A stretch of DNA of 64,000 nucleotides, from the IMG/VR virus record IMGVR_UViG_3300035696_000016, positions 56,591-120,590 of that record, one strand, 5' to 3'. Positions 1-64,000 of this stretch are shown piece by piece. A program made the translations under genes and the position numbers. Each line of letters begins with the position of its first letter. Within the stretch, counting starts at the first letter, position 1. This DNA comes from a virus. The notes under the pieces were generated by a model, which was not told where the DNA came from, made no database searches, and saw only the letters and a list, made by a program, of their open reading frames with translations.

Positions 1-63
1 ATGATTACAACGAATGAGAACGATCAAAATAAGATTATAAAAATTATTGGAGAAAATATATGA
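1..63 (+). CDS. 3' end of an upstream gene (partial)
   Basis: Open frame from the window edge to TGA at 61-63, overlapping the next ATG (ATGA). Confidence 0.5.
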   Translation: MITTNENDQNKIIKIIGENI

Positions 64-959
64 AAGTATTATTCGTTGGTGGCGGCAGAAGAGTTTCACT
101 TGCTAATAGATTTATTGCAGGCGGGTTCGATGTATTAGCATATGAAACAGATGTTAGATGCCCCGTTGCAAGTATTGGAGAAGTCATTCAGGGGAAAAAA
201 TGGAATGAAGCGGGCATCGAAGAAGATTTATTGAATGTATTTTCAGAAAGAAAAATAGATATTGCTATCCCGTTGCAAGACGCAGCAACAACGATATTGT
301 CAAGAATATCAAATAAAACATTTACTAAAATACCTACGGCATCAGAAGAAACTAATAGTTTATGTTTAAATAAAACATTGTTTGAGAAAAAATTATGCAA
401 TGAAGATATCTATCCATCGGTAGAAAAAAATTGTGATGTAATGATAAAACCAGTTTTTGGATTTAATTCAAAGGGAATAAAACGCATTAGTTATTACGAT
501 TATAGTCGAGGTGAGTATGACGAAGAGGTCGTAGCGCAAAAGTTCATTGATGGAAAGCGAGAAGTTTCCGTTGATGCATATTTTAATAGAGATGCAAAAA
601 TGGTGGATGCAGTGCCAAGATGGCGCGTTGAAGTGCAAGGCGGAGAGGTTAGTAAAAGCACAACAATGCGTCGAGATGAGTTTGGATTAATTGAAATAAC
701 AAGAAAAATCGGAGAACAGTTTGGGTTGATTGGGCCCACATGTTGTCAATACATAATTGACAACAACGACAAGCCGTTTATTATGGAAATAAATGCTCGT
801 TTCGGTGGCGGAGTTATTTTGAGTTTGGAAGCAGGGCTGGATATGGTAAGTATCATTAAAAATGAATATATAGAAGGAATTACATATCCGCCAAGAAATC
901 ATAATTGGAAAGAAAGTTTTTCAATGGTTAGATATTTTCAGGAGTATTTTTATGAGTAA
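60..959 (+). CDS. ATP-grasp domain protein (carbamoyl-phosphate-synthase-like, sugar-cluster type)
   Basis: IKPVFG..SKG and EINARFGGG ATP-grasp motifs. Confidence 0.8.
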   Translation: MKVLFVGGGRRVSLANRFIAGGFDVLAYETDVRCPVASIGEVIQGKKWNEAGIEEDLLNVFSERKIDIAIPLQDAATTILSRISNKTFTKIPTASEETNSLCLNKTLFEKKLCNEDIYPSVEKNCDVMIKPVFGFNSKGIKRISYYDYSRGEYDEEVVAQKFIDGKREVSVDAYFNRDAKMVDAVPRWRVEVQGGEVSKSTTMRRDEFGLIEITRKIGEQFGLIGPTCCQYIIDNNDKPFIMEINARFGGGVILSLEAGLDMVSIIKNEYIEGITYPPRNHNWKESFSMVRYFQEYFYE

Positions 960-1251
960 GACATATGTGTTTGACCTCGATGGTTCATTGTGTGAGGAAC
1001 GAAAAACATTCGAAAAAGCATTGGCAAAACCATATCAGCATGTGATAGATATTGCAAATAAATTATATGATAACGGTAATACAATAATCGTATATACTGC
1101 AAGAAGTTGGGGTGAATATAAAATAACAGAACATTGGCTACAAGTAAATGGTGTTAAATATAATTTATTAATGTGCGGTAAAGTGATATATGATCATTGG
1201 ATTGATGATAGGGCAATAAATATAAAAGATGTGGAAACTATAAAGGAATAA
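952..1251 (+). CDS. HAD-superfamily phosphatase (capsule-biosynthesis EcbF/BcbF-like)
   Basis: FDLDG, YTAR, CGK and WIDDRA HAD motifs I-IV. Confidence 0.8.
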   Translation: MSKTYVFDLDGSLCEERKTFEKALAKPYQHVIDIANKLYDNGNTIIVYTARSWGEYKITEHWLQVNGVKYNLLMCGKVIYDHWIDDRAINIKDVETIKE

Positions 1252-1252
1252 A

Positions 1253-1561
1253 ATGGCTGATACATTGGGTGGAATTATTGATAAATTATTTACGATCGAT
1301 ACCAAAATGTGGGTTAATCAGGATTTAATTTATGAGATACGAAGAATGAGTTTTGATGAATATAAAACAAAATATTTTACCAATGAAGAGGGTGCCCAAA
1401 AACTATGGGATTGTTTAAAAAAGGCTTGCGATCTTAATGTGCAGAGGAACGCCCTCATTGATGAAATTGATCAAAAAATAATTGAGATGATTGAAGCGAA
1501 GTTTAGCGGTGAAGAGTTAGATGGTGGAAAGTTTTTGCAAAGAAAACATAAAACTTATTAA
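1253..1561 (+). CDS. DUF4254-like protein
   Basis: GGIIDKL..IDTKMW and LNVQRNALIDEID pattern; sugar-cluster context. Confidence 0.6.
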   Translation: MADTLGGIIDKLFTIDTKMWVNQDLIYEIRRMSFDEYKTKYFTNEEGAQKLWDCLKKACDLNVQRNALIDEIDQKIIEMIEAKFSGEELDGGKFLQRKHKTY

Positions 1562-2367
1562 TGAAAACATTCAAAGCCACAATTCACATCGGATTAGGTG
1601 ATATAATTTATACACGTGGTCAATTCGATCCAGTAAAACATTTATATGATAGAATTGAAATATCATTTAATAAAATGTTATATGGGCTACATGATGATAA
1701 CTATCCGATTTTTTTAAATGATCTTGGAAAACTACTATTTTCAGAACACCCATATGTATTAACTGACGCCGATCATCCACACCTTAATCCAGTTGATATG
1801 GCAAAAGAAGCAAAACCATGCAAACCAGATTTAAAAAATATTTTATGTAAAGGAAACTCGTTAAATTTAGGTTCTGAATACATTGTATTAACAACAAAAT
1901 TACGATATTTTCGCAGAAATATATTTAATAGTCTATCTAATGAACTATTTAATACAATAAAAGAACTATCAAATAAATATAAAATAGTTGTTTTAGGTGA
2001 AAAAATTATTGAAATGAATAATGAATATAAGTTTTGGGGAAATAACGAAATATATAGTATTTACGATGATATAATTAAGAATATTCCAGCGGATAAATTA
2101 GTTGATTTAACAATTCCAGCATTAGGAATAACAAGCCCTAAATTGTCGCAAGTCCAACAAGATTGTTTAATAATGAAGGAAGCAAAATTAGTAATATCAC
2201 TTGGAGTAGGGGGTAATTTTTGTATGGCAACAGCAGTTGCCAATACAGTAGGATATAGAACGGATAATGATCCAATTGCCAATGCCGCATTCGACAGAGA
2301 ATACCCAGACGCTATAATAACTAAAAATTGGACATATTTTATAGAAACATTAAAAAAATACTTATAG
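1561..2367 (+). CDS. putative glycosyltransferase (GT9-like)
   Basis: IGLGDII N-terminal motif, IVVLGE, AKLVISLGVG; context. Confidence 0.5.
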   Translation: MKTFKATIHIGLGDIIYTRGQFDPVKHLYDRIEISFNKMLYGLHDDNYPIFLNDLGKLLFSEHPYVLTDADHPHLNPVDMAKEAKPCKPDLKNILCKGNSLNLGSEYIVLTTKLRYFRRNIFNSLSNELFNTIKELSNKYKIVVLGEKIIEMNNEYKFWGNNEIYSIYDDIIKNIPADKLVDLTIPALGITSPKLSQVQQDCLIMKEAKLVISLGVGGNFCMATAVANTVGYRTDNDPIANAAFDREYPDAIITKNWTYFIETLKKYL

Positions 2368-2374
2368 GAATAAT

Positions 2375-2998
2375 ATGTTTTATGGTCAATTCGAGTTAGA
2401 TAGAATTATTTATGAAACATTTTTCCAAAATAAAAGAAACGGATTTTTTGTCGAATGTGGGGCATTCGATGGATTGACGGAATGCACTTGTAAGTTTTTT
2501 GAAGAAACTATGGGATGGACTGGATTGAATATAGAGCCTACGCCATACGCATTTAACAAATTAAAACAAAATAGACCAAATTGTATAAATGAAAATTATG
2601 CCTTGTCATCAGCAACGGGTAAAGCGATTTTTACAAATGCCATTCACCCATCACATGGATTGCATTTTGGAAATGGATCATTATCACATTCGGAAAATCA
2701 TAAAAATGAATTAATAAATACCGGATGTTCATTCGAAACCTTCGAGGTTAATAAAATAATATTTATAGACTTATATAATAAATATTCATTACCAGATATA
2801 GATTTATTCGTTTTAGATGTGGAAGGACACGAAGCAGACGCACTAAAAGGTATCTTATTACTTCCACAACATGCATTACCAAAAGTTTTTTGCATTGAGA
2901 ACTCAATCACTAATTCTAATAAAATAGTACATATGCTATCACAAAGTTATATTTTTCATAGCCAACACGCACATAACGCGTTTTACACAAAAATATAA
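2375..2998 (+). CDS. FkbM family methyltransferase
   Basis: FFVECGAFDG, GWTGLNIEP, IDLFVLDVEGHE. Confidence 0.88.
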   Translation: MFYGQFELDRIIYETFFQNKRNGFFVECGAFDGLTECTCKFFEETMGWTGLNIEPTPYAFNKLKQNRPNCINENYALSSATGKAIFTNAIHPSHGLHFGNGSLSHSENHKNELINTGCSFETFEVNKIIFIDLYNKYSLPDIDLFVLDVEGHEADALKGILLLPQHALPKVFCIENSITNSNKIVHMLSQSYIFHSQHAHNAFYTKI

Positions 2999-2999
2999 T

Positions 3000-3839
3000 A
3001 TGAGTAGCGAAAAACTCCAAAAAGTTTTAGGATTAAATGAGTATCAGCCTAAAACTAAATATGTATGTTTTCTTCCTTTCATCGGAGAATTTGGATGGAT
3101 GATCACTACATTCGTCAAGCGCATTCAAGGCTATAACCACGCCAACAAAATCGTTTGCACAAAACGAGGACACGAATGTTTATACCCTTCCGCAACGCAA
3201 TTTTTCTACGATTGGCAAGATATTCCAGATCATATGAAAGCGGGTATTTACGAGAAGTTCGATCACGAAGAAATCATCAAAGAAAAAATCAAAACTCAAT
3301 TAAATACAGACGATATTCATTTTTGTTCCCCATCAGAAACTTCGTGGGATGAAAAGAAAACATTAGCAAATAATATATTTATTCCAAAATCAAATCATAA
3401 TCTTGGACTAAAAACGGATATCGTAATTACTCCTCGCAATCGTAAGATGGATCCAGATAGAAACTGGAGACAAGAAAACTGGCAACTCGTTGTGGATGAG
3501 TTAGCAAAATTAAATATCACAGTAGGCGTATGTGGAGCAAAAGATTCGACATTCCAATTAGATAATATAAAATATAAATCATATGATTATATAGATGTCG
3601 ATAGTGATGTTGAATTGATGACTAACGCACAATTAGTGATAACACAAGAAAGTGGATTACAATATCTATCATTTTTATGTCAGAGGCCAACATTTTGTAT
3701 AGATCGCTATCATAGGGATTTTGGCGCAGATCTCCATAGAAACCAACATATTCCATTCAGAGAATTAATGAGACAAGTATGGGATAAGCCACAAAGATTA
3801 GTAGGAGAGATACAATTATTTTTAGACCAGAATAAGTAA
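3000..3839 (+). CDS. putative glycosyltransferase (GT9-like)
   Basis: GEFGW, RNWRQENWQ, AQLVITQESGLQYL resemble GT9 C-terminal motifs. Confidence 0.55.
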   Translation: MSSEKLQKVLGLNEYQPKTKYVCFLPFIGEFGWMITTFVKRIQGYNHANKIVCTKRGHECLYPSATQFFYDWQDIPDHMKAGIYEKFDHEEIIKEKIKTQLNTDDIHFCSPSETSWDEKKTLANNIFIPKSNHNLGLKTDIVITPRNRKMDPDRNWRQENWQLVVDELAKLNITVGVCGAKDSTFQLDNIKYKSYDYIDVDSDVELMTNAQLVITQESGLQYLSFLCQRPTFCIDRYHRDFGADLHRNQHIPFRELMRQVWDKPQRLVGEIQLFLDQNK

Positions 3840-3846
3840 TGATATA
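3840..3846 (+). promoter_or_regulatory. TGATATA extended -10-like element, putative leaderless promoter
   Basis: Starts 17 nt before ATG 3857 with no SD; same motif at the same spacing before five other genes. Confidence 0.45.
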
Positions 3847-3856
3847 GCATTTAATA

Positions 3857-4966
3857 ATGAACTATATTCCAATGTATAAGCCCTATTTTCCGAAGGGCTC
3901 ATTAAACCACGCTCACGATGCATTGGATAGCACATGGGTATCTTCGCAAGGCAAGTATATTGATATGGCGAAAGAAAAACTCCAAGAATTACTTGGGGTT
4001 AAGTATGTCCAATTGCTCAATAATGGAACTTCGGCATGCCACTTAATGGCAAAAGCAGTTATTCGTAAGCATAAAATCAATGAAATCATTGTTCAAAATA
4101 ATGTGTATGTTGCGGCGTGGAATGGATTCCTATTCGATGGCAATTGGAAACTTACAGCTATTGACGTAGATTTAGATACTTGGAACTTCGATTTAAATAA
4201 ATTAGATACTGCGATAAAAGATAATCCATATGCAGCAGTATTGATTGTGCATAATATCGGAAATATAATTAATGTTCCAGCATTAAAACAAAAATACCCT
4301 AATACAATTTTTGTGGAGGACGCCTGCGAAGCGCTATTCGGTTCCTATGAAGGAAAACAAGCAGGAACAGATAGTTTTTGTTCAGCAATATCTTTCTTCG
4401 GTAATAAATCAATCACTTCGGGCGAGGGAGGCGCATTCCTAACCAATGACGAGGCTACATTCAATTATATAAAATGCGTTCAAGGTCAAGGGCAGTCAGA
4501 CCAAAGGTTCATTCATAACGAGTTAGGATATAATTATAGAATAACCAATGTGCAAGCAGCAATCCTATTAGGGCAACTCGAAATACTTCCAACGATTTTA
4601 GATATGAAGAACGAAGTTTTTACAACATATCGAACTGCATTAAAAGATCGTGAAGATATATTTATGCAAAAAATTGAAGAAAATACAACACATTCCAATT
4701 GGATGTTCGGCATTCGAGTTCCAAATCATAAAGGATATAAAGAAGCAGAAGCATTTTTCAAGAAAAATAATATAGAAATACGACCAATGTTTTATTCTAT
4801 TGATGAGCATAAATATCTAAATAACAATAGTAAAGTATATTGGAATGATTGCACAAATGCCGATATTCTAAATAAAGAATGTTTTATTTTACCATCGTAT
4901 CCTGAATTAACGAAGGATGAACAAAAACATATATTAAAAACATTAGATGATTATCTCATCCCATAA
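3857..4966 (+). CDS. DegT/DnrJ/EryC1/StrS PLP-dependent sugar aminotransferase (perosamine-synthase-like)
   Basis: NNGTSAC, VEDACEA, SFFGNKSITSGEGG, GYNYR. Confidence 0.92.
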   Translation: MNYIPMYKPYFPKGSLNHAHDALDSTWVSSQGKYIDMAKEKLQELLGVKYVQLLNNGTSACHLMAKAVIRKHKINEIIVQNNVYVAAWNGFLFDGNWKLTAIDVDLDTWNFDLNKLDTAIKDNPYAAVLIVHNIGNIINVPALKQKYPNTIFVEDACEALFGSYEGKQAGTDSFCSAISFFGNKSITSGEGGAFLTNDEATFNYIKCVQGQGQSDQRFIHNELGYNYRITNVQAAILLGQLEILPTILDMKNEVFTTYRTALKDREDIFMQKIEENTTHSNWMFGIRVPNHKGYKEAEAFFKKNNIEIRPMFYSIDEHKYLNNNSKVYWNDCTNADILNKECFILPSYPELTKDEQKHILKTLDDYLIP

Positions 4967-4975
4967 TTCCACATA
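4962..4975 (+). promoter_or_regulatory. putative phage late-type promoter motif (CATAAT-N3-ACATA)
   Basis: Ends 7 nt before ATG 4983; member of a motif seen before about 11 genes. Confidence 0.4.
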
Positions 4976-4982
4976 TTACTAT

Positions 4983-6122
4983 ATGAACCATCGTCAGCGC
5001 ATCCGCATATTAAAACTTGCCCAAGCAAATCCGTCAGCAGGTGCGCCAGCCAGTGCCCCCGGAACCGTTCCAGTGGCATCAACAACGACAACAACGGATA
5101 ACAATACAGATGCTTCAACAACCACGTCAGCACCAACTCTCAATTCTTCGCAAGCATCCGTCAATATCCGTGCCCTCCCATCGTTTCGACCTCAATTATT
5201 CCAACTTCGACCAGATCTAATTGATGACTTCGGGAAACTCGCAAACACAATCAATAGATATCTTTTATTGTTGTCAGGAAACGTTATTAGTTTTTCAACG
5301 GTATATACAAATCCTGCAATCACAGGCGATCAATATACACAAAGCGTAAAAAACCTATTAACGCTTGCAAAATGGATATATAACCTAATAACATCGCACG
5401 GGCCAGAATACACAGTAGGCGTTCTTCAACAGATGACACAAACCTTACTATCTATGGTCAAATCATATGCGTTTTCCGAAAATAATGCCACAAACGCTCA
5501 AACAGAATTAGTTTCACAGGTGCAAACAATTATTACAAAACTTGGAACCGCAAATAAAACAAGCCAAGAAAGACAGCGTATTCTTCGCAGATTGGCACAA
5601 GCAAATCCATCCGCAGGAGCACCAGCATCGGCACCGGGAACATCGGCAACATCAGCACCAACCACAACGACGACTTCCACTACAACGCCAACAACGACAA
5701 CAACACCGGCAGCAGTAAAAATAGATATTCAGGCAATTCCGGGTTTTCGTCCCGATTTATTTTCTCAAAGACCAGATTTAATTCTCGATATGAGCAGAAT
5801 TATTAATGCGGTGAATGGTTATTTACAAATGCTAACTCAAAATCAGGTCAATTTTCAGATGACTTGGCTTAATCCGAGTGTATCAGGGAGTGAGTATGTC
5901 AATAGTGTAAAAAACCTATATAATCTTGCAAAATGGTTATTCGGGGTTTTGACAACAAAAACAACAAAGTTTTATTCATTGGATGGATTAAAACAAATTG
6001 CCACAACTATGATCAGTATGGTGCGTCAGTATTCTTTCCCAGAGCCATCAATGTCAAACACAGCAAGTCAATTAATAGCAATGAGTGAGAGTATGTTAGC
6101 AAAACTTGGCACAACAAAATAA
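4983..6122 (+). CDS. hypothetical protein with two tandem homologous units and Thr-rich linkers (putative virion protein)
   Basis: LAQANPSAGAPASAPGT twice, RPDLI twice, SVKNL twice, KLGT twice; start reassigned to ATG 4983. Confidence 0.7.
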   Translation: MNHRQRIRILKLAQANPSAGAPASAPGTVPVASTTTTTDNNTDASTTTSAPTLNSSQASVNIRALPSFRPQLFQLRPDLIDDFGKLANTINRYLLLLSGNVISFSTVYTNPAITGDQYTQSVKNLLTLAKWIYNLITSHGPEYTVGVLQQMTQTLLSMVKSYAFSENNATNAQTELVSQVQTIITKLGTANKTSQERQRILRRLAQANPSAGAPASAPGTSATSAPTTTTTSTTTPTTTTTPAAVKIDIQAIPGFRPDLFSQRPDLILDMSRIINAVNGYLQMLTQNQVNFQMTWLNPSVSGSEYVNSVKNLYNLAKWLFGVLTTKTTKFYSLDGLKQIATTMISMVRQYSFPEPSMSNTASQLIAMSESMLAKLGTTK

Positions 6123-6142
6123 ATCATTGATATATTGTTAAT

Positions 6143-6895
6143 ATGCTTACAACATTGCGTGAAAGGATCAAATCCTATGAGGATCAGTCCGATATAAAAT
6201 TATTGAAAAAACTTCCAGTCATAACGATTGTGAATGGAAGGCAATTTAAGAAACTTACGTCGTTATTAAATAAACCATTCGATATTAATTTTTTTGAGAT
6301 ATTTACTGCAACGGCAATAAAACTAATGCAAGAAATTGATGGAAGTGTATTTTCATATTCTTTTAATGATGAAATTGTAATTATTAGTCGAAACGATCAA
6401 ACAAACGATACACAGCCATATTATGACAATCGAGTGCAAAAAATAGTTTCAGCAACAGCATCGATTGCAAGCATTGAATTTAGTAAAATGGCGGGAGCAA
6501 AGAATGTAGACTTATTCGGAGATCCGATATTTACGAGCAAGTGTTTTGTCGTCCCTCATATTGGAGAGGCAATAAATACATTGATAGCAAAACAGCAACA
6601 ATGTTTTCATATAGGGTTATATCAATGTTGTTTTTACAACTTGGTAAAACAACACGATATTGAAATAGTAAAAGAGACATTGGCTAAAAAAACCGTTGAT
6701 GATAAGTTAGAGATTTTAATGGAAGATTTTGGAATAGATTTTAACGCCCTGCCCTTGACAATCCGCCGAGGCGTGGGAGTATATAGGGCAGTGGCGGAGG
6801 GGCTTGACAAACCGCGGAAAAAGATTTATATTAACACGGAACTTCCCGTTTTTGCCAAGGCTCCGGAGTTTTTGAAAGATATTTTGAATGGATAA
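6143..6895 (+). CDS. tRNA(His) guanylyltransferase Thg1-like protein (first catalytic Asp appears replaced)
   Basis: KSYE, IVNGRQF (family RxDGxxF), KPFD, NDEI (family SDE), RVQKIVSATASIAS. Confidence 0.8.
   Translation: MLTTLRERIKSYEDQSDIKLLKKLPVITIVNGRQFKKLTSLLNKPFDINFFEIFTATAIKLMQEIDGSVFSYSFNDEIVIISRNDQTNDTQPYYDNRVQKIVSATASIASIEFSKMAGAKNVDLFGDPIFTSKCFVVPHIGEAINTLIAKQQQCFHIGLYQCCFYNLVKQHDIEIVKETLAKKTVDDKLEILMEDFGIDFNALPLTIRRGVGVYRAVAEGLDKPRKKIYINTELPVFAKAPEFLKDILNG
6804..6832 (+). promoter_or_regulatory. sigma70-type promoter upstream of the small tagged-ORF cluster
   Basis: TTGACA-17 nt-TATATT inside the 3' end of the Thg1-like gene. Confidence 0.5.
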
Positions 6896-7163
6896 ATTAT
6901 ATTACTTAACTCCGTGGCAGAAAAAACAAGATGATTTTTATTTTGCACGATATTCCATTGGTGATAATTTTAGACGAGCAATAGTATATCTAATCGAACC
7001 ATACAAGAAAACTAATGATAGTGAATGGGCTGGTTCGGAAACTGGTAATAAATTGTGCAAAACCAAAAAAGAAATTATGAAACGCACAGATAAAGAGTTG
7101 GTGGATCGCGGGTATATCTTACTAACGCAAGAACAATATGATAAACTCATAATTTTAGTATGA
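6888..7163 (+). CDS. small protein, YLTPW scaffold family, C-terminal tag
   Basis: YLTPW ... GYILLTQEQYDKLIILV*. Confidence 0.8.
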   Translation: MDKLYYLTPWQKKQDDFYFARYSIGDNFRRAIVYLIEPYKKTNDSEWAGSETGNKLCKTKKEIMKRTDKELVDRGYILLTQEQYDKLIILV

Positions 7164-7429
7164 ATAAAGTATATTTTTCACCTTGGATTGATGTTGGAAC
7201 ATACCATTGGGAAAGAAAATCTTTTAGTAAAATATATTTTGTCTATTTATATGATATTCATAGATTGGATAATTATTCATGTTCAGCCTGCATCGATGGT
7301 ATGTCTATATATCATATAGATGTAAAAGGGAAAATAAATGCTTTCAATCATATGAATAAATGGCTTGCAGATAATAAATGTGTTTTGTTGTCCCAAGAAC
7401 AATGGGATAAGTATCAATTACTAAAATGA
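7160..7429 (+). CDS. small protein, YLTPW scaffold family, C-terminal tag
   Basis: YFSPW ... VLLSQEQWDKYQLLK*; ATGA overlap. Confidence 0.8.
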   Translation: MNKVYFSPWIDVGTYHWERKSFSKIYFVYLYDIHRLDNYSCSACIDGMSIYHIDVKGKINAFNHMNKWLADNKCVLLSQEQWDKYQLLK

Positions 7430-7704
7430 ATAAAGATAAAATCCTAAAACCATACGAACAAACCGGCGATGGTAATTATGTCCGTTATTCATTAACGCAT
7501 ATATATTATGGCGTTGTGTATAAACATAGCAGCATTAATGTATGGTATAGTTCAGAAAATTGGAGTGGTGATGATCAACTCGGTATATCAATACCGTATG
7601 GCTCAAAAGAAGAAGCAATGGCTGCAACGGATGAGGCATTAATAAAAGAAGGATTTACAATATTAACACAGGAACAATACGAAAAATTGTTGTTATTACT
7701 ATGA
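7426..7704 (+). CDS. small protein, YLTPW scaffold family, C-terminal tag
   Basis: ILKPY ... GFTILTQEQYEKLLLLL*; ATGA overlap. Confidence 0.8.
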   Translation: MNKDKILKPYEQTGDGNYVRYSLTHIYYGVVYKHSSINVWYSSENWSGDDQLGISIPYGSKEEAMAATDEALIKEGFTILTQEQYEKLLLLL

Positions 7705-7946
7705 AAAGAAAATATGTATCACCTTATATTGATAATAAAAGATATATAATCAATGATCCACAAGGACAATTTTTCTCGGTTCAACCGTGCATCGGCAACG
7801 AAGCATTGGATGGAATGTGGTATTATTCTATGGGTTATTTTCCATCAAAAGAATTGACGATGGAAGCCCTTGATAAACAACTAATTAAGCAAGGATATAC
7901 ATTATTAACACAGGAACAACTTGACAAACTCACCATATTATTCTAA
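7701..7946 (+). CDS. small protein, YLTPW scaffold family, C-terminal tag
   Basis: YVSPY ... GYTLLTQEQLDKLTILF*; ATGA overlap. Confidence 0.8.
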   Translation: MKRKYVSPYIDNKRYIINDPQGQFFSVQPCIGNEALDGMWYYSMGYFPSKELTMEALDKQLIKQGYTLLTQEQLDKLTILF

Positions 7947-8223
7947 TGATTATATAAAAGTTCATTTAATAGAAAAAGATTACGGAACAACAATTAGTTT
8001 TTGGTATGACCCACCACCATCATTGTGGATTTTTCATACACGAATAGCAGAAGAATTAGAACAAGAATTATATAATGTGTTGCAAGAGTTCGTTAATAAA
8101 CTAAACACCAAAACCACACAAGCATTTATGGCTGGAAAATTAGAACAAATCTTTCGATTTTGGATGCAACGAGGCTGGCTAACAATTAATCCTATTTATG
8201 ATCTTATAAAAGAAAATGAGTAA
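7921..8223 (+). CDS. hypothetical protein
   Basis: 100-aa ORF filling the gap, TTG start uncertain. Confidence 0.55.
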   Translation: MTNSPYYSNDYIKVHLIEKDYGTTISFWYDPPPSLWIFHTRIAEELEQELYNVLQEFVNKLNTKTTQAFMAGKLEQIFRFWMQRGWLTINPIYDLIKENE

Positions 8224-8252
8224 GAAAAAGAAAATGAGTAAGAAAAAGAAAA
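8208..8252 (+). repeat. 18-bp tandem repeat, 2.5 copies (AAAAGAAAATGAGTAAGA)
   Basis: Read directly; duplicates a stop/start junction. Confidence 0.9.
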
Positions 8253-8389
8253 CGAATAAAAAGCCCTGCAAGCATTGTGATGGAAGTGGCTGGCAAACAG
8301 GAGAAAACGAAGGATTTATATGTGATTTTTGCGATAACGCGTGTTGTTGTGAAACCAATCGTGCAAAATGTTGTGTTCATCAAGGCTGA
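8216..8389 (+). CDS. 57-aa Lys/Cys-rich protein (CxxCxGxG zinc-finger-like), not in ORF track
   Basis: MSKKKKMSKKKKTNKKPCKHCDGSGW...CDFC..CCC..CC.HQG*. Confidence 0.6.
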   Translation: MSKKKKMSKKKKTNKKPCKHCDGSGWQTGENEGFICDFCDNACCCETNRAKCCVHQG

Positions 8390-8418
8390 AAAGACAATCT
8401 TTAACAGGAGAAACTACA

Positions 8419-8898
8419 ATGGCAATTTTTAAACACCTCAACTCAAAAATTGAAAAATCATCATACGACATCACAATCCAAAACATTGATGCGAGCAATG
8501 ATCATTGGGGGAATGAAAAAGACATCACTCAATTTTTAGGAGAAATTGAGGGGTTGTCGTATGACAAAGACAACTTTGATAAAAACCTTGTCAAACATAG
8601 TCTTGCTATTATAAACTATAATCCTCGCACCGAAGACATGATTTTTTACAAACAAGGACGAAACATTGTATTGCTAACGATTGCAGATCGTCGCAGTTTC
8701 AGTGATGTGGAGTGGCTATCTCGTCGATTAGAGATCAACCTAAAACGACAAGGGTTTTCATTCATTGTTATTGAAGTATTAAAGAAGGAATATGAGGAAG
8801 TGGCAAAAGGCACTAAAACATTGCCAGAGACTTGGGTATTGGACGAGGATTTAAATAAACGATTGTCGAGAATGAAAAACTTCGTGAATGCAATATAG
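8419..8898 (+). CDS. hypothetical protein
   Basis: AGGAG SD before ATG 8419. Confidence 0.7.
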   Translation: MAIFKHLNSKIEKSSYDITIQNIDASNDHWGNEKDITQFLGEIEGLSYDKDNFDKNLVKHSLAIINYNPRTEDMIFYKQGRNIVLLTIADRRSFSDVEWLSRRLEINLKRQGFSFIVIEVLKKEYEEVAKGTKTLPETWVLDEDLNKRLSRMKNFVNAI

Positions 8899-8911
8899 TA
8901 GTATTATATAG

Positions 8912-9397
8912 ATGGACAACTATGTAATAAAAAACTCACTTGGTAAAGGCAATGGGGTTTTTAGCACAGTAAATCTTCCCGCGAATCATACAATTTTTGA
9001 GTTCGTGGGTAAGGTTCTTTTAAGACAAGATATTCCAGATTTTAGCGGAACGATTGCAAGCAATTATTTACAAATTGGCCCAACACAATATCTTGATCTT
9101 GCTGGCACAGCACCATTCTACATTAATCATGCCTGCCTACCAAATTGTATGATAAAAATCATTGTCAATCGAGCCTTCCTCGTTTCAATTCAACCTATAA
9201 AAATAGGTGATGAATTGACATTCGATTACAGCACAACATCGACAGAAACTCCTGCAACATGGAGCATGGCTTGCAAATGCAATGCTGGACAGTTTCAATG
9301 TAGAAAAACGATAACAGGATTTTCTTCCGTTCCAGTAAAACAACAGCAAAAATATATTGCAAATGGAATGGTTCCTAATTATGTAATTGTAAAGTAA
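8912..9397 (+). CDS. SET-domain protein-lysine methyltransferase with post-SET cysteines
   Basis: GKGNGVF, INHACLPN, ELTFDY, CKC....C. Confidence 0.9.
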   Translation: MDNYVIKNSLGKGNGVFSTVNLPANHTIFEFVGKVLLRQDIPDFSGTIASNYLQIGPTQYLDLAGTAPFYINHACLPNCMIKIIVNRAFLVSIQPIKIGDELTFDYSTTSTETPATWSMACKCNAGQFQCRKTITGFSSVPVKQQQKYIANGMVPNYVIVK

Positions 9398-9401
9398 TAA
9401 T

Positions 9402-10205
9402 ATGTCGAATACAGATACTACAACTAATCTTAATGGTCAATGTTCAATATGTGAAGGATGGAATTGCAACACTGGATATTATGTTAGTAATGGCGGAAAT
9501 ATAAAATGTAATTACTTAAGAGAATTAAGTAATGAAAATATTTTTCTAAGATCGGAGATTGTTGTGCTAAAACAATCTATTGCTGATTTAGAAATTAAAA
9601 CCTTGACTAAAAAAGATATAATGAAAATATTCGGCGATATAGATCATAATCTAAATGTGTCGCCTCATCACGAAAAAAATATGGCATATTTACGAAATCT
9701 ATTACAACATAAAAATCTTTCCATTGAAAGCAGATATGTTATTTTTCAACAAGCAATAACTGGAAAATATTCTTTTTTAATCGAAGGGTATTTTACCTAC
9801 ATAGTCAATGAAAATGTATTAGATTTTGTAGATTTTCTGAAATATAATATGGATGACGAAGAAGAAAATATATTAATTGAATTTATTAAAACAAAATCTC
9901 ATTATATATTTTACGCGCTTACATTATTTTTTCGATTAGAACGACCAAAACTATCCGAGTTTCTCGAAGACATTATGTATGAAACTATTATTGAAAGACA
10001 TGTGAATCCTATATATTCACAAAATCCTCGTTTTACAAGTGGAAATTGGTCAGTGTATAGAGTATTAGATGCGTATGGGAGCCCAAATCTCGGTAAGGCG
10101 CTATCGGTGATAAAGAAAATATCAGCACCATATGTATTGAATAATGAAATTAAAGCCTTCGTGCAAAAATATCCCGAAGCAGAAAAATATGCGATGTTAA
10201 TATGA
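9402..10205 (+). CDS. hypothetical protein with C-terminal tag
   Basis: 267-aa ORF ending AEKYAMLI*. Confidence 0.7.
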   Translation: MSNTDTTTNLNGQCSICEGWNCNTGYYVSNGGNIKCNYLRELSNENIFLRSEIVVLKQSIADLEIKTLTKKDIMKIFGDIDHNLNVSPHHEKNMAYLRNLLQHKNLSIESRYVIFQQAITGKYSFLIEGYFTYIVNENVLDFVDFLKYNMDDEEENILIEFIKTKSHYIFYALTLFFRLERPKLSEFLEDIMYETIIERHVNPIYSQNPRFTSGNWSVYRVLDAYGSPNLGKALSVIKKISAPYVLNNEIKAFVQKYPEAEKYAMLI

Positions 10206-10446
10206 TGATTAATTGGTTAAATCGATTATTAGGAAAACCTTTTTATATTAAAGATATAAATAATTGGTATAAACCTATTAAAATATGGTATAATAAATAT
10301 GGTGAATTACATAATCCGGACGGACCGGCCGTCGAATATAAAAATGGCACCGCTACTGAATACTGGATCAATGGAAAACGTATCTTTCAACTTGACGGCA
10401 AACGCATTTATGGCAAAAACAAAATAGAAAAATATGCGATGTTAAT
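10181..10446 (+). repeat. 21-bp exact direct repeat AGAAAAATATGCGATGTTAAT (10181-10201 and 10426-10446)
   Basis: Read directly; each copy encodes EKYAML(I) at the end of consecutive genes. Confidence 0.9.
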
Positions 10447-10450
10447 CTAA
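10202..10450 (+). CDS. small protein with one HxxDGPA-type repeat and C-terminal tag
   Basis: LHNPDGPAVEY...EYWINGKR; ends IEKYAMLI*. Confidence 0.7.
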   Translation: MMINWLNRLLGKPFYIKDINNWYKPIKIWYNKYGELHNPDGPAVEYKNGTATEYWINGKRIFQLDGKRIYGKNKIEKYAMLI

Positions 10451-10737
10451 TGCCAAGAGTATATCATTGTAAAAAAGTTCCATATGATGTTAATGCAGTA
10501 TATGTGGCTCGCCCCACAAAATACGGTAATCCATATAGCCATATGGATGGAACGCTTGCTAAATACAAAGTAGAAACGCGGGAAGAGGCTATTGCAAAAT
10601 ATGAAGAATGGATTCGGAGTCAGCCAGAATTAATGGCTGCTGCAAAGAAAGAATTGAAAAATCGTGATCTTTCTTGCTGGTGTTTTCCACTTGCTTGTCA
10701 TGCAGACATACTATTAAAAATTGCCAATGAAGAATAA
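10450..10737 (+). CDS. DUF4326 domain protein
   Basis: VYVARPTKYGNPY, ELKNRDLSCWCFPLACHAD. Confidence 0.85.
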   Translation: MPRVYHCKKVPYDVNAVYVARPTKYGNPYSHMDGTLAKYKVETREEAIAKYEEWIRSQPELMAAAKKELKNRDLSCWCFPLACHADILLKIANEE

Positions 10738-10755
10738 GGTGATATAGTATCATGT

Positions 10756-11295
10756 ATGCACTTAAACCATATCATCAACGAACTTGACAAACAAATCACG
10801 GCATCAAAAACGGAATTAGTCTTACTTGAAGAAAGAAAAATCGCGCTAATAAAGTTAGCAGCGAGATACCCAGATGCTCATTTAGAGAAAAACAATACAG
10901 TATGCATCGATAATCTATGGGACAAGATGTCGTGTATGCGTGTTGCTTGGGGATACGGCTATGGAACATACGGGTCGATGACGAAAGTCAATGTTCGTTT
11001 TTCCGTAGGGAAAAAAGATATGGAAGATGATATCAGGATACATTCATATCCGTATAATAATACAATCGCAAATATTGCATATCTTCCAAATCAAAATGGG
11101 TTGTATCCACGAAGAACAAAAGAAATTACAATACTTGATTACTCAAATATCATTCCAAACGTTTGTCCAAAACGAAAAATCTTCCTAAAACGAATTAGAA
11201 ATTATTTATTAAATATAATAATAAAAGAACAAATGAAAATAAATACCAAATCATATAATACAGATGAGTTCGAGAGGTTAATTTTATTGAAATGA
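10756..11295 (+). CDS. hypothetical protein with C-terminal tag
   Basis: Ends DEFERLILLK*; TGATATA at 10740 upstream. Confidence 0.7.
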   Translation: MHLNHIINELDKQITASKTELVLLEERKIALIKLAARYPDAHLEKNNTVCIDNLWDKMSCMRVAWGYGYGTYGSMTKVNVRFSVGKKDMEDDIRIHSYPYNNTIANIAYLPNQNGLYPRRTKEITILDYSNIIPNVCPKRKIFLKRIRNYLLNIIIKEQMKINTKSYNTDEFERLILLK

Positions 11296-11564
11296 AATAT
11301 CTTTCACCTTGGAAAAAGATCAGTGAAACGGAAGAGGTTATATTCTCACTTGGTTCAAAAGAGCCATTTATTTATATAATCCATGATCCAGATCCAAACG
11401 ATGTCAGAGGCTATGCGACGGCTGGAATGATTAGATTTTCTAATGGTCGATTTAGTTATGATACGCGTGCGGAGGCAAGACAGTTCGTGGAAACTACATT
11501 AATTGATAATGGATATTGTTTTTTAGATGATGAAAGATATGAAAAATTGGAATTACTGATATGA
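11292..11564 (+). CDS. small protein, YLTPW scaffold family, C-terminal tag
   Basis: YLSPW ... GYCFLDDERYEKLELLI*. Confidence 0.8.
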   Translation: MKYLSPWKKISETEEVIFSLGSKEPFIYIIHDPDPNDVRGYATAGMIRFSNGRFSYDTRAEARQFVETTLIDNGYCFLDDERYEKLELLI

Positions 11565-11803
11565 TCTATCTAACGCCTTGGAATAAAGATAATAGACGGC
11601 ATTATGTAAAAACTGGACATGTGTGTGTTATGATCGCCTCATACGAACATCACTATGTTATATGGTTAAATAATCTTTCGTCTGAAATAGAAAGATTTAA
11701 TTGTATTAAGCGAGCAAAACAATATGCTGATAATTATTTAATTGATAATAGATATGTGTTACTGACACAAGGACAAGTAGATAAAATGAGTATTTTGATA
11801 TGA
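11561..11803 (+). CDS. small protein, YLTPW scaffold family, C-terminal tag
   Basis: YLTPW ... RYVLLTQGQVDKMSILI*. Confidence 0.8.
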   Translation: MIYLTPWNKDNRRHYVKTGHVCVMIASYEHHYVIWLNNLSSEIERFNCIKRAKQYADNYLIDNRYVLLTQGQVDKMSILI

Positions 11804-12675
11804 AAATATATACATTAGGAAATGGTTTCATTGCAAGCCATTTACCATATAGTCCTATATTAGATCGGGTCTCACCAAATGAAAAACAAATAAAAGAATT
11901 GCTTGCTTGGTATAAACCAGATATAATAATTAATTGTATAGGGTATTGTGGTATTCCAAATATAGATCAGTGCGAAATAGAAAAAGAAAAAACGCACACT
12001 GCCAATGTCGTTATTCCAACAATGTTCGCGCGTGAATGTGAAAAGTTGGGTATTCGTTTCATTCACCTTGGAAGTGGATGTATAATGTATGGACAATCGC
12101 CTCACGGTAGAGATGAAATGCATTGTCTATTATGGGATGATGCCATACCATACAAGGTTCGCATTGATACAGGGTGGAAAGAAACCGATTTAGCTGCACC
12201 GCTTTCATATTATAGTGAAACAAAATATATTGCTGAAAATAATCTAAAAGATATGAAGAATACGACAATTCTTCGTCTTCGTATGCCAATATCATCAAAG
12301 AAACATCCAAGAAACTTGTTAAATAAATTAATAAAATACAAACAAGTTTTAGATGAGCCTAACTCAATGACATTCGTTTCGGATTTAGTGAATGCGATAG
12401 ATTTTGTGATAAACAAGGAATTATATGGTATATATAATGTAGCAAGTCCATTACCACTTAAACATTCGTATTTATTGGAAGAATATCGAAAACATGTGCC
12501 AAGCCATTGGTATCAAAGAATAAGCAAAGAAACATTAGATAAAATGGTTATTGCACCAAGATCAAATTGCATATTAGATATGAGCAAAATAATAAATGAA
12601 GGATTTAAGTTCGGTGATACGGATACGCTTGTGCGTGAATGTATTAAAAATTATATTAAGGAAATTAATGGCTAA
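11800..12675 (+). CDS. NAD-dependent sugar epimerase/reductase (RmlD-like SDR)
   Basis: GNGFIA, INCIG, YSETK (YxxxK), LRLRMP. Confidence 0.85.
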   Translation: MKIYTLGNGFIASHLPYSPILDRVSPNEKQIKELLAWYKPDIIINCIGYCGIPNIDQCEIEKEKTHTANVVIPTMFARECEKLGIRFIHLGSGCIMYGQSPHGRDEMHCLLWDDAIPYKVRIDTGWKETDLAAPLSYYSETKYIAENNLKDMKNTTILRLRMPISSKKHPRNLLNKLIKYKQVLDEPNSMTFVSDLVNAIDFVINKELYGIYNVASPLPLKHSYLLEEYRKHVPSHWYQRISKETLDKMVIAPRSNCILDMSKIINEGFKFGDTDTLVRECIKNYIKEING

Positions 12676-12898
12676 TAATAAGTTAAGTATTGAATTGGAA
12701 CCAAGAATAGATGAGCAAGGAAGAAAGTATTACATAGGAAAATTGCAAGCACCTATTACCATAGAATGCAAGGACGAAGCAGTATTTTTGGTTTTCGTAA
12801 GTGAAAATGGTGCGGAGGAATTACAAGTTTGTAATTCCAAACCACCAAAGAACAAGATAAGGCTTGAAAAATATGACAGACAAAATCAAAAGTTTTGA
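12668..12898 (+). CDS. hypothetical protein
   Basis: ATG 12668 overlapping the previous stop. Confidence 0.6.
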   Translation: MANNKLSIELEPRIDEQGRKYYIGKLQAPITIECKDEAVFLVFVSENGAEELQVCNSKPPKNKIRLEKYDRQNQKF

Positions 12899-13166
12899 TG
12901 ATTTATGGAACGAAGCAGAACGGCGTTCGCTCCAAGTAAATAAGAATGATGACTCGGCATATATAGTATATGAGATCCAAAATCTATGTTCAGATATTAA
13001 AGACAGCGTAGATCCAGAGGCATTAGAAATCCTTAATAAATCAGGAATAAAAAAACCAATATTAACAGATCAAATCGGTGAGTTATTGTTTATGCTAACA
13101 ACAATAACTGCCCGTGAAAATATAAATATATACGAAGCATTAAAGAAATATATCGATAATCTATGA
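12864..13166 (+). CDS. MazG-like NTP-pyrophosphohydrolase-fold protein (divergent)
   Basis: DQIGELLFML..I...ENINIYEAL resembles the MazG EIGDLLF helix. Confidence 0.5.
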   Translation: MKNMTDKIKSFDDLWNEAERRSLQVNKNDDSAYIVYEIQNLCSDIKDSVDPEALEILNKSGIKKPILTDQIGELLFMLTTITARENINIYEALKKYIDNL

Positions 13167-13864
13167 AATCTATTCCAATAAAAGATCGTTTAATTGTTGC
13201 ATTAGATGTTGATGGAGCAAAAGAAGCCAAAATACTTGTATCAAAATTAGGTGATGCAATATCATTCTATAAGATAGGTCTCCAATTATTTATGTCATCG
13301 AATTATTTCGATGTAATTGAACAATTACAATATATGGGTAAAAAAGTATTCGCCGATCTTAAATTTTTCGATGTTCCTCAAACGGTTGGATTGGCGGTAA
13401 AAGCACTTGCAAAACATAATGTAGATTTTGCTACAATACATGGGAATGATGAAATCTTGCGTTATGCAATAAAAGAAAAAGGTAATATAAAGATTTTGTC
13501 AGTGTCAGCATTGACAAGTCTTGATCAATCAGACATTGATTCACTTGGTTTTAAATGTAATATAGAGGATTTAGTTCTATCGCGCTCAAAAAGAGCGCTG
13601 GAAATTGGTTGTGATGGCGTTATATCTTCTGGATTAGAAATAAACAGATTACGAGAAAACTTCGGAAATAAGTTTTTAGTTGTTGTTCCGGGCATTAGAC
13701 CAGTGGAAAATAAACTTGTGGATGATCAAAAACGAACAGTAGATGTAGAAGAAGCATTTTTAAATGGAGCAGATTATATTGTTGTTGGTCGTCCCATAAA
13801 GAATGCTAATGATCCATATGCTGCTGCGATGAAATATCAGGAAAGAATTGCTAAAATAATATAA
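13163..13864 (+). CDS. pyrF: orotidine-5'-phosphate decarboxylase
   Basis: LIVALD, KIG, DLKFFDVPQT, PGIR, DDQKR, VVGRPI. Confidence 0.95.
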   Translation: MKSIPIKDRLIVALDVDGAKEAKILVSKLGDAISFYKIGLQLFMSSNYFDVIEQLQYMGKKVFADLKFFDVPQTVGLAVKALAKHNVDFATIHGNDEILRYAIKEKGNIKILSVSALTSLDQSDIDSLGFKCNIEDLVLSRSKRALEIGCDGVISSGLEINRLRENFGNKFLVVVPGIRPVENKLVDDQKRTVDVEEAFLNGADYIVVGRPIKNANDPYAAAMKYQERIAKII

Positions 13865-13876
13865 TGACATAGATGT

Positions 13877-14098
13877 GTGAGGTATTGCTTCCTATTGCTA
13901 TGTTTTCTATGCGATTGCGGTGGAACATTCAAAATCTATGATGACACGCGTGTAGGCTCGTATAGAAGCGACAATGGGCAGTTTTCTTGTCGTGCTAACA
14001 CTTGTTGCTACCCATACAAAGAAAAACTTATGATATGTCTTGTTCCTGATATGTATGGAGCAGCAGTTGCGGTGAAATATACACCGTCAAAGAAATAG
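13877..14098 (+). CDS. small Cys-rich, possibly exported or lipoprotein-like protein
   Basis: Basic plus hydrophobic N-terminus followed by Cys. Confidence 0.45.
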   Translation: MRYCFLLLCFLCDCGGTFKIYDDTRVGSYRSDNGQFSCRANTCCYPYKEKLMICLVPDMYGAAVAVKYTPSKK

Positions 14099-14099
14099 G

Positions 14100-14855
14100 T
14101 TATTTAACCATAGACACAAAACCAACGCCGACAGTAAAGTTTTTCATATTGGCTGGAAGAATGCTATAAGCAAATTGTTGAAAGTTTTTCTCAATTTTGT
14201 CTTGTATATCTTGTGGTATAATTTTAGATAGATTTATAGTAGCCCATATCTTTTTATTTTGAATATCTATCGATACGTTAATATCTGATGTTCCTTGAAC
14301 ATAACTTGGAACAACAGCCATTAATCTATTCATAAGTTTTTCTTTTAACCAATTAGGATCAATGGATTGTGTTGCAAGGCTTGTTAACGCTGCCTTGCGT
14401 GAAGCAAACTTACTTGTAGATTGTTTTACTGCTTGACCAAGCAAATATACAGCGCTTTCTCGATCGCTTGCGATACTCATAACTAAATCGTCTAACCCTA
14501 ATGATAGCTTGCCTTCCTTTTTGACCGTGTCATAAAACGACTGGCTAAATTGTAAAAATTGTTTTTCAATCTCGATGGAGGTTTCCATAGGATCATCACC
14601 ACTGATTTTTTCTAAAATCTTATGGATAAATTGTAATTGAAGTTGAGGGTCGAGGGCATCGCTACCAAATAGCCCAATCATTCGTTCGGCTGCACTATCA
14701 GCATTTTCAGATGAGCTCTTGTATATTCTTTCGAATAAAAGATGATCCCCATAAAATGTTTTACCTTTTGTAATCCAATGTGAATTTTGATGGGTTAAAT
14801 ATATTGCTCGCAAATATGCAACATATAAATTGGCTAATTCTTCGATCGTTTTCAT
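14100..14855 (-). CDS. Dps/ferritin-like protein with C-terminal extension
   Basis: HQNSHW..KG..FY.DHLLFE.IY ... D.AAER ferroxidase pattern. Confidence 0.82.
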   Translation of the reverse strand: MKTIEELANLYVAYLRAIYLTHQNSHWITKGKTFYGDHLLFERIYKSSSENADSAAERMIGLFGSDALDPQLQLQFIHKILEKISGDDPMETSIEIEKQFLQFSQSFYDTVKKEGKLSLGLDDLVMSIASDRESAVYLLGQAVKQSTSKFASRKAALTSLATQSIDPNWLKEKLMNRLMAVVPSYVQGTSDINVSIDIQNKKIWATINLSKIIPQDIQDKIEKNFQQFAYSILPANMKNFTVGVGFVSMVK

Positions 14856-14871
14856 TCTAATGCCTTGAATA

Positions 14872-14885
14872 TATGCTATAATATA
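14872..14885 (-). promoter_or_regulatory. putative late-type promoter motif (TATATT-N3-GCATA)
   Basis: Flanks closely match the leader at 46456-46482. Confidence 0.45.
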
Positions 14886-14966
14886 CCTAAAATTATTTTA
14901 CAGTAATTGTAGTAAAAATAATATATTTAGAAAAAAATTATTTAAAGTATGTTAATTTACTTCCCA

Positions 14967-14995
14967 TTGACATATATTTTGCAAAATCATATTAT
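14967..14995 (+). promoter_or_regulatory. sigma70-type promoter
   Basis: TTGACA-17 nt-TATTAT in the divergent intergenic region. Confidence 0.65.
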
Positions 14996-15131
14996 CAATC
15001 AAAATGCTCGGGGAAAGAAACCTATTGAGGGAGTAAGAGGGAGTTAAGGGAAAATAGGGTTAACAGTTAAGAGTTAACGTTAAGACAACGTTAAGTTAAA
15101 GACGAGTTTTAGTGATATAGAATAGATCTAA

Positions 15132-15404
15132 ATGCTCGAAGATCTACCTATCTCACTTAAACATATACTTCCAATTGTTGATCGTGTTCATTCTCGATAC
15201 CCTACGATATCTAAAATAGAAGTTATTTTAATTATTAAATCATTATTAGAAGTTATTAGAGAATTGTTAGTTTTAGGAAAAATTGTCTCGATCAACGATT
15301 TATTCGATCACGCACATGTAATATTTTATATTATTGAAAGAAGAAATGGTAAATCTTTTCCATCAGTAAAAATTAGAGTTCAGACACCGAGGGATATGAG
15401 ATGA
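15132..15404 (+). CDS. HU/IHF-like DNA-binding protein (divergent)
   Basis: ISKIEVILIIKSLLEVIRELLVLGKIVSI resembles the HU helix-2/beta pattern. Confidence 0.5.
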   Translation: MLEDLPISLKHILPIVDRVHSRYPTISKIEVILIIKSLLEVIRELLVLGKIVSINDLFDHAHVIFYIIERRNGKSFPSVKIRVQTPRDMR

Positions 15405-15611
15405 TTAGGAAATGGACTAACAGTAATTAGTATCAGGGATCTATTGGAGATAATTGTAGGTTCTGGGCGGAAAAAGAAACAAGGATAAATAAAAGTTATA
15501 GTTCTATTGAGTTTACTTTTAAAGACGGAAAAATAATTACAAAAGAACATGAATATATGACGATTGATAAACTTATAGAGATAGCAAAAAAAATATCTTT
15601 TACTAATATAA
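15401..15611 (+). pseudogene. disrupted member of the C-terminal-tag family
   Basis: ATGA-coupled start, in-frame TAG at 15428-15430; removing one A from A8 (15586-15593) gives ...IAKKYLLLI*. Confidence 0.65.
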
Positions 15612-15619
15612 GGAAAGTT

Positions 15620-15877
15620 ATGGAAGAAGAAAATATACAAGAAAATATAAAGCATTTTTCCGATGAAAAATTATGTGAAATTATTGTTTCTAACCGCTAT
15701 CTTGGGGTGCTGCGAGACGCAGCGCTCGCTTGCATGGATGAACTATCAGCACGACGAGTTGCTGGAAATGTTTTTCCATATGAGAAAAGAATTGAAGAAT
15801 TGCTTGCTTCGCTTCCTAAAATTAATATAGACTTAAAAAGTATTATGAATCCAAACAAATTGGGACGAATAATATGA
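15620..15877 (+). CDS. hypothetical protein
   Basis: AGGA SD-like sequence then ATG 15620 (MEEENI...). Confidence 0.65.
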   Translation: MEEENIQENIKHFSDEKLCEIIVSNRYLGVLRDAALACMDELSARRVAGNVFPYEKRIEELLASLPKINIDLKSIMNPNKLGRII

Positions 15878-16380
15878 ATCAAAGATTAAAAAAAGAAATC
15901 ATTCTAAACATATTTAATGTGATGGGAGTATTCAGGGACAAAACCAATTTTTCGGCATCGACGCTGATCGAACCGTTGATCGAAGAAAAGTTTCTTTTGG
16001 ATAAAAAACTTTCTTTTGAGATCGAAGATGGGACGAAACGCGAAAATCAGGTTTTTGCTGCGACGACAAAAATTGACGGGAATATGATTAAAGTGATGAT
16101 CGCAGATATTATTGATGAAATCCCCGAGTATGCAATAATAATGCAGATGGATAACTTTCCATCGATCGCAATGCGTCTTTCGTTGGAAGACGACGATTAT
16201 GGAACTATGACGTTTCATATCGAAAATAAATGGATAGAAATTGGCACGAGCGCGCAGGCACGCGTGTTAATGGGAATTGAAAACTTAAGCGAGATTTTTG
16301 CTGCTTGGGAAAGAATGATCGACTATAAAGATATGTATAGTGTTTTAATTAGTTTTCTTAATTATGTCGAAGGTATATAG
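15874..16380 (+). CDS. hypothetical protein
   Basis: 168-aa ORF, ATGA-coupled. Confidence 0.7.
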   Translation: MNQRLKKEIILNIFNVMGVFRDKTNFSASTLIEPLIEEKFLLDKKLSFEIEDGTKRENQVFAATTKIDGNMIKVMIADIIDEIPEYAIIMQMDNFPSIAMRLSLEDDDYGTMTFHIENKWIEIGTSAQARVLMGIENLSEIFAAWERMIDYKDMYSVLISFLNYVEGI

Positions 16381-16631
16381 TGTGTCATCGTTGTAATGGT
16401 TTTACAGGCAGGAAAGATATACTTGAATACTATCGTTCATTTATTACTGATGGTTATATAACTATAAAAGATTTTATTAAATTGAAAAATTACACGGATG
16501 AATATCCATTCATAATACAAAATGTCATAGAGATGGATTTTTATACGGTATTTAGCACTGATATTCAGCCAGAAGAGTTGTTTCCAGATTTAACAAAAGA
16601 ACGATTAGAAAAATTATTGGTGTTGCTATGA
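16380..16631 (+). CDS. small protein with C-terminal tag
   Basis: Ends KERLEKLLVLL*. Confidence 0.7.
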   Translation: MCHRCNGFTGRKDILEYYRSFITDGYITIKDFIKLKNYTDEYPFIIQNVIEMDFYTVFSTDIQPEELFPDLTKERLEKLLVLL

Positions 16632-16873
16632 GAGCATACTTGTATCCTTGGGAAAAATTAGTAATAAATGATCGACATTCATATAAACGACGCGTTCATA
16701 ACGGTGGTGTATATTTTGTGGTGCATTCCGCAAATCAATGGTGGGCTTGGAACGCTGATACTTGTGAAAGTATTCCGTATGAAACTGCCGAAGAAGCAAT
16801 GAATGCGTATGATGATTGTCTTCGTAAATTAGGATACATATTGTTAACGGAAGAAACGATGTTATTGTTATGA
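16628..16873 (+). CDS. small protein, YLTPW scaffold family, shortened tag
   Basis: YLYPW ... GYILLTEETMLLL*. Confidence 0.78.
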   Translation: MRAYLYPWEKLVINDRHSYKRRVHNGGVYFVVHSANQWWAWNADTCESIPYETAEEAMNAYDDCLRKLGYILLTEETMLLL

Positions 16874-17091
16874 ATACCGATGAAATTATTGAAGCTATGA
16901 TAGCAGGCAGTAGAAGTCGTGCTATTAAATATATTATTAATGACTATCGATGGTATAAAAAAGAAATTAATAATAAGAGAAGTCTAAAATCTTTTTGTAG
17001 TGATCTATATAATGCGGAGACCAGCAACAAATTAATGAAAAAATATAATCTATCAGTTGAGGACATAGAAAAATATATGTTATTGCTATGA
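16870..17091 (+). CDS. small protein with C-terminal tag (paralog of the next ORF)
   Basis: SR.RAIKYIINDY ... VEDIEKYMLLL*. Confidence 0.75.
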   Translation: MNTDEIIEAMIAGSRSRAIKYIINDYRWYKKEINNKRSLKSFCSDLYNAETSNKLMKKYNLSVEDIEKYMLLL

Positions 17092-17306
17092 TTGAAAACA
17101 TAGATTCTTTTGAAATTAAAACGCGTCAGGATGCCATTAAGTGGCTACTATACGATTATAAGTTATTTTTAGATACAAGCACCGGTTCATTCGGAGAATA
17201 TATTGAAGGTAATAGTTATGATTTTTATAATCAGTTGGCTGATCAGGTAATGCGAGACTGGGATATTACTATCGAAGAAGTAGAGAAATATTTAATATTA
17301 AAATGA
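17088..17306 (+). CDS. small protein with C-terminal tag (paralog of the previous ORF)
   Basis: TRQDAIKWLLYDY ... IEEVEKYLILK*. Confidence 0.75.
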   Translation: MIENIDSFEIKTRQDAIKWLLYDYKLFLDTSTGSFGEYIEGNSYDFYNQLADQVMRDWDITIEEVEKYLILK

Positions 17307-17608
17307 AACCAAATCATTATACAAAACGCCAATTATTCCAATTAGTCATCAATAAACTAAAAGGAAAACATATCCATAAATATCATACCATATCAGTAAT
17401 CAATATATTCATTGATGAGATGATTAATGAGTTAAAATCCGGCAATAAAATAAAGATAGATAATTTTGCTACGTTCCAATTAAATCAATTAAAACCTAAA
17501 ATGGTATGGAGTTATGTTTCCAAAAAAATGATGATGGGTCGAGCAGTTAAAGCGATGAGAATAAAGTTAGATAAAAAATTAAAAAAATATCTTTTGAACG
17601 ATGCGTAG
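17303..17608 (+). CDS. HU/IHF family DNA-binding protein
   Basis: TKRQL ... INIFIDEMINELKSGNKIKIDNFATF ... KKLK. Confidence 0.75.
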   Translation: MKPNHYTKRQLFQLVINKLKGKHIHKYHTISVINIFIDEMINELKSGNKIKIDNFATFQLNQLKPKMVWSYVSKKMMMGRAVKAMRIKLDKKLKKYLLNDA

Positions 17609-18020
17609 AAAACATAGACAGACATATTTTATATGTAGTGTTATTAAAGATAACAGATTGATATCTATTCCTATTGAAGCAGAAACAGAAGAGATAGCGT
17701 CAGTTGTTTTTAAACAACAAATTGGCATTGTGCCAGAGATTATACTCGGTGCATTCTATAAGAAAAAACGATCCAAAAAAGAATTAAAACCGAGGTTAGA
17801 AAAACCAAAGTTAGAAAAACGAAAAGGGATAAAACGATCTGGTTTAAGATTAAAGCCATTAAATGGCAATCGTGGAACATATGATGGATGGGATATAACT
17901 TATATTCCTACAAATGATGATAATAAAGTGTTTGTCTTTTACAACAAAAGACTTGATAATATAAAAATACCAAAACCAAGAAACAATATAGTTAATGTTA
18001 AGGATATAATAATAAAATGA
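17601..18020 (+). CDS. hypothetical basic protein
   Basis: 139-aa ORF in the operon. Confidence 0.65.
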   Translation: MRRKHRQTYFICSVIKDNRLISIPIEAETEEIASVVFKQQIGIVPEIILGAFYKKKRSKKELKPRLEKPKLEKRKGIKRSGLRLKPLNGNRGTYDGWDITYIPTNDDNKVFVFYNKRLDNIKIPKPRNNIVNVKDIIIK

Positions 18021-18367
18021 AAAAATCATTCATAAAACAGATGAAGCAAAAATTAATTGCTCAAAAAACAGAAATACTCGAAAAATGCAAAAGACATAAT
18101 GCAGAGATAGATGTTTTTGGTGATGAAATAGACAGGATACAAGCCTCCGTTATTGCACTTGCAGATGCTCGTCTTGCAAATCGAGATAAAGATAATCTTG
18201 CTAAAATTGAAGCAACATTGAAACGCATTGATGAAAATACATTCGGTGAATGCCAAGAATGCAATGAAGATATTGATGAAAAACGGTTGATGATAAATCC
18301 TGCGTTCATTACTTGTATATCTTGTGCAGAACATTTAGAGATGCTGAAAAGAAAACACGGAGGATAA
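18017..18367 (+). CDS. DksA/TraR C4 zinc-finger transcription factor
   Basis: GDEIDR coiled-coil tip, ATLKRIDENTFGECQEC..I...RL...P....CISC. Confidence 0.9.
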   Translation: MKKSFIKQMKQKLIAQKTEILEKCKRHNAEIDVFGDEIDRIQASVIALADARLANRDKDNLAKIEATLKRIDENTFGECQECNEDIDEKRLMINPAFITCISCAEHLEMLKRKHGG

Positions 18368-18380
18368 GGATACTAATAAA

Positions 18381-18413
18381 GTGATATATAAAGTATATCA
18401 CAATTTTGTGATG
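18381..18413. promoter_or_regulatory. overlapping inverted repeats (putative operator) upstream of the RHH gene
   Basis: GTGATATA-5-TATATCAC (18381-18401) and ATCACAA-2-TTGTGAT (18398-18413). Confidence 0.55.
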
Positions 18414-18427
18414 CCGAAAGGAACAGA

Positions 18428-18919
18428 ATGTTAGTATCAAAATTGCTTCGTATTGAGGAAAAGTTAGTTGAGCAGATAGAAGAATTAGCAAAAAAGATGT
18501 CAGAAACGGAATATACTTCGTTTTCAGCGTTGGCAAGAAAATTGATCAAAAACGGATTAAAGATGTTGCCACATAAAGGACAAAAAACTAATATAATTAG
18601 TATTCCGCGAGTTCATTATTCTGGATTAAATCCTAATGAGAATTTAAAGGATCAGGAAATGGACAATATATTGGGCGCGTTAGATTGTTATTATGATTGT
18701 ATGTTTGCAGAACACAAAAGCACCGAAAGCGATGAGGGAGAAATAAAGAAAAATCATTTAATGATTGAATGGCGATCAGACGATCATAATGGCGACCATT
18801 TTGGGGTTGGTATAACACCAATTGATTATTTAAATAATGGCGACGAGATTTATATAGGACTTCCTAATTTATATAAATTAATTGTTATTACGAAAAATGA
18901 TAATGAAGCCGGTGGCTAA
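18428..18919 (+). CDS. protein with N-terminal ribbon-helix-helix (CopG-like) domain
   Basis: LLRIEEKLVEQIEELAKK....SFSALARKLIKNGL. Confidence 0.6.
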   Translation: MLVSKLLRIEEKLVEQIEELAKKMSETEYTSFSALARKLIKNGLKMLPHKGQKTNIISIPRVHYSGLNPNENLKDQEMDNILGALDCYYDCMFAEHKSTESDEGEIKKNHLMIEWRSDDHNGDHFGVGITPIDYLNNGDEIYIGLPNLYKLIVITKNDNEAGG

Positions 18920-18939
18920 TAATCCTGCATATTTAGGAT

Positions 18940-20325
18940 ATGCCACAGCAAGGAAACAGACAAAAAGACCCTCGCCAGATGCAGTTGCGTCAGCAAAAGA
19001 AGCAATGGAGCGCTTCCGTTTCTGCGTTAATATCTAAATTGATAGAATATAAAAAGGGATTGAATGGTCGTGGTTCGGCAAAAATCGGAATTGAGCCATC
19101 AAAAATTCAAAATCCGTTGCCCGAATCAGTTTCCTCCACGCTATCCCAATTAACTGGTGAGTTCGCTAAAATTGTGCAGGATGCAGAACAAATAATTGCA
19201 GCACAACAGAATTATTCAGCCACTCGCAGGAAACGACAGCCAAAGAAGCCAAAAGTTCCACAACAAAATGTGCAAGCCCCTGCACCAACAGCAGAAGCAC
19301 CTGCGACACCAGAAGCACCAGCAGAAAATCCGCTGGCACGAATTGGTTCATTTAATGCAGAAATTGAAAAACTTGCATCAAATAAGTTAACGAGGTTTTG
19401 GCAATATCTAACTTCCGTCTTTTCACGGAAAGAATATAATCGTCATAGATTAGGAATGCTTAGTCTTTCTGCAAAATTATTTTATGATCTGCTGGATTTT
19501 GAGAATAGTATTCTCAGGACAGGTGAAAAAACTATTCCTGACACAATGAATAAGTTTCAGAATATGAAAAATACTTGTATTGCATTAAAAAAACTATTCG
19601 AGAATGTTGCTAAAACATTAGCAGATAAAGCCCAAAAAGAAGGTGTAAAACCTCCCGTGGAAGAAGCAAAGCCTGCTGCATCAGAACAAAAACCGGCAAA
19701 ACCGCAAGTAATAAATCTCGATGAAGAAGAGGAAGACGAGAGCGATCCTAATGGTATTTATATAAACCAGTTAAAGCATAACATAAATACATTGAATAAT
19801 AAGAAACAAGTTCATCCTAAAAATCTACAAGAGATTATTCATATGATAAATGAATATCAAAAAGAAAAAGATCAACACGCAAAAGATTTATGGTTTAAAC
19901 AAATTAAAGAAGAGTATAATAATTTAATGTTTTCACTGAAAAATAAAAAAGCAGATATATTCAATGATAATATGGTAAAAGTTTCTCATAATGCATTGAC
20001 AAGATTTTTACACAAGCAATTAGTAAAAGCAAAATCATATGATAAAACTGCTGCACCAAGATTACAAGCAGCAGATTTAACGACAGCGACAAAAAAGACG
20101 ATCAAAAGATTGATGGATGTTTTAGAAAAAGATCTTTCCGTTGAGGAAACGAGTAAATTGCTTGGAGAGATTGAAAATAAAATTATTGAAGTTGGAAACT
20201 TAGTTTCAATTTTGAGCGTGTTATATAAAGAAAGATTTTCTGGTGAAAATCACGAGAGTGATAAAGATCTTGATATAGCGCTTCGTAGGCGTGTGCGCAG
20301 GGACTTGCTACAAGGTATGATGTAA
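18940..20325 (+). CDS. hypothetical helical protein (putative virion/late protein)
   Basis: Internal repeat (KLASNKLTRF / KVSHNALTRF), Pro/Ala linkers, late-type motif at 18918-18931. Confidence 0.65.
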   Translation: MPQQGNRQKDPRQMQLRQQKKQWSASVSALISKLIEYKKGLNGRGSAKIGIEPSKIQNPLPESVSSTLSQLTGEFAKIVQDAEQIIAAQQNYSATRRKRQPKKPKVPQQNVQAPAPTAEAPATPEAPAENPLARIGSFNAEIEKLASNKLTRFWQYLTSVFSRKEYNRHRLGMLSLSAKLFYDLLDFENSILRTGEKTIPDTMNKFQNMKNTCIALKKLFENVAKTLADKAQKEGVKPPVEEAKPAASEQKPAKPQVINLDEEEEDESDPNGIYINQLKHNINTLNNKKQVHPKNLQEIIHMINEYQKEKDQHAKDLWFKQIKEEYNNLMFSLKNKKADIFNDNMVKVSHNALTRFLHKQLVKAKSYDKTAAPRLQAADLTTATKKTIKRLMDVLEKDLSVEETSKLLGEIENKIIEVGNLVSILSVLYKERFSGENHESDKDLDIALRRRVRRDLLQGMM

Positions 20326-20717
20326 TGGATTACATAAAAATATCAGATAAAAAGTTTCCAGTTTTACTCGCAATATCATCCGATGAGCAACAACGAGGAC
20401 TTATGCATCGTGAGCCACCGTTGCCAAATATGTGTTTTCCTTCGAGAATACCACAAATCAGAAGATTTTGGATGAAATCAGTGAAGGCGGATCTTGACAT
20501 AATATTCTGCCTTAAAAACAAAATATCTTCTATATGGAGAGGCGAAGCGGGTTCCACTGCTATGATTGGAAATGATGACCCATGCGATTTAGTAATAGAA
20601 ATGCCTTACGGCACCTGCAAATCATCAGGAATAACGGTGGGCTCCGAAATTAATTTAGAATTGTCAAAGGAAGCCGAAATGAAAATTCTTATGCTAAAAA
20701 CAGGATTAATTTTCTAA
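20325..20717 (+). CDS. DUF192 family protein
   Basis: QRGLMHR, FWMK, LDIIF, VIEMP.G. Confidence 0.85.
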   Translation: MDYIKISDKKFPVLLAISSDEQQRGLMHREPPLPNMCFPSRIPQIRRFWMKSVKADLDIIFCLKNKISSIWRGEAGSTAMIGNDDPCDLVIEMPYGTCKSSGITVGSEINLELSKEAEMKILMLKTGLIF

Positions 20718-20755
20718 CCGTTGGCACAAAATCTTCCACGATCTAAATTGATTGT

Positions 20756-21769
20756 ATGGAAGAAATAAATAAATTAAATTCGATATTAAAATCATTCAAA
20801 ATTAAAGCAGAGTGTGTAAGATATACAAAGATTAGGAATATAGCACTATACGATATGTTGCTCATGCCATTGACGCGTGTTCAGCATATTGAAAAATATG
20901 TTTCAGAGTTGGCTATCGCATTAAAACTTAAGTCTATACCAGTAATTAGATCTATTCCAGAAGAAGGGGTTGTTAGATTAGAAGCCATAGAAGAAGCACC
21001 GCACAAAATATCATTTTTCGATAAAATTGATAAATTAGGTGTTCCGTCAGATATGGATGTTCCAATGTATTTAGGTTCGAGTATTTATGGAAAGGAAATA
21101 TTTACAGACTTAAGTCGCCATCCTCATACGCTTGTGGGAGGGGCAACGGGAAGCGGTAAATCGGTATTTTTGTCAATAATTATGGCTAATGCATTGAGAT
21201 TAATAAATACAGATATTTTTGTTATTGATACCAAGCGTATAGAGTTCGAGCCATATAAATGTTTTGGTAATGTAAAGGTTGCTAATGATTTTACAGAAGC
21301 AATGGATATGGTTGAATATCTTAATAGAGAAATGGTATGTAGATATGAAATGAAAAGCCATCAGTTGGACATGCAATTTAATAATATAATTTTTATTATA
21401 GATGAGATGGCAGATATCGTTTTGAGCGATGAAGAAAAGATTTTTAGCAAGGCATTATGTGTTCTTGCTCAAAAGTGCAGAAGCGCTGGCATATATATTG
21501 TTGCAGCCACTCAAAGACCCAGTGTAGATATTGTGTCAGGATCCATCAAAGCCAATCTATCTTCGCGTATAGCGTTTCAGACTGCATCGCACATAGATAG
21601 CAAAGTAATACTCGACACAGTTGGAGCGGAAGATCTCGCCGGACAAGGAGATTGTATTATTAGAAATTACAATAATGATTTTTTGAGATTGCAAGTAGCA
21701 TATACAACGCCAGAAGAGATATGCGATCGGTATAGTAATTTTAGTTTTAATTTAATGAGGCAAAAATGA
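20756..21769 (+). CDS. FtsK/SpoIIIE-family ATPase (motor domains only)
   Basis: PHTLVGGATGSGKS, IIDEMAD, ATQRPS, IKANLSSRIAF, GAEDLAGQGD. Confidence 0.92.
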   Translation: MEEINKLNSILKSFKIKAECVRYTKIRNIALYDMLLMPLTRVQHIEKYVSELAIALKLKSIPVIRSIPEEGVVRLEAIEEAPHKISFFDKIDKLGVPSDMDVPMYLGSSIYGKEIFTDLSRHPHTLVGGATGSGKSVFLSIIMANALRLINTDIFVIDTKRIEFEPYKCFGNVKVANDFTEAMDMVEYLNREMVCRYEMKSHQLDMQFNNIIFIIDEMADIVLSDEEKIFSKALCVLAQKCRSAGIYIVAATQRPSVDIVSGSIKANLSSRIAFQTASHIDSKVILDTVGAEDLAGQGDCIIRNYNNDFLRLQVAYTTPEEICDRYSNFSFNLMRQK

Positions 21770-21954
21770 CAAATAAAAGATTAGAAAAATTAGCAGACGA
21801 ATGTTTCGATGAATTGCGTGGAATGCAAGGTCGTGCTGCCTATGATGTAATTTTACGCTATCTAACAGAAGTTAATAAAATAAATCAAAAAGAAATAGAT
21901 AGCGCGAATAGTGATATAGATAATTTACAAATCAATACAGATCGTGGTTATTAG
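21766..21954 (+). CDS. hypothetical protein
   Basis: ATGA-coupled 62-aa ORF. Confidence 0.55.
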   Translation: MTNKRLEKLADECFDELRGMQGRAAYDVILRYLTEVNKINQKEIDSANSDIDNLQINTDRGY

Positions 21955-21962
21955 GAAATAAT

Positions 21963-22745
21963 ATGGCTCGTGCTTGGAGACCCGCATACGCATGCACATA
22001 CGTGATATCCGATATATGTGGTAATGCTGCTTCGTTGGAAGTAATACTAAATCGTATCTTTCCATTGCGATTTTCCGAGGATCAGCAAGACCGTTGTATA
22101 TTTTTAGGAAATTACATCGATAAGTTTGATTATGGTTGTGATGTGATTGAATTACTAATTAGAGTAAAACAAGAATATAATAATGATAAAGTAATTTTCC
22201 TTCGAGGAAAGCACGATGAGTTAATGCTTCGGGCATTCCACGGTGGAGAGGTAGATTTTAATTTATGGATGGAGGCTAGTGGTAGAACAACAATCGCTGG
22301 ATACCTAAAAAATGCAAAATCAAAAGCATCACCATATGATATCAATAGAAATAGATTGAAAGATTTAATTCCGAATACTCACATAGAGTTTTTACAACAC
22401 ACAGATCATTATTATATTATTGATCAGTATTGTATTTTCAATAGCGGTTTTAATGTAAAACAATCTATAAAAGAAAATAACTTAAATAATTTTTGTTTTG
22501 ATACAACGAGCAGTAAATATATAAAAGATTGCATTAGAAATAAAATTGAGCCAAGTTTTATAGATCCGTATATTTTTATTGGATCAAATAACTATCAAGG
22601 AAAAGAGCCGTTCATTCATCCAAAATATATGATGCTCGGCGGAACTGACAAGATAATTATTTTAGAATTAAATAGTATGGAGATGTCAGCCATATCTAAT
22701 GGTAAATCAAGAATATATAAATATAACTATGATGTGGTAGAATAA
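21963..22745 (+). CDS. calcineurin-like metallophosphoesterase homolog with substituted metal ligands
   Basis: SDICG / LGNYIDK / LRGKHD / FNSG line up with GDIHG / LGDYIDR / LRGNHE / VHAG. Confidence 0.75.
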   Translation: MARAWRPAYACTYVISDICGNAASLEVILNRIFPLRFSEDQQDRCIFLGNYIDKFDYGCDVIELLIRVKQEYNNDKVIFLRGKHDELMLRAFHGGEVDFNLWMEASGRTTIAGYLKNAKSKASPYDINRNRLKDLIPNTHIEFLQHTDHYYIIDQYCIFNSGFNVKQSIKENNLNNFCFDTTSSKYIKDCIRNKIEPSFIDPYIFIGSNNYQGKEPFIHPKYMMLGGTDKIIILELNSMEMSAISNGKSRIYKYNYDVVE

Positions 22746-22958
22746 ATGCTGAAAACCGATCATTCTATTCATTGTATGTGCCGTAATAAAAAACTAAATT
22801 GCTACATTGCAAGCAATAGTGATATTTTTGTATGGGCATGTTTTATTAATAATAAAACTGAAATACATCTTAAGAAACAGCAGTATTCAATATCCAAATA
22901 TATAGAAGCGAACAGTCTTTCAGAAGAATATATAGAAAAATTATTATTACTGATATGA
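22746..22958 (+). CDS. small protein with C-terminal tag
   Basis: Ends EEYIEKLLLLI*. Confidence 0.7.
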   Translation: MLKTDHSIHCMCRNKKLNCYIASNSDIFVWACFINNKTEIHLKKQQYSISKYIEANSLSEEYIEKLLLLI

Positions 22959-23239
22959 AAACCATATTCGTTGCTAATTGTCCAAGATGCTTAAAACCAT
23001 TGCATAGAGCGTTTTCTAACGGTGTAGAGATACATTGTAAATGTGGGTATCTATTAAATAGTATAGATTCTAAGATAGAATGTTCCTATTATTACAGAGG
23101 ATATTTTATTTTTTCATCGGAACGAATTGGTGAAACTGCGTTTCATCCTGATGATGGTAATGATATTAAATGGATTAAAAAAGTTTTAGACCCACTAATA
23201 ACGAATGAAAAATTAGATAAGATTTTGTTGTTGATTTAG
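22955..23239 (+). CDS. zinc-ribbon protein with C-terminal tag
   Basis: CPRC..CKCG; ends NEKLDKILLLI*. Confidence 0.72.
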   Translation: MKTIFVANCPRCLKPLHRAFSNGVEIHCKCGYLLNSIDSKIECSYYYRGYFIFSSERIGETAFHPDDGNDIKWIKKVLDPLITNEKLDKILLLI

Positions 23240-23623
23240 TTTTATTAATTTTCGTGTCTCATTAGTTAGTTCGACAAATTCATCGGACAAACGTTCAAAT
23301 ACGAGCCATTTTTTATTAGTTAATTTATAGCAAGAGTAATAACTTAATTGACCAATAGTATAATAGTAATCTTTTGATGCATTATTCAAAAACTCGGGAC
23401 ACAGCGTTTCTGCCCAAAACAGCCAGTCAGCGATATTATTTAATTTTTGGAATGATTGCTGATTTTTTGCTTCCGCGTATATTAGCGTGATAGAGCCTAA
23501 CTTGGATAGGTCATCAGTGGCAGTTTTATATTTTGTGAAAATCCCGGTGATGTATGCTCGTGTCGTTGGATCACAGTCAAGATTTTCAAGTCTTTCTTCG
23601 AAGAAGGAAGATAGATTAATCAT
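23213..23623 (-). CDS. hypothetical protein
   Basis: 136-aa minus-strand ORF; CATAATTCCGCATA motif 6 nt upstream. Confidence 0.7.
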   Translation of the reverse strand: MINLSSFFEERLENLDCDPTTRAYITGIFTKYKTATDDLSKLGSITLIYAEAKNQQSFQKLNNIADWLFWAETLCPEFLNNASKDYYYTIGQLSYYSCYKLTNKKWLVFERLSDEFVELTNETRKLIKLNQQQNLI

Positions 23624-23640
23624 TAATTATATGCGGAATT

Positions 23641-23955
23641 ATGAATAGATCGTATTTAGAACCATATAGACAAAGTCATCATAAGTCTAATGAAGAGAAT
23701 TATTCTATTGGTCGATATTTATTAAATGATAAAAGTATGTTTCCCATACCGATTGCCCGTATTGCACGATCTCGTTTAACCAAATTATGGGGATGGGAAT
23801 ATCAAGATATCGACGGTAAATGCGAACCCATGTGGATTTACGATCTTCCCGATAGGATAGAAGAATTAAAAGAAAAGATGGATCGTAAGTTGATTGAATG
23901 TGGATATATTTTATTGACGCAGGAACAATGCGAGAAATTTAAGTTATTGATATGA
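23641..23955 (+). CDS. small protein, YLTPW scaffold family, C-terminal tag
   Basis: YLEPY ... GYILLTQEQCEKFKLLI*. Confidence 0.8.
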   Translation: MNRSYLEPYRQSHHKSNEENYSIGRYLLNDKSMFPIPIARIARSRLTKLWGWEYQDIDGKCEPMWIYDLPDRIEELKEKMDRKLIECGYILLTQEQCEKFKLLI

Positions 23956-24010
23956 AAAACCCTATAAAATAGGCATATTTTTGTATTTTACTGAGGTAAA
24001 ATGGAAGAAA
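23950..24010 (+). repeat. 61-bp HNH leader, dispersed repeat (other copy at 46436-46496)
   Basis: 54/61 identical by manual alignment. Confidence 0.85.
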
Positions 24011-24919
24011 AAAAGCTGATTAAATGTATAGATTGTCATCAAGAAAAAAATCAAGAAGATTTTGCTCCGTCAAATATAAAAAAAACATTTTTTCGTATGT
24101 AGAGCGTGTAAGTCAATTAGAAATAAAATTTATAATAAAGAAAACGAATATTCCGTAAAAGAATATTATAAGCAATATTATGCTGATCATAAAGATCAAG
24201 TAAAAGAATATCATCATAATTATTATGAATCTAATAGAAATATTGTTTTAGAGAAAACCAAAAAATACAATGAAGATCATGCGGAAGAGGTTAGGGTTAG
24301 AAAACGAAAATGGCGCGTGGCTAATGCTGAAAAATTGAAAATTTATGGTCATATCTATTATATAGAGAACAAAGAAAAATTAGATAAGCAAAATAAAGAA
24401 CGCGCAGATCGTAATAAAGAAGAAAAACGATTATATGATATAGAATATAGAAAAAATAATGAAGATAAAATAAGAAAAGATAAAAATGAATACGCTAAAA
24501 ATAGAAGAAATACGGATCCTATTTTTAAATGTAAGTCATATGTATCAAGACAGATTAGTAGTATGTTAAATAAACTCGGTTCATCTAAGGACGGTTATTC
24601 TTGTTGGGGAAGACTTCCATATGAACCAAAAGATTTAATGGATCATTTAGAAAAACAGTTTTCAGATCCAGAAAATTTAACACCAGATGGCAAAGTATGG
24701 ATGACACGACTTAATCGTGGCAGATATAATAAAAAAACTTGGGATGAGCAGGATCCTACTACTTGGAGATGGCACATAGATCACATAGAGCCACATTCGA
24801 GTTTCCCGTACGATAGTATGGATCATCCTAATTTTCAAAAGGCGTGGGCATTAAGTAATTTACGCCCACTTCGTGCAGATAAAAATATAGAAAAGGGTGC
24901 TAAAAGCATTAAGATATAA
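24001..24919 (+). pseudogene. HNH homing-type endonuclease split by a +1 frameshift
   Basis: MEEKKLIKCIDC... stops at 24102; CRAC and the rest (WHIDHIEP..NLRPL...N) continue in the +1 frame after A8 at 24078-24085. Confidence 0.8.
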
Positions 24920-24920
24920 A

Positions 24921-26693
24921 ATGAAATCATTGGTAATTGTGGAAAGTCCATCAAAAATTAAAAAAATAAAAGAGATATTAGGTGATGAGTATGAAATACT
25001 TGCCAGTTTTGGACATGTAAAAGATCTCGCTTCCGGAAATAAGCACGGCATAGGGATCGATATCGAAAATAATTTTCGACCTCATTACGTTTTGCTCAAA
25101 GATAAAATTGAGGTAATTGATAATATAATCAATGCTTCGTGTGAGTGTAATGAAATACTATTATGCACGGACGCAGATAGAGAGGGTGAAAAAATTAGTG
25201 CCGATGTCGCCGATATTTTAAAATCCACAGGCAAGCCAATTTTTAGGGCAGTATTTAATGAAATAACTAAGTCCGGTATAGAAAAAGGAATAAAAGAAAA
25301 GCACGCAATAGATGCTAATATGGTAAGGGCTCAGGAAGCAAGACGCGTCCTCGATCGTATCGTTGGATTTACCGTTTCACCATATCTAATGACTGCGTAT
25401 GCTAATAATCTTTCGGCGGGAAGAGTTCAATCAGTGGCAACACGCTTAATATCAGACAGAGAAGCCGAGATCGACGCATTTAAACCAGAAGAATATTGGA
25501 CTTGTGGTATAAAATTGCAAACTCAATCACGAGAGATATTTTCAGCCAAGTATGATGGCAAGATTAAAAATAAAGATCAGTCAGATAAATTAGTTTCTTT
25601 TATACAAGAAAATAAGCACTTCGTTGTATCAAAGGTTGTTTCCAAACAGGTTAAAGAGAAACCGCCAGCACCACTTATAACTTCCTCGTTGCAACAAGTA
25701 ATGGCAAAACGTGGTTGGGAACCAGAGAAATGTATGAGCGTTGCCCAAGGGTTATATGAGAACGGAGTAATTACATACATCCGTACAGATGCAACATCGA
25801 TGGCAGAAGAAGCGATTGCCGACATTAGAAAATGGATCAAAGACAATAATTACGATCTACCCAAAACCAAAAATATTCATGCAACGAAAGAAACAGCGCA
25901 GGCGGCACACGAAGCGATTCGCCCTACAAACATAAACGCATTACCCGATAGTGGCTATATGAGTGGTGATGAAAAAGAATTATATTCAGTTATATGGCAA
26001 TATGCTATTGCAAGTCAGATGACGCCAGCAATATGGAACACCTTAAACGTAAAAATCGTAAATAAAAACGATAATAAAATTGTTTTCAAGGCATCAGGAA
26101 AAGCGTTAGCAGATCATGGATATCTAAAAATATTCGGTGATGTTGATGCTGGCAAAATCGAAATACCCAATCTAATAGAAAAACAAGAATTGTTATTGGA
26201 TGATAAATCTATAAGAGCTGATCAAAAATATACACAGCCTCCGCCAAGATTTAATGATGCTTCGTTGCTAAAAGAATTAGAGCAAAAACAAATCGGAAGA
26301 CCATCGACCTTTTCAGAAATTATTAAGAAAATATCAAATAGACATTATGTTGAGAAAACTAATAATACATATAAACCGACAGAATTGGGAAAACAAATAA
26401 CTAATTGTCTATCAGAATTATTTACATTTATGGATTATAGTTTTACTTCGAAGATCGAAGAAGAGTTAGATAAGATAGCAGAAGGTAAAATAACTCATAC
26501 AGAAGTATTAAAACAGTTTTACGATATTTTTTCCAAAGAATTAGCAACAGCATATAGGAACAGGTTGGGCGATAAAGTTTTATGTAAAAAATGCAATCAA
26601 AATATGATTGAACGAGAAGGTAAGTTCGGAAAATTTAATGTATGTATAAATCCGGCGTGTAGAAGTATTGAAAATATAAAAATGGTGGCATAA
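24921..26693 (+). CDS. topA: DNA topoisomerase I (type IA)
   Basis: LVIVESPSK, TDADREGE, SAGRVQS, ITYIRTD, AHEAIRPT, IGRPST. Confidence 0.96.
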   Translation: MKSLVIVESPSKIKKIKEILGDEYEILASFGHVKDLASGNKHGIGIDIENNFRPHYVLLKDKIEVIDNIINASCECNEILLCTDADREGEKISADVADILKSTGKPIFRAVFNEITKSGIEKGIKEKHAIDANMVRAQEARRVLDRIVGFTVSPYLMTAYANNLSAGRVQSVATRLISDREAEIDAFKPEEYWTCGIKLQTQSREIFSAKYDGKIKNKDQSDKLVSFIQENKHFVVSKVVSKQVKEKPPAPLITSSLQQVMAKRGWEPEKCMSVAQGLYENGVITYIRTDATSMAEEAIADIRKWIKDNNYDLPKTKNIHATKETAQAAHEAIRPTNINALPDSGYMSGDEKELYSVIWQYAIASQMTPAIWNTLNVKIVNKNDNKIVFKASGKALADHGYLKIFGDVDAGKIEIPNLIEKQELLLDDKSIRADQKYTQPPPRFNDASLLKELEQKQIGRPSTFSEIIKKISNRHYVEKTNNTYKPTELGKQITNCLSELFTFMDYSFTSKIEEELDKIAEGKITHTEVLKQFYDIFSKELATAYRNRLGDKVLCKKCNQNMIEREGKFGKFNVCINPACRSIENIKMVA

Positions 26694-27007
26694 TGAGTGA
26701 TAAAATAATTTTAACGCCTTGGATGCGTCAGGAAGATTATTGTTATGAAAGGTTAGATTTTTTCCAAAAATATTATACTTGGAGAGGAAGAGTTAAACAA
26801 GGATATCATATAAATTACCCTAAAAAATGGAGTTGGCGTTATTGGCATGTAGCAGAAAAACATGCCGACTATTATACTACCGATGATAATCAATTATTCG
26901 ATACTCGTGAAGAGGCACAAGCATTCGTTGATCAAAAGCTAATTGAACAGGGACGGTATAAACTCTTAACAGAAGAAGAATACGAAAAACTTGCAATTTT
27001 AATTTAA
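26693..27007 (+). CDS. small protein, YLTPW scaffold family, C-terminal tag
   Basis: ILTPW ... GRYKLLTEEEYEKLAILI*. Confidence 0.8.
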   Translation: MSDKIILTPWMRQEDYCYERLDFFQKYYTWRGRVKQGYHINYPKKWSWRYWHVAEKHADYYTTDDNQLFDTREEAQAFVDQKLIEQGRYKLLTEEEYEKLAILI

Positions 27008-27053
27008 CGTGTTATATAATGACAAAGGAGCGTGTGCATACACACGTATATGA

Positions 27054-27416
27054 ATGAAGAAAACAAATAAAAAATACTCAAAAAAAGAAACATCACCTGA
27101 ATTCGACTGGGAATATCTTAAACCGCTCCAAGTCGAAGTATATGGAAATAACTTCGATCGAGCATTCAAAACATTCCGCTCGCTTGTTCAAGCAGACGGT
27201 GTTCTTGCTAAATATAAAGAAAAACAGGCGTATGAAAAGCCTTCGGTTCGTTTGCGCCGTAAGCACGCAGAAACAATGCAACGATTATATGAAGAAAAAA
27301 TCAAGGCAGAAAAAATTGCTTCCGGCGAATATGAAAAAGAAAAAATAAAGAAAGAAGCAAAGAAACAGAAACGTCGTCAGGAACGAGATGCAAAGAGGAC
27401 AGAAGATGTCGGATAA
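27054..27416 (+). CDS. rpsU: ribosomal protein bS21 with terminal extensions
   Basis: VEV..NNFDRAFKTFR..V...GVL..YKE...YEKPSVR.RRK. Confidence 0.85.
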   Translation: MKKTNKKYSKKETSPEFDWEYLKPLQVEVYGNNFDRAFKTFRSLVQADGVLAKYKEKQAYEKPSVRLRRKHAETMQRLYEEKIKAEKIASGEYEKEKIKKEAKKQKRRQERDAKRTEDVG

Positions 27417-27948
27417 AGATGATGTAATCAAAAATCCTAACAGAAACAATAACTCTCAAATACCAGTATATGAGCCAGAATGGGTTAGATTAGGTAAAAA
27501 GCCAATTCAGATTCAGATGCCAAGAAAAACCATCCCATTAGTTAAATCATCGAAAAATGATGAGAAACGTGATTTTTCATCATTAAATGGTGCCATTTTT
27601 GACGAGGAAGGAAAAGAGATAAAAGTTGAACAAGGGCATATCATTGATAATAATGATTATGTTTTTCCTCCTTCTATGACGAATAGTCATCAGGCACAAC
27701 CAAAAACACAACAAGAAGATCCAAAAAATGAACAAGAAACAGTCCAAGGTCAACCAAAAGTCGGTGAATATATATTGCTTGTATTAGGGAAAATTATTCA
27801 TACAGGATCAATAGATCAGATTGAAAGTGTTGCTAGAGCAATTTTATATGGAGAAAATGAACAATTTATTGATCAAGAAGTCAAGGTCGATGATATAGTA
27901 ATATTGAAGCGTATTGGTATTAATGTAGGTATTTTTATAGATAGGTAA
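27406..27948 (+). CDS. hypothetical protein
   Basis: GAGG SD then ATG 27406. Confidence 0.65.
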   Translation: MSDKDDVIKNPNRNNNSQIPVYEPEWVRLGKKPIQIQMPRKTIPLVKSSKNDEKRDFSSLNGAIFDEEGKEIKVEQGHIIDNNDYVFPPSMTNSHQAQPKTQQEDPKNEQETVQGQPKVGEYILLVLGKIIHTGSIDQIESVARAILYGENEQFIDQEVKVDDIVILKRIGINVGIFIDR

Positions 27949-27951
27949 TTA

Positions 27952-28650
27952 ATGGTTAATAATACAGAGCAGTTTAATCCAGATGGCTATTACAGAGAGC
28001 CGGAGCCTCGTAAAGCAACAGACATTCTTCTTGCATTAGAAAATAAGATAGATACGTTGCAAAAGCTTGTTTTTAATCAGGATATGTTGTTAAAATTAAT
28101 TGCCGATAAATCAAATAAAATATATGCATATATTAATGAATTACAAAAGGAATATAGTCAATCTGAACAAAATCAAGAGCAATTGGAAGATGATACGCCA
28201 AGGATTATTAACATAACAAATAAAGATCAGATTGTAGAAGCAAAGAATATTGATATTGGTAGCCGTCGTATTAATCGGGTGCCGTCAGATGCACAAGTTC
28301 AGCAGCCAGCAATTATTGCAATTCCCAATACGCCATCAGAAAAAACGCAGCAGCCTTCCGTTTCAACAGGGAATAAAAAAGTTCCAGTAATTCAAAGAGT
28401 ATCTGATCCGACAGGTAAAGATTTATTTATGGCCACAGTTAATATACTAGATGAAAATGGTAATGAGATTCATAAAACTAAAACTAATGCAGCAGGTAAA
28501 TGGCAAGCAACACTTAAGCCCGGAGAATATGAAGTTAAAATAACTAAAACAGACACAACGTCTAAAAAGATATTAGAAGGAATACAGAAAATTAAAGTTC
28601 CAGCATCAAATTCAACATTTACATTACCGGTTGTAATTATTCAGAGATAA
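27952..28650 (+). CDS. hypothetical protein with C-terminal prealbumin/carboxypeptidase-regulatory-like domain
   Basis: ATVNILD..G....TKTN..G......LKPGEYEVKI. Confidence 0.55.
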   Translation: MVNNTEQFNPDGYYREPEPRKATDILLALENKIDTLQKLVFNQDMLLKLIADKSNKIYAYINELQKEYSQSEQNQEQLEDDTPRIINITNKDQIVEAKNIDIGSRRINRVPSDAQVQQPAIIAIPNTPSEKTQQPSVSTGNKKVPVIQRVSDPTGKDLFMATVNILDENGNEIHKTKTNAAGKWQATLKPGEYEVKITKTDTTSKKILEGIQKIKVPASNSTFTLPVVIIQR

Positions 28651-28654
28651 TAAA

Positions 28655-28990
28655 ATGATTGATGGGTATTCAGACGCAAATAATGTTTTAGTTGAAAAAT
28701 ATGAAAAGATGCAGGAACTTTTTGATACACAGATAAAAATCTCAAAAGAATTAGTTGATGTATCAGAAGAGTTGAAATTAGTTCCAGATATGCCAAAAGA
28801 TTTAGAAAAATGGATTGATAGTATACCAAATGAAAATAGTAAATTTAGATTGACAGATTTTAATAAATTGTTTAAGATTGGTAGAAAATACGAGAAACTG
28901 GTTGAAAAGCGAAAAGAAAACGATCAAAAAATAAAAATATTAGTGATTGATAATCTAATTGATAGAATAAATGAGATATTAGGAAAATGA
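28655..28990 (+). CDS. hypothetical protein
   Basis: 111-aa ORF in the operon. Confidence 0.6.
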   Translation: MIDGYSDANNVLVEKYEKMQELFDTQIKISKELVDVSEELKLVPDMPKDLEKWIDSIPNENSKFRLTDFNKLFKIGRKYEKLVEKRKENDQKIKILVIDNLIDRINEILGK

Positions 28991-29649
28991 AGTTTCAAGT
29001 TATAGTTTCAGACCCGCCGTGGGGTGCGTTCAAAGATAAATTAAAAATGTCAGATGTTAAACGCGGTGCCGAAGCGAATTACAATGGCACCATGAAGACT
29101 AATAGTATATGTAATCTTCCAGTTAGTCAAATTGCTGATCCAAACGGATGTGTTCTCGCATTATGGGTTCCGTCATCAATTTTACAAGATGGTATGGATG
29201 TTATGAATGCGTGGGGATTTAAGCAAAAGCAAACATATGTATGGTGTAAATCAAAAAAAGAGACTTCGATTTATGAGTTATTGAATGTTGCAGGATTCCG
29301 CGATAAAGTAAAATATATAATGGAAAATCTATTGTCATTCGGTATGGGTAGATTATTCCGCCAATCACACGAGATATGTCTTATTGGTATCAATAATACA
29401 GGGATATATAAACAATTGGAAAATCATTCCCAGCGTTCGGTATCATTCGGACAAAACCTAAAACATTCAGCAAAACCAGAACATTTACAGGATTCACTCG
29501 ATCGAATGTTTCCGTCGCCAAAAGATGGCTCAATTAATCGTCTCGAAATGTTCGCAAGACGTGAGCGAAAGGGATGGATTACGCTCGGAAATGAAATACC
29601 GCCATATGAGGATATAAGAGTATCATTAGAAAAATTAATCAATGGATAA
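28987..29649 (+). CDS. MT-A70 family N6-adenine methyltransferase
   Basis: VSDPPW, LALWV, AWGF, HSAKP, LEMFARR. Confidence 0.9.
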   Translation: MKFQVIVSDPPWGAFKDKLKMSDVKRGAEANYNGTMKTNSICNLPVSQIADPNGCVLALWVPSSILQDGMDVMNAWGFKQKQTYVWCKSKKETSIYELLNVAGFRDKVKYIMENLLSFGMGRLFRQSHEICLIGINNTGIYKQLENHSQRSVSFGQNLKHSAKPEHLQDSLDRMFPSPKDGSINRLEMFARRERKGWITLGNEIPPYEDIRVSLEKLING

Positions 29650-30151
29650 CAAGAAAACATTACTGCTAAATTACACAGATGAAATTATTGCATTCATAAA
29701 AGAAAAGAAAGCACTAAGATTAGTGTATAAAGGAAAAGCGGACGTTATATCAGTATGGGAAAACATAAGGTTTCGTGTCAGCACGGGCGTTATGTGCTTA
29801 CCGGCAGTAATAAAACTTAAATATTATGTGTATCGCAAGTTTTCTAAAATAGTTTTCTCACGGTTAAATGTATTAAAAAGAGATAAGTATAGTTGTCAAT
29901 ATTGTGGTAAAGTCTTAAAATCAACATTAGCAACAATTGATCATGTTTTACCTAAGGCATTAGGTGGTCAATACACGTTCGAAAATTGTGTTGTTGCTTG
30001 TAAAAAGTGTAATTCAAAGAAAAGTAGTAAGACATTAGAAGAATCAGGAATGAAATTAATTAGAGAGCCATGTATCCCGTCCGAACATATGCATTATATG
30101 TCCGTCGAGGATGGTTGGCATGACACTTGGAGTAAATATATTACAAAATAA
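29642..30151 (+). CDS. HNH endonuclease (McrA-like)
   Basis: RDKYSCQYCG, TIDHVLP..GG, N.VVACKKCN.KK. Confidence 0.9.
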   Translation: MDNKKTLLLNYTDEIIAFIKEKKALRLVYKGKADVISVWENIRFRVSTGVMCLPAVIKLKYYVYRKFSKIVFSRLNVLKRDKYSCQYCGKVLKSTLATIDHVLPKALGGQYTFENCVVACKKCNSKKSSKTLEESGMKLIREPCIPSEHMHYMSVEDGWHDTWSKYITK

Positions 30152-30183
30152 AGGAAAATCTTAACTTAATAAATCAATAACTC

Positions 30184-30205
30184 GCCATCAATATATATTG
30201 ATGGC
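30184..30205. repeat. perfect 22-bp palindrome GCCATCAATATATATTGATGGC
   Basis: Read directly; upstream of the 27-aa peptide gene. Confidence 0.85.
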
Positions 30206-30234
30206 AATTAATGCCCTCAAAAAGGAGGTGATTC

Positions 30235-30318
30235 ATGGCTGCTAAAAAGACAAAGTCTACAAAGACTACAAAAACAAAAAAAAGTTCCCCTAAAAAAGGA
30301 AAAAAATCAAGCAAGTAA
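30235..30318 (+). CDS. 27-aa Lys-rich, histone-H1-tail-like peptide (not in ORF track)
   Basis: AAGGAGGTGA SD; MAAKKTKSTKTTKTKKSSPKKGKKSSK*; terminator follows. Confidence 0.75.
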   Translation: MAAKKTKSTKTTKTKKSSPKKGKKSSK

Positions 30319-30333
30319 TTGCTCGATAGCATG

Positions 30334-30372
30334 AATAGGACGCAATAGTAAAATGTTGCGTCCTATTTTTTT
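30334..30372 (+). terminator. Rho-independent terminator
   Basis: AATAGGACGCAA / TTGCGTCCTATT 12-bp stem followed by a T run. Confidence 0.85.
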
Positions 30373-30387
30373 ACATAGGTAAATAAT

Positions 30388-30609
30388 ATGTTTTGTCCAT
30401 CATGTTCAAAATTAGCAGTATTGGCAACACAAAGAACTTGTCTTCGTTGTCAGGGGAAAATACTTAATAACCTATCTTGTATATGTGATAAATGTTCGTC
30501 CGAAAACAAAATGTGCTCAATATGTTTAAAAAGAATAACTAATAAATTGGACGCTAACAATAACTTAATAGTTCCGCGTGGCTGCAAAGCCTGCGGTGGT
30601 GGCAGGTAA
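30388..30609 (+). CDS. small multi-CxxC zinc-binding protein
   Basis: Five CxxC pairs in 73 aa. Confidence 0.65.
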   Translation: MFCPSCSKLAVLATQRTCLRCQGKILNNLSCICDKCSSENKMCSICLKRITNKLDANNNLIVPRGCKACGGGR

Positions 30610-30666
30610 AAATTATTTTTTTCGTGGGTTGCGTAAATTAAAAGTTTTGATTAAATTAGCAGTAAG

Positions 30667-31188
30667 ATGATTATTACTGATGAAAAAATATTAAGGATGC
30701 CATGTTCTGATGCTACTGAAAACGAAGTGGGAAGCATTGTAGAGCAATTAGAACGTGAGTTAGAATATAGTGGTCGTATGGGCAGACCCGGCATTGGACT
30801 ATCAGCTATTCAAATAGGGATTCATAAAAATATTGCCATTGTTCGTGTAGATATTAATCATAGTGTTAATTTAGTGAATTGTAAAATTCAAAATAAATAC
30901 GATGAATTTAAGTTTATGAAAGAAGGATGTCTATCGTTCCCTAATCTGGTTGGGGATACAGCCAGATATAATGAAATTCATATCACAGATAATTTAATGT
31001 ATCCATATGCTATGATTTTAACTGGTATAATGGCAGTGGTTGCTCAACATGAAATAGATCACTGGAATAATCGTCTTTTACCAGATTTTATTTTACCAGA
31101 AGAAAAAAAAGTAAAATTGCGACCCAATGATATATGTTTTTGTGGATCTAAAATAAAATTTAAACGATGTCATGGAAAAGGAAAGTAG
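30667..31188 (+). CDS. def: peptide deformylase with C-terminal SEC-C motif
   Basis: GIGLSAIQIG, EGCLS, QHEIDH; PNDICFCGS..KFKRCHG. Confidence 0.92.
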   Translation: MIITDEKILRMPCSDATENEVGSIVEQLERELEYSGRMGRPGIGLSAIQIGIHKNIAIVRVDINHSVNLVNCKIQNKYDEFKFMKEGCLSFPNLVGDTARYNEIHITDNLMYPYAMILTGIMAVVAQHEIDHWNNRLLPDFILPEEKKVKLRPNDICFCGSKIKFKRCHGKGK

Positions 31189-31189
31189 A

Positions 31190-31378
31190 ATGAATATAGG
31201 TAATAAAGAAGTAGATTTATTAATTGCTGATTTAATAATACGTGTTAATGCCATTGAACATATTTTAATAAGTAAAAATGTTTGCACAGCAGATGATCTA
31301 CTTAAACAAGTTAAAGAAATATCTGAAAGCGTTGTTAAGTTTTTACAACAAAAACAAGAAAATGAAAATAAAAATTAA
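31190..31378 (+). CDS. hypothetical protein
   Basis: ATG 31190 right after the def stop. Confidence 0.55.
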   Translation: MNIGNKEVDLLIADLIIRVNAIEHILISKNVCTADDLLKQVKEISESVVKFLQQKQENENKN

Positions 31379-31381
31379 TAG

Positions 31382-31675
31382 ATGAAGTTTTTAACATCGG
31401 AAATTGAATTAAATATTAATAAAAAAGTTATATTATGTTTTTATTCTTCTGAATTATGCGATTCGATATCAGCTATGTTTTTTGATATTATATCAGAAAT
31501 ACAATCTAATATAGAAATATTATGTATAGATATTATATATTTTAATAATATTGGAAAAAGATTCGGAATAATAGAAATACCATCATTAATATTAATAGAT
31601 AACGGAAAAGAATTAAATAGAATAACTGGTCTATTGTCTAAAAAAGATTTAGATTTATTTTTAAACAGGAAGTAA
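31382..31675 (+). CDS. thioredoxin-fold protein lacking CxxC
   Basis: VILCFYS, IDI, FGI.EIPSLIL..NGKE..RI.G. Confidence 0.65.
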   Translation: MKFLTSEIELNINKKVILCFYSSELCDSISAMFFDIISEIQSNIEILCIDIIYFNNIGKRFGIIEIPSLILIDNGKELNRITGLLSKKDLDLFLNRK

Positions 31676-31680
31676 TTGTT

Positions 31681-32019
31681 ATGAAGCCAAAAAAGGAGCA
31701 GAAAATGTCAGATAAGAAAATAGCAAGTCATTCATTACCACAATCAGCACAGCAAAAAACCCCGACAGAGGGTGATAAAATCTGGGATGAGATAAAAAAT
31801 AAAGAAGTTTTAATGTTTGCAATTCCAAATCAAATAGTTAACAAATATTGTGAGCCAATTCCACTAGATCCATCAAAATGTTTTCTGAAATATAAAGTTT
31901 CAGCATTCATACCAGCGTTAGAGGTTGCCATAGGTGCAAATCAAAAAAACTCTAAATATAATTTAGAGGTTCAAGGCGATTATATTGTAGTTTCAAGGAA
32001 TAATGTCATCGGTAAATAA
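31681..32019 (+). CDS. hypothetical protein
   Basis: ORF in the operon. Confidence 0.6.
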   Translation: MKPKKEQKMSDKKIASHSLPQSAQQKTPTEGDKIWDEIKNKEVLMFAIPNQIVNKYCEPIPLDPSKCFLKYKVSAFIPALEVAIGANQKNSKYNLEVQGDYIVVSRNNVIGK

Positions 32020-32449
32020 TAAAAAAAAGGGATTGAAGATAAATAATGAAAAATCATCAATCCCACAACCTAAGCCAGATACATCTGCTGCTTTTAATGT
32101 AGCAGCAGATAAGGCTTATTCAAGAATCGAAGAATATAAGCAAAGAAGTTTTGATCTTGGAACTAGATTTAAATCTATAATAGAAGATCGTAAACTGGCA
32201 ATTAATAAAACCCAAATCAATAAAGATATTGAAATGGAAATTTTAAATAAATTAATATTCCTTGCCAATGATCTTAATACGGATGAAACGCAGCCAGAAG
32301 GTGCTGGCGGCACAGCATTAGCAATGCTTATTATGAAAATGATGCTCTCTCAAAGAGATCTTATTAATGAGCTTGCATTTAAAATAGAAAAAATAGAAAA
32401 GATGTTTAATGTGCTGGTGGAACAAAACAAAACAAACCAATCAACGTAA
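32003..32449 (+). CDS. hypothetical protein
   Basis: ORF in the operon. Confidence 0.6.
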   Translation: MSSVNNKKKGLKINNEKSSIPQPKPDTSAAFNVAADKAYSRIEEYKQRSFDLGTRFKSIIEDRKLAINKTQINKDIEMEILNKLIFLANDLNTDETQPEGAGGTALAMLIMKMMLSQRDLINELAFKIEKIEKMFNVLVEQNKTNQST

Positions 32450-32527
32450 TCATAAAATGATCACAAAAGAGATAATTCTCAATTTAATTACAGAAGAAAA
32501 AGAACAATATTCTTCTTATATAACATT

Positions 32528-33136
32528 ATGTCAAAAATACAATATAAATCCGAACGAAATAGCAACGATTCAGCACAAAACGAAGGTTGGAGTGTTGGAG
32601 CAAATGATAAAGATGCTATAAAGTTACTTATTCAGCGGGCTAATACCGCTGATATAATGACGATTTTTAAATCGTATGGAATTAATTTTGATGGATATGG
32701 TTTGGGGGCTTTAACTAAAATATGTTGCCCATTACCCGGTCATAATGATCGTAGCCCATCATTCTACTATTACAGTGAAACTAAATCATTTAATTGTTTT
32801 GGATGTCATAGAGGCGGGAAAGCGGTTCAATTAGTTTCACATATGGAAAATTTAACTGCTGAACAAGCAGCAAAAAAAATAGTAGATAATTATTATGTTG
32901 ATAATACGGTAGAATTAAACAATAATAAAGATTATTTTGATAGGCAATTAGCTATTTTAGATTTTTCATCAAAAATAAGATCATTCATATCTGATAATGC
33001 TCACGATCATGAAGCAATAAAGTATGCAGAAAAATTAACTCTGGTATATGATTCTATGATAGAAAAGCATACATTAGAAATAGATGGTTTAAAAAAATTA
33101 ATTGATAAACTTGGAAAGAAATTAGAAGTATATTAA
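32528..33136 (+). CDS. stand-alone CHC2 zinc-finger protein (DnaG zinc-binding domain-like)
   Basis: CPLPGHNDRSPSF....FNCFGC..GG. Confidence 0.82.
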   Translation: MSKIQYKSERNSNDSAQNEGWSVGANDKDAIKLLIQRANTADIMTIFKSYGINFDGYGLGALTKICCPLPGHNDRSPSFYYYSETKSFNCFGCHRGGKAVQLVSHMENLTAEQAAKKIVDNYYVDNTVELNNNKDYFDRQLAILDFSSKIRSFISDNAHDHEAIKYAEKLTLVYDSMIEKHTLEIDGLKKLIDKLGKKLEVY

Positions 33137-34323
33137 TGAATAATAAATCAATCATTTTGGGGGATCCGCATCTGGGTGCTCAATCAGTGTCTGGTAAGCC
33201 GGTTATTGGAAATCAATTAAATTCAAGGGTTATAGATCAATTTAAGATTTTAGATTGGGTATTAGATCAAGCAATTGATAATAATATACATTGTATAATC
33301 ATAACAGGTGATCTTTTTGATGTTCCTACCCCTAGTAGTTCTATTATTGTCTTGTTGATTGAATGGTTGAAGCGATGTTCAGATTTAGCAATTACCGTTC
33401 ATATTTTGCTTGGAAATCATGATCTTTTACGATCTGGACAACATCAAGTGTCTGCATTAGATATTATTGTTGCGAGTGAAATAGAACATATATTCATTCA
33501 TAAAACTATTAACACGATACATATGGATGGGGTTTCTTATACGATGTTTCCGTTTCGTGATAGACGGTCATTTAATGTTTCCACACACGATGAGGCAGTA
33601 AGTATATTACAAAATAGATTACCGTATGAACTTACAGAAATTGATCGAAACAATTTACGCGTATGTATTGGACACCTCGCGTTAGAAGGCTCCATCCCAG
33701 CATTGAATGAAATTGATGATTCGATAAATGAATTGTTTTGTCCAATAAATATGTTTAAGGATTATGATTATACGTTTTTTGGTCATATACATAAACCACA
33801 AATATTGAACGAAAGCCCGTTCGTTGCTCATATAGGTAGCATGGATGTTTCTAACTTCGGCGAGAGCGGTCAAGATAAATATATAGTTATTATAGATCCG
33901 GATAATTCACCTCATCATACATATGTTCGTGTGCCTACACGTCAATTAAATCAAATATCTATATCCGTTCCTGATACTATCACAGATGCAACGGCTTACG
34001 TTCTTAAAGAATTAAAAGACAATAAACAAGACTTGGCTAAATCAATCGTAAAACTTAATATCACATTAGATAGTTCAGATGTTGTTAACGTTGATCGTGG
34101 AGTTATAGAAAAGTATCTAAATGATCTAGGAACGTTTCACGTATCAAGAATTAGTGAGGAACGTAAAGTTTCAGCAATAAAGAAAAATACAGAATTAGAT
34201 GGGATAAATAATACAATAAATCCAGCAACAGCTATTAAATTGTATGCAGAAGAAAATATCGAACAAGATATAAAAGATGAGTTCATAATGCTTGCTAACG
34301 AAATTGTAAGAGAAACGGCATGA
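33136..34323 (+). CDS. sbcD: SbcD/Mre11-like nuclease
   Basis: GDPHLG, TGDLFD, GNHD, GH, FGHIH; adjacent to SbcC. Confidence 0.88.
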   Translation: MNNKSIILGDPHLGAQSVSGKPVIGNQLNSRVIDQFKILDWVLDQAIDNNIHCIIITGDLFDVPTPSSSIIVLLIEWLKRCSDLAITVHILLGNHDLLRSGQHQVSALDIIVASEIEHIFIHKTINTIHMDGVSYTMFPFRDRRSFNVSTHDEAVSILQNRLPYELTEIDRNNLRVCIGHLALEGSIPALNEIDDSINELFCPINMFKDYDYTFFGHIHKPQILNESPFVAHIGSMDVSNFGESGQDKYIVIIDPDNSPHHTYVRVPTRQLNQISISVPDTITDATAYVLKELKDNKQDLAKSIVKLNITLDSSDVVNVDRGVIEKYLNDLGTFHVSRISEERKVSAIKKNTELDGINNTINPATAIKLYAEENIEQDIKDEFIMLANEIVRETA

Positions 34324-36476
34324 AACCTTTAAAATTAACTATTAAAGATTTTTGTGGTCATAGTAATAGCGAGATCGATTTTGATAATTTTAATTGTGCG
34401 TTGATAACTGGTAAAATAAGAGGCAACGAACGCGGAAGTAATGGCGCTGGTAAATCGACTATTTTCGCGGCTATTCGTTTTGTTTTATTTAATCAAACTG
34501 ATTATTCATCGCTCGATAAAATCATAAGAAAAACAACAAATAAATGCATAGTTTCATTAGATTTTATATCAAGTTTTGATAATGAAACATATCGTATCAT
34601 TCGTTCTCGTAATATAAAAACCGGCTCAGATGTCCGTCTTTTTCGCAAAGAAAATGATGATTGGACAGATCTTACAGCTAGAACTAACTCGCAAACAGAG
34701 CAAGAAATACAGAAAATAATTAAAATAAACTATAAGACATTTTGTAATTCTGCATTTTTTGGCCAAATGGATCTAACAGGATTAGCATCATCAACGCCAT
34801 CAGCTCGTAAAAAGATTTTAAAAGAGATTTTAGATTTAAGCGTATATTCCAAATATGAAAAACTTGCAAGTAAAAAAACATCTGATTTATTAAAAGAAAT
34901 TGATAAAGCAAAAACTATTCTTTCGACCATTGGCTCACCTGAAATTGATATCCAGCAGTTCAATTCTGAATTGTTAGAGCTATCAGCATTAACAATAAAC
35001 AAAAGTAATTCATTGTTAGTTCTTAAAGAAAAATATGATGTTGAAAATAACAAGCATCTTTCTTCGACCAAACAGTTAGAAATAATTGAAAAAGATATAA
35101 AAGAATATATACTTAAATTTAAGTTATTAGAGAATGAAACTGCCAAATCTTTCAATATACAGGAAGAATATAAAAAGAAGCTATTGTCCATTAAGGATGT
35201 TGGTAGTTCCCTCATAAAAGAAGTTAAAGATATTAAAAATGATATATCTAAAATTGATCTTTCAGTCTTTCGAACAAAAGATATAATAAAACAGGATATT
35301 GAGAATCTTTCGAAAGAAGTTATTGAAAAGAAGTCATTAATAAGTTATTCTAATTCTAAACTAACTGAATTAAAAATACCATTGCCATCAGGCGGGCAAT
35401 GCAAGCATTGTCGTAGAATAATAACAGAAGATGAAGTAAAGTCTTGTCAAGAAGCAATAGATAATGAAATCAGCGAACATATAAATAAAATCAAGTCTTT
35501 TCAAGAAGGCTTATTATTATTAAGCGGTCAAGATAAAAAATTAAAAGAAGAATTGCAGCAATTAGAAAATGCAACAATATCACTAACATATAAAAAACAA
35601 CAGTTAGAAAATAAAGAAAAAGAAATAGAAACTAAAAAATCAGTTTTTGTTGAGTTCAATGATCTTTTAGAAAAAGCAAAAATAGAGTATGAAAATAAAA
35701 AACAAGAGTTAGATATATTAAAATCAAATAAGCCACAAGATAACTCAGATATCATAAATAATCTAAAACTAGAAATATCTAATATAAAAAATAAATTATA
35801 TTCAATATCACAAGAAATAGAAATAATAAATAAAGAGTTAGCATTAATATCAAATAAAACAGCAGTTCTAAATCATAAAGTAGAACAACGAACATTAGAT
35901 ATTATAAAAATAAAAGACCATAAAGAAAATATATCGGTCTTAGAAAAGAAATATGCTATTCACGGCAAAGTTGTTTCGGCGTTCGGTAGTAAAGGTATTC
36001 CTGCGTTAATCACACAAACTATACTAGATGATTTTATGTATGAGACAAATCAATACATATCTAAATTACATCCCGGTATTGTTTTGCAATTTTTAATTGA
36101 GAAAGAGCGAACTGATGGTGATAAGGACGACACGCTCGATATTCAATTTTTAATGAACAACGATACGTTCGAGTACGAACAGCTATCAGGCGCCCAGAAA
36201 CTAATTGTAGCGTTAGCCTTACGCCTTGGATTGGCTTCCGTACTTACCAAGCGCCTTGGGGTCTCGATGCAAATGTTGCTCATTGACGAGGTGGATCAAT
36301 GTCTAGATGATATAAATGTAGAGTTATTCGAAGAAGCAATAAAGAAACTTAGTCAGGAAATGAAGGTTCTCGTAATAACTCACAATAAAGAACTGAAAGC
36401 AAAATTTAATCACGTTATAGTAGTAGAGCAGGATGAAAACTTCGTATCGACAGCAAAGGTAGCAAATGATTGGTAA
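34320..36476 (+). CDS. sbcC: SbcC/Rad50-like SMC ATPase
   Basis: NGAGKST Walker A, coiled coil with CKHC hook, LSGAQ, LLIDE, VITH. Confidence 0.9.
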   Translation: MKPLKLTIKDFCGHSNSEIDFDNFNCALITGKIRGNERGSNGAGKSTIFAAIRFVLFNQTDYSSLDKIIRKTTNKCIVSLDFISSFDNETYRIIRSRNIKTGSDVRLFRKENDDWTDLTARTNSQTEQEIQKIIKINYKTFCNSAFFGQMDLTGLASSTPSARKKILKEILDLSVYSKYEKLASKKTSDLLKEIDKAKTILSTIGSPEIDIQQFNSELLELSALTINKSNSLLVLKEKYDVENNKHLSSTKQLEIIEKDIKEYILKFKLLENETAKSFNIQEEYKKKLLSIKDVGSSLIKEVKDIKNDISKIDLSVFRTKDIIKQDIENLSKEVIEKKSLISYSNSKLTELKIPLPSGGQCKHCRRIITEDEVKSCQEAIDNEISEHINKIKSFQEGLLLLSGQDKKLKEELQQLENATISLTYKKQQLENKEKEIETKKSVFVEFNDLLEKAKIEYENKKQELDILKSNKPQDNSDIINNLKLEISNIKNKLYSISQEIEIINKELALISNKTAVLNHKVEQRTLDIIKIKDHKENISVLEKKYAIHGKVVSAFGSKGIPALITQTILDDFMYETNQYISKLHPGIVLQFLIEKERTDGDKDDTLDIQFLMNNDTFEYEQLSGAQKLIVALALRLGLASVLTKRLGVSMQMLLIDEVDQCLDDINVELFEEAIKKLSQEMKVLVITHNKELKAKFNHVIVVEQDENFVSTAKVANDW

Positions 36477-37059
36477 TCAAATAAGAGTAGCGATATCTGG
36501 GAAAGCTCGATCAGGTAAAAATCTAATTGCTGAATTGCTAATAAAACATCTTAATTTAAATATAAATGAATATAGAATTAGGGCATTCGCCGATCCAATG
36601 AAAGAAATTGTGAAGATTATGTTTCCAAATGCTGATAACGAATGTCTATATGGTGCAAGCCAATTAAGATCTAATATTATAGATACAATCTATAATGATG
36701 AAAATAATGAATATCTAACATATAGAAAAGCATTAACTGATCTTGGTAAACAGGCACGTAAATATAACAAAGATATATGGATATATAATTTTGATTATGA
36801 TCTTAGGAAGAACACGCATATGCACGCGTACGTATGCTCGGATGCAAGATTTTTAAATGAAATAGAATATCTAAAAGATAGGCAATTTTATTTAATTAGG
36901 GTTTTGCGAAATGGAACAGATATTGGAAAAGATGTTTCTGAGACAGAACAAGATGCTATACCAGACAGTGTTTTTGATAAAGTAATTCATAATGATTATT
37001 CTATTGAACAGTTCTCAGAAGAGGTAAAGCAGATAGTAGAGGAATTGCGTATAAAATAG
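36466..37059 (+). CDS. deoxynucleoside monophosphate kinase
   Basis: SGKARSGKN, FADPMK, SDARF.NE, SE. Confidence 0.85.
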   Translation: MIGNQIRVAISGKARSGKNLIAELLIKHLNLNINEYRIRAFADPMKEIVKIMFPNADNECLYGASQLRSNIIDTIYNDENNEYLTYRKALTDLGKQARKYNKDIWIYNFDYDLRKNTHMHAYVCSDARFLNEIEYLKDRQFYLIRVLRNGTDIGKDVSETEQDAIPDSVFDKVIHNDYSIEQFSEEVKQIVEELRIK

Positions 37060-37071
37060 TATTATACTACG

Positions 37072-38091
37072 ATGTCAATTATTAGTATTACGATTACGGC
37101 AAGTCCTACGCAAACAATTCCGGGTATACCAGACACTATTGCATTAAGCACAAATGAGCCAAGTACTATATTTTTTACGTTAGATGGATCGGTTCCAAAT
37201 CTTTCTTCTCCAATTTATATAGTTCCAATTGTTATGCCACAAACTCTTCTAACGGTTGTATTAAGTGTATTCGCAACAAATGGTGTAGATAATTCTGCAA
37301 TAATCACACAAACGTATTCTACAACACCAAGTCAGCTACCACCATTCGAAGCAGGTGCCAGAGTTTCACGTTCAGCCATAACAAATTTAAATAATTCAAG
37401 CACATCTAATAGTTTATATCCATTCGGTACAGATGGACCAAATCCTAATTTTCAATATCTTGGAACACAAAATGCTGGTATAACTATATATGATCAATCA
37501 GAACCTGCAACACCGACTGGTTTTGATGGAAATGGAAACCCGGCTGGATTTATTAATAATCCGACCATAGATAAACAATTTAAACAAATATACTCGACAA
37601 CTAATTCTGAAGGTGAAGTATATCCGGGTGTTGGTAATCTTCCATCAACCACAAGAATAATTGGTAAAAACACTCCAATGGAGTACATACAAGAACAAAG
37701 TAGTACAGCTGATAAAATTTTTAATCCAAAAGCATTGGTGATTTACCAAAATACACAAAATGAAGACCCTACAAATCCCGTTATAATTAATAGAGGTGAT
37801 TTTTCATTAGAAAATACTGAAATAGTAAAAGATGGTGTTTTATTAATGAATGGGGCATTAGATAGTCCACCGACACAAGGATCTTTCGTTCGTCGTGAAT
37901 ATAATCCAAGAACAAATACTTTTACTTGTTATTATAGAGATAATACAGTAAATCGTTGGATTATATCTACGTACCCATATCAACCAACAAAACAAAACGT
38001 TGGAGCATTATATCAAATGGTATTCCCAAGAGATCAGGGTGTTGGAATGGTATTCAAGTGGGTATGGAATCAGCGGGTTGTGCTTCACTAA
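37072..38091 (+). CDS. hypothetical protein with FN3-associated/chitobiase-C-like N-terminal domain (putative virion protein)
   Basis: TIFFTLDGSVP..SS.IY..PI; T/N/P-rich. Confidence 0.55.
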   Translation: MSIISITITASPTQTIPGIPDTIALSTNEPSTIFFTLDGSVPNLSSPIYIVPIVMPQTLLTVVLSVFATNGVDNSAIITQTYSTTPSQLPPFEAGARVSRSAITNLNNSSTSNSLYPFGTDGPNPNFQYLGTQNAGITIYDQSEPATPTGFDGNGNPAGFINNPTIDKQFKQIYSTTNSEGEVYPGVGNLPSTTRIIGKNTPMEYIQEQSSTADKIFNPKALVIYQNTQNEDPTNPVIINRGDFSLENTEIVKDGVLLMNGALDSPPTQGSFVRREYNPRTNTFTCYYRDNTVNRWIISTYPYQPTKQNVGALYQMVFPRDQGVGMVFKWVWNQRVVLH

Positions 38092-38148
38092 ATTAAAACT
38101 AATATGTCCCTACTTACACTATAAAACCTACTGATATATTATAGTAGA

Positions 38149-38982
38149 ATGACAGTAGAAGAAGAAAATATAATTAAAAAATTAAAGCTATCGGTGAGTA
38201 AGGTCAAGACGTTCGATCAGTGTAAGAAAAAATATTATTACACATATGAGATGAAACTCCCAAGGAAAACTTGGGCATTCCATACGCTTGGTAAGTTTGT
38301 TCATTCAGTTTTGGAAGAGTTTCATGGATCTTTTATAAAAGGCTCGGATGAACCGCTAAATGTTGTTATGGGACGAGCATATAAAATTGCCATGAAAGAG
38401 TTTGGAAAATCGATGTCGGAAGAGAGTAAAAAAGAAGCATTTATTATGATTGATGGTTATTTACAAAAAATAACTAATGAAAAACATACATTAAAAGATG
38501 TAATTGCAGTTGAGAAAAATTTTAGTTTTCCTATAACAGATCGTATTATATTAAATGGTATGATTGATAAGATTCAGATTGATCATGACGGTATATTGAG
38601 TGTTGGAGATTATAAGACAACAAAAGATAAAAGATATCTTAAAGATGATTGGCTTCAATTACAGACATACGCATACGTGCTTGCGACCGAGGATCCTTCG
38701 ATAAGAGAAATCCGAGGCTCGTATATATTAGTTCGTCATAATTTTGAGCGTATCGAAAAAGTTTTTAATATAAATGAGATTATGGAAATAAAAGATCAAT
38801 TCGAGACTTACGCAAAAGACATAGAAGACGAACAATTATGGGAAGCGACCCCAAGCAAATTGTGCTCATATTGTGATTTTATTGATCGGTGTGATCAAGG
38901 AAAAGATTTTCTGGCTAAAAATAGCAGAAATTATAATGTATTTAGCCATAATAATCAGGATCATGGTGAAATTAAGTGGTAA
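38149..38982 (+). CDS. PD-(D/E)XK Cas4/RecB-like exonuclease
   Basis: LSVSK..TF.QC, G.IDKI, DYKT, QL..YA, C-terminal CSYCDF..RC. Confidence 0.88.
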   Translation: MTVEEENIIKKLKLSVSKVKTFDQCKKKYYYTYEMKLPRKTWAFHTLGKFVHSVLEEFHGSFIKGSDEPLNVVMGRAYKIAMKEFGKSMSEESKKEAFIMIDGYLQKITNEKHTLKDVIAVEKNFSFPITDRIILNGMIDKIQIDHDGILSVGDYKTTKDKRYLKDDWLQLQTYAYVLATEDPSIREIRGSYILVRHNFERIEKVFNINEIMEIKDQFETYAKDIEDEQLWEATPSKLCSYCDFIDRCDQGKDFLAKNSRNYNVFSHNNQDHGEIKW

Positions 38983-39128
38983 ATATATTATCCTAATTTT
39001 TTAATTGTGTGGAATAAATTAAATTTACGACCATTGTCCGCAAAACAGAATATAATAGAGGGTTCTACAAGAGCTCGACACGAAAAGAAAAATATAAAAA
39101 AATCTAAATAAAATAGAAAGATATAACA

Positions 39129-40370
39129 ATGCAAATCCAATTACAAGAAACTGAATATTGCAAAATCCTCGTTCAAGTTGAAGTTGATCAAAACGAAATT
39201 AATGAAAAACGTAATGAAGTAATAGCTAAGTTTAAAGGATATAAGGTTCCTGGATTTAGAAAAGGTCGCGCTTCATTAGAAGCAATTAAAATTCATTACA
39301 AAAAAGAAATACAAAACACTCTAACTCAAAAGCTTGCTGAGTATGCAGTGGAAAATACATTGGCAGAAAATAATGTTAAACCGTTTGGTCGCCCACAATT
39401 CACACAAGTTAAATTAGATAATAATAAATTTAATTGTGAGTTTTCTCTTCATAAACTGCCAGATTTTGAACTTGGTGCTTATAAAGATTTTGAGATTCCA
39501 AAACCTGCAGCACCAATATCGGCAGATGAGTTGTCATCAAAAATGCTTCAAGAGTTGCGTGATAAAAATGGAATAACTAAAGCGTATGATGAAAATGATG
39601 TTGTTCAAATGGGTGATAATGTTATTATTGATTACCAAGCATATAAAGACGGATATGCGATTGAAGATTTTAAAAACTCAGGAGAACTAATTAATGTTGG
39701 TAAAATTGGTATTCCGGGATTTAGTGAAAATATTCTTGGAATGAAAGTTGGTGAAACAAGAGAGTTTGAGCTATTGTTTGATGCAAAAATTAAACCTGAA
39801 TATAATAATACAATAATTAAATTCGAAGTTAAATTACATATGGGATCTAAGGTATCACCAGCAGCATTAGATAACGATTTAGCTAAAATATCTGGAACAG
39901 AATCATTGGATAAATTAATTGAAGCAGTTAACTCTATGGCAAATAATAGAGTTAAGGAGCTAGAAAAATCTGGTATCATTGATCAAATTACAAAAAGATT
40001 AATTGCAGGACATGATTTTAAGGTTCCTGATTGGATTAGCGTTGCGGAAGCACAAGTAAATGCACGCAACAATAACAAAGATTGGGCATCTATTCAAGAT
40101 AATGAAAAAGAGTTATTTATAAAATCAGCAGAAGATAATATTAGACTATCATTGATTTTAGATAAGATTAGGGAAGATGAACCTGAGGCGCAATTAACTC
40201 AAGAAGAATTATTGAAAATAGCCCTAACGAATCTACAACAACATACACAAGAACCACAAAAGGTATTCGAGGAGCTGTATAAGAACGGTCAGCTTGGTCT
40301 TTTTCTAAATAGAATCAAGGATGAATATACATTAGATTTTTTGAGTAAAAATTGTAAAATAATTGAATAA
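39129..40370 (+). CDS. tig: trigger factor
   Basis: PGFRKGR ribosome-binding loop, GD.V.IDY, IPGF...ILGMKVGE FKBP domain. Confidence 0.92.
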   Translation: MQIQLQETEYCKILVQVEVDQNEINEKRNEVIAKFKGYKVPGFRKGRASLEAIKIHYKKEIQNTLTQKLAEYAVENTLAENNVKPFGRPQFTQVKLDNNKFNCEFSLHKLPDFELGAYKDFEIPKPAAPISADELSSKMLQELRDKNGITKAYDENDVVQMGDNVIIDYQAYKDGYAIEDFKNSGELINVGKIGIPGFSENILGMKVGETREFELLFDAKIKPEYNNTIIKFEVKLHMGSKVSPAALDNDLAKISGTESLDKLIEAVNSMANNRVKELEKSGIIDQITKRLIAGHDFKVPDWISVAEAQVNARNNNKDWASIQDNEKELFIKSAEDNIRLSLILDKIREDEPEAQLTQEELLKIALTNLQQHTQEPQKVFEELYKNGQLGLFLNRIKDEYTLDFLSKNCKIIE

Positions 40371-40398
40371 AACAAAAAGAAAGAAATAGGTAAATAAA

Positions 40399-40686
40399 AT
40401 GAGTGATGATAAAGAGTTTCCTGCTAAATTATTAAAAAAGTTGTCTCCTGAATTCGTTGATGCAATCAATGGCATGTCAGATGACGAAATAAAGGCCCGT
40501 ATTCTAACATGTGAAGGTAATTTATATGAGATTGCTGCCGCTAAACAAAATGATGAAAAGTTGAATGCAGCAAAAGAAATTGTAAAAGATCTCTCTAAAC
40601 CATATGCAGAAAGTAAGGCAAGCGAGAACGCAAAGATCCAGTTTGCTATTTTTACACTCGAAAGTCGTGGTATTAATTTAAATTAG
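40399..40686 (+). CDS. hypothetical protein
   Basis: AGGT SD-like sequence, 95-aa ORF. Confidence 0.65.
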   Translation: MSDDKEFPAKLLKKLSPEFVDAINGMSDDEIKARILTCEGNLYEIAAAKQNDEKLNAAKEIVKDLSKPYAESKASENAKIQFAIFTLESRGINLN

Positions 40687-40689
40687 TCT

Positions 40690-41034
40690 ATGAGTATAGA
40701 TAGAAAATCATTAATTGATAAAAGATTTATTCCACTAATTATTAGTGTATTAAATTGGAATAAAGTTAATAATGCAAATCTATCAAGTTTAGCATTGTTT
40801 AAAACCATTGTTATGTTTATAACAATGAATACAGAAGAGATGCAAAACCATATAGGGACAGTTGTTATTGAAAACGGTGATTATAACGATTATTTTATAG
40901 TAGTAGATGATGTTAAACAAAATATAAATGAGTATAGGTGTCTATTAATATCAACTATAGATACAATAATAAAAGATTTTTCAGAATTTAAATGTTTATG
41001 GGAAAATAAAGATAAATATATAATATTGGTATAG
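40690..41034 (+). CDS. hypothetical protein with C-terminal tag
   Basis: Ends NKDKYIILV*. Confidence 0.65.
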   Translation: MSIDRKSLIDKRFIPLIISVLNWNKVNNANLSSLALFKTIVMFITMNTEEMQNHIGTVVIENGDYNDYFIVVDDVKQNINEYRCLLISTIDTIIKDFSEFKCLWENKDKYIILV

Positions 41035-41035
41035 T

Positions 41036-41326
41036 ATGACAACAATTAAAAAAACCATACTCAACACTGCCTCTTGTAGTAAGTGTAATAAAGGACAAAC
41101 TCTATTAGAGTTAGGTGTTTCATTAGATAAAAAACATCTTTCATTTTTTCTAAATACAAAATTTTTAGAAAATAAAACCTATACTAATCTTGGGCTATTC
41201 TATATAGAAAGCCTCGATCTTACTGCAATCGGCCCGTTTGGTTCGAATAGACTTAATATAAAATGTAAAACTGCCAATTGTGAGAATAATATCATAGAGT
41301 TAGAAGATATTTTGAAACAAATATAA
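41036..41326 (+). CDS. hypothetical protein
   Basis: 96-aa ORF with CxxC. Confidence 0.6.
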   Translation: MTTIKKTILNTASCSKCNKGQTLLELGVSLDKKHLSFFLNTKFLENKTYTNLGLFYIESLDLTAIGPFGSNRLNIKCKTANCENNIIELEDILKQI

Positions 41327-41342
41327 ATAAAAAGGAATTCAT

Positions 41343-41978
41343 ATGAAGGATGTAAAAGAAAAAGATGCATCAGATTATGAATTAATTTTTATGTCTTTTC
41401 ACGAATCGGCACATACGATAGTTGCTCTTCATAATTTTTTTCAAGTGTATTATGTTAATGTTAGAGATGATGTTGTAAAAGATGGAAGTTCATTATGGTA
41501 TACATCCTATAGAATAGGCGATTCAGAATTAAAAAAAACAATTTTATTATTAGAAATACAAGTAGAATATGCAGGAGTACTTGGTGAGAGGATAGTTCAT
41601 AAAGATTTAACTGGCTCGCAAAAACTTCCAATGAATCTCCGCGTTGGGGTATCATATGATATTAAATTAGCTTCTAATACTATTAGAAATAATAATCTTG
41701 CCGAGCCCGGTAAAGATACAGCTAATTTTAAAAAAAATATTCAGAAGAAAACTGAAAAGATTTTGTTAGAGTATTGGGATGACGTTAAGTTGTTAGCTCA
41801 TACATTGTATGATAAAAGAAAATTACAATATTTAGAGTTAAAAAATCTTTTAGTGCGAAAATCTAAAAATAAAAAGTTTTGGAAAGATAGATTTTCTAAA
41901 ATAGAGCGTATATACGTATATGATGGAAATAATCATCCAGATGATAATGTTATTAAAAAAATTATATTAAATAAATAG
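41343..41978 (+). CDS. M41/FtsH-protease-domain-like zinc metallopeptidase (no AAA domain)
   Basis: FHESAH..VA, AG..GE, G.S.DI, V..LA..L. Confidence 0.75.
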   Translation: MKDVKEKDASDYELIFMSFHESAHTIVALHNFFQVYYVNVRDDVVKDGSSLWYTSYRIGDSELKKTILLLEIQVEYAGVLGERIVHKDLTGSQKLPMNLRVGVSYDIKLASNTIRNNNLAEPGKDTANFKKNIQKKTEKILLEYWDDVKLLAHTLYDKRKLQYLELKNLLVRKSKNKKFWKDRFSKIERIYVYDGNNHPDDNVIKKIILNK

Positions 41979-42029
41979 TATATCTATGCAATTTTATTTA
42001 GAAATTTAGCGATATTTTGGTATATTTTT

Positions 42030-42890
42030 ATGACGAAAATATGTAAAGAATGTGGTAAAGAAAAAGAAACTACAGAGTTTTATGTCGCTAAATCTAATAA
42101 AGACGGGCTTACTTCCAAATGTAAAATATGCAGGGCAATTAGTGATAAAGAATATCGTGAAAATAATAAAGAAAAATTGTCTGAAAGAGCAAAGATTTAT
42201 TATAAAGAAAATACAGAATCGATCTTGATAAGGGTAAAAGAATATAACAAAGATCGCGTGGAAGAGAAGGCTGAATATGATAAAAAATATCGCGAAGAAA
42301 ATGAAGAAAAATTAAAAGAACGCTCAAAAGTATATTATAAAGAAAATAAAATATATTTAATCGAATATCAAAAAGAATATCGTGAAGAAAACAGAGAAAA
42401 GTTGGCCGAATATCATTCATACTATTGGCAAGAAAATCAAAAAGAACTAACAGAATATAGCAAGGAATATCAAAAAAGTAAAAGAAAAACAGATCCTATA
42501 TATAAATTGATGAAAAATGTATCCAGATCTATAGCATTTATATTAAAAACTGCGGGTTCATCAAAGAATGAGGTTTCTTCTAAAATAAAGGTTCCGTTCA
42601 ATGGTGAGGAATTAATGAAACACTTAGAAAGTCAATTTAATCTTCCAGAAAATTTAACACCAGACGGTAGAGTTTGGATGACCAGAAATAATCAAGGTGC
42701 GTATAATAAAAAATATTTTGATGAAAAAAATCCATTGACTTGGACTTGGCATATAGATCATATTATTCCGCAATCAAAATTAAAGTTTGATAGTTATGAT
42801 CATCCTAATTTTCTAAAATGCTGGTCATTAGAAAATTTAAGACCGCTTCGAGCAGATTTAAATATTAAAAAAAGTAATAAGATTCTATAA
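42030..42890 (+). mobile_element. free-standing HNH homing-type endonuclease upstream of dnaE
   Basis: CKEC..CKIC, YxEENKE repeats, WHIDHIIP..NLRPL...N. Confidence 0.82.
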
Positions 42891-42926
42891 AATTACAATT
42901 TAGAAAGTAGTGGTTAAACTTATAAA

Positions 42927-45900
42927 ATGAATAAGTTCTGCAGCCTCCATAATTATTCTCACTTCAGTCTTCTTCAATCACTAATATCTCCAAAAGATTT
43001 ATTTACACGGGCAAAAGATCTCGGTCAATCAGCCGTCGCTATAACTGACAGTGGTTCGTTAGCTGCGAGTTGGGATGCATTAAAGGCATCAAGAGAAACC
43101 GGTGTAAAACTTGTGATTGGATGTGAATTTTATTTTCGTGATTCAAATGAAAACAAAGAACAGCGTCCAAGATTTATTGTTTTAATAGCTAAAAATTATA
43201 CTGGATATCAAAATCTTCTTCATCTAAATAAAGATGGTTTTGATAACCCCGTTATTATTACAAAAAAAGTATTCCCATGTATAGATTGGAATCTTTTAAG
43301 AAAATATTCAGACGGCATCATATGTTTAACCGGATGCGCTAATGGTATTATTGGACAGTTAATTAATAATAAAAACTTCGATGAGGCTGAAAGTTCATTA
43401 AAGAAATTAGTTGATATCTATGGAAATAATCTTGGTGTTGAGGTTCAGACACATAATTTAGTTCGTCAACCAAATAATTATACAATAGGTATAAATCAAC
43501 AATTTACAAATGCGCATGCCATAAGACTTGCAGAAAAATTGAAATTAAGAGTTGTGCCAACGAACTCAGCAAGATATTTAAAACGAGAGCAGGCTAAAAT
43601 TGAAGACGCATTGCTTGCGATCGGATCAATGCAACCCACGTATTCTAATGCACGATTAAAGTTTGATACAAGCGATATGTATTTAAAATCATATGATGAA
43701 GTAAAAGCGTTCTTTTCAAGAAATTATAATGAAGAGTTTGCTGATAAAATATGTGAAAATACAATTTATTTTTCAGATTTATGTGAAAAACCAGATTGGA
43801 TTGAGCCGAAGTTTTCCAATCCCGGTGGTAAAGAACTTCCGGTATTTCCTCTTAAAGATGAAAAAGACTATCCTGAATTTTGTGAATGGATGCAGAAGCA
43901 ATCAAATGAAAGAAAAGCATTAGATGAAGATAAAAACTTCCTTAGATTTAGATGTGAAAAAGAATTAGTTAGAACGGGACTAAAATATAAAGAAGAATAT
44001 GTAAAACGGTTCGAAGAAGAGTTAGATGTTTTATATTATTGTGGAACCAGTTCATATATTTTAATTACAGCAGATTTTATGAATTGGGCAAGAAATAATG
44101 GCGTTTCCGTTGGGCCTGGTCGTGGTAGCGCAGGTGGTTCCCTCGTAGCATATTTACTTGGTATTCATATAGCCGATCCTATAAAATACAAATTAGTATT
44201 CGAAAGGTTTTTTAGTAAAAAACGAACATCATTCGCAGATATAGATAATGATATATCAAAAGAAAAACGAGAACTGGTAATTGATTATATTATAAAAAAA
44301 TATGGTAAAGATAAGTTTGCACAAGTAAATAATTTTATTTATATAACGCCAAAAGTTTATGTAAAAGATTTATGTAGGTCATTGGAATTGGGCGGGGATC
44401 GTAAAAATGCAGTGAAACTTGGAGCAGATATATCTGCTATTATTCCAGATAAAATTGATAACGTTCCATTGAGATACTGGAAAGATGCAATAAAACATGC
44501 ACCAGTATTGTCTGAGTATATAAAAAGATATCCGCAAATAGACGAATATAAAATTATATGTGAAAAACCTCGTGCTAATGGTGTTCATGCTTCTGGTATT
44601 GTGATATCAAATCGACCAGTATCACAGGTTGTTCCGATAAGGGTAGATAAAGATAATATTACATCAATACAGTTGGATAAAGATAGGGCAGAAGAAGCTG
44701 GTATCGTTAAAATAGATATTCTTGGATTGGAAACATTAGATATAATAGAAAAAACTAATGAGTTAATAAAACAAGGTGGCAAGCAGGTTCCAAAAGTAGA
44801 TTATGAGGCGTATGATAAAAAAACATATGATCTTATAACATCTGGCAATACGTTTGGTGTTTTCCAGTTCGGAACTTCTGCTGGAACAATAGATTTATGT
44901 AAAAAAATAAAGCCAAAGAGTATAGACGATCTTGCAATCATAACTACGCTCGCTCGTCCAGCCTCAAAAGAAATTAGAGAAGATTTTATTCAGGTAAGGG
45001 AAAATAAAAAAGAGAAAAAATTATTACATCCAAGTCTTGAAAATGCATTAAAACATACGTATGGTTTTCCGTTATATGATGAAAGTCTATTAATACTTGC
45101 AAAGGATGTTGCTGGCTGGGAACTTGATGAAGCCGATAAATTGAGAAAACTAACAAAAGAAAAAGGAAAGAATCCCGAGAAAGCTGAAAAGTGGAGACAA
45201 GAGTTCATCGCCGGAGCGGAAAAGAATAAGATACCAAGTAAAACTGCCATAAAAATATGGCACGAGATCATTGAGCCATTCGGTAAATATAGTTTTAATT
45301 GTTCTCACGCAGTTTTATATTCGATGATATCTTTTCACACAGCATATCTGAAAGCTCATTTTCCAACAGAGTTCTTGCTTGCAAATCTAATGTATGAGGT
45401 TCGTTCAACAAATGCAAAGGTAGCAAAAAAGAATATAGAAAAAATAAAACAAGAAATTAGAAAATCTGGTATTCGTATAGATAAGCCAAATATAAATAAA
45501 TCTGGTATAACATATCAAATACAAAAAGATGGATCATTGCTAACTGGGCTGGAAGCTATTAAGAATGCGGGAAATGATCCGATAGAAGATATAATGTTAA
45601 AGCGTCCATTCACAAGTTTTGATGATTTTATGATTAGATCTGATTCATCAAAAATGAGATCTAATACTATCCAAGCACTTGCCATTAGCGGATGTTTTGG
45701 TGAATTTAATATTCCTAGACATTTAATTTATTTATATTGTAGTGATTATAAGAAAAAATTACAAGTATGGTTAAAAAAACATGATCCCAAAGTTGAGAAG
45801 TTTGAATATGCTTGGCCAGTTGAAAAAGAATGGGAATTACCAGAGTTATATGCACTGGAAATACAGTGTATGGGTGAAGCGTTTGTTTGTAGAAAAGATA

Positions 45901-46436
45901 AAGCGTTTGGTAATGGTAATTTTTTTGATGGAAAATCAACAAAAATAAAAGATATTAAATTACTAGAAGATAAAACACAGATACAATCAATTAAGGCGGA
46001 AATAAAAGATATTTTTGTGTTGAAAGTTAAAAAAGAAACATCAAAATATCTTGGTCAAGATATGCTCAAATGTATGTGTGAGGACGAATATGGTGATCAA
46101 ATAAGTTTAACGATTTTTCCAAAGACCTTAATAGAAGTTAAAGATCGTATAAAATATTTAAGTGGTGGTAGATATAAGTTCGAAGAAGGAATTGCAATAC
46201 ATTTTTCTGGATCGGTAAATCATTATATGGATGATATAGGAATTGTGCTTGAAAACATTCATACGTCTTGTCCCCCGCCAGCCGTCCCAAAAAACTTGAA
46301 GGCAAAGAAAACAGTTAAGAAGATATCAATAATTGATTCTAATAAAAAAGATACTAATGATTTAAATGATTTAATGAGTGATATTGAAGATGATCTTTTT
46401 AACGAAGGATTGATAGATTTAGACGATGAAGATTAA
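42927..46436 (+). CDS. dnaE: DNA polymerase III alpha subunit
   Basis: PHP domain, GPGRGSAGGS, DIDND, HASG, KIDILGL, GVFQF, YSFNCSHA. Confidence 0.96.
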   Translation: MNKFCSLHNYSHFSLLQSLISPKDLFTRAKDLGQSAVAITDSGSLAASWDALKASRETGVKLVIGCEFYFRDSNENKEQRPRFIVLIAKNYTGYQNLLHLNKDGFDNPVIITKKVFPCIDWNLLRKYSDGIICLTGCANGIIGQLINNKNFDEAESSLKKLVDIYGNNLGVEVQTHNLVRQPNNYTIGINQQFTNAHAIRLAEKLKLRVVPTNSARYLKREQAKIEDALLAIGSMQPTYSNARLKFDTSDMYLKSYDEVKAFFSRNYNEEFADKICENTIYFSDLCEKPDWIEPKFSNPGGKELPVFPLKDEKDYPEFCEWMQKQSNERKALDEDKNFLRFRCEKELVRTGLKYKEEYVKRFEEELDVLYYCGTSSYILITADFMNWARNNGVSVGPGRGSAGGSLVAYLLGIHIADPIKYKLVFERFFSKKRTSFADIDNDISKEKRELVIDYIIKKYGKDKFAQVNNFIYITPKVYVKDLCRSLELGGDRKNAVKLGADISAIIPDKIDNVPLRYWKDAIKHAPVLSEYIKRYPQIDEYKIICEKPRANGVHASGIVISNRPVSQVVPIRVDKDNITSIQLDKDRAEEAGIVKIDILGLETLDIIEKTNELIKQGGKQVPKVDYEAYDKKTYDLITSGNTFGVFQFGTSAGTIDLCKKIKPKSIDDLAIITTLARPASKEIREDFIQVRENKKEKKLLHPSLENALKHTYGFPLYDESLLILAKDVAGWELDEADKLRKLTKEKGKNPEKAEKWRQEFIAGAEKNKIPSKTAIKIWHEIIEPFGKYSFNCSHAVLYSMISFHTAYLKAHFPTEFLLANLMYEVRSTNAKVAKKNIEKIKQEIRKSGIRIDKPNINKSGITYQIQKDGSLLTGLEAIKNAGNDPIEDIMLKRPFTSFDDFMIRSDSSKMRSNTIQALAISGCFGEFNIPRHLIYLYCSDYKKKLQVWLKKHDPKVEKFEYAWPVEKEWELPELYALEIQCMGEAFVCRKDKAFGNGNFFDGKSTKIKDIKLLEDKTQIQSIKAEIKDIFVLKVKKETSKYLGQDMLKCMCEDEYGDQISLTIFPKTLIEVKDRIKYLSGGRYKFEEGIAIHFSGSVNHYMDDIGIVLENIHTSCPPPAVPKNLKAKKTVKKISIIDSNKKDTNDLNDLMSDIEDDLFNEGLIDLDDED

Positions 46437-46496
46437 TATGAAAAATCCTATAAAATAGGTATATTTTAGCATATTTTTGAGGTAAAATGGAAGAAA
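46436..46496 (+). repeat. 61-bp HNH leader (other copy at 23950-24010)
   Basis: Contains CCTAT-AAA-ATAGG hairpin, mini-ORF MKNPIK*, late-type motif and GAGG SD. Confidence 0.85.
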
Positions 46497-47479
46497 TTAA
46501 ATTGAAGAAATGTAGTAAGTGTGGTGAAGAAAAAGAGGAAAGTGATGAGTTTTTCCCTTGGCGAAAAGATTCAAATAAATTTAGGAATGAGTGTAAAATA
46601 TGTATTGCTCAAAAACTTAAAATATACAGAGAAGAAAATAAAGAAAGTCTGGTAGAAAAAGCAAAAATATATGTATTAGAAAATAAAGAAAAAATAGCAA
46701 AAGTTAAAAAAATATATACGGAAAATCATAAAGGAGAAAGAGATGAATATAATAAAAATTATTATGAAGAAAATAGAGAAGAAATATTAAAAAAAGAAAG
46801 TCTTCGTTATGAACAAAATAAAGATGAAAAATTAAAATATGCCAAAGAGTATAGAGATAATCTTACCATAGATCAGAAAAAAGAATTATTAAGAAAAGCG
46901 AATGAGCGAGAGAAGAATAGGAGAAAAACAGATCCTATTTTTAAATGTAGAAAAGATATATCAAAAATAGTATTAATAATGTTAAAAAGTCAAGGTTCTT
47001 CTAAAAACGGCGTTTCATCAAAATCAAAGTTTCCATTTACAGCAGAAGAGTTATGGCAACATTTACAGAGTCTTTTCACTCATCCTGATAGCCTTGGGCC
47101 AAAAGGTGAAGTATGGATGACGAAGGATAATCACGGAAAATATATTAAGAGTCAGTGGGATGATAAAGATCCTATAACATGGAAATGGCAAATAGACCAT
47201 ATAAATCCGCAATCAGATTACCCTTATGATAGTATGGATCATCCTAATTTTTTAATCGTGTGGGATCTTTCTAATCTTAGACCGCTATCGGCAAAAAGAA
47301 ATCATGATGAAGGCGTAAATCGAATACGGCATAAAAATAAAAATCAAAAAGTTTTAACGACCGATATAGTAGATAAAAAAGAAGACGTGAATGATATTGA
47401 TGGTATGATCAGCGACATAGAAGATGATCTTTTTGAAGAAGGTTTAATTGATTTAGATGATGAAGAAAACGATAATTAA
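46487..47479 (+). mobile_element. HNH homing-type endonuclease carrying a duplicate of the DnaE C-terminus
   Basis: CSKC..CKIC, WQIDHINP..NLRPL; ends SDIEDDLFEEGLIDLDDE like DnaE. Confidence 0.85.
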
Positions 47480-47488
47480 AGGGATATA

Positions 47489-48703
47489 ATGATTAAATTT
47501 ATAAAAAATGTAGTCGATGTTGTTAAAAGTTTTATTAATGATGATCTTGATGGTGATTATAGTATAAATGAACCGTCAAAAAAAGATATCGAATCTTTTA
47601 AAGAAGTTTTTGCTGAGGCTTCCAAGGATCCTGATTTTAGAATGTATGCACATGGGTCTGATCTTGATCAGAAAAATGTAATCATAGGTTCTTCCAGAGT
47701 TCCAGATAAAAGTATTTTTAATAAAAAAATTACTGATGTTAAAACAGATCAGTGTTTAACAGAGCAATTACAAGAATGTATTGAATCAGCTGATAAATCA
47801 GTTGGCACTATTTTCGATAGAATGTATGGAAATAAAGATTTAGACATTCCAGAAGTTGTAATCGAAAAAGCATCGGAAGATTTTCAGCAAAAAATACGTA
47901 ATAATACAGATCATATTGCAAAGCAAATGAATAATTTAGGTTATGAAATCTATACGTTCGCAGATATAAAAAAAGAGATAAAGGCTGGTAAGATAGATCT
48001 ATATCATTATAATCCTAATGAAACAGCTAACTCAATGAATGAATTAATTAATATTGCAAATGATTTACAAAAAAATGATCTTTCCGAAATAAAAAGTATT
48101 ATATCTGATCTAAGTGAAAAATTAACACATTGTAATAAATGGTTGCTTGATCTAAATAATAAAATATCTGATTATGAAAATAGAGATGTTTTACAGGCAG
48201 TTTTAGAAAGACCAGATAACGGCGGATATGGTGTAAATCTCCCATTAGAAGTTCTCGAAAATGTTAGCGATGAAGAGTTTTTTAAAAACAAGGATATTCC
48301 AGATGTTCTTTTAGCTAATGTGGAAAATCATAAACCTACATCAATTAATGATGTTAGTGATGCATTTAACGTAATTGCTTCGAGCGTTAGTGGAAAATTG
48401 TATGATAATAATCTTAAAACTGCACTTGATGTAATTGTTTCTAGTGTTAGTCAAAAATTATATGAGCGCGACGAGTATGATATAGATTTAAAGTATGAAT
48501 CTAATATGAAAAAAGAACAAGAAGAGGCATTGCGAAAATTTAAAGAAATGCATCAGCAAGCAACGCTATCACCAAATGTTGGTAAATTTAAATCAACACA
48601 AAATAGAAAATCAGGACCATCAAAATCAGGCGTTAAGGGTAGCAAGAAAACCGTAGTAAAAAAGACTAAAAAAACCAGTAAGTCAAAGTCTAAGAAAGTA
48701 TAA
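47489..48703 (+). CDS. hypothetical acidic protein with Lys-rich C-terminal tail
   Basis: 404-aa ORF ending KKTKKTSKSKSKKV. Confidence 0.7.
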   Translation: MIKFIKNVVDVVKSFINDDLDGDYSINEPSKKDIESFKEVFAEASKDPDFRMYAHGSDLDQKNVIIGSSRVPDKSIFNKKITDVKTDQCLTEQLQECIESADKSVGTIFDRMYGNKDLDIPEVVIEKASEDFQQKIRNNTDHIAKQMNNLGYEIYTFADIKKEIKAGKIDLYHYNPNETANSMNELINIANDLQKNDLSEIKSIISDLSEKLTHCNKWLLDLNNKISDYENRDVLQAVLERPDNGGYGVNLPLEVLENVSDEEFFKNKDIPDVLLANVENHKPTSINDVSDAFNVIASSVSGKLYDNNLKTALDVIVSSVSQKLYERDEYDIDLKYESNMKKEQEEALRKFKEMHQQATLSPNVGKFKSTQNRKSGPSKSGVKGSKKTVVKKTKKTSKSKSKKV

Positions 48704-48705
48704 CA

Positions 48706-49296
48706 ATGAAATGTAATTCTTGTAGTGAAGAGGTTCTCGCTAAGTTTCAATACGCTATATCTACTAATTCGTGTCCTTATTGTGGAGGGCAAATCGTAGA
48801 TCCAAATGTTCAAATCATCATCAATGATCTCAAAGCCGTTCTCAATAAGGCAAGCGAGCATATGGATCAAATAGAAGACTGGTTATTTACTAATTTTCAG
48901 CTTCGTAAATTAAAGGAAGATGAAGTTGTAATTAATAAAAACGAACTTCCTGCAACAGTTAGAGATGAAGAACGACAGCAAGGCAAGGGCAAAGGCGTAA
49001 ATGTTCGTAGGTCAAGGGATGGCGACGAAGATGAGGGTGTCTCCCTATCGCCAAAGAAGGCTATTGATATAATTAGGGGTAAGGCATCATCAGGGTTGGC
49101 TGACCCAAGTGAGTTCCGCGGTGTTGATGATGAAGGTAATGAAATAGATCTTGGATCAGAAGCTGGTGAGGGATTAGACAGAGGAGAGCTTGGGCAGATG
49201 TCAAATCTTTTTGGTGATGGAATACAATTAGATCCAAAAGAGAGCGCTCGTGCTGATGCTCATTTACAAAAACTGAAAAGTATGCGACGAGGATAA
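48706..49296 (+). CDS. zinc-ribbon protein
   Basis: CNSC...CPYCG N-terminus. Confidence 0.65.
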   Translation: MKCNSCSEEVLAKFQYAISTNSCPYCGGQIVDPNVQIIINDLKAVLNKASEHMDQIEDWLFTNFQLRKLKEDEVVINKNELPATVRDEERQQGKGKGVNVRRSRDGDEDEGVSLSPKKAIDIIRGKASSGLADPSEFRGVDDEGNEIDLGSEAGEGLDRGELGQMSNLFGDGIQLDPKESARADAHLQKLKSMRRG

Positions 49297-49297
49297 T

Positions 49298-49675
49298 ATG
49301 CAAAAGCGTGTAATTGATAATCAATTCGTCCTTATGACGGATGATGAATACAAAATGTATCAAGAGATATGTAAATCATATGATAGACCACCAAGCGTAA
49401 AGGGCGCGGATTTATTCGTTGGTTTAGTTGTATCAGATAATGAAGGTTATATAACATTCATTAAACCACCAAGTCAACGACAAACATCATTAGAGTGCTA
49501 TTTATTTATAGCATCGGTTTTTCAGCATCAACAAATGCGTTTGATGCAAAAACAGGTTGATGACTTATGTGCCAATATTAAATTACAAGCTGAAAAATTA
49601 TTCGAAGAAATAAAATCGGACACCAAAAAACTTATTAAAAATAAAGATGTTGCGGATAAACCGGACAGTAAGTAA
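49298..49675 (+). CDS. hypothetical protein
   Basis: GAGG SD, 125 aa. Confidence 0.65.
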   Translation: MQKRVIDNQFVLMTDDEYKMYQEICKSYDRPPSVKGADLFVGLVVSDNEGYITFIKPPSQRQTSLECYLFIASVFQHQQMRLMQKQVDDLCANIKLQAEKLFEEIKSDTKKLIKNKDVADKPDSK

Positions 49676-49684
49676 ATTAGATGT

Positions 49685-50185
49685 ATGAAAGAAAAAATCA
49701 CACTTGGTCAGGCAGTTGGAGAAAGTTTCGACGATAACTTCTCAGACTTCGATCTAACTGAAATACAACACGTGCTATCAGTTTTAGCATCAGAAAACGC
49801 TATCGATATAGCTCACGCTGAAATGCTCCAACAAAAAACATTATATGGAGCCGATATATTGATCGGTTATATTGCTAAGCTTGTAAAAACAGTCTCATTT
49901 TTGGAGACGAAAATTAATTCAGTAAAGAATAAAGTTGCGCTTGAATATAAAGCAGCGGATGGAAAAACTACTGCTGATATGAAAAAGCAGGCAGGCGAGT
50001 CATCAGAAGATGTAGAAAAATTAAATGTTTTGCTTGCAAAAGCAAAAGGGAGTAAAACGTTTTTAGAGCGAAAATATGAGATTTTGATAAAAGCGCATCA
50101 CTACTATAAAGACGTTGGTATTGGAATGCGTAAAGGTATAGTATCGTCATCGAATAATAACAATGATATGATAGGATGGAAGTAG
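49685..50185 (+). CDS. putative UvsY-like recombination mediator
   Basis: Helical 166-aa protein with a K-T-x-A-D-x-K-like segment, two genes upstream of recA. Confidence 0.45.
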   Translation: MKEKITLGQAVGESFDDNFSDFDLTEIQHVLSVLASENAIDIAHAEMLQQKTLYGADILIGYIAKLVKTVSFLETKINSVKNKVALEYKAADGKTTADMKKQAGESSEDVEKLNVLLAKAKGSKTFLERKYEILIKAHHYYKDVGIGMRKGIVSSSNNNNDMIGWK

Positions 50186-50871
50186 TGGAAGATATCAGAT
50201 TATGTATTAAATGTGGCTTACCGAAGCCAATAGATGCGTTTTATGGTAGTAAAAATACGTGTAAAAGTTGCAAAATTGAGTATCAAAAAGCATACTATAT
50301 TGCGAATAAAGTAATTATAAATGAGAAACAACATTCTAGATATATTGAAAATAAAGAACAGATAATCGCGGATCAATTACGGCGAGATAAAGATAGAAAA
50401 GAAGAGATAGCCGTATATCAAAAAGAATATAGAAAAAATAATAAAGACAAGGCAAGAATATACGCTAAAAAGAAAAAACAAAAACCAGAAAATAAAATTA
50501 GAGAAGCTATATCTACTTCGGTTAGAAGATCACTTAAATCTAATGGTTTTTTGAAAAACGGTGTTTCATTTTTTGAAAAAATTGGTTATACGCCAGAGGA
50601 TCTTCGCCAACACATTATTAGTCAGTTCGAACCGTGGATGAACCTAAATAATTTTGGTCAATATAATCCAGACACATGGGATGAAAAAGATAAAACAACA
50701 TGGACATGGAACATAGATCACAAAAAACCACATAGTGAATTTAATTATAAAACAATGGATGATATTGAGTTTAAAGAATGCTGGGCATTGGATAATTTAA
50801 GACCATATCCAGCAAAAGATAATATATATGACGGAAGTTTTAGAATCAGACATAAAGATAAAAAGGAATAA
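50176..50871 (+). mobile_element. free-standing HNH homing-type endonuclease upstream of recA
   Basis: CIKC..CKSC, QFEPWMN..N.G, WNIDHKKP..NLRP. Confidence 0.82.
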
Positions 50872-50872
50872 A

Positions 50873-52012
50873 ATGGATAATAAATTAGAGTCATTTTTTA
50901 AATCATTCGCAGATGCAGATGAAGAGTTAGATTTTAGATTCGCAGATCAGTTCGGAGCCAAGGTTCCAGTTATTAAAACTGGAAGTCATGGTCTCGATGA
51001 CGCATTGTCATCGGGCGGATACCCATTCGGTAGAATAATTCAATTATATGGTCCGCCACACAGCGGTAAGACATTGATGTCTATGCTTGCAATTTTAGAA
51101 GCTCAGAAACTAAATCCTGAATCTAAACAATTATTTATAGATGCCGAAGGCACATTTAGTGCTATATGGGCTCAGACACTCGGAATAGATATATCCCGTG
51201 TTTTGATTGTAGATGGTGATTCTGCGGTCAATGGCAGAAGGTTGTTCGAAACATTGTTGGGAACACCCAAAGAAGACAGCAAACATATTTTGGTTGGGAA
51301 ATCAAAAGAAGGGTTTTTAGACAAGGTTGCGGATAAAACATTCGATTTTAATTTAGTCGTATTGGATTCGCTTGGTGCGATCATACCGCCGGGTGAAGAC
51401 GTTTCAGCGGTAGGTAAAATGAATATGTCATTGCTTGCTCGTTTCCTTTCAACAACAATGAAAAAACTATCGTTAGAAGTTAAGAAAGCTAATCTTCCAT
51501 TCATAATCATCAATCACAAAAGAGACGGTATGGATCCATATGGGCCAGACCACACATTTTCAGGCGGCAATACGTACGGACATTTTCTATCTTGTAATGT
51601 GTATTTCGAAGCCATACAAAGAAAAGACGCTCAAATCTTAAATGATAAGGATCAAAAAATCGGACATATGATAAGAGCAAAAGTTGAAAAGAGTAAATTC
51701 GGTATTACACCAAGACAATGCGAGTTCAAAGTAGATTTTTCAAAAGGCGTCGTAGATAAGCATGAAGAAATTGCCAAACTTGCATTGGATTATAATGTTG
51801 TAGAAAAACCAACATCAGTTTCACATCAATATGGAGATTATAAATGGGTAGGTTTCCCAAAGTTTTGTGAAGCATTGTCAGAAAATCCAGTTCTATTACA
51901 AGAAATCTCAGATAAAATTGAAGTTGCAAGAGATTCAAAGTTTAATAGAAAACCAAACACAGAAAATGTTGTTGAAGTAAAATCAGAAAAAAAATCAAAG
52001 AAAGTAGTATAG
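50873..52012 (+). CDS. recA: RecA/UvsX recombinase
   Basis: GGYPFGRI.QLYGPPHSGKT, FIDAE, VVLDS, ARF.S, IINH, SGG, KSK. Confidence 0.93.
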   Translation: MDNKLESFFKSFADADEELDFRFADQFGAKVPVIKTGSHGLDDALSSGGYPFGRIIQLYGPPHSGKTLMSMLAILEAQKLNPESKQLFIDAEGTFSAIWAQTLGIDISRVLIVDGDSAVNGRRLFETLLGTPKEDSKHILVGKSKEGFLDKVADKTFDFNLVVLDSLGAIIPPGEDVSAVGKMNMSLLARFLSTTMKKLSLEVKKANLPFIIINHKRDGMDPYGPDHTFSGGNTYGHFLSCNVYFEAIQRKDAQILNDKDQKIGHMIRAKVEKSKFGITPRQCEFKVDFSKGVVDKHEEIAKLALDYNVVEKPTSVSHQYGDYKWVGFPKFCEALSENPVLLQEISDKIEVARDSKFNRKPNTENVVEVKSEKKSKKVV

Positions 52013-52016
52013 TACT

Positions 52017-52385
52017 ATGTCAAATGATAAAGATATTGTAGTTCAACAAAAAAATAAAATGGTAGATGATACACCAGTTCAGACATCGTTGTTGAGTAGT
52101 TTCAAAGCTCCACAACGCACAACACCTACTTATTTAGTTATACTAAATAATGGTAAACCAAAAGAAGCAGATTCATATTTTATAGCAATTAAACGTGATG
52201 ATGCTATATCTACTTGCGCTAAGTTTGTTGGATTCTTTTCTAATAAACCTGAACGAGAGATTAAATCATCCTATGATCAAATCATAAAGGAAACAGACAT
52301 AACAGATATTATAGAAATAGAGTTTCCTTGGAATAAAATATGTAGCGTTCAAAGTCTTGTTTATAGACATAAACCAGTGAAGTAA
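52017..52385 (+). CDS. hypothetical protein
   Basis: 122-aa ORF. Confidence 0.6.
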   Translation: MSNDKDIVVQQKNKMVDDTPVQTSLLSSFKAPQRTTPTYLVILNNGKPKEADSYFIAIKRDDAISTCAKFVGFFSNKPEREIKSSYDQIIKETDITDIIEIEFPWNKICSVQSLVYRHKPVK

Positions 52386-52391
52386 AAAAAA

Positions 52392-52799
52392 ATGTTTTAT
52401 GTTGGAGCAAAAGTAAAGATAAAACCAAAAGCTTGGAAAACATTTTGTCAATGGGAAAATAAAGATATAAATACTCCAATACCAACAGAATCTATTGTTT
52501 ATAAAATAAATTATGGCGTTCCTTGTACAATTGAATTAGCTTTTCCTTGCTTATATTTATGGAATGAGATGGATTTAATTTTGGAGCCACAGTGGGAAGA
52601 TGTTGGTTCAATTGAAATTGATGGAGAAATATATAAAGTTGGTGATACAAAATCTTGTAATTGCGAATATAAAATCATAGAGCTTTTGCCAGTGTGGCAT
52701 ATTGATACTGGAAAACATTATGTAGATCATAAAAATAATAGTTGGAGAGCAGAGCATATAGTAAATAAAAATTGTCCAATTCATAAAAGATTAAAATAA
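52392..52799 (+). CDS. hypothetical protein
   Basis: 135-aa ORF. Confidence 0.6.
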   Translation: MFYVGAKVKIKPKAWKTFCQWENKDINTPIPTESIVYKINYGVPCTIELAFPCLYLWNEMDLILEPQWEDVGSIEIDGEIYKVGDTKSCNCEYKIIELLPVWHIDTGKHYVDHKNNSWRAEHIVNKNCPIHKRLK

Positions 52800-52869
52800 T
52801 ATAAAACTTACCTTAATAAACAATCAAACAATCAAACAAAAACAAAAATAAAAAACAGGAGAAATCAAA

Positions 52870-53184
52870 ATGAGTAAGACATCAAAAACAACACGAACAG
52901 TTCGCAAGACAAACAATACAACACGACCAAACGTTGATCGTACAGTTGTTCAAAGCATCAAGCAGCAAGTAATCAGTCTTCTTGATACAGCTAAGAACGG
53001 TCAATGGATAGGAACAATGACAGACCTAAGTGGTAAGATTCGTACCGGTATTCGATCACCAAGCTATCTACGTCGCGTTCTAAACGTTGCAGTTCCGTCA
53101 ATTCGCAACGCAGGCGTAAGCGTTAAATTCGGTCGCACAACAGACCATTCACGCACACGTTATGTTCGTTTCATTGCAGGCTAA
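52870..53184 (+). CDS. small basic protein, possibly nucleic-acid-binding
   Basis: AGGAG SD; R/K/T-rich; Arg encoded by CGN rather than the AGA common in neighbours. Confidence 0.7.
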   Translation: MSKTSKTTRTVRKTNNTTRPNVDRTVVQSIKQQVISLLDTAKNGQWIGTMTDLSGKIRTGIRSPSYLRRVLNVAVPSIRNAGVSVKFGRTTDHSRTRYVRFIAG

Positions 53185-53312
53185 AAATAAGTAGTAAAAT
53201 AGGTAATAAAATAGTATATTAATTAGGAAATTAGCATCATGAAAGATGCTAAAAATCGGTTATAAAAACAGTATATCTAGTAGTTAGATAGAATAGATAA
53301 TAGGAAAATAAA

Positions 53313-53999
53313 ATGGCAACTAAAAGTGGTGAAGTAAATTGGTCAGATACAGTATTATTCGATCCAAATAAAGGTAATAGTAAGAAAGATGAATGGATGC
53401 GATTGAAGGAAGGTACGAATCTTATTCGTGTTTTAACACTTCCTCATCAGTATTCACAACACACTCATAATGTTGAGGGTGGTAAGAAATATGGGTACCG
53501 AGTCAATTGTTCAAGTACAAAAGAAACAGGTTGCCCATTATGCGAGCAAAACAATAAAGCCAAACGACGTTGGCTAATTGGTGTTATAGATCGTGAAACT
53601 AATATGTACAAAATATTAGACGCCAGTTTCACCGTCTTTAAAGCAATCAAAAACCTTAATGACGATCCAGATTGGGGCGATCCATCAACATATGATATAT
53701 CAATCATAAACGCTGGGGATCAAGCTGGGCCAGGACGATATTCTGCGGTTGCTAAACCAAAGAAACCATTGTCAGCATCAGACCTTGCTATTCAGGCAGA
53801 GAATGGTACAGATGCATTGGTTCGCAGAACAACGCCTCCGACATATGAGCAGGTTCAAGCTCGTCTTGCTAAAATAGCAGAAGAGGTTGGCGGCAATAGC
53901 GCAGCAAACTCATCAGACACTGATTCATCAGATGATGATGAAGATGGAGCGGCAGATAATTTTTTTAGAGATTACGATTCTAAGAAAAAATCAGCATAA
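53313..53999 (+). CDS. single-stranded DNA-binding protein (gp32-like)
   Basis: LKEG.N.IRVL, CPLCE, WGDP..YDI, acidic C-terminal tail; replication context. Confidence 0.75.
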   Translation: MATKSGEVNWSDTVLFDPNKGNSKKDEWMRLKEGTNLIRVLTLPHQYSQHTHNVEGGKKYGYRVNCSSTKETGCPLCEQNNKAKRRWLIGVIDRETNMYKILDASFTVFKAIKNLNDDPDWGDPSTYDISIINAGDQAGPGRYSAVAKPKKPLSASDLAIQAENGTDALVRRTTPPTYEQVQARLAKIAEEVGGNSAANSSDTDSSDDDEDGAADNFFRDYDSKKKSA

Positions 54000-54033
54000 T
54001 TTAGTGTGAAAACACAAATAAATTGATATATTT

Positions 54034-54072
54034 ATAGGGTAGAATCAGAGATGATTTTGCCCTATTTATTTT
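54034..54072 (+). terminator. Rho-independent terminator after the SSB gene
   Basis: ATAGGGTAGAATCA-GAGA-TGATTTTGCCCTAT stem (two GU pairs) plus TTATTTT. Confidence 0.7.
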
Positions 54073-54087
54073 AAATACGTAATATAA

Positions 54088-54096
54088 TGATATAAT
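54088..54096 (+). promoter_or_regulatory. extended -10 promoter TGATATAAT, putative leaderless transcript
   Basis: Exact TGnTATAAT ending 7 nt before ATG 54104. Confidence 0.6.
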
Positions 54097-54103
54097 CCAT
54101 GTT

Positions 54104-54670
54104 ATGGCTATAATAATGGGTATCGATGTTTCTACTACTACAATCGGGTGGTGCATATTAAACTATACTCGTGGACAAAAACCAAAGATTATAAGTCATT
54201 CGTTTTATAAGCCATCGAAAAAAGGTAATCTTTTTGAAAGACTAGATCAAACTCGAAAAGATATCCGGCAGGTTGTGGAAAAATATAATCCGGACTATAT
54301 TGCCATAGAGGACTTAATTAAATTTATGAAAGGTAAAAGTAGCGCTACAACGATAATTAATCTTTCAGTATTTAATAGAATGATTGGATTGATGGCATAT
54401 GATTTTTTAGGAAGACCGCCAGATCTATTCAACGTTATGTCTATTAGACATGGTATTCGTCGAGAAGTTGGAGAAAAAAAGCTTCCTGCGAAAGAAGAGC
54501 TCCCACAACATATATCTAAGTTGTTAGGTATTGAGTATCCTTGGATAAAAGATAAAAAAGGTAAAATTAAAGTGGAAAGTTATGATGTAAGCGATGCCAT
54601 GTGCGTTGCATATTATTGTTCATTAATGTTAGAAAGCGGTAAGATAAATGAATCTTCAAGAAGCATATAA
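54104..54670 (+). CDS. RuvC-like Holliday junction resolvase
   Basis: IMGIDVS...GW, IAIE, DVSDAMCVA. Confidence 0.85.
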   Translation: MAIIMGIDVSTTTIGWCILNYTRGQKPKIISHSFYKPSKKGNLFERLDQTRKDIRQVVEKYNPDYIAIEDLIKFMKGKSSATTIINLSVFNRMIGLMAYDFLGRPPDLFNVMSIRHGIRREVGEKKLPAKEELPQHISKLLGIEYPWIKDKKGKIKVESYDVSDAMCVAYYCSLMLESGKINESSRSI

Positions 54671-55616
54671 TATATTGGAAGTACAGGATAATATATCTGA
54701 TCATGAATTAAAATCAGTTTATAAAAAATTAGCAAAACAGTTTCATCCAGATGTATATAAATCTGATAAGGATAAATTTAAAAAAATAAATGAAGCATAC
54801 CAGCTAATTACCGACTATCGTAAAAATCCAGATAAATATAATCCTCATGTCCGTAGTCCATTCCAAGGTGGGTTTAATATTGATTTAAATGATTTATTTA
54901 ACGGATTCAGTAGATCTCAAAAAAATGATATCAATATACAGCCAATAAATTTAAATACTAAAATATCTTTTAAAGAAAGTGTCCTTGGAGTTGAAAAAGA
55001 GGTTTCATATAAGAAAACTATAAAATGTGAAAGTTGTAGTGGTAATGGAAAAGAACCGCAGTCTAATGGTTGTAGTTTGTGTAATGGTTTTGGTAGAATT
55101 ATTCAGCAACAAGGAAATATGCATTACTCTACTGGATGTAATAAATGTCATGGGCAAAATGTAAAACTTAAAGATTGTTTAAGGTGCAAATCCAAAGGTG
55201 CATTAGAAGTCGATGTAAATGTTAAAATAAACATACCGCCCGGTAATTCAACAACATTAAGAATACAGGGAGCTGGAAATTATAGCGGATCAGCTGGAAT
55301 AATGGGTGATCTTTATTCAGATGTATTTTTCAGAGTAGATGTGGAGCCAGATCCAGATCTAAAATTGGATGGCTCTGATGTTGTGTGTAATTTACAATTG
55401 CCATTAATTGATGCGCTAACAGGATGTAGTGTTAATATAAGGACAATTTATGATACTCGTATAATAGATATTCCAGCCAAATCTAAAAATAAAGATGAGA
55501 TAATTATTAATGGATGTGGAATAAAACAAGCGAGAGGTAATCAGCGTGTTATATTAGATGTTGATTATGGTGATACCGAGAAACTTATAGAGTTCCTAAA
55601 ACAAGAAGGAAAATAA
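54648..55616 (+). CDS. dnaJ: DnaJ-like co-chaperone
   Basis: J domain with HPD, CxxCxGxG repeats, C-terminal substrate-binding domain. Confidence 0.88.
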   Translation: MNLQEAYNILEVQDNISDHELKSVYKKLAKQFHPDVYKSDKDKFKKINEAYQLITDYRKNPDKYNPHVRSPFQGGFNIDLNDLFNGFSRSQKNDINIQPINLNTKISFKESVLGVEKEVSYKKTIKCESCSGNGKEPQSNGCSLCNGFGRIIQQQGNMHYSTGCNKCHGQNVKLKDCLRCKSKGALEVDVNVKINIPPGNSTTLRIQGAGNYSGSAGIMGDLYSDVFFRVDVEPDPDLKLDGSDVVCNLQLPLIDALTGCSVNIRTIYDTRIIDIPAKSKNKDEIIINGCGIKQARGNQRVILDVDYGDTEKLIEFLKQEGK

Positions 55617-55617
55617 A

Positions 55618-55959
55618 ATGGCGTTTATAACTAATTGTACCACAAAAGGTTGTCGTAAAGAAATGCAACCATATCTAAATCCCATAACAATGGAGGTTCA
55701 TTGTTCAGAGTGTGATGCTCCGATAGCTAATATTCCAATTTTTACTAAAAATTTAATGAAGAGCCAAAATCAAGTCAAAAAATCAGCCAAAGTAGCTTTC
55801 GCAGTTAAGTGTGCTAAATGTAAAGCGGATGCGTTGCCAAAAATTGACACCAATAATAAATTAGTATGTGCCGGTTGTGGTAATACATTAAATATATCTA
55901 AAATATATGAAAACCAAGTTAGGGAAATAATTAAGAATGGCGGGCATAAAGATCTATGA
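55618..55959 (+). CDS. double zinc-ribbon protein
   Basis: Four Cys pairs. Confidence 0.65.
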   Translation: MAFITNCTTKGCRKEMQPYLNPITMEVHCSECDAPIANIPIFTKNLMKSQNQVKKSAKVAFAVKCAKCKADALPKIDTNNKLVCAGCGNTLNISKIYENQVREIIKNGGHKDL

Positions 55960-56252
55960 GTAAGGCGCAAGATCTTTTAGATACTATTGAGTGGTTGAAA
56001 AGTCAGGAGGGCACCAGTCTTATTTTAAAAGGTGAGCATAAAAAGAATGTTATTAAACGGCTATCCATAGGTATCCTAAAAGGATATGGTATGTCAAGCA
56101 TTAGTGAGGTTTCAGAGATTGAAGCTAAACGGTTGTTGTCAGATTTTATTGTAAATCATAATATTAAATCGTGTGAAACAATGAAGCTTATTGTTGAAGG
56201 GTTATATCCTCAATACACAGAAATATTAAATAAATTATTGTTATTAAAATGA
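55956..56252 (+). CDS. small protein with C-terminal tag
   Basis: Ends EILNKLLLLK*. Confidence 0.7.
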   Translation: MSKAQDLLDTIEWLKSQEGTSLILKGEHKKNVIKRLSIGILKGYGMSSISEVSEIEAKRLLSDFIVNHNIKSCETMKLIVEGLYPQYTEILNKLLLLK

Positions 56253-56992
56253 CAGCATTCGATATAATAATAGATTGTTGCGCTGATCTTTTATATTCTT
56301 TTCCGCAAGCCAAAAGCACCACTGAATATATTCATAATCGTCTTTCAGACCGTGCTATTAAAGAATGGCAGTTTGGTTATTTTCCTGATAATCAAAATCT
56401 CGGAGTTCTTTCATCATTAGTTGGAGATGAAATATTAAAATCTTATGATTTAATTTATGATAAGATTTATAATGGTGGAAAATATCGTTGTAGTACGATG
56501 TCCGATTATAATTTAATTATGCCATATAAGGACGTATATGGTCGTACAATTGGTATTGTTGGTCGAAGTATTCTTTCCGATGATGAAATAAAAAATAAAA
56601 ATATATCCAAATATAAAAATACACACTTCGCAAAACGTTCTAACTTGTTTGGATTAAATTTTGCTAAAAAATATATTATACAAAATAATTTTGCTATTTT
56701 ATGTGAGGGACAATTAGATGTGATTCAATCATCGGATAAGGGATTAAAAAATATTGTTGCATTAGGATCATCAAGTATGTCTTTTGAACAATTAGTGTTA
56801 TTAATGAGATATACGAATAATATAATTCTTATGCTTGATAATGATGAAGCCGGTAGAAATGGTGAAGAAAAAATAATCAAAACCTACGGCAAATATGCTA
56901 ATTTTAAAAAAATATATTTACCAAATGATTATAAGGATCTTGATAGTTTTTTTAGTGAAAACGGGTTAGAGGATTTAGAGTTACGTATTTAA
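56249..56992 (+). CDS. dnaG: DnaG-type primase catalytic/TOPRIM core lacking the zinc-binding domain
   Basis: GIVGR, KYKNT, LFGL, EGQLDVI, VALG, LDNDEAG, KDLD. Confidence 0.85.
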   Translation: MTAFDIIIDCCADLLYSFPQAKSTTEYIHNRLSDRAIKEWQFGYFPDNQNLGVLSSLVGDEILKSYDLIYDKIYNGGKYRCSTMSDYNLIMPYKDVYGRTIGIVGRSILSDDEIKNKNISKYKNTHFAKRSNLFGLNFAKKYIIQNNFAILCEGQLDVIQSSDKGLKNIVALGSSSMSFEQLVLLMRYTNNIILMLDNDEAGRNGEEKIIKTYGKYANFKKIYLPNDYKDLDSFFSENGLEDLELRI

Positions 56993-57073
56993 ATAATAAA
57001 TATACATATTTAGTGATATAGACAGGATGATTAATCATAATGGTTAGTCATCTTTTATATTTTTGGAGATATA

Positions 57074-57547
57074 ATGTCTGAAAAAAAAGCCAATAGATCA
57101 AATGCTTACCAGTATATTTATGGAGAAATTAGTGTTGCAACCGAATTATTAGAAAGTTTTAATGAGGATGCATCCATTTATAAAAGGTTAAATCCGCATG
57201 AATATAACGAAAAGGTGGCCGAATTGGAAGAGCAACTTCGTGTGGAATTTTGGAGAATAGTAGATCAAAATTTAACACCGAGGCAAAAACAAGTAATTGA
57301 ATTAGTAACATTACAAAAACTAACACAGCAAGAAGCAGCAAAAATACTTGGTGTTAATCAAAGTAGTATTACTAAATCACTTCATGGAAATGTTGATTAC
57401 AGTAAAAGAGACGATAAAAATAATAAAACTAAGGTAGTTTATGGCGGTTCTATTCGAAAAATACAGAATATAATGCAAAAAGATGACAAGATTTTAGAAA
57501 TCTTAAATCAAATAGCTGAATTAAGAGAAGAAACTTGGACTAAATAG
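57074..57547 (+). CDS. sigma-70 region-4-like HTH protein
   Basis: LTPRQKQVIEL....LTQQEAAKILGVNQSSIT. Confidence 0.8.
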   Translation: MSEKKANRSNAYQYIYGEISVATELLESFNEDASIYKRLNPHEYNEKVAELEEQLRVEFWRIVDQNLTPRQKQVIELVTLQKLTQQEAAKILGVNQSSITKSLHGNVDYSKRDDKNNKTKVVYGGSIRKIQNIMQKDDKILEILNQIAELREETWTK

Positions 57548-57611
57548 ATAATCTATAAAAACCACTAATATCGCTGCATTATTTAGTATATACTTTTAAG
57601 GGACCACAAAA

Positions 57612-58085
57612 ATGGCTAATTTTTCTATTGACTACGATAATCTTCATAAAACAGTTAATAATAAAATCTATCGATTAGATGAAGTAAAACATCGTTTGGA
57701 AAAGGTAGCTTTTGATATTGTTCGTTTTAAAGATGCAAAAGATGACGAAGAGCTTTGGCAAATTCAAAGTGCGGATGACGGTGAATACATAGTTGCACGT
57801 TATTCCACGGATGATAAAAAAGAAGAAAAAACAGCCTCAGTTGATAAAACATGGGACGTACTTGTATCACAAGCAGGATATATGCATATATATTATTGTG
57901 GAACTCCTATTGCTAAGTTTGCTGCTTCTGATCTAGGTCTTTCAACAGAAGATTTAAAAACAGTTAAACGTTTTCTACCATCTAAACTTGGATCAGATAA
58001 AAACTTCGTTAAGGCATTACTTTCAAAATTAAATGGTGACGAGCTCGAAAGTGTTCAAGCCTCTTACCCAGAGATACTTCAATAA
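57612..58085 (+). CDS. hypothetical protein (putative late/virion)
   Basis: Late-type motif upstream; EKTAS. Confidence 0.65.
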   Translation: MANFSIDYDNLHKTVNNKIYRLDEVKHRLEKVAFDIVRFKDAKDDEELWQIQSADDGEYIVARYSTDDKKEEKTASVDKTWDVLVSQAGYMHIYYCGTPIAKFAASDLGLSTEDLKTVKRFLPSKLGSDKNFVKALLSKLNGDELESVQASYPEILQ

Positions 58086-58096
58086 TAGGCAAACAA

Positions 58097-59725
58097 ATGG
58101 ACTTCAACCAGATCAAAAATATTGCTTCTACGCTATCGAAAATAGTTGATGATAATGAAAAAATACTCATATCATCATTCGCAGAAAAACTTTCGCAAGC
58201 ATCTGAGGAGTATCCTGAAGATCAAACCATTGGTGTTATGTTAAATGTTGTTTCAAGAATGACCGGCGGTAATAAGTTATTTATAACTAAGGCTGAAATA
58301 AAAGATTTATATAAAAGGTTATATTCAAGAAATACTAAGTTTGCCGAAATATTTTCACACGAATTAGGTCAAATAGAAAAACTTGCTACACCAAAAACAT
58401 ATAATCGTGATAATGTAGAAAATCTTTCACTTGTAAAGGAAGCTTTTGAAAAAATAGTAGATCCCACATTAGCTAATGCATTGGATAGCATTTTTGGTAA
58501 TGTTGTTCGAGGACATACAGAAAAAGCAGCTACTGCCGCTAAATCTATATGTGCACGTGTGTGTGCAAATGTAAAATTATCATCCACAGTTGATATTGTT
58601 AATAGTGATAATGATATAATTGTTTGTAAAGCATCTTTTGAAACTCCAAAAGGAATGACATCAGTATTTTTACCAATCGAAGTTAATGCCAGTGGGCAAG
58701 CGGTATTACCAGAAGTATTCATTGGAAATGCTGGGCCAGAAGATTTAACCACAAAAAATCTCACAACGTACATAGCAAGCAATGCTGGTAAAAAACTAAC
58801 GGTTTCAGATAAGATTGTTTTGCAAGCCGTTAGATCAATCAAAGATAATGGTATTGAAAAAATTAGTAATGTTGATATGGCTTTAATAAAATTTAATTCA
58901 GAAAAAGATGCTAAGACTGATTATTTTGCAAATAATGTTTTATATCAAAATGTTCAAGCAGAAGATAAGAATTTAGTTGTTAATACTCCAAAATATAAAG
59001 ATAAAGATATAGAAACATTCGCAAAATCTTTTGATTCAGCAATTGGTGTAGCTAGCTTTTCTTTTGGTAAAGAAAAAGTTGATTCTGGTAGAATAGTGAT
59101 ATCAAATAAATTAAATAGTTTTGGATTAAAAGCTCATCAAATATCGGTCTTCAGTAGTGATGAAAAATCAATAACATATGCAGTATCAATAAATAATGGT
59201 AAATTAGCTTTTCGTGTTCCAGTGAATGTTGAAAATGGTAAGATTATTGAGCCAAACCTCATGATTGCATCTGGAATGATTGAATCATTTTCAAAAGATG
59301 GGCTCAATTCATTAAATAAAAAAGAAGCGAAAGATTACAAAACAGCCGCAGTTGCTTCACCATTATATGGATTAAAAGCAAGCGAGCTTGTTGAACTTGT
59401 TCGTGAAGCAGTTGCAGAAGAAAATCTTGCTAAAGCAGAGGATGCGTTAAATGTTTTGTCAGAATCTGGTGATGATAAAGCATATCAAACAGCTTTTGCG
59501 GAATATACAAACGGGCTCAGCATAAATAAGGTTGCAACACAAACCGTTTCTTGTAAAATGGTTGTAAAAAATGCTTCTAGTAAACATGAGTTATGTGGGC
59601 ATACAGGGCTTCCATTGCATAAAGTATATCAGGATAAAAATGGTGATTGTCATCCATTATATCGTCGTGGAATGGATGATACATATGAAGGTGCATATCT
59701 ACAAAACTCAAAAATATTTTTTTAG
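58097..59725 (+). CDS. hypothetical protein (putative late/virion)
   Basis: 542-aa ORF with several K-x-A/S motifs. Confidence 0.7.
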   Translation: MDFNQIKNIASTLSKIVDDNEKILISSFAEKLSQASEEYPEDQTIGVMLNVVSRMTGGNKLFITKAEIKDLYKRLYSRNTKFAEIFSHELGQIEKLATPKTYNRDNVENLSLVKEAFEKIVDPTLANALDSIFGNVVRGHTEKAATAAKSICARVCANVKLSSTVDIVNSDNDIIVCKASFETPKGMTSVFLPIEVNASGQAVLPEVFIGNAGPEDLTTKNLTTYIASNAGKKLTVSDKIVLQAVRSIKDNGIEKISNVDMALIKFNSEKDAKTDYFANNVLYQNVQAEDKNLVVNTPKYKDKDIETFAKSFDSAIGVASFSFGKEKVDSGRIVISNKLNSFGLKAHQISVFSSDEKSITYAVSINNGKLAFRVPVNVENGKIIEPNLMIASGMIESFSKDGLNSLNKKEAKDYKTAAVASPLYGLKASELVELVREAVAEENLAKAEDALNVLSESGDDKAYQTAFAEYTNGLSINKVATQTVSCKMVVKNASSKHELCGHTGLPLHKVYQDKNGDCHPLYRRGMDDTYEGAYLQNSKIFF

Positions 59726-59734
59726 AGGAAACAA

Positions 59735-60445
59735 ATGAAACTATCAGAGAAATTATTACTCGTTGCAAATTGGCTTGAAAGTTCAGAAAATGATCTTTTG
59801 GTAAATGCTGAAGGTGATGAGGATTGTCTCAATATTGTTGCGGATTCATTGGTAAAAGCATCAGAAATGATACGAAAAGGATCACAAGAAATCAGTAAGA
59901 TTGAGCCAGAAGAATCAGTGATAACGTCAGAAAAACTTGATGAGTTAGCTGCCGTTGCCACTGCTTTTGATGAAAGCGGTGATGAGCTATTAATGAAACA
60001 AGCGAGTGTACTCGATGAAATCTTGTTGACGTTTGCTGCACCAAAAAATTCTATCGCTGCAGCTAAACAAAGAGAAGACGATAGAATTGAGCAATTAAAA
60101 AAAAAGTATAAGGATACAAAAGTAAAACAAGATGAAATGAATAAAGTATCTGATAGTGTAAAAGATATTGAGAAAAGCCCAAGTTATAAAAAATATAGAG
60201 TTTTAGAAGCTCCGCTATCACAACGAACATGCCCAGATCATCCGGGCGCTCAATTAGCACGTGTAGGTGAACATAGATGGCAGTGCTGCATGGATCATAA
60301 ATTATATGATTATGATACTGGTTTTACTACTATGGACGGTCGTAAAGTTCCTGGTGGCGATGTAAGTGAGCAAACTAAAATTATGCAACACGAGAACTCT
60401 CACACAGTGTTTGATACCAGAAATGAAAGATTAGGTCAAGAATAA
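59735..60445 (+). CDS. hypothetical protein with C/H zinc-binding-like motif
   Basis: CPDH...WQC..DH; GAGG SD. Confidence 0.65.
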   Translation: MKLSEKLLLVANWLESSENDLLVNAEGDEDCLNIVADSLVKASEMIRKGSQEISKIEPEESVITSEKLDELAAVATAFDESGDELLMKQASVLDEILLTFAAPKNSIAAAKQREDDRIEQLKKKYKDTKVKQDEMNKVSDSVKDIEKSPSYKKYRVLEAPLSQRTCPDHPGAQLARVGEHRWQCCMDHKLYDYDTGFTTMDGRKVPGGDVSEQTKIMQHENSHTVFDTRNERLGQE

Positions 60446-60464
60446 TTATTGGATTAACAAGTTA

Positions 60465-61214
60465 ATGGTAAAAAATAAAGAAAATATAGCTAAAAGGTTT
60501 TTAGATCATCCAGATCGAGAAGAGATCATATCAAAACTTTTAGCAGGAATATCAGCAACTGATATAACAGAATGGCTTAAAGCGAAATATAATCCCATAT
60601 CTGAAAAGAAATTTATTTTTTCAGAAAAATATATAACATCATTTAAAGATGAATATCTTGATTTTTATACTATAATGAGACAAGATTTAGAAAAAACTAA
60701 ATCTAATTTAATGGCATCACAGCAGATTCAACAAGAAATTCAAGGAACTCCGGCTTACCATAAAGCGTTAGAAAAATATACAGATAAAGAAGTAGATGTT
60801 AAATCTATTATTAAAAAATTAGTTGTAAATGCTGAAACTCGTCTATCACAAATGTTTGATATTATGCAGGAAGACCCAGCAAATTTTCGTGCAGATAGAA
60901 CGCTCGTAGAATGGTTTAATACACTTTTAGCAATTCTTGAAAAGTATGATTCCATTTTAAATGGATCTCAAGATCAAATAAATATACAAAATAATATAAA
61001 TATTCAAGTGTTTGATGAACATATGGGTTTTGTATATAACTTAATAAAAGAAATATTGACCAAGCTTGATTATGATACTTCATTAGTATTTATGGATATG
61101 TTAAATGATGGTTTGAAACAAATCAAATCTAATAATACTATTGTTCCAGTTGATATAAGATTAAAAGAAGCTACAGTTTTAAGTGAAACAATAACAGAAA
61201 AACTCAATCAATAG
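60465..61214 (+). CDS. hypothetical protein
   Basis: 249-aa ORF. Confidence 0.65.
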   Translation: MVKNKENIAKRFLDHPDREEIISKLLAGISATDITEWLKAKYNPISEKKFIFSEKYITSFKDEYLDFYTIMRQDLEKTKSNLMASQQIQQEIQGTPAYHKALEKYTDKEVDVKSIIKKLVVNAETRLSQMFDIMQEDPANFRADRTLVEWFNTLLAILEKYDSILNGSQDQINIQNNINIQVFDEHMGFVYNLIKEILTKLDYDTSLVFMDMLNDGLKQIKSNNTIVPVDIRLKEATVLSETITEKLNQ

Positions 61215-61235
61215 CCATTATTTAGCATTAGTAGT

Positions 61236-62891
61236 ATGAAGAATGCGTTTCCTAATTTTTCTGAATACATGCCAACAAAACAGGTTTATAATCTAAGCCG
61301 TTGGATGGAGTCAATGAAAAATGTATATGTTAGGATGCACCTTGGTGCTAATAAAAATGAAGCCGTCGATGTAATAACTGCTGATTGGAATCCAATAGAA
61401 AAATTAGATTTTATTAATTGGATGAAATATTATGAGTCGGGAGATCATAAAAAATATAAGCGAGCTCAAAAAGCAACGTATTATGTTAATGATGATTTAA
61501 ATTATTTTATTCCAAATCCAAAACAAAATATTCCAAGCCCAATACGTTCAATAAATGAACAAATAACAAATGCTCCACAAGAAGCAGCGAATGCTGCGGC
61601 AAAACAAAAAAATGAAGAAGATAAACGACAGACAATAGAAGATCTTCGTAGAAAAATCCTTGGAAGACTTAATTCTGCTGAAAAATTATTGAGCTCACAA
61701 CAAGGTCATATGTTTGCTGGTGGAGATTTTGAAAGACTTCTTTCTGCTATTTTTGAATTAAAAAAACAAATACAGATCGTAAATAAAGTATCGGTTGCTT
61801 CATTGCAAACGGTTGTAGATTTAATTGTTCGTCAGGCAAATATCTTAAAAAAAGAAGGTCATTCTGATGCTTCAAATTTTATGGTCAAACTTGCTCAACA
61901 AGTTCCTGGCGATATGAGCCTAAATCTTGGTGATATTCCATCTGGTGGTAGCCAGCCAAATGGCGGTGGAGCCCTGGGAAATAATACACCAAATGTATTG
62001 CAACCATTACCAGAAAAATCCATAACAGAAGATAGTGCAGTTGGTCAATTTATTGATAATTTAGAAGATTCAGGTATAACTGACACAGTTGATGAAGAAG
62101 AAGTAGCAGATAAATCAAAAGCCGATGATCTAAATAATGTAGAGATTGATAATGATGTATTTATGGATCAAGAAATCATACCAGAAGGTAAGGATGATTT
62201 AGTAGTTGAAGCACAGGCTGCTCCTACACCAGATGCTCCTTCTATTAAACCAAAAAATAAACCAGATGATCTTGAAGTTGATGAACCGACTAAAAATACT
62301 TCTCCTGGTATAACACCAGAAAACGTTAAGCAGCCACCAAATATCGAAACACCTAAAACAGATTTTGATGCTATATTAGATAGTGCTTTTGCTAATTTAA
62401 CGGTTCAAGATGTTATTAATAAACTAGAACAAGTTAATAATATCTTTCGAACGAGAGAAATTGCACGTCAATTAGCGGTGTGTGATTTAATGTTGTCAAG
62501 ACTTGGATTAGCACAATTCTTTCCACAACTCGGTGAAAGCATTAATAAAAGTCTAGATTCTGGTCAGTATGCTCTTGTGCGCATAGATGAGATACTATCT
62601 AAATTAAGAGGCTCGGTTAAATCAAAAAATATTGATCTTGAAGGAGATAATCAAAAAACTCCACCGGGAGCACAAGCCATTAAATCAAATTTAGAACAAA
62701 TGGATCAAAAAGAAAAACAAAGAAAAGAAGTCAAAAAACAATTACAAGATCAAACCGATATGGAAAAAGCGACGAAACCGGAAGGAACCGTTGAAAATCC
62801 ACAAGGTGAGCTTGCTGCTCAACCAATAGAAGTAGAGAATCCAGCGCCAGTTGCTCCAGCACCAAAACCCGCACCGGCACCAGCGGTATAA
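61236..62891 (+). CDS. hypothetical protein (putative late/virion)
   Basis: Late-type motif 6 nt upstream; KRAQ, KLAQ, VEAQ; Pro/Ala-rich tail. Confidence 0.7.
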   Translation: MKNAFPNFSEYMPTKQVYNLSRWMESMKNVYVRMHLGANKNEAVDVITADWNPIEKLDFINWMKYYESGDHKKYKRAQKATYYVNDDLNYFIPNPKQNIPSPIRSINEQITNAPQEAANAAAKQKNEEDKRQTIEDLRRKILGRLNSAEKLLSSQQGHMFAGGDFERLLSAIFELKKQIQIVNKVSVASLQTVVDLIVRQANILKKEGHSDASNFMVKLAQQVPGDMSLNLGDIPSGGSQPNGGGALGNNTPNVLQPLPEKSITEDSAVGQFIDNLEDSGITDTVDEEEVADKSKADDLNNVEIDNDVFMDQEIIPEGKDDLVVEAQAAPTPDAPSIKPKNKPDDLEVDEPTKNTSPGITPENVKQPPNIETPKTDFDAILDSAFANLTVQDVINKLEQVNNIFRTREIARQLAVCDLMLSRLGLAQFFPQLGESINKSLDSGQYALVRIDEILSKLRGSVKSKNIDLEGDNQKTPPGAQAIKSNLEQMDQKEKQRKEVKKQLQDQTDMEKATKPEGTVENPQGELAAQPIEVENPAPVAPAPKPAPAPAV

Positions 62892-62910
62892 AGACGATAT
62901 AAAAGTTAAT

Positions 62911-63915
62911 ATGCCAGCAAAAACTCCAGCAGATAAAATATTAGCAGATTGTAAGTTAGCACATAATAGTTTTTATGATTATAGTAAATCAATTATTATT
63001 AATAAAACTACGCAAATAGAAATAATATGTCCAAAACATAATATATCTTTTTGGCAAACCCCTAAAGATCATATCGGATCTAATAAAAGAAAGCCAACTG
63101 GATGTACAAAGTGTGCAGATGAAAGGGCTTCCGAAAATCTTTCCTATCCTTGGAATAAATTTTTAGAAAGATCAAATGCTATACATAAAAATAAATATAT
63201 TTATTTTAATGATAACTATAAAAATCTTTCATCAGAAATAGATATATTTTGTCCTATTCATAAAAACTTTAAGCAAATTGCAAGATATCATGTGGAAGGA
63301 TCGGAATGTCAAGAATGCGCCAAAATAACAAGAAATAGTAAAACAAAATTAACTTTTGATGAATTAGTTGAGCGGGCCAATAAAAAGTTTAAAGGATTTT
63401 ATGAATATAAATATCAGGATTTTGATAATATATATTCAGAAATTAATGTATTGTGCCATTTTCATGGATATTTTAAAATAATTATTACTAATCATATACA
63501 TTCGGGTATAGGATGTAATAAATGTTCATATGCATATCATAAAGATGAAAATGAATGGCTTGATTATATTGGATTGCCTGATGATAGTAATCATAGACAA
63601 GTATCTATTAAAATTCCTGATTTAAAAAGACCAATTAGGGCAGATGGATTCGATTTAAAAACTCAAACTATTTATGAATATTATGGAGATTACTATCACG
63701 GCAACCCTAATGTTTTTGATCATACTAAAATAAATCCAACTTCTAATAAATTATATGGTCAATTATATTTAGATACAATTAATAGAGCAGATGCAATAAA
63801 ACGCGCTGGCTATAATTTAGTATTTATATGGGAAAAAGATTGGAATTTAATAAAAGAATCCATAAAACAAAATGAAACTTCGAGATCTTCTAAACCTATT
63901 ACAAAATGTGGGTAA
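62911..63915 (+). mobile_element. zinc-ribbon-repeat (DUF723-like) endonuclease with C-terminal PD-(D/E)XK/Vsr-like domain
   Basis: Three I.CP.H..F.....H....GC..C repeats; ADGFD....IYEYYGDYYHG, GYNLV.IWE.DW. Confidence 0.75.
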
Positions 63916-64000
63916 TGCTAACGGTATCCCTAATATTTTTATTGTTGGCGGTGTTCCTCGTGATAAAGTTGCAGGAATTTTAAAAGGAGAAGTCCCAGAT
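63872..64000 (+). CDS. CCA-adding enzyme/poly(A) polymerase family nucleotidyltransferase, 5' part (runs off window)
   Basis: MKLRDLL...IFIVGGVPRDK matches the VGGxxRD motif. Confidence 0.72.
   Translation, partial: MKLRDLLNLLQNVGNANGIPNIFIVGGVPRDKVAGILKGEVPD

What the first reader, a model, noticed from the sequence alone, without database searches (positions are those of the whole stretch)
6888..56252. A shared C-terminal peptide tag on about 20 mostly unrelated proteins
Seen: 19 intact ORFs end in nearly the same motif, about [ED]-K-[LYFMI]-x-[LIMV]-L-[ILVKF]-stop. By ORF end: 7163 DKLIILV, 7429 DKYQLLK, 7704 EKLLLLL, 7946 DKLTILF, 10205 EKYAMLI, 10450 EKYAMLI, 11295 ERLILLK, 11564 EKLELLI, 11803 DKMSILI, 16631 EKLLVLL, 16873 ETMLLL, 17091 EKYMLLL, 17306 EKYLILK, 22958 EKLLLLI, 23239 DKILLLI, 23955 EKFKLLI, 27007 EKLAILI, 41034 DKYIILV, 56252 NKLLLLK. 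The bodies differ: a YLTPW family, a zinc ribbon, an HxxDGPA repeat, and 179- and 267-aa orphans. None of the recognisable core enzymes carries the tag. Codons vary synonymously, so the constraint is on the peptide. 14 of 19 end in A-TGA, which forms a downstream ATG and may explain the variable last residue. Inference: a genome-wide addressing code, in which one partner reads an acidic amphipathic helix with a free hydrophobic C-terminus. Possible roles are docking of accessory effectors on a common hub, a packaging/ejection or compartment-import signal, or a degron; nonpolar C-termini are established substrates of Tsp/Prc, FtsH and Clp proteases. I do not recognise it as a described system.
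Basis: partly seen in the sequence, partly recalled or inferred. Interest (0 to 1): 0.92.

Follow-up and report, generated by a model that had tools for sequence, protein, structure and literature searches.

The report
Shared C-terminal tag on megaphage proteins
About a quarter of the genes in this fragment of a roughly 400-kb bacterial virus encode small, otherwise unrelated proteins that end in the same ten-residue peptide, and related viruses change that ending on all such proteins together, so it looks like an address label read by one partner that is still unidentified.

Summary
All 19 window ORFs end as listed. In the whole 120.6-kb record, 54 of 224 ORFs end in E-x-Φ-[ED]-K-[LY]-L-Φ-L-x-stop, and 86 of 673 do so in a 406-kb near-complete relative. 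The motif is tied to the C-terminus: at 10 bits or more it fits 49 of 224 ends but only 5 of 36,802 internal positions. Exactly one residue follows the invariant Leu. Carriers are small ORFans in at least 84 BLAST-unrelated groups, and no ORF of 300 aa or more carries the tag. Orthologue tails are better conserved than bodies (89% against 73% identity).

The new point is that sister megaphages of the same clade carry the same skeleton with Phe where this lineage has Leu: L-type:F-type counts are 54:1 and 86:3 here, against 4:26, 2:30 and 3:30 in the sister phages. One protein family carries either tail according to lineage. This supports one co-evolving reader and argues against composition, ATGA overlaps or a fold-intrinsic helix.

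Candidates encoded by the phage are a MoxR AAA+/zincin-vWA pair lying among the tag arrays, DnaJ and trigger factor. Six literature searches found no description. Earlier AI notes of this scan report other C-terminal tags on other phage DNA.

The parts
6888..7163 (+). Tagged ORF, 91 aa, YLTPW family, ends ...QEQYDKLIILV; stop overlaps the next start (ATGA)
7160..7429 (+). Tagged ORF, 89 aa, YLTPW family, ends ...QEQWDKYQLLK
7426..7704 (+). Tagged ORF, 92 aa, YLTPW family, ends ...QEQYEKLLLLL
7701..7946 (+). Tagged ORF, 81 aa, YLTPW family, ends ...QEQLDKLTILF
9402..10205 (+). Tagged ORF, 267 aa orphan, ends ...PEAEKYAMLI; its tag-coding DNA shares a 21-nt exact run with that of the next gene
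   Evidence: orthologue in G004 keeps the tail 10/10
10202..10450 (+). Tagged ORF, 82 aa with an HNPDGPA/YxNG-type repeat body, ends ...NKIEKYAMLI
   Evidence: relatives in G004 end KYLTLV, RYLMLV and KYVMLI
10756..11295 (+). Tagged ORF, 179 aa orphan, ends ...DEFERLILLK (the G004 orthologue ends ERLILFK)
11292..11564 (+). Tagged ORF, 90 aa, YLTPW family, ends ...ERYEKLELLI
11561..11803 (+). Tagged ORF, 80 aa, YLTPW family, ends ...GQVDKMSILI
16380..16631 (+). Tagged ORF, 83 aa (N-terminal CxxC), ends ...ERLEKLLVLL
16628..16873 (+). Tagged ORF, 81 aa, YLTPW family, short tail variant ...LLTEETMLLL (three residues shorter)
16870..17091 (+). Tagged ORF, 73 aa, ends ...EDIEKYMLLL
17088..17306 (+). 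Tagged ORF, 72 aa, ends ...EEVEKYLILK
22746..22958 (+). Tagged ORF, 70 aa, ends ...EYIEKLLLLI; absent from the syntenic place in relative G001
22955..23239 (+). Tagged ORF, 94 aa (zinc-ribbon-like CxxC pairs), ends ...EKLDKILLLI; the G001 orthologue ends ELDKILLLI
23641..23955 (+). Tagged ORF, 104 aa, YLTPW family, ends ...EQCEKFKLLI; the G001 orthologue ends EQCEKYMLLI
26693..27007 (+). Tagged ORF, 104 aa, YLTPW family, ends ...EEYEKLAILI. AlphaFold2 model: five strands, a helix, a strand, then the tail as a separate helix at residues 94-103
   Evidence: no PDB fold match
40690..41034 (+). Tagged ORF, 114 aa, ends ...ENKDKYIILV; lies between the trigger factor and DnaE genes and is replaced by untagged genes in G001
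55956..56252 (+). Tagged ORF, 98 aa, ends ...EILNKLLLLK; two genes downstream of DnaJ; the tail is kept in G001 (56-aa form) and in G004
39129..40370 (+). Phage-encoded trigger factor (Trigger_N, FKBP_C, Trigger_C): a candidate reader, not shown to be linked to the tag
   Evidence: present in 6 of 6 clade genomes tested
54648..55616 (+). Phage-encoded DnaJ (J domain, Zn finger, C-terminal domain): a candidate reader, not shown to be linked to the tag
   Evidence: present in 6 of 6 clade genomes tested

Best explanation
The tail is a portable address tag anchored at the C-terminus. It is a short amphipathic helix of about 10 residues, E-x-Φ-[ED]-K-[LY]-L-Φ-L-x-COOH, attached to many unrelated small accessory proteins of a megaphage. 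One common partner reads it. That partner's pocket takes the penultimate side chain (Leu in this lineage, Phe in sister lineages) and probably clamps the free carboxylate one residue further on.

Shown: the tag is peptide-level, tied to the terminus, portable between folds, more conserved than the bodies, and changes in concert between lineages.

Inferred: that a single reader exists, and how it grips the tail.

My preferred reader is the phage's own MoxR-like AAA+ ATPase together with its zincin-vWA partner, which lie among the tag arrays just upstream of the window. I put about 0.2 on this, against about 0.5 for the general claim. On this reading the vWA domain captures the tail, the ATPase remodels or releases the client, and the zincin may trim it, so the tagged proteins would be a client library of that machine.
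For: - Terminus-specific enrichment and a fixed register.
- Carriers are unrelated. The 54 tagged proteins of G000 fall into 47 BLAST components once the tail is removed. The 140 tagged proteins of G000 plus G004 fall into 84. There are no Pfam or PHROG families. AlphaFold2 gives two families different secondary-structure architectures, and in each the tail is a separate terminal helix with pLDDT 84-93.
- In 29 orthologue pairs the last 10 residues are 88.6% identical and the bodies 72.5%.
- Of the 150 best representatives of the KY family (949 at E <= 1e-3), 145 have Leu at -2, 140 Lys at -6 and 142 Tyr at -5.
- Concerted switch between lineages. L-type:F-type C-termini are 54:1 (G000) and 86:3 (G004), against 4:26 (G005), 2:30 (G007) and 3:30 (G008), with 1 to 5 of each expected from the internal rate. 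A body-only HMM of the KY family finds 5 paralogues in another lineage (10 rows for the two overlapping loci L088 and L089), and they end DYL[IVA]F[LMI].
- Reader candidate. The MoxR-like AAA+ has Walker A and B motifs, the 695-aa DUF2201 protein has HEALH and DCSGS, and the DUF444 vWA protein has DCSGS. All lie at G000 19-27 kb between tag arrays.
- In 80 IMG/VR loci holding DUF2201 homologues, small ORFs share tails in 351 pairs, against 47 for an internal control window. Twelve loci have strong tags of their own.
- Print precedent, from passages seen in PMC7159879: vWA is described as the peptide-binding co-chaperone of MoxR, and zincin peptidases as processing small, rapidly diverging proteins with a conserved C-terminal peptide.
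Against: - No binding has been shown and no co-folding was possible with these tools.
- MoxR, DUF2201, DnaJ and trigger factor are present in every clade genome tested, so presence or absence cannot single out a reader.
- G005 has all four but only 26 F-type tails in 802 ORFs.
- Most DUF2201 loci (about 68 of 80) show no tail sharing within 10 kb, and I ran no control set of loci lacking DUF2201.
- The MoxR plus peptidase-vWA pair has been proposed to serve virion assembly (passages of PMC7824862).
- The high pLDDT of the tail helix may mean that it packs on its own body.
- In the KY family the tail is among the most conserved stretches but not the most conserved: its 10-column window ranks 8th of 82.
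- The strong purine-ending bias of Leu and Val codons in the tag is not explained by this reading.
Confidence: 0.5

Rival explanations
1. The tail is a degron. Its non-polar C-terminus, with an upstream acidic/Lys part acting as an adaptor site, delivers the accessory proteins to a host AAA+ protease. They are then short-lived or are cleared at a set time.
For: The last five residues are almost wholly non-polar and the position is strictly terminal. Carriers are small accessory ORFans and never enzymes or large proteins. The phage encodes no ClpP, Lon_C or PDZ domain of its own, so a protease reader would be the host's. From recall, not from a call: non-polar C-termini destabilise proteins in E. 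coli, and the ssrA tag has a two-part adaptor-plus-ClpX layout.
Against: AlphaFold2 predicts the tail as an ordered helix with pLDDT 84-93, not a floppy end. Conservation of ten positions, including charges that flip between lineages (E/D at -7 here, K at -7 and K/R at -9 in F-type tags), is more than known terminal degrons need. Nothing about stability was or could be tested here.
Confidence: 0.15
2. The tail is a chaperone handle. The phage's DnaJ (with host Hsp70) or its trigger factor binds the Leu-rich tail to fold, hold or deliver these proteins.
For: DnaJ and trigger factor are encoded in the window and in 6 of 6 clade genomes tested. One tagged gene lies two genes downstream of DnaJ. 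From recall, not from a call: Hsp70 prefers a Leu-rich core flanked by basic residues (model peptide NRLLLTG), and some J-protein C-terminal domains bind C-terminal peptides.
Against: Hsp70 and trigger factor binding do not need a free C-terminus or a fixed register. Acidic residues at -7 and -10 are unfavourable for Hsp70 (recalled). No Hsp70 is encoded by the phage. Presence of these chaperones does not discriminate between genomes.
Confidence: 0.1
3. There is no dedicated reader. The tail is an amphipathic helix that acts by itself, either targeting proteins to the membrane (like the C-terminal helices of MinD and FtsA, recalled) or driving self- or hetero-oligomerisation of the tagged proteins.
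For: The predicted helix has a hydrophobic face at -8, -5, -4, -3 and -2. F-type tags of sister phages are Lys-rich at -9, -7 and -6, which resembles cationic membrane-targeting helices.
Against: The L-type tag here is acidic (E at -10, E/D at -7). The fixed requirement for exactly one residue after Leu or Phe and the all-or-none Leu/Phe switch between lineages are not expected for lipid binding or generic helix bundling.
Confidence: 0.12
4. All tagged proteins belong to one very diverged paralogous superfamily, and the tail is simply its best-kept structural helix.
For: Tagged genes lie in tandem arrays: 27 adjacent pairs against 12.7 expected in G000, and 34 against 10.8 in G004. Several true paralogue families exist, namely YLTPW with 15 members and KY with 19. 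High pLDDT of the tail is compatible with it packing on the body.
Against: Bodies range from 43 to 267 aa and include zinc-ribbon-like, repeat, beta-rich and helical architectures. There are 84 BLAST components. A structural helix would not switch Leu to Phe in concert across families or keep an exact one-residue overhang.
Confidence: 0.1
5. The constraint is at nucleotide or translation level. The conserved gene end would serve stop-start coupling, an RNA signal, or micro-homology for gene shuffling, and the peptide would be a by-product.
For: Tagged genes overlap the next start more often than untagged small genes: 33 of 51 against 22 of 79 in G000, and 40 of 80 against 91 of 330 in G004. 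Leu and Val codons in the tag are almost all purine-ending. One adjacent unrelated pair shares a 21-nt exact run.
Against: About 35% (G000) to 50% (G004) of tags have no overlap. Positions accept chemically similar residues with dissimilar codons, such as L/Y/F/M at -5 and E/D at -7. At positions with identical amino acids, codon identity between tags of different families is 0.47-0.53, against about 0.27 to 0.75 expected per residue from genome codon use; I did not compute a composition-weighted expectation, so I can only say that no obvious excess is seen. F-type tags show no Leu codon bias. An equally AT-rich phage fragment has no tags.
Confidence: 0.03

Closest known systems
Clamp-binding C-terminal tails of phage T4 gp43, gp55 and gp33 (passages of PMC2988020)
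   Same: [quoted passage not shown] The principle of one terminal peptide read by one reader is the same.
   Different: T4 has three carriers, all DNA or RNA polymerase-related. Here there are 54 to 86 carriers, all small ORFans. The DnaE polymerase of this phage ends in a different acidic tail. No clamp family was found in the phage.
Peptide-processing modules attached to bacterial vWA-MoxR systems (FxSxx-COOH type; Kaur et al. 2020, passages of PMC7159879)
   Same: Small, rapidly diverging proteins whose C-terminal peptide is the conserved part are encoded alongside a zincin-like metallopeptidase and a MoxR AAA+/vWA pair. All of these gene types are present here.
   Different: The motif differs and there are many dozens of carriers per genome. 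The peptidase is fused to the vWA domain. The setting is a phage rather than a bacterial conflict system. Cleavage is untested.
MoxR AAA+ plus metallopeptidase-vWA pair of group 2.2 jumbo phages (Iyer et al. 2021, passages of PMC7824862)
   Same: The same gene pair, along with DnaJ, is noted in jumbo phages.
   Different: That paper proposes a role in virion assembly and the processing of structural proteins. The term 'C-terminal tail' does not occur in its text, and its one 'conserved C-terminal' passage concerns the RNA polymerase beta-prime subunit.
HbYX-type docking motifs (hydrophobic-Tyr-any residue-COOH) of proteasomal ATPases; recalled, not from a call
   Same: A critical penultimate hydrophobic residue is followed by exactly one largely free residue, whose carboxylate is gripped by the receptor. 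This is the logic that best explains the fixed one-residue overhang here.
   Different: Carriers there are the ATPases themselves and the receptor is the 20S proteasome. No homology is implied.
Other C-terminal tags on small proteins of other phages, noted earlier by this scan (AI notes e1-4772764, e1-6058358, e1-5882790, e1-6125196 and others)
   Same: The phenomenon is the same: lineage-specific C-terminal tails on many unrelated small phage proteins, several near MoxR/peptidase-vWA genes.
   Different: The peptides and phage groups differ.

Membership tests
T4-type sliding-clamp-binding C-terminal tails | The phage or host hub is a sliding clamp, and the phage encodes gp45-like or DnaN-like clamp domains | tested here: not met
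   PF02767, PF00712 and PF02916 give no match in G000 or in the 95%-complete G004. PF02916 had no positive control, and a host clamp cannot be excluded.
T4-type sliding-clamp-binding C-terminal tails | Carriers are replication or transcription proteins, including the DNA polymerase | tested here: not met
   DnaE (42927-46436) ends ...DDLFNEGLIDLDDED, not in the tag. The 54 and 86 carriers have no convincing Pfam or PHROG family; the few hits are single members, best E 8.3e-05.
Bacterial beta-clamp-binding motif QL[SD]LF (recalled) | Conserved Gln at the first motif position, then L-x-L-F | tested here: not met
   Position -6 is Lys in 103 of 137 unique tails and Gln is not among the seven commonest residues listed there. 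The hydrophobic spacing at -5, -3 and -2 is similar.
FxSxx-COOH / zincin peptide-processing modules of vWA-MoxR systems | Small, rapidly diverging proteins with a conserved C-terminal peptide | tested here: met
   Bodies are 72.5% identical and tails 88.6% identical in 29 orthologue pairs, and there are 84 unrelated groups.
FxSxx-COOH / zincin peptide-processing modules of vWA-MoxR systems | A zincin-like metallopeptidase and a MoxR AAA+/vWA pair encoded nearby | tested here: met
   DUF2201_N (HEALH) plus a vWA-like domain (DCSGS) at G000 25148-27235, and an AAA+ with nearest atlas clusters AAA_5/MoxR at 23441-24571, lie between tag arrays. This is outside the window.
FxSxx-COOH / zincin peptide-processing modules of vWA-MoxR systems | The FxSxx, RxD or acidic-run motif types, and release of the C-terminal peptide by cleavage | tested here: not met
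   The motif here is E-x-Φ-[ED]-K-[LY]-L-Φ-L-x. Cleavage cannot be tested with these tools.
ssrA-like or non-polar C-terminal degrons | A non-polar extreme C-terminus recognised by an AAA+ protease, giving faster turnover | not testable with these tools
   A non-polar terminus is present. No ClpP or Lon is encoded by the phage. Turnover is unknown.
C-terminal membrane-targeting amphipathic helices (MinD/FtsA type, recalled) | A cationic amphipathic helix at the extreme C-terminus | tested here: inconclusive
   A helix is predicted. The L-type tag is net acidic, while F-type tags of sister phages are Lys-rich.

The most novel reading that the evidence does not exclude
A whole clade of 270- to 480-kb megaphages uses a proteome-wide address code that co-evolves with its reader. 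Roughly 3% (26 of 802 ORFs in G005) to 24% (54 of 224 in G000) of their genes encode small effector-like proteins that end in a Φ-[Leu/Phe]-x-COOH helix. This helix plugs them, as an exchangeable client library, into one phage-encoded machine. The best candidate is the MoxR AAA+/zincin-vWA pair, which would then act in host takeover rather than, or as well as, virion assembly. New genes acquire the tag by inserting next to an existing tail-coding segment.
Probability: 0.2. Interest if true: 0.9.

Novelty: new variant of a known kind. Interest (0 to 1): 0.8.

Why it matters
Large phages are full of small ORFan genes that have no handle for study. A shared tail gives three things.

1. It provides a sequence rule that sorts 54 of 224 ORFs here, and 86 of 673 in a near-complete relative, into one functional class.
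2. It gives a direct experimental hook, because a tag peptide can be used as bait to find the hub these proteins act through.
3. It offers a natural specificity test, because sister phages use Phe where this lineage uses Leu.

In either case the tag could be reused as a portable targeting or stability module.

Tried and rejected
- Composition or AT-rich codon bias is rejected by tail shuffles, by internal against terminal rates, and by a 28% GC phage fragment with no tags.
- ATGA overlap as the cause is rejected, because 18 of 51 (G000) and 40 of 80 (G004) tagged small ORFs have no overlap.
- The tag-coding DNA does not look like a conserved recombination linker. Codon identity at identical residues is 0.47-0.53 between tags of different families, with no obvious excess over the 0.27-0.75 expected per residue from codon use; I computed no composition-weighted expectation. 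Only a few long exact runs exist, the 21-nt one being in the window.
- Known families for the carriers: Pfam and PHROGs give nothing convincing for 54 and 86 proteins.
- Fold matches for the two AlphaFold2 models: Foldseek against the PDB gives no hit at E <= 0.001.
- Phage-encoded Hsp70, ClpP, Lon_C, PDZ_2, DnaN and gp45-like clamp were not found.
- The 'M41-like peptidase' at 41343 has no Pfam family.
- The AAA+ protein has no PDB sequence match at E <= 0.1 and no NCBIfam family.
- Cultured relatives: the DUF2201 protein finds only partial matches of 24-47% identity in 27 phage records, mostly phages of Erwinia, Vibrio and Burkholderia. Megablast of 22 kb of the window finds nothing.
- Telling readers apart by presence or absence failed, because all candidates are present in all clade genomes tested.
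- A link between DUF2201 and the tags was not settled. No control set of loci without DUF2201 was run.
- Literature: six searches found no description of such a tag. Supplementary files were not consulted and might list such motifs.
- Sequencing-run and read-laying tools were not used.

Full report
**What the window is.** The window is bases 56591-120590 of a 120,590-bp virus record, G000. It is 33% GC, nearly all genes lie on one strand, and CheckV rates it 28% complete. Its DnaE-type polymerase is 87% identical to those of two IMG/VR contigs. A family search led to a 406,470-bp relative rated 95% complete, G004, which I fetched whole. G000 is therefore a fragment of a roughly 400-kb megaphage. 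The window encodes a trigger factor, DnaJ, a topoisomerase, an FtsK-like ATPase, an SbcCD-like pair, RecA, RuvC, DnaE, a split DnaG, a Thg1-like enzyme and sugar-modifying enzymes.

**The observation.** All 19 endings and the count of 14 A-TGA stops are correct. The feature is much larger than the window.
- In G000, 54 of 224 ORFs end in [LYFMIA]x[LIMV]Lx. In G004, 86 of 673 do, and 85 of those are on one strand.
- The G004 tags cluster at 240-380 kb and 40-60 kb, and there are none at 120-220 kb.
- The logo from 137 unique tails carries information over about ten positions: E(-10), x, I/L/V(-8), E/D(-7), K(-6), L/Y(-5), L/M(-4), L/I/V/M(-3), L(-2), then I/K/L/V/M/Q(-1).

**Is it more than chance?** Yes.
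- Shuffled tails give a mean of 2.4 tagged ORFs (maximum 8) against 54 in G000, and 5.6 (maximum 15) against 86 in G004.
- A PSSM trained on one genome and scored on the other fits 49 of 224 termini against 5 of 36,802 internal windows, and 66 of 673 against 5 of 124,201. The two genomes share orthologues, so this is not a fully independent test.
- The register is fixed: one residue follows the invariant Leu 54 and 86 times, against 0 to 17 times for any other number.
- A 28% GC fragment of a distant phage has no tagged ORF (0 of 63).

**What carries it.** Carriers are 43-267 aa, with a median near 90. No ORF of 300 aa or more is tagged (0 of 29 and 0 of 112).
- With the tail cut off, the 54 proteins of G000 form 47 BLAST components. 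The 140 proteins of G000 plus G004 form 84, mostly singletons or orthologue pairs.
- Pfam and PHROGs give nothing convincing.
- Two real paralogue families exist. YLTPW has 15 members in G000. The family I call KY has 19 members in the two genomes and 949 representative clusters at E <= 1e-3 in the 1.84-billion-protein library.
- AlphaFold2 models of the two families have mean pLDDT 80 and 85. Their architectures differ: five strands, a helix and a strand in one, and three strands with a helical bundle in the other. In both, the tail is a separate terminal helix of about 10 residues with pLDDT 84-93. Neither has a PDB fold match. I could not get coordinates, so I cannot say whether the tail packs on the body.
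- Tagged genes lie in arrays. There are 27 adjacent pairs against 12.7 expected (maximum 23 in 5000 shuffles) in G000, and 34 against 10.8 in G004. The excess is weaker when only small ORFs are shuffled: 27 against 19.6, and 36 against 15.4.

**Peptide or nucleotide?** The constraint is on the peptide, with one unexplained addition.
- Positions accept chemically similar residues with dissimilar codons.
- Leu uses both the TTR and CTR codon families.
- Codon identity between tags of different families, at positions with the same amino acid, is 0.47-0.53. Genome codon use would give about 0.27 for Leu and 0.64-0.75 for K, E, D and Y. I did not compute a weighted expectation, so I can only say there is no obvious excess.
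- 35-50% of tags have no stop-start overlap.
- Unexplained: Leu codons at -2 to -5 and Val codons at -3 almost always end in a purine. Pyrimidine-ending Leu codons are 5.2% against 25.9% in the interior (p = 1.6e-23), and Val GTR is 24 of 25. Ile shows no bias. F-type tags of sister phages do not show the Leu bias.

**Conservation.**
- In 29 G000/G004 orthologue pairs the last 10 residues are 88.6% identical and the bodies 72.5%. Pairs with 28-38% body identity keep 6 to 10 of 10 tail residues.
- Orthologues in G001 keep the tail, with changes only at the variable positions.
- All 11 metagenomic YLTPW homologues end in the tag.
- Of the 150 best KY representatives, 128 fit the regex and 145 have Leu at -2.
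- The KY tail window is among the most conserved (2.92 against 1.75 bits) but ranks 8th of 82, because a central block is equally conserved.

**The key new result: a concerted lineage switch.** I collected 80 IMG/VR loci that hold homologues of the phage's DUF2201 protein.
- Small ORFs in these loci share four or more of their last seven residues in 351 pairs, against 47 for an internal window and 84 for the N-terminus.
- Twelve loci have strong tags of their own. One resembles ours (KKLxMLx). The others differ (…MVFK, …LLKEII, …LLEKL, …IIxxII[END], …VMES, …LLxxEL).
- Three complete megaphages of the same clade also encode MoxR-like AAA_5, DUF2201, DnaJ and trigger factor. They carry the same skeleton with Phe at -2. 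L-type:F-type C-termini are 54:1 in G000 and 86:3 in G004, against 4:26 in G005 (whole genome, 802 pooled ORFs), 2:30 in G007 (140 kb sampled) and 3:30 in G008 (160 kb sampled). One to five of each are expected from internal rates.
- In F-type tags the acidic -7 becomes Lys and -9 becomes Lys or Arg.
- A KY-family HMM built without the tail finds 5 paralogues in another lineage. They appear as 10 rows because loci L088 and L089 overlap. Their tails read DYL[IVA]F[LMI], and an unrelated 225-aa neighbour ends LLVFG.
- Unrelated proteins changing the same residue together is hard to explain by each protein's own fold. It is what a single co-evolving reader predicts.

**Who reads it?** This is unknown.
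- The phage lacks its own Hsp70, ClpP, Lon_C, PDZ_2 and clamp domains.
- Just upstream of the window and between tag arrays it encodes three relevant proteins (gene order): a YhbH/DUF444 vWA protein (G000 19078-20175, DCSGS); a 376-aa AAA+ with Walker A and B motifs (23441-24571), whose nearest ESM Atlas clusters are viral AAA_5/'MoxR family' ATPases; and a 695-aa DUF2201 protein (25148-27235) with a zincin HEALH motif and a vWA DCSGS motif.
- Passages of Kaur et al. 2020 describe vWA as the peptide-binding co-chaperone of MoxR. They also describe zincin peptidases that process small, rapidly diverging proteins with a conserved C-terminal peptide. This is the closest parallel in print.
- Passages of Iyer et al. 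2021 note the same pair in group 2.2 jumbo phages and propose a role in virion assembly.
- Against a specific link: the pair is present in every clade genome tested, including G005 where tags are few. Most DUF2201 loci show no tags within 10 kb. I ran no matched control.
- DnaJ and trigger factor, both in the window, are equally undiscriminated.

**Comparison with what is known.** The principle of one terminal peptide read by one hub is established for T4 gp43, gp55 and gp33 on gp45 (passages of PMC2988020). From recall, it also holds for SSB tails, ssrA and HbYX motifs. What differs here is the scale (dozens of carriers, 13-24% of ORFs in this lineage), the carriers (small ORFans), the motif itself, and the clade-wide Leu/Phe switch. 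Six literature searches found no description, and supplements were not seen. Earlier AI notes of this scan report analogous tags with other sequences in other phages, some beside MoxR/peptidase-vWA genes. They are leads, not evidence.

Noticed in passing
window 42927-46436 and 46487-47479: The DnaE polymerase and the next ORF (330 aa) end in nearly the same acidic tail (...DDLFNEGLIDLDDED and ...DDLFEEGLIDLDDEENDN). In relative G001 the 330-aa ORF is absent and DnaE itself ends ...GLIDLDDEENDN. The 330-aa ORF is BLAST-related to window ORFs 24317-24919, 42030-42890 and 50176-50871, which lie beside the topoisomerase, DnaE and RecA genes. It looks like a mobile gene inserted at the 3' end of DnaE that duplicated the tail. 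Pfam gives no family for these ORFs.
   Followed up: partly
window about 10181-10205 and 10426-10450: The tag-coding ends of two adjacent unrelated genes (9402-10205 and 10202-10450) share a 21-nt exact run, and both encode EKYAMLI. In G004 the second gene reads EKYVMLI. This is a possible trace of a tag being copied when a gene is inserted.
   Followed up: partly
tag codons genome-wide, e.g. window 7140-7163: Leu codons at -2 to -5 and Val codons at -3 in the tag almost always end in a purine. CTY is 5.2% against 25.9% in the interior, and GTR is 24 of 25. Ile shows no bias, and F-type tags of sister phages do not share the Leu bias. This is unexplained.
   Followed up: partly
L003:13285-13578 (G000 51285-51578, outside the window): A perfect tag-like peptide (EDIEKLQLLA) lies at residues 4-13 of a 97-aa ORF, that is at the N-terminus. 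It is conserved in G004 as EDIEKLRLLA. It may be the remnant of a lost stop codon or a mis-called start.
   Followed up: no
L013:1488-1562 and L032:11830-11903 (G004): The 406-kb relative encodes only two tRNAs, Lys(UUU) and Ile(UAU). They decode AAA and AUA, which are the codons of the commonest last residues of tags that overlap the next start (I and K). The Ile tRNA gene lies next to an array of KY-family genes.
   Followed up: no
window 32528-33136 and 56249-56992: The DnaG primase appears to be split into a zinc-ribbon ORF and a Toprim/catalytic ORF that lie 23 kb apart.
   Followed up: no
window 55956-56252 vs L004:20766-20936: The tagged ORF downstream of DnaJ is 98 aa here and in G004, but only 56 aa in G001, with the tail kept.
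   Followed up: no
L002:8298-9269 (G000 27298-28272, outside the window): A LAGLIDADG homing endonuclease gene lies immediately after the zincin-vWA gene.
   Followed up: no
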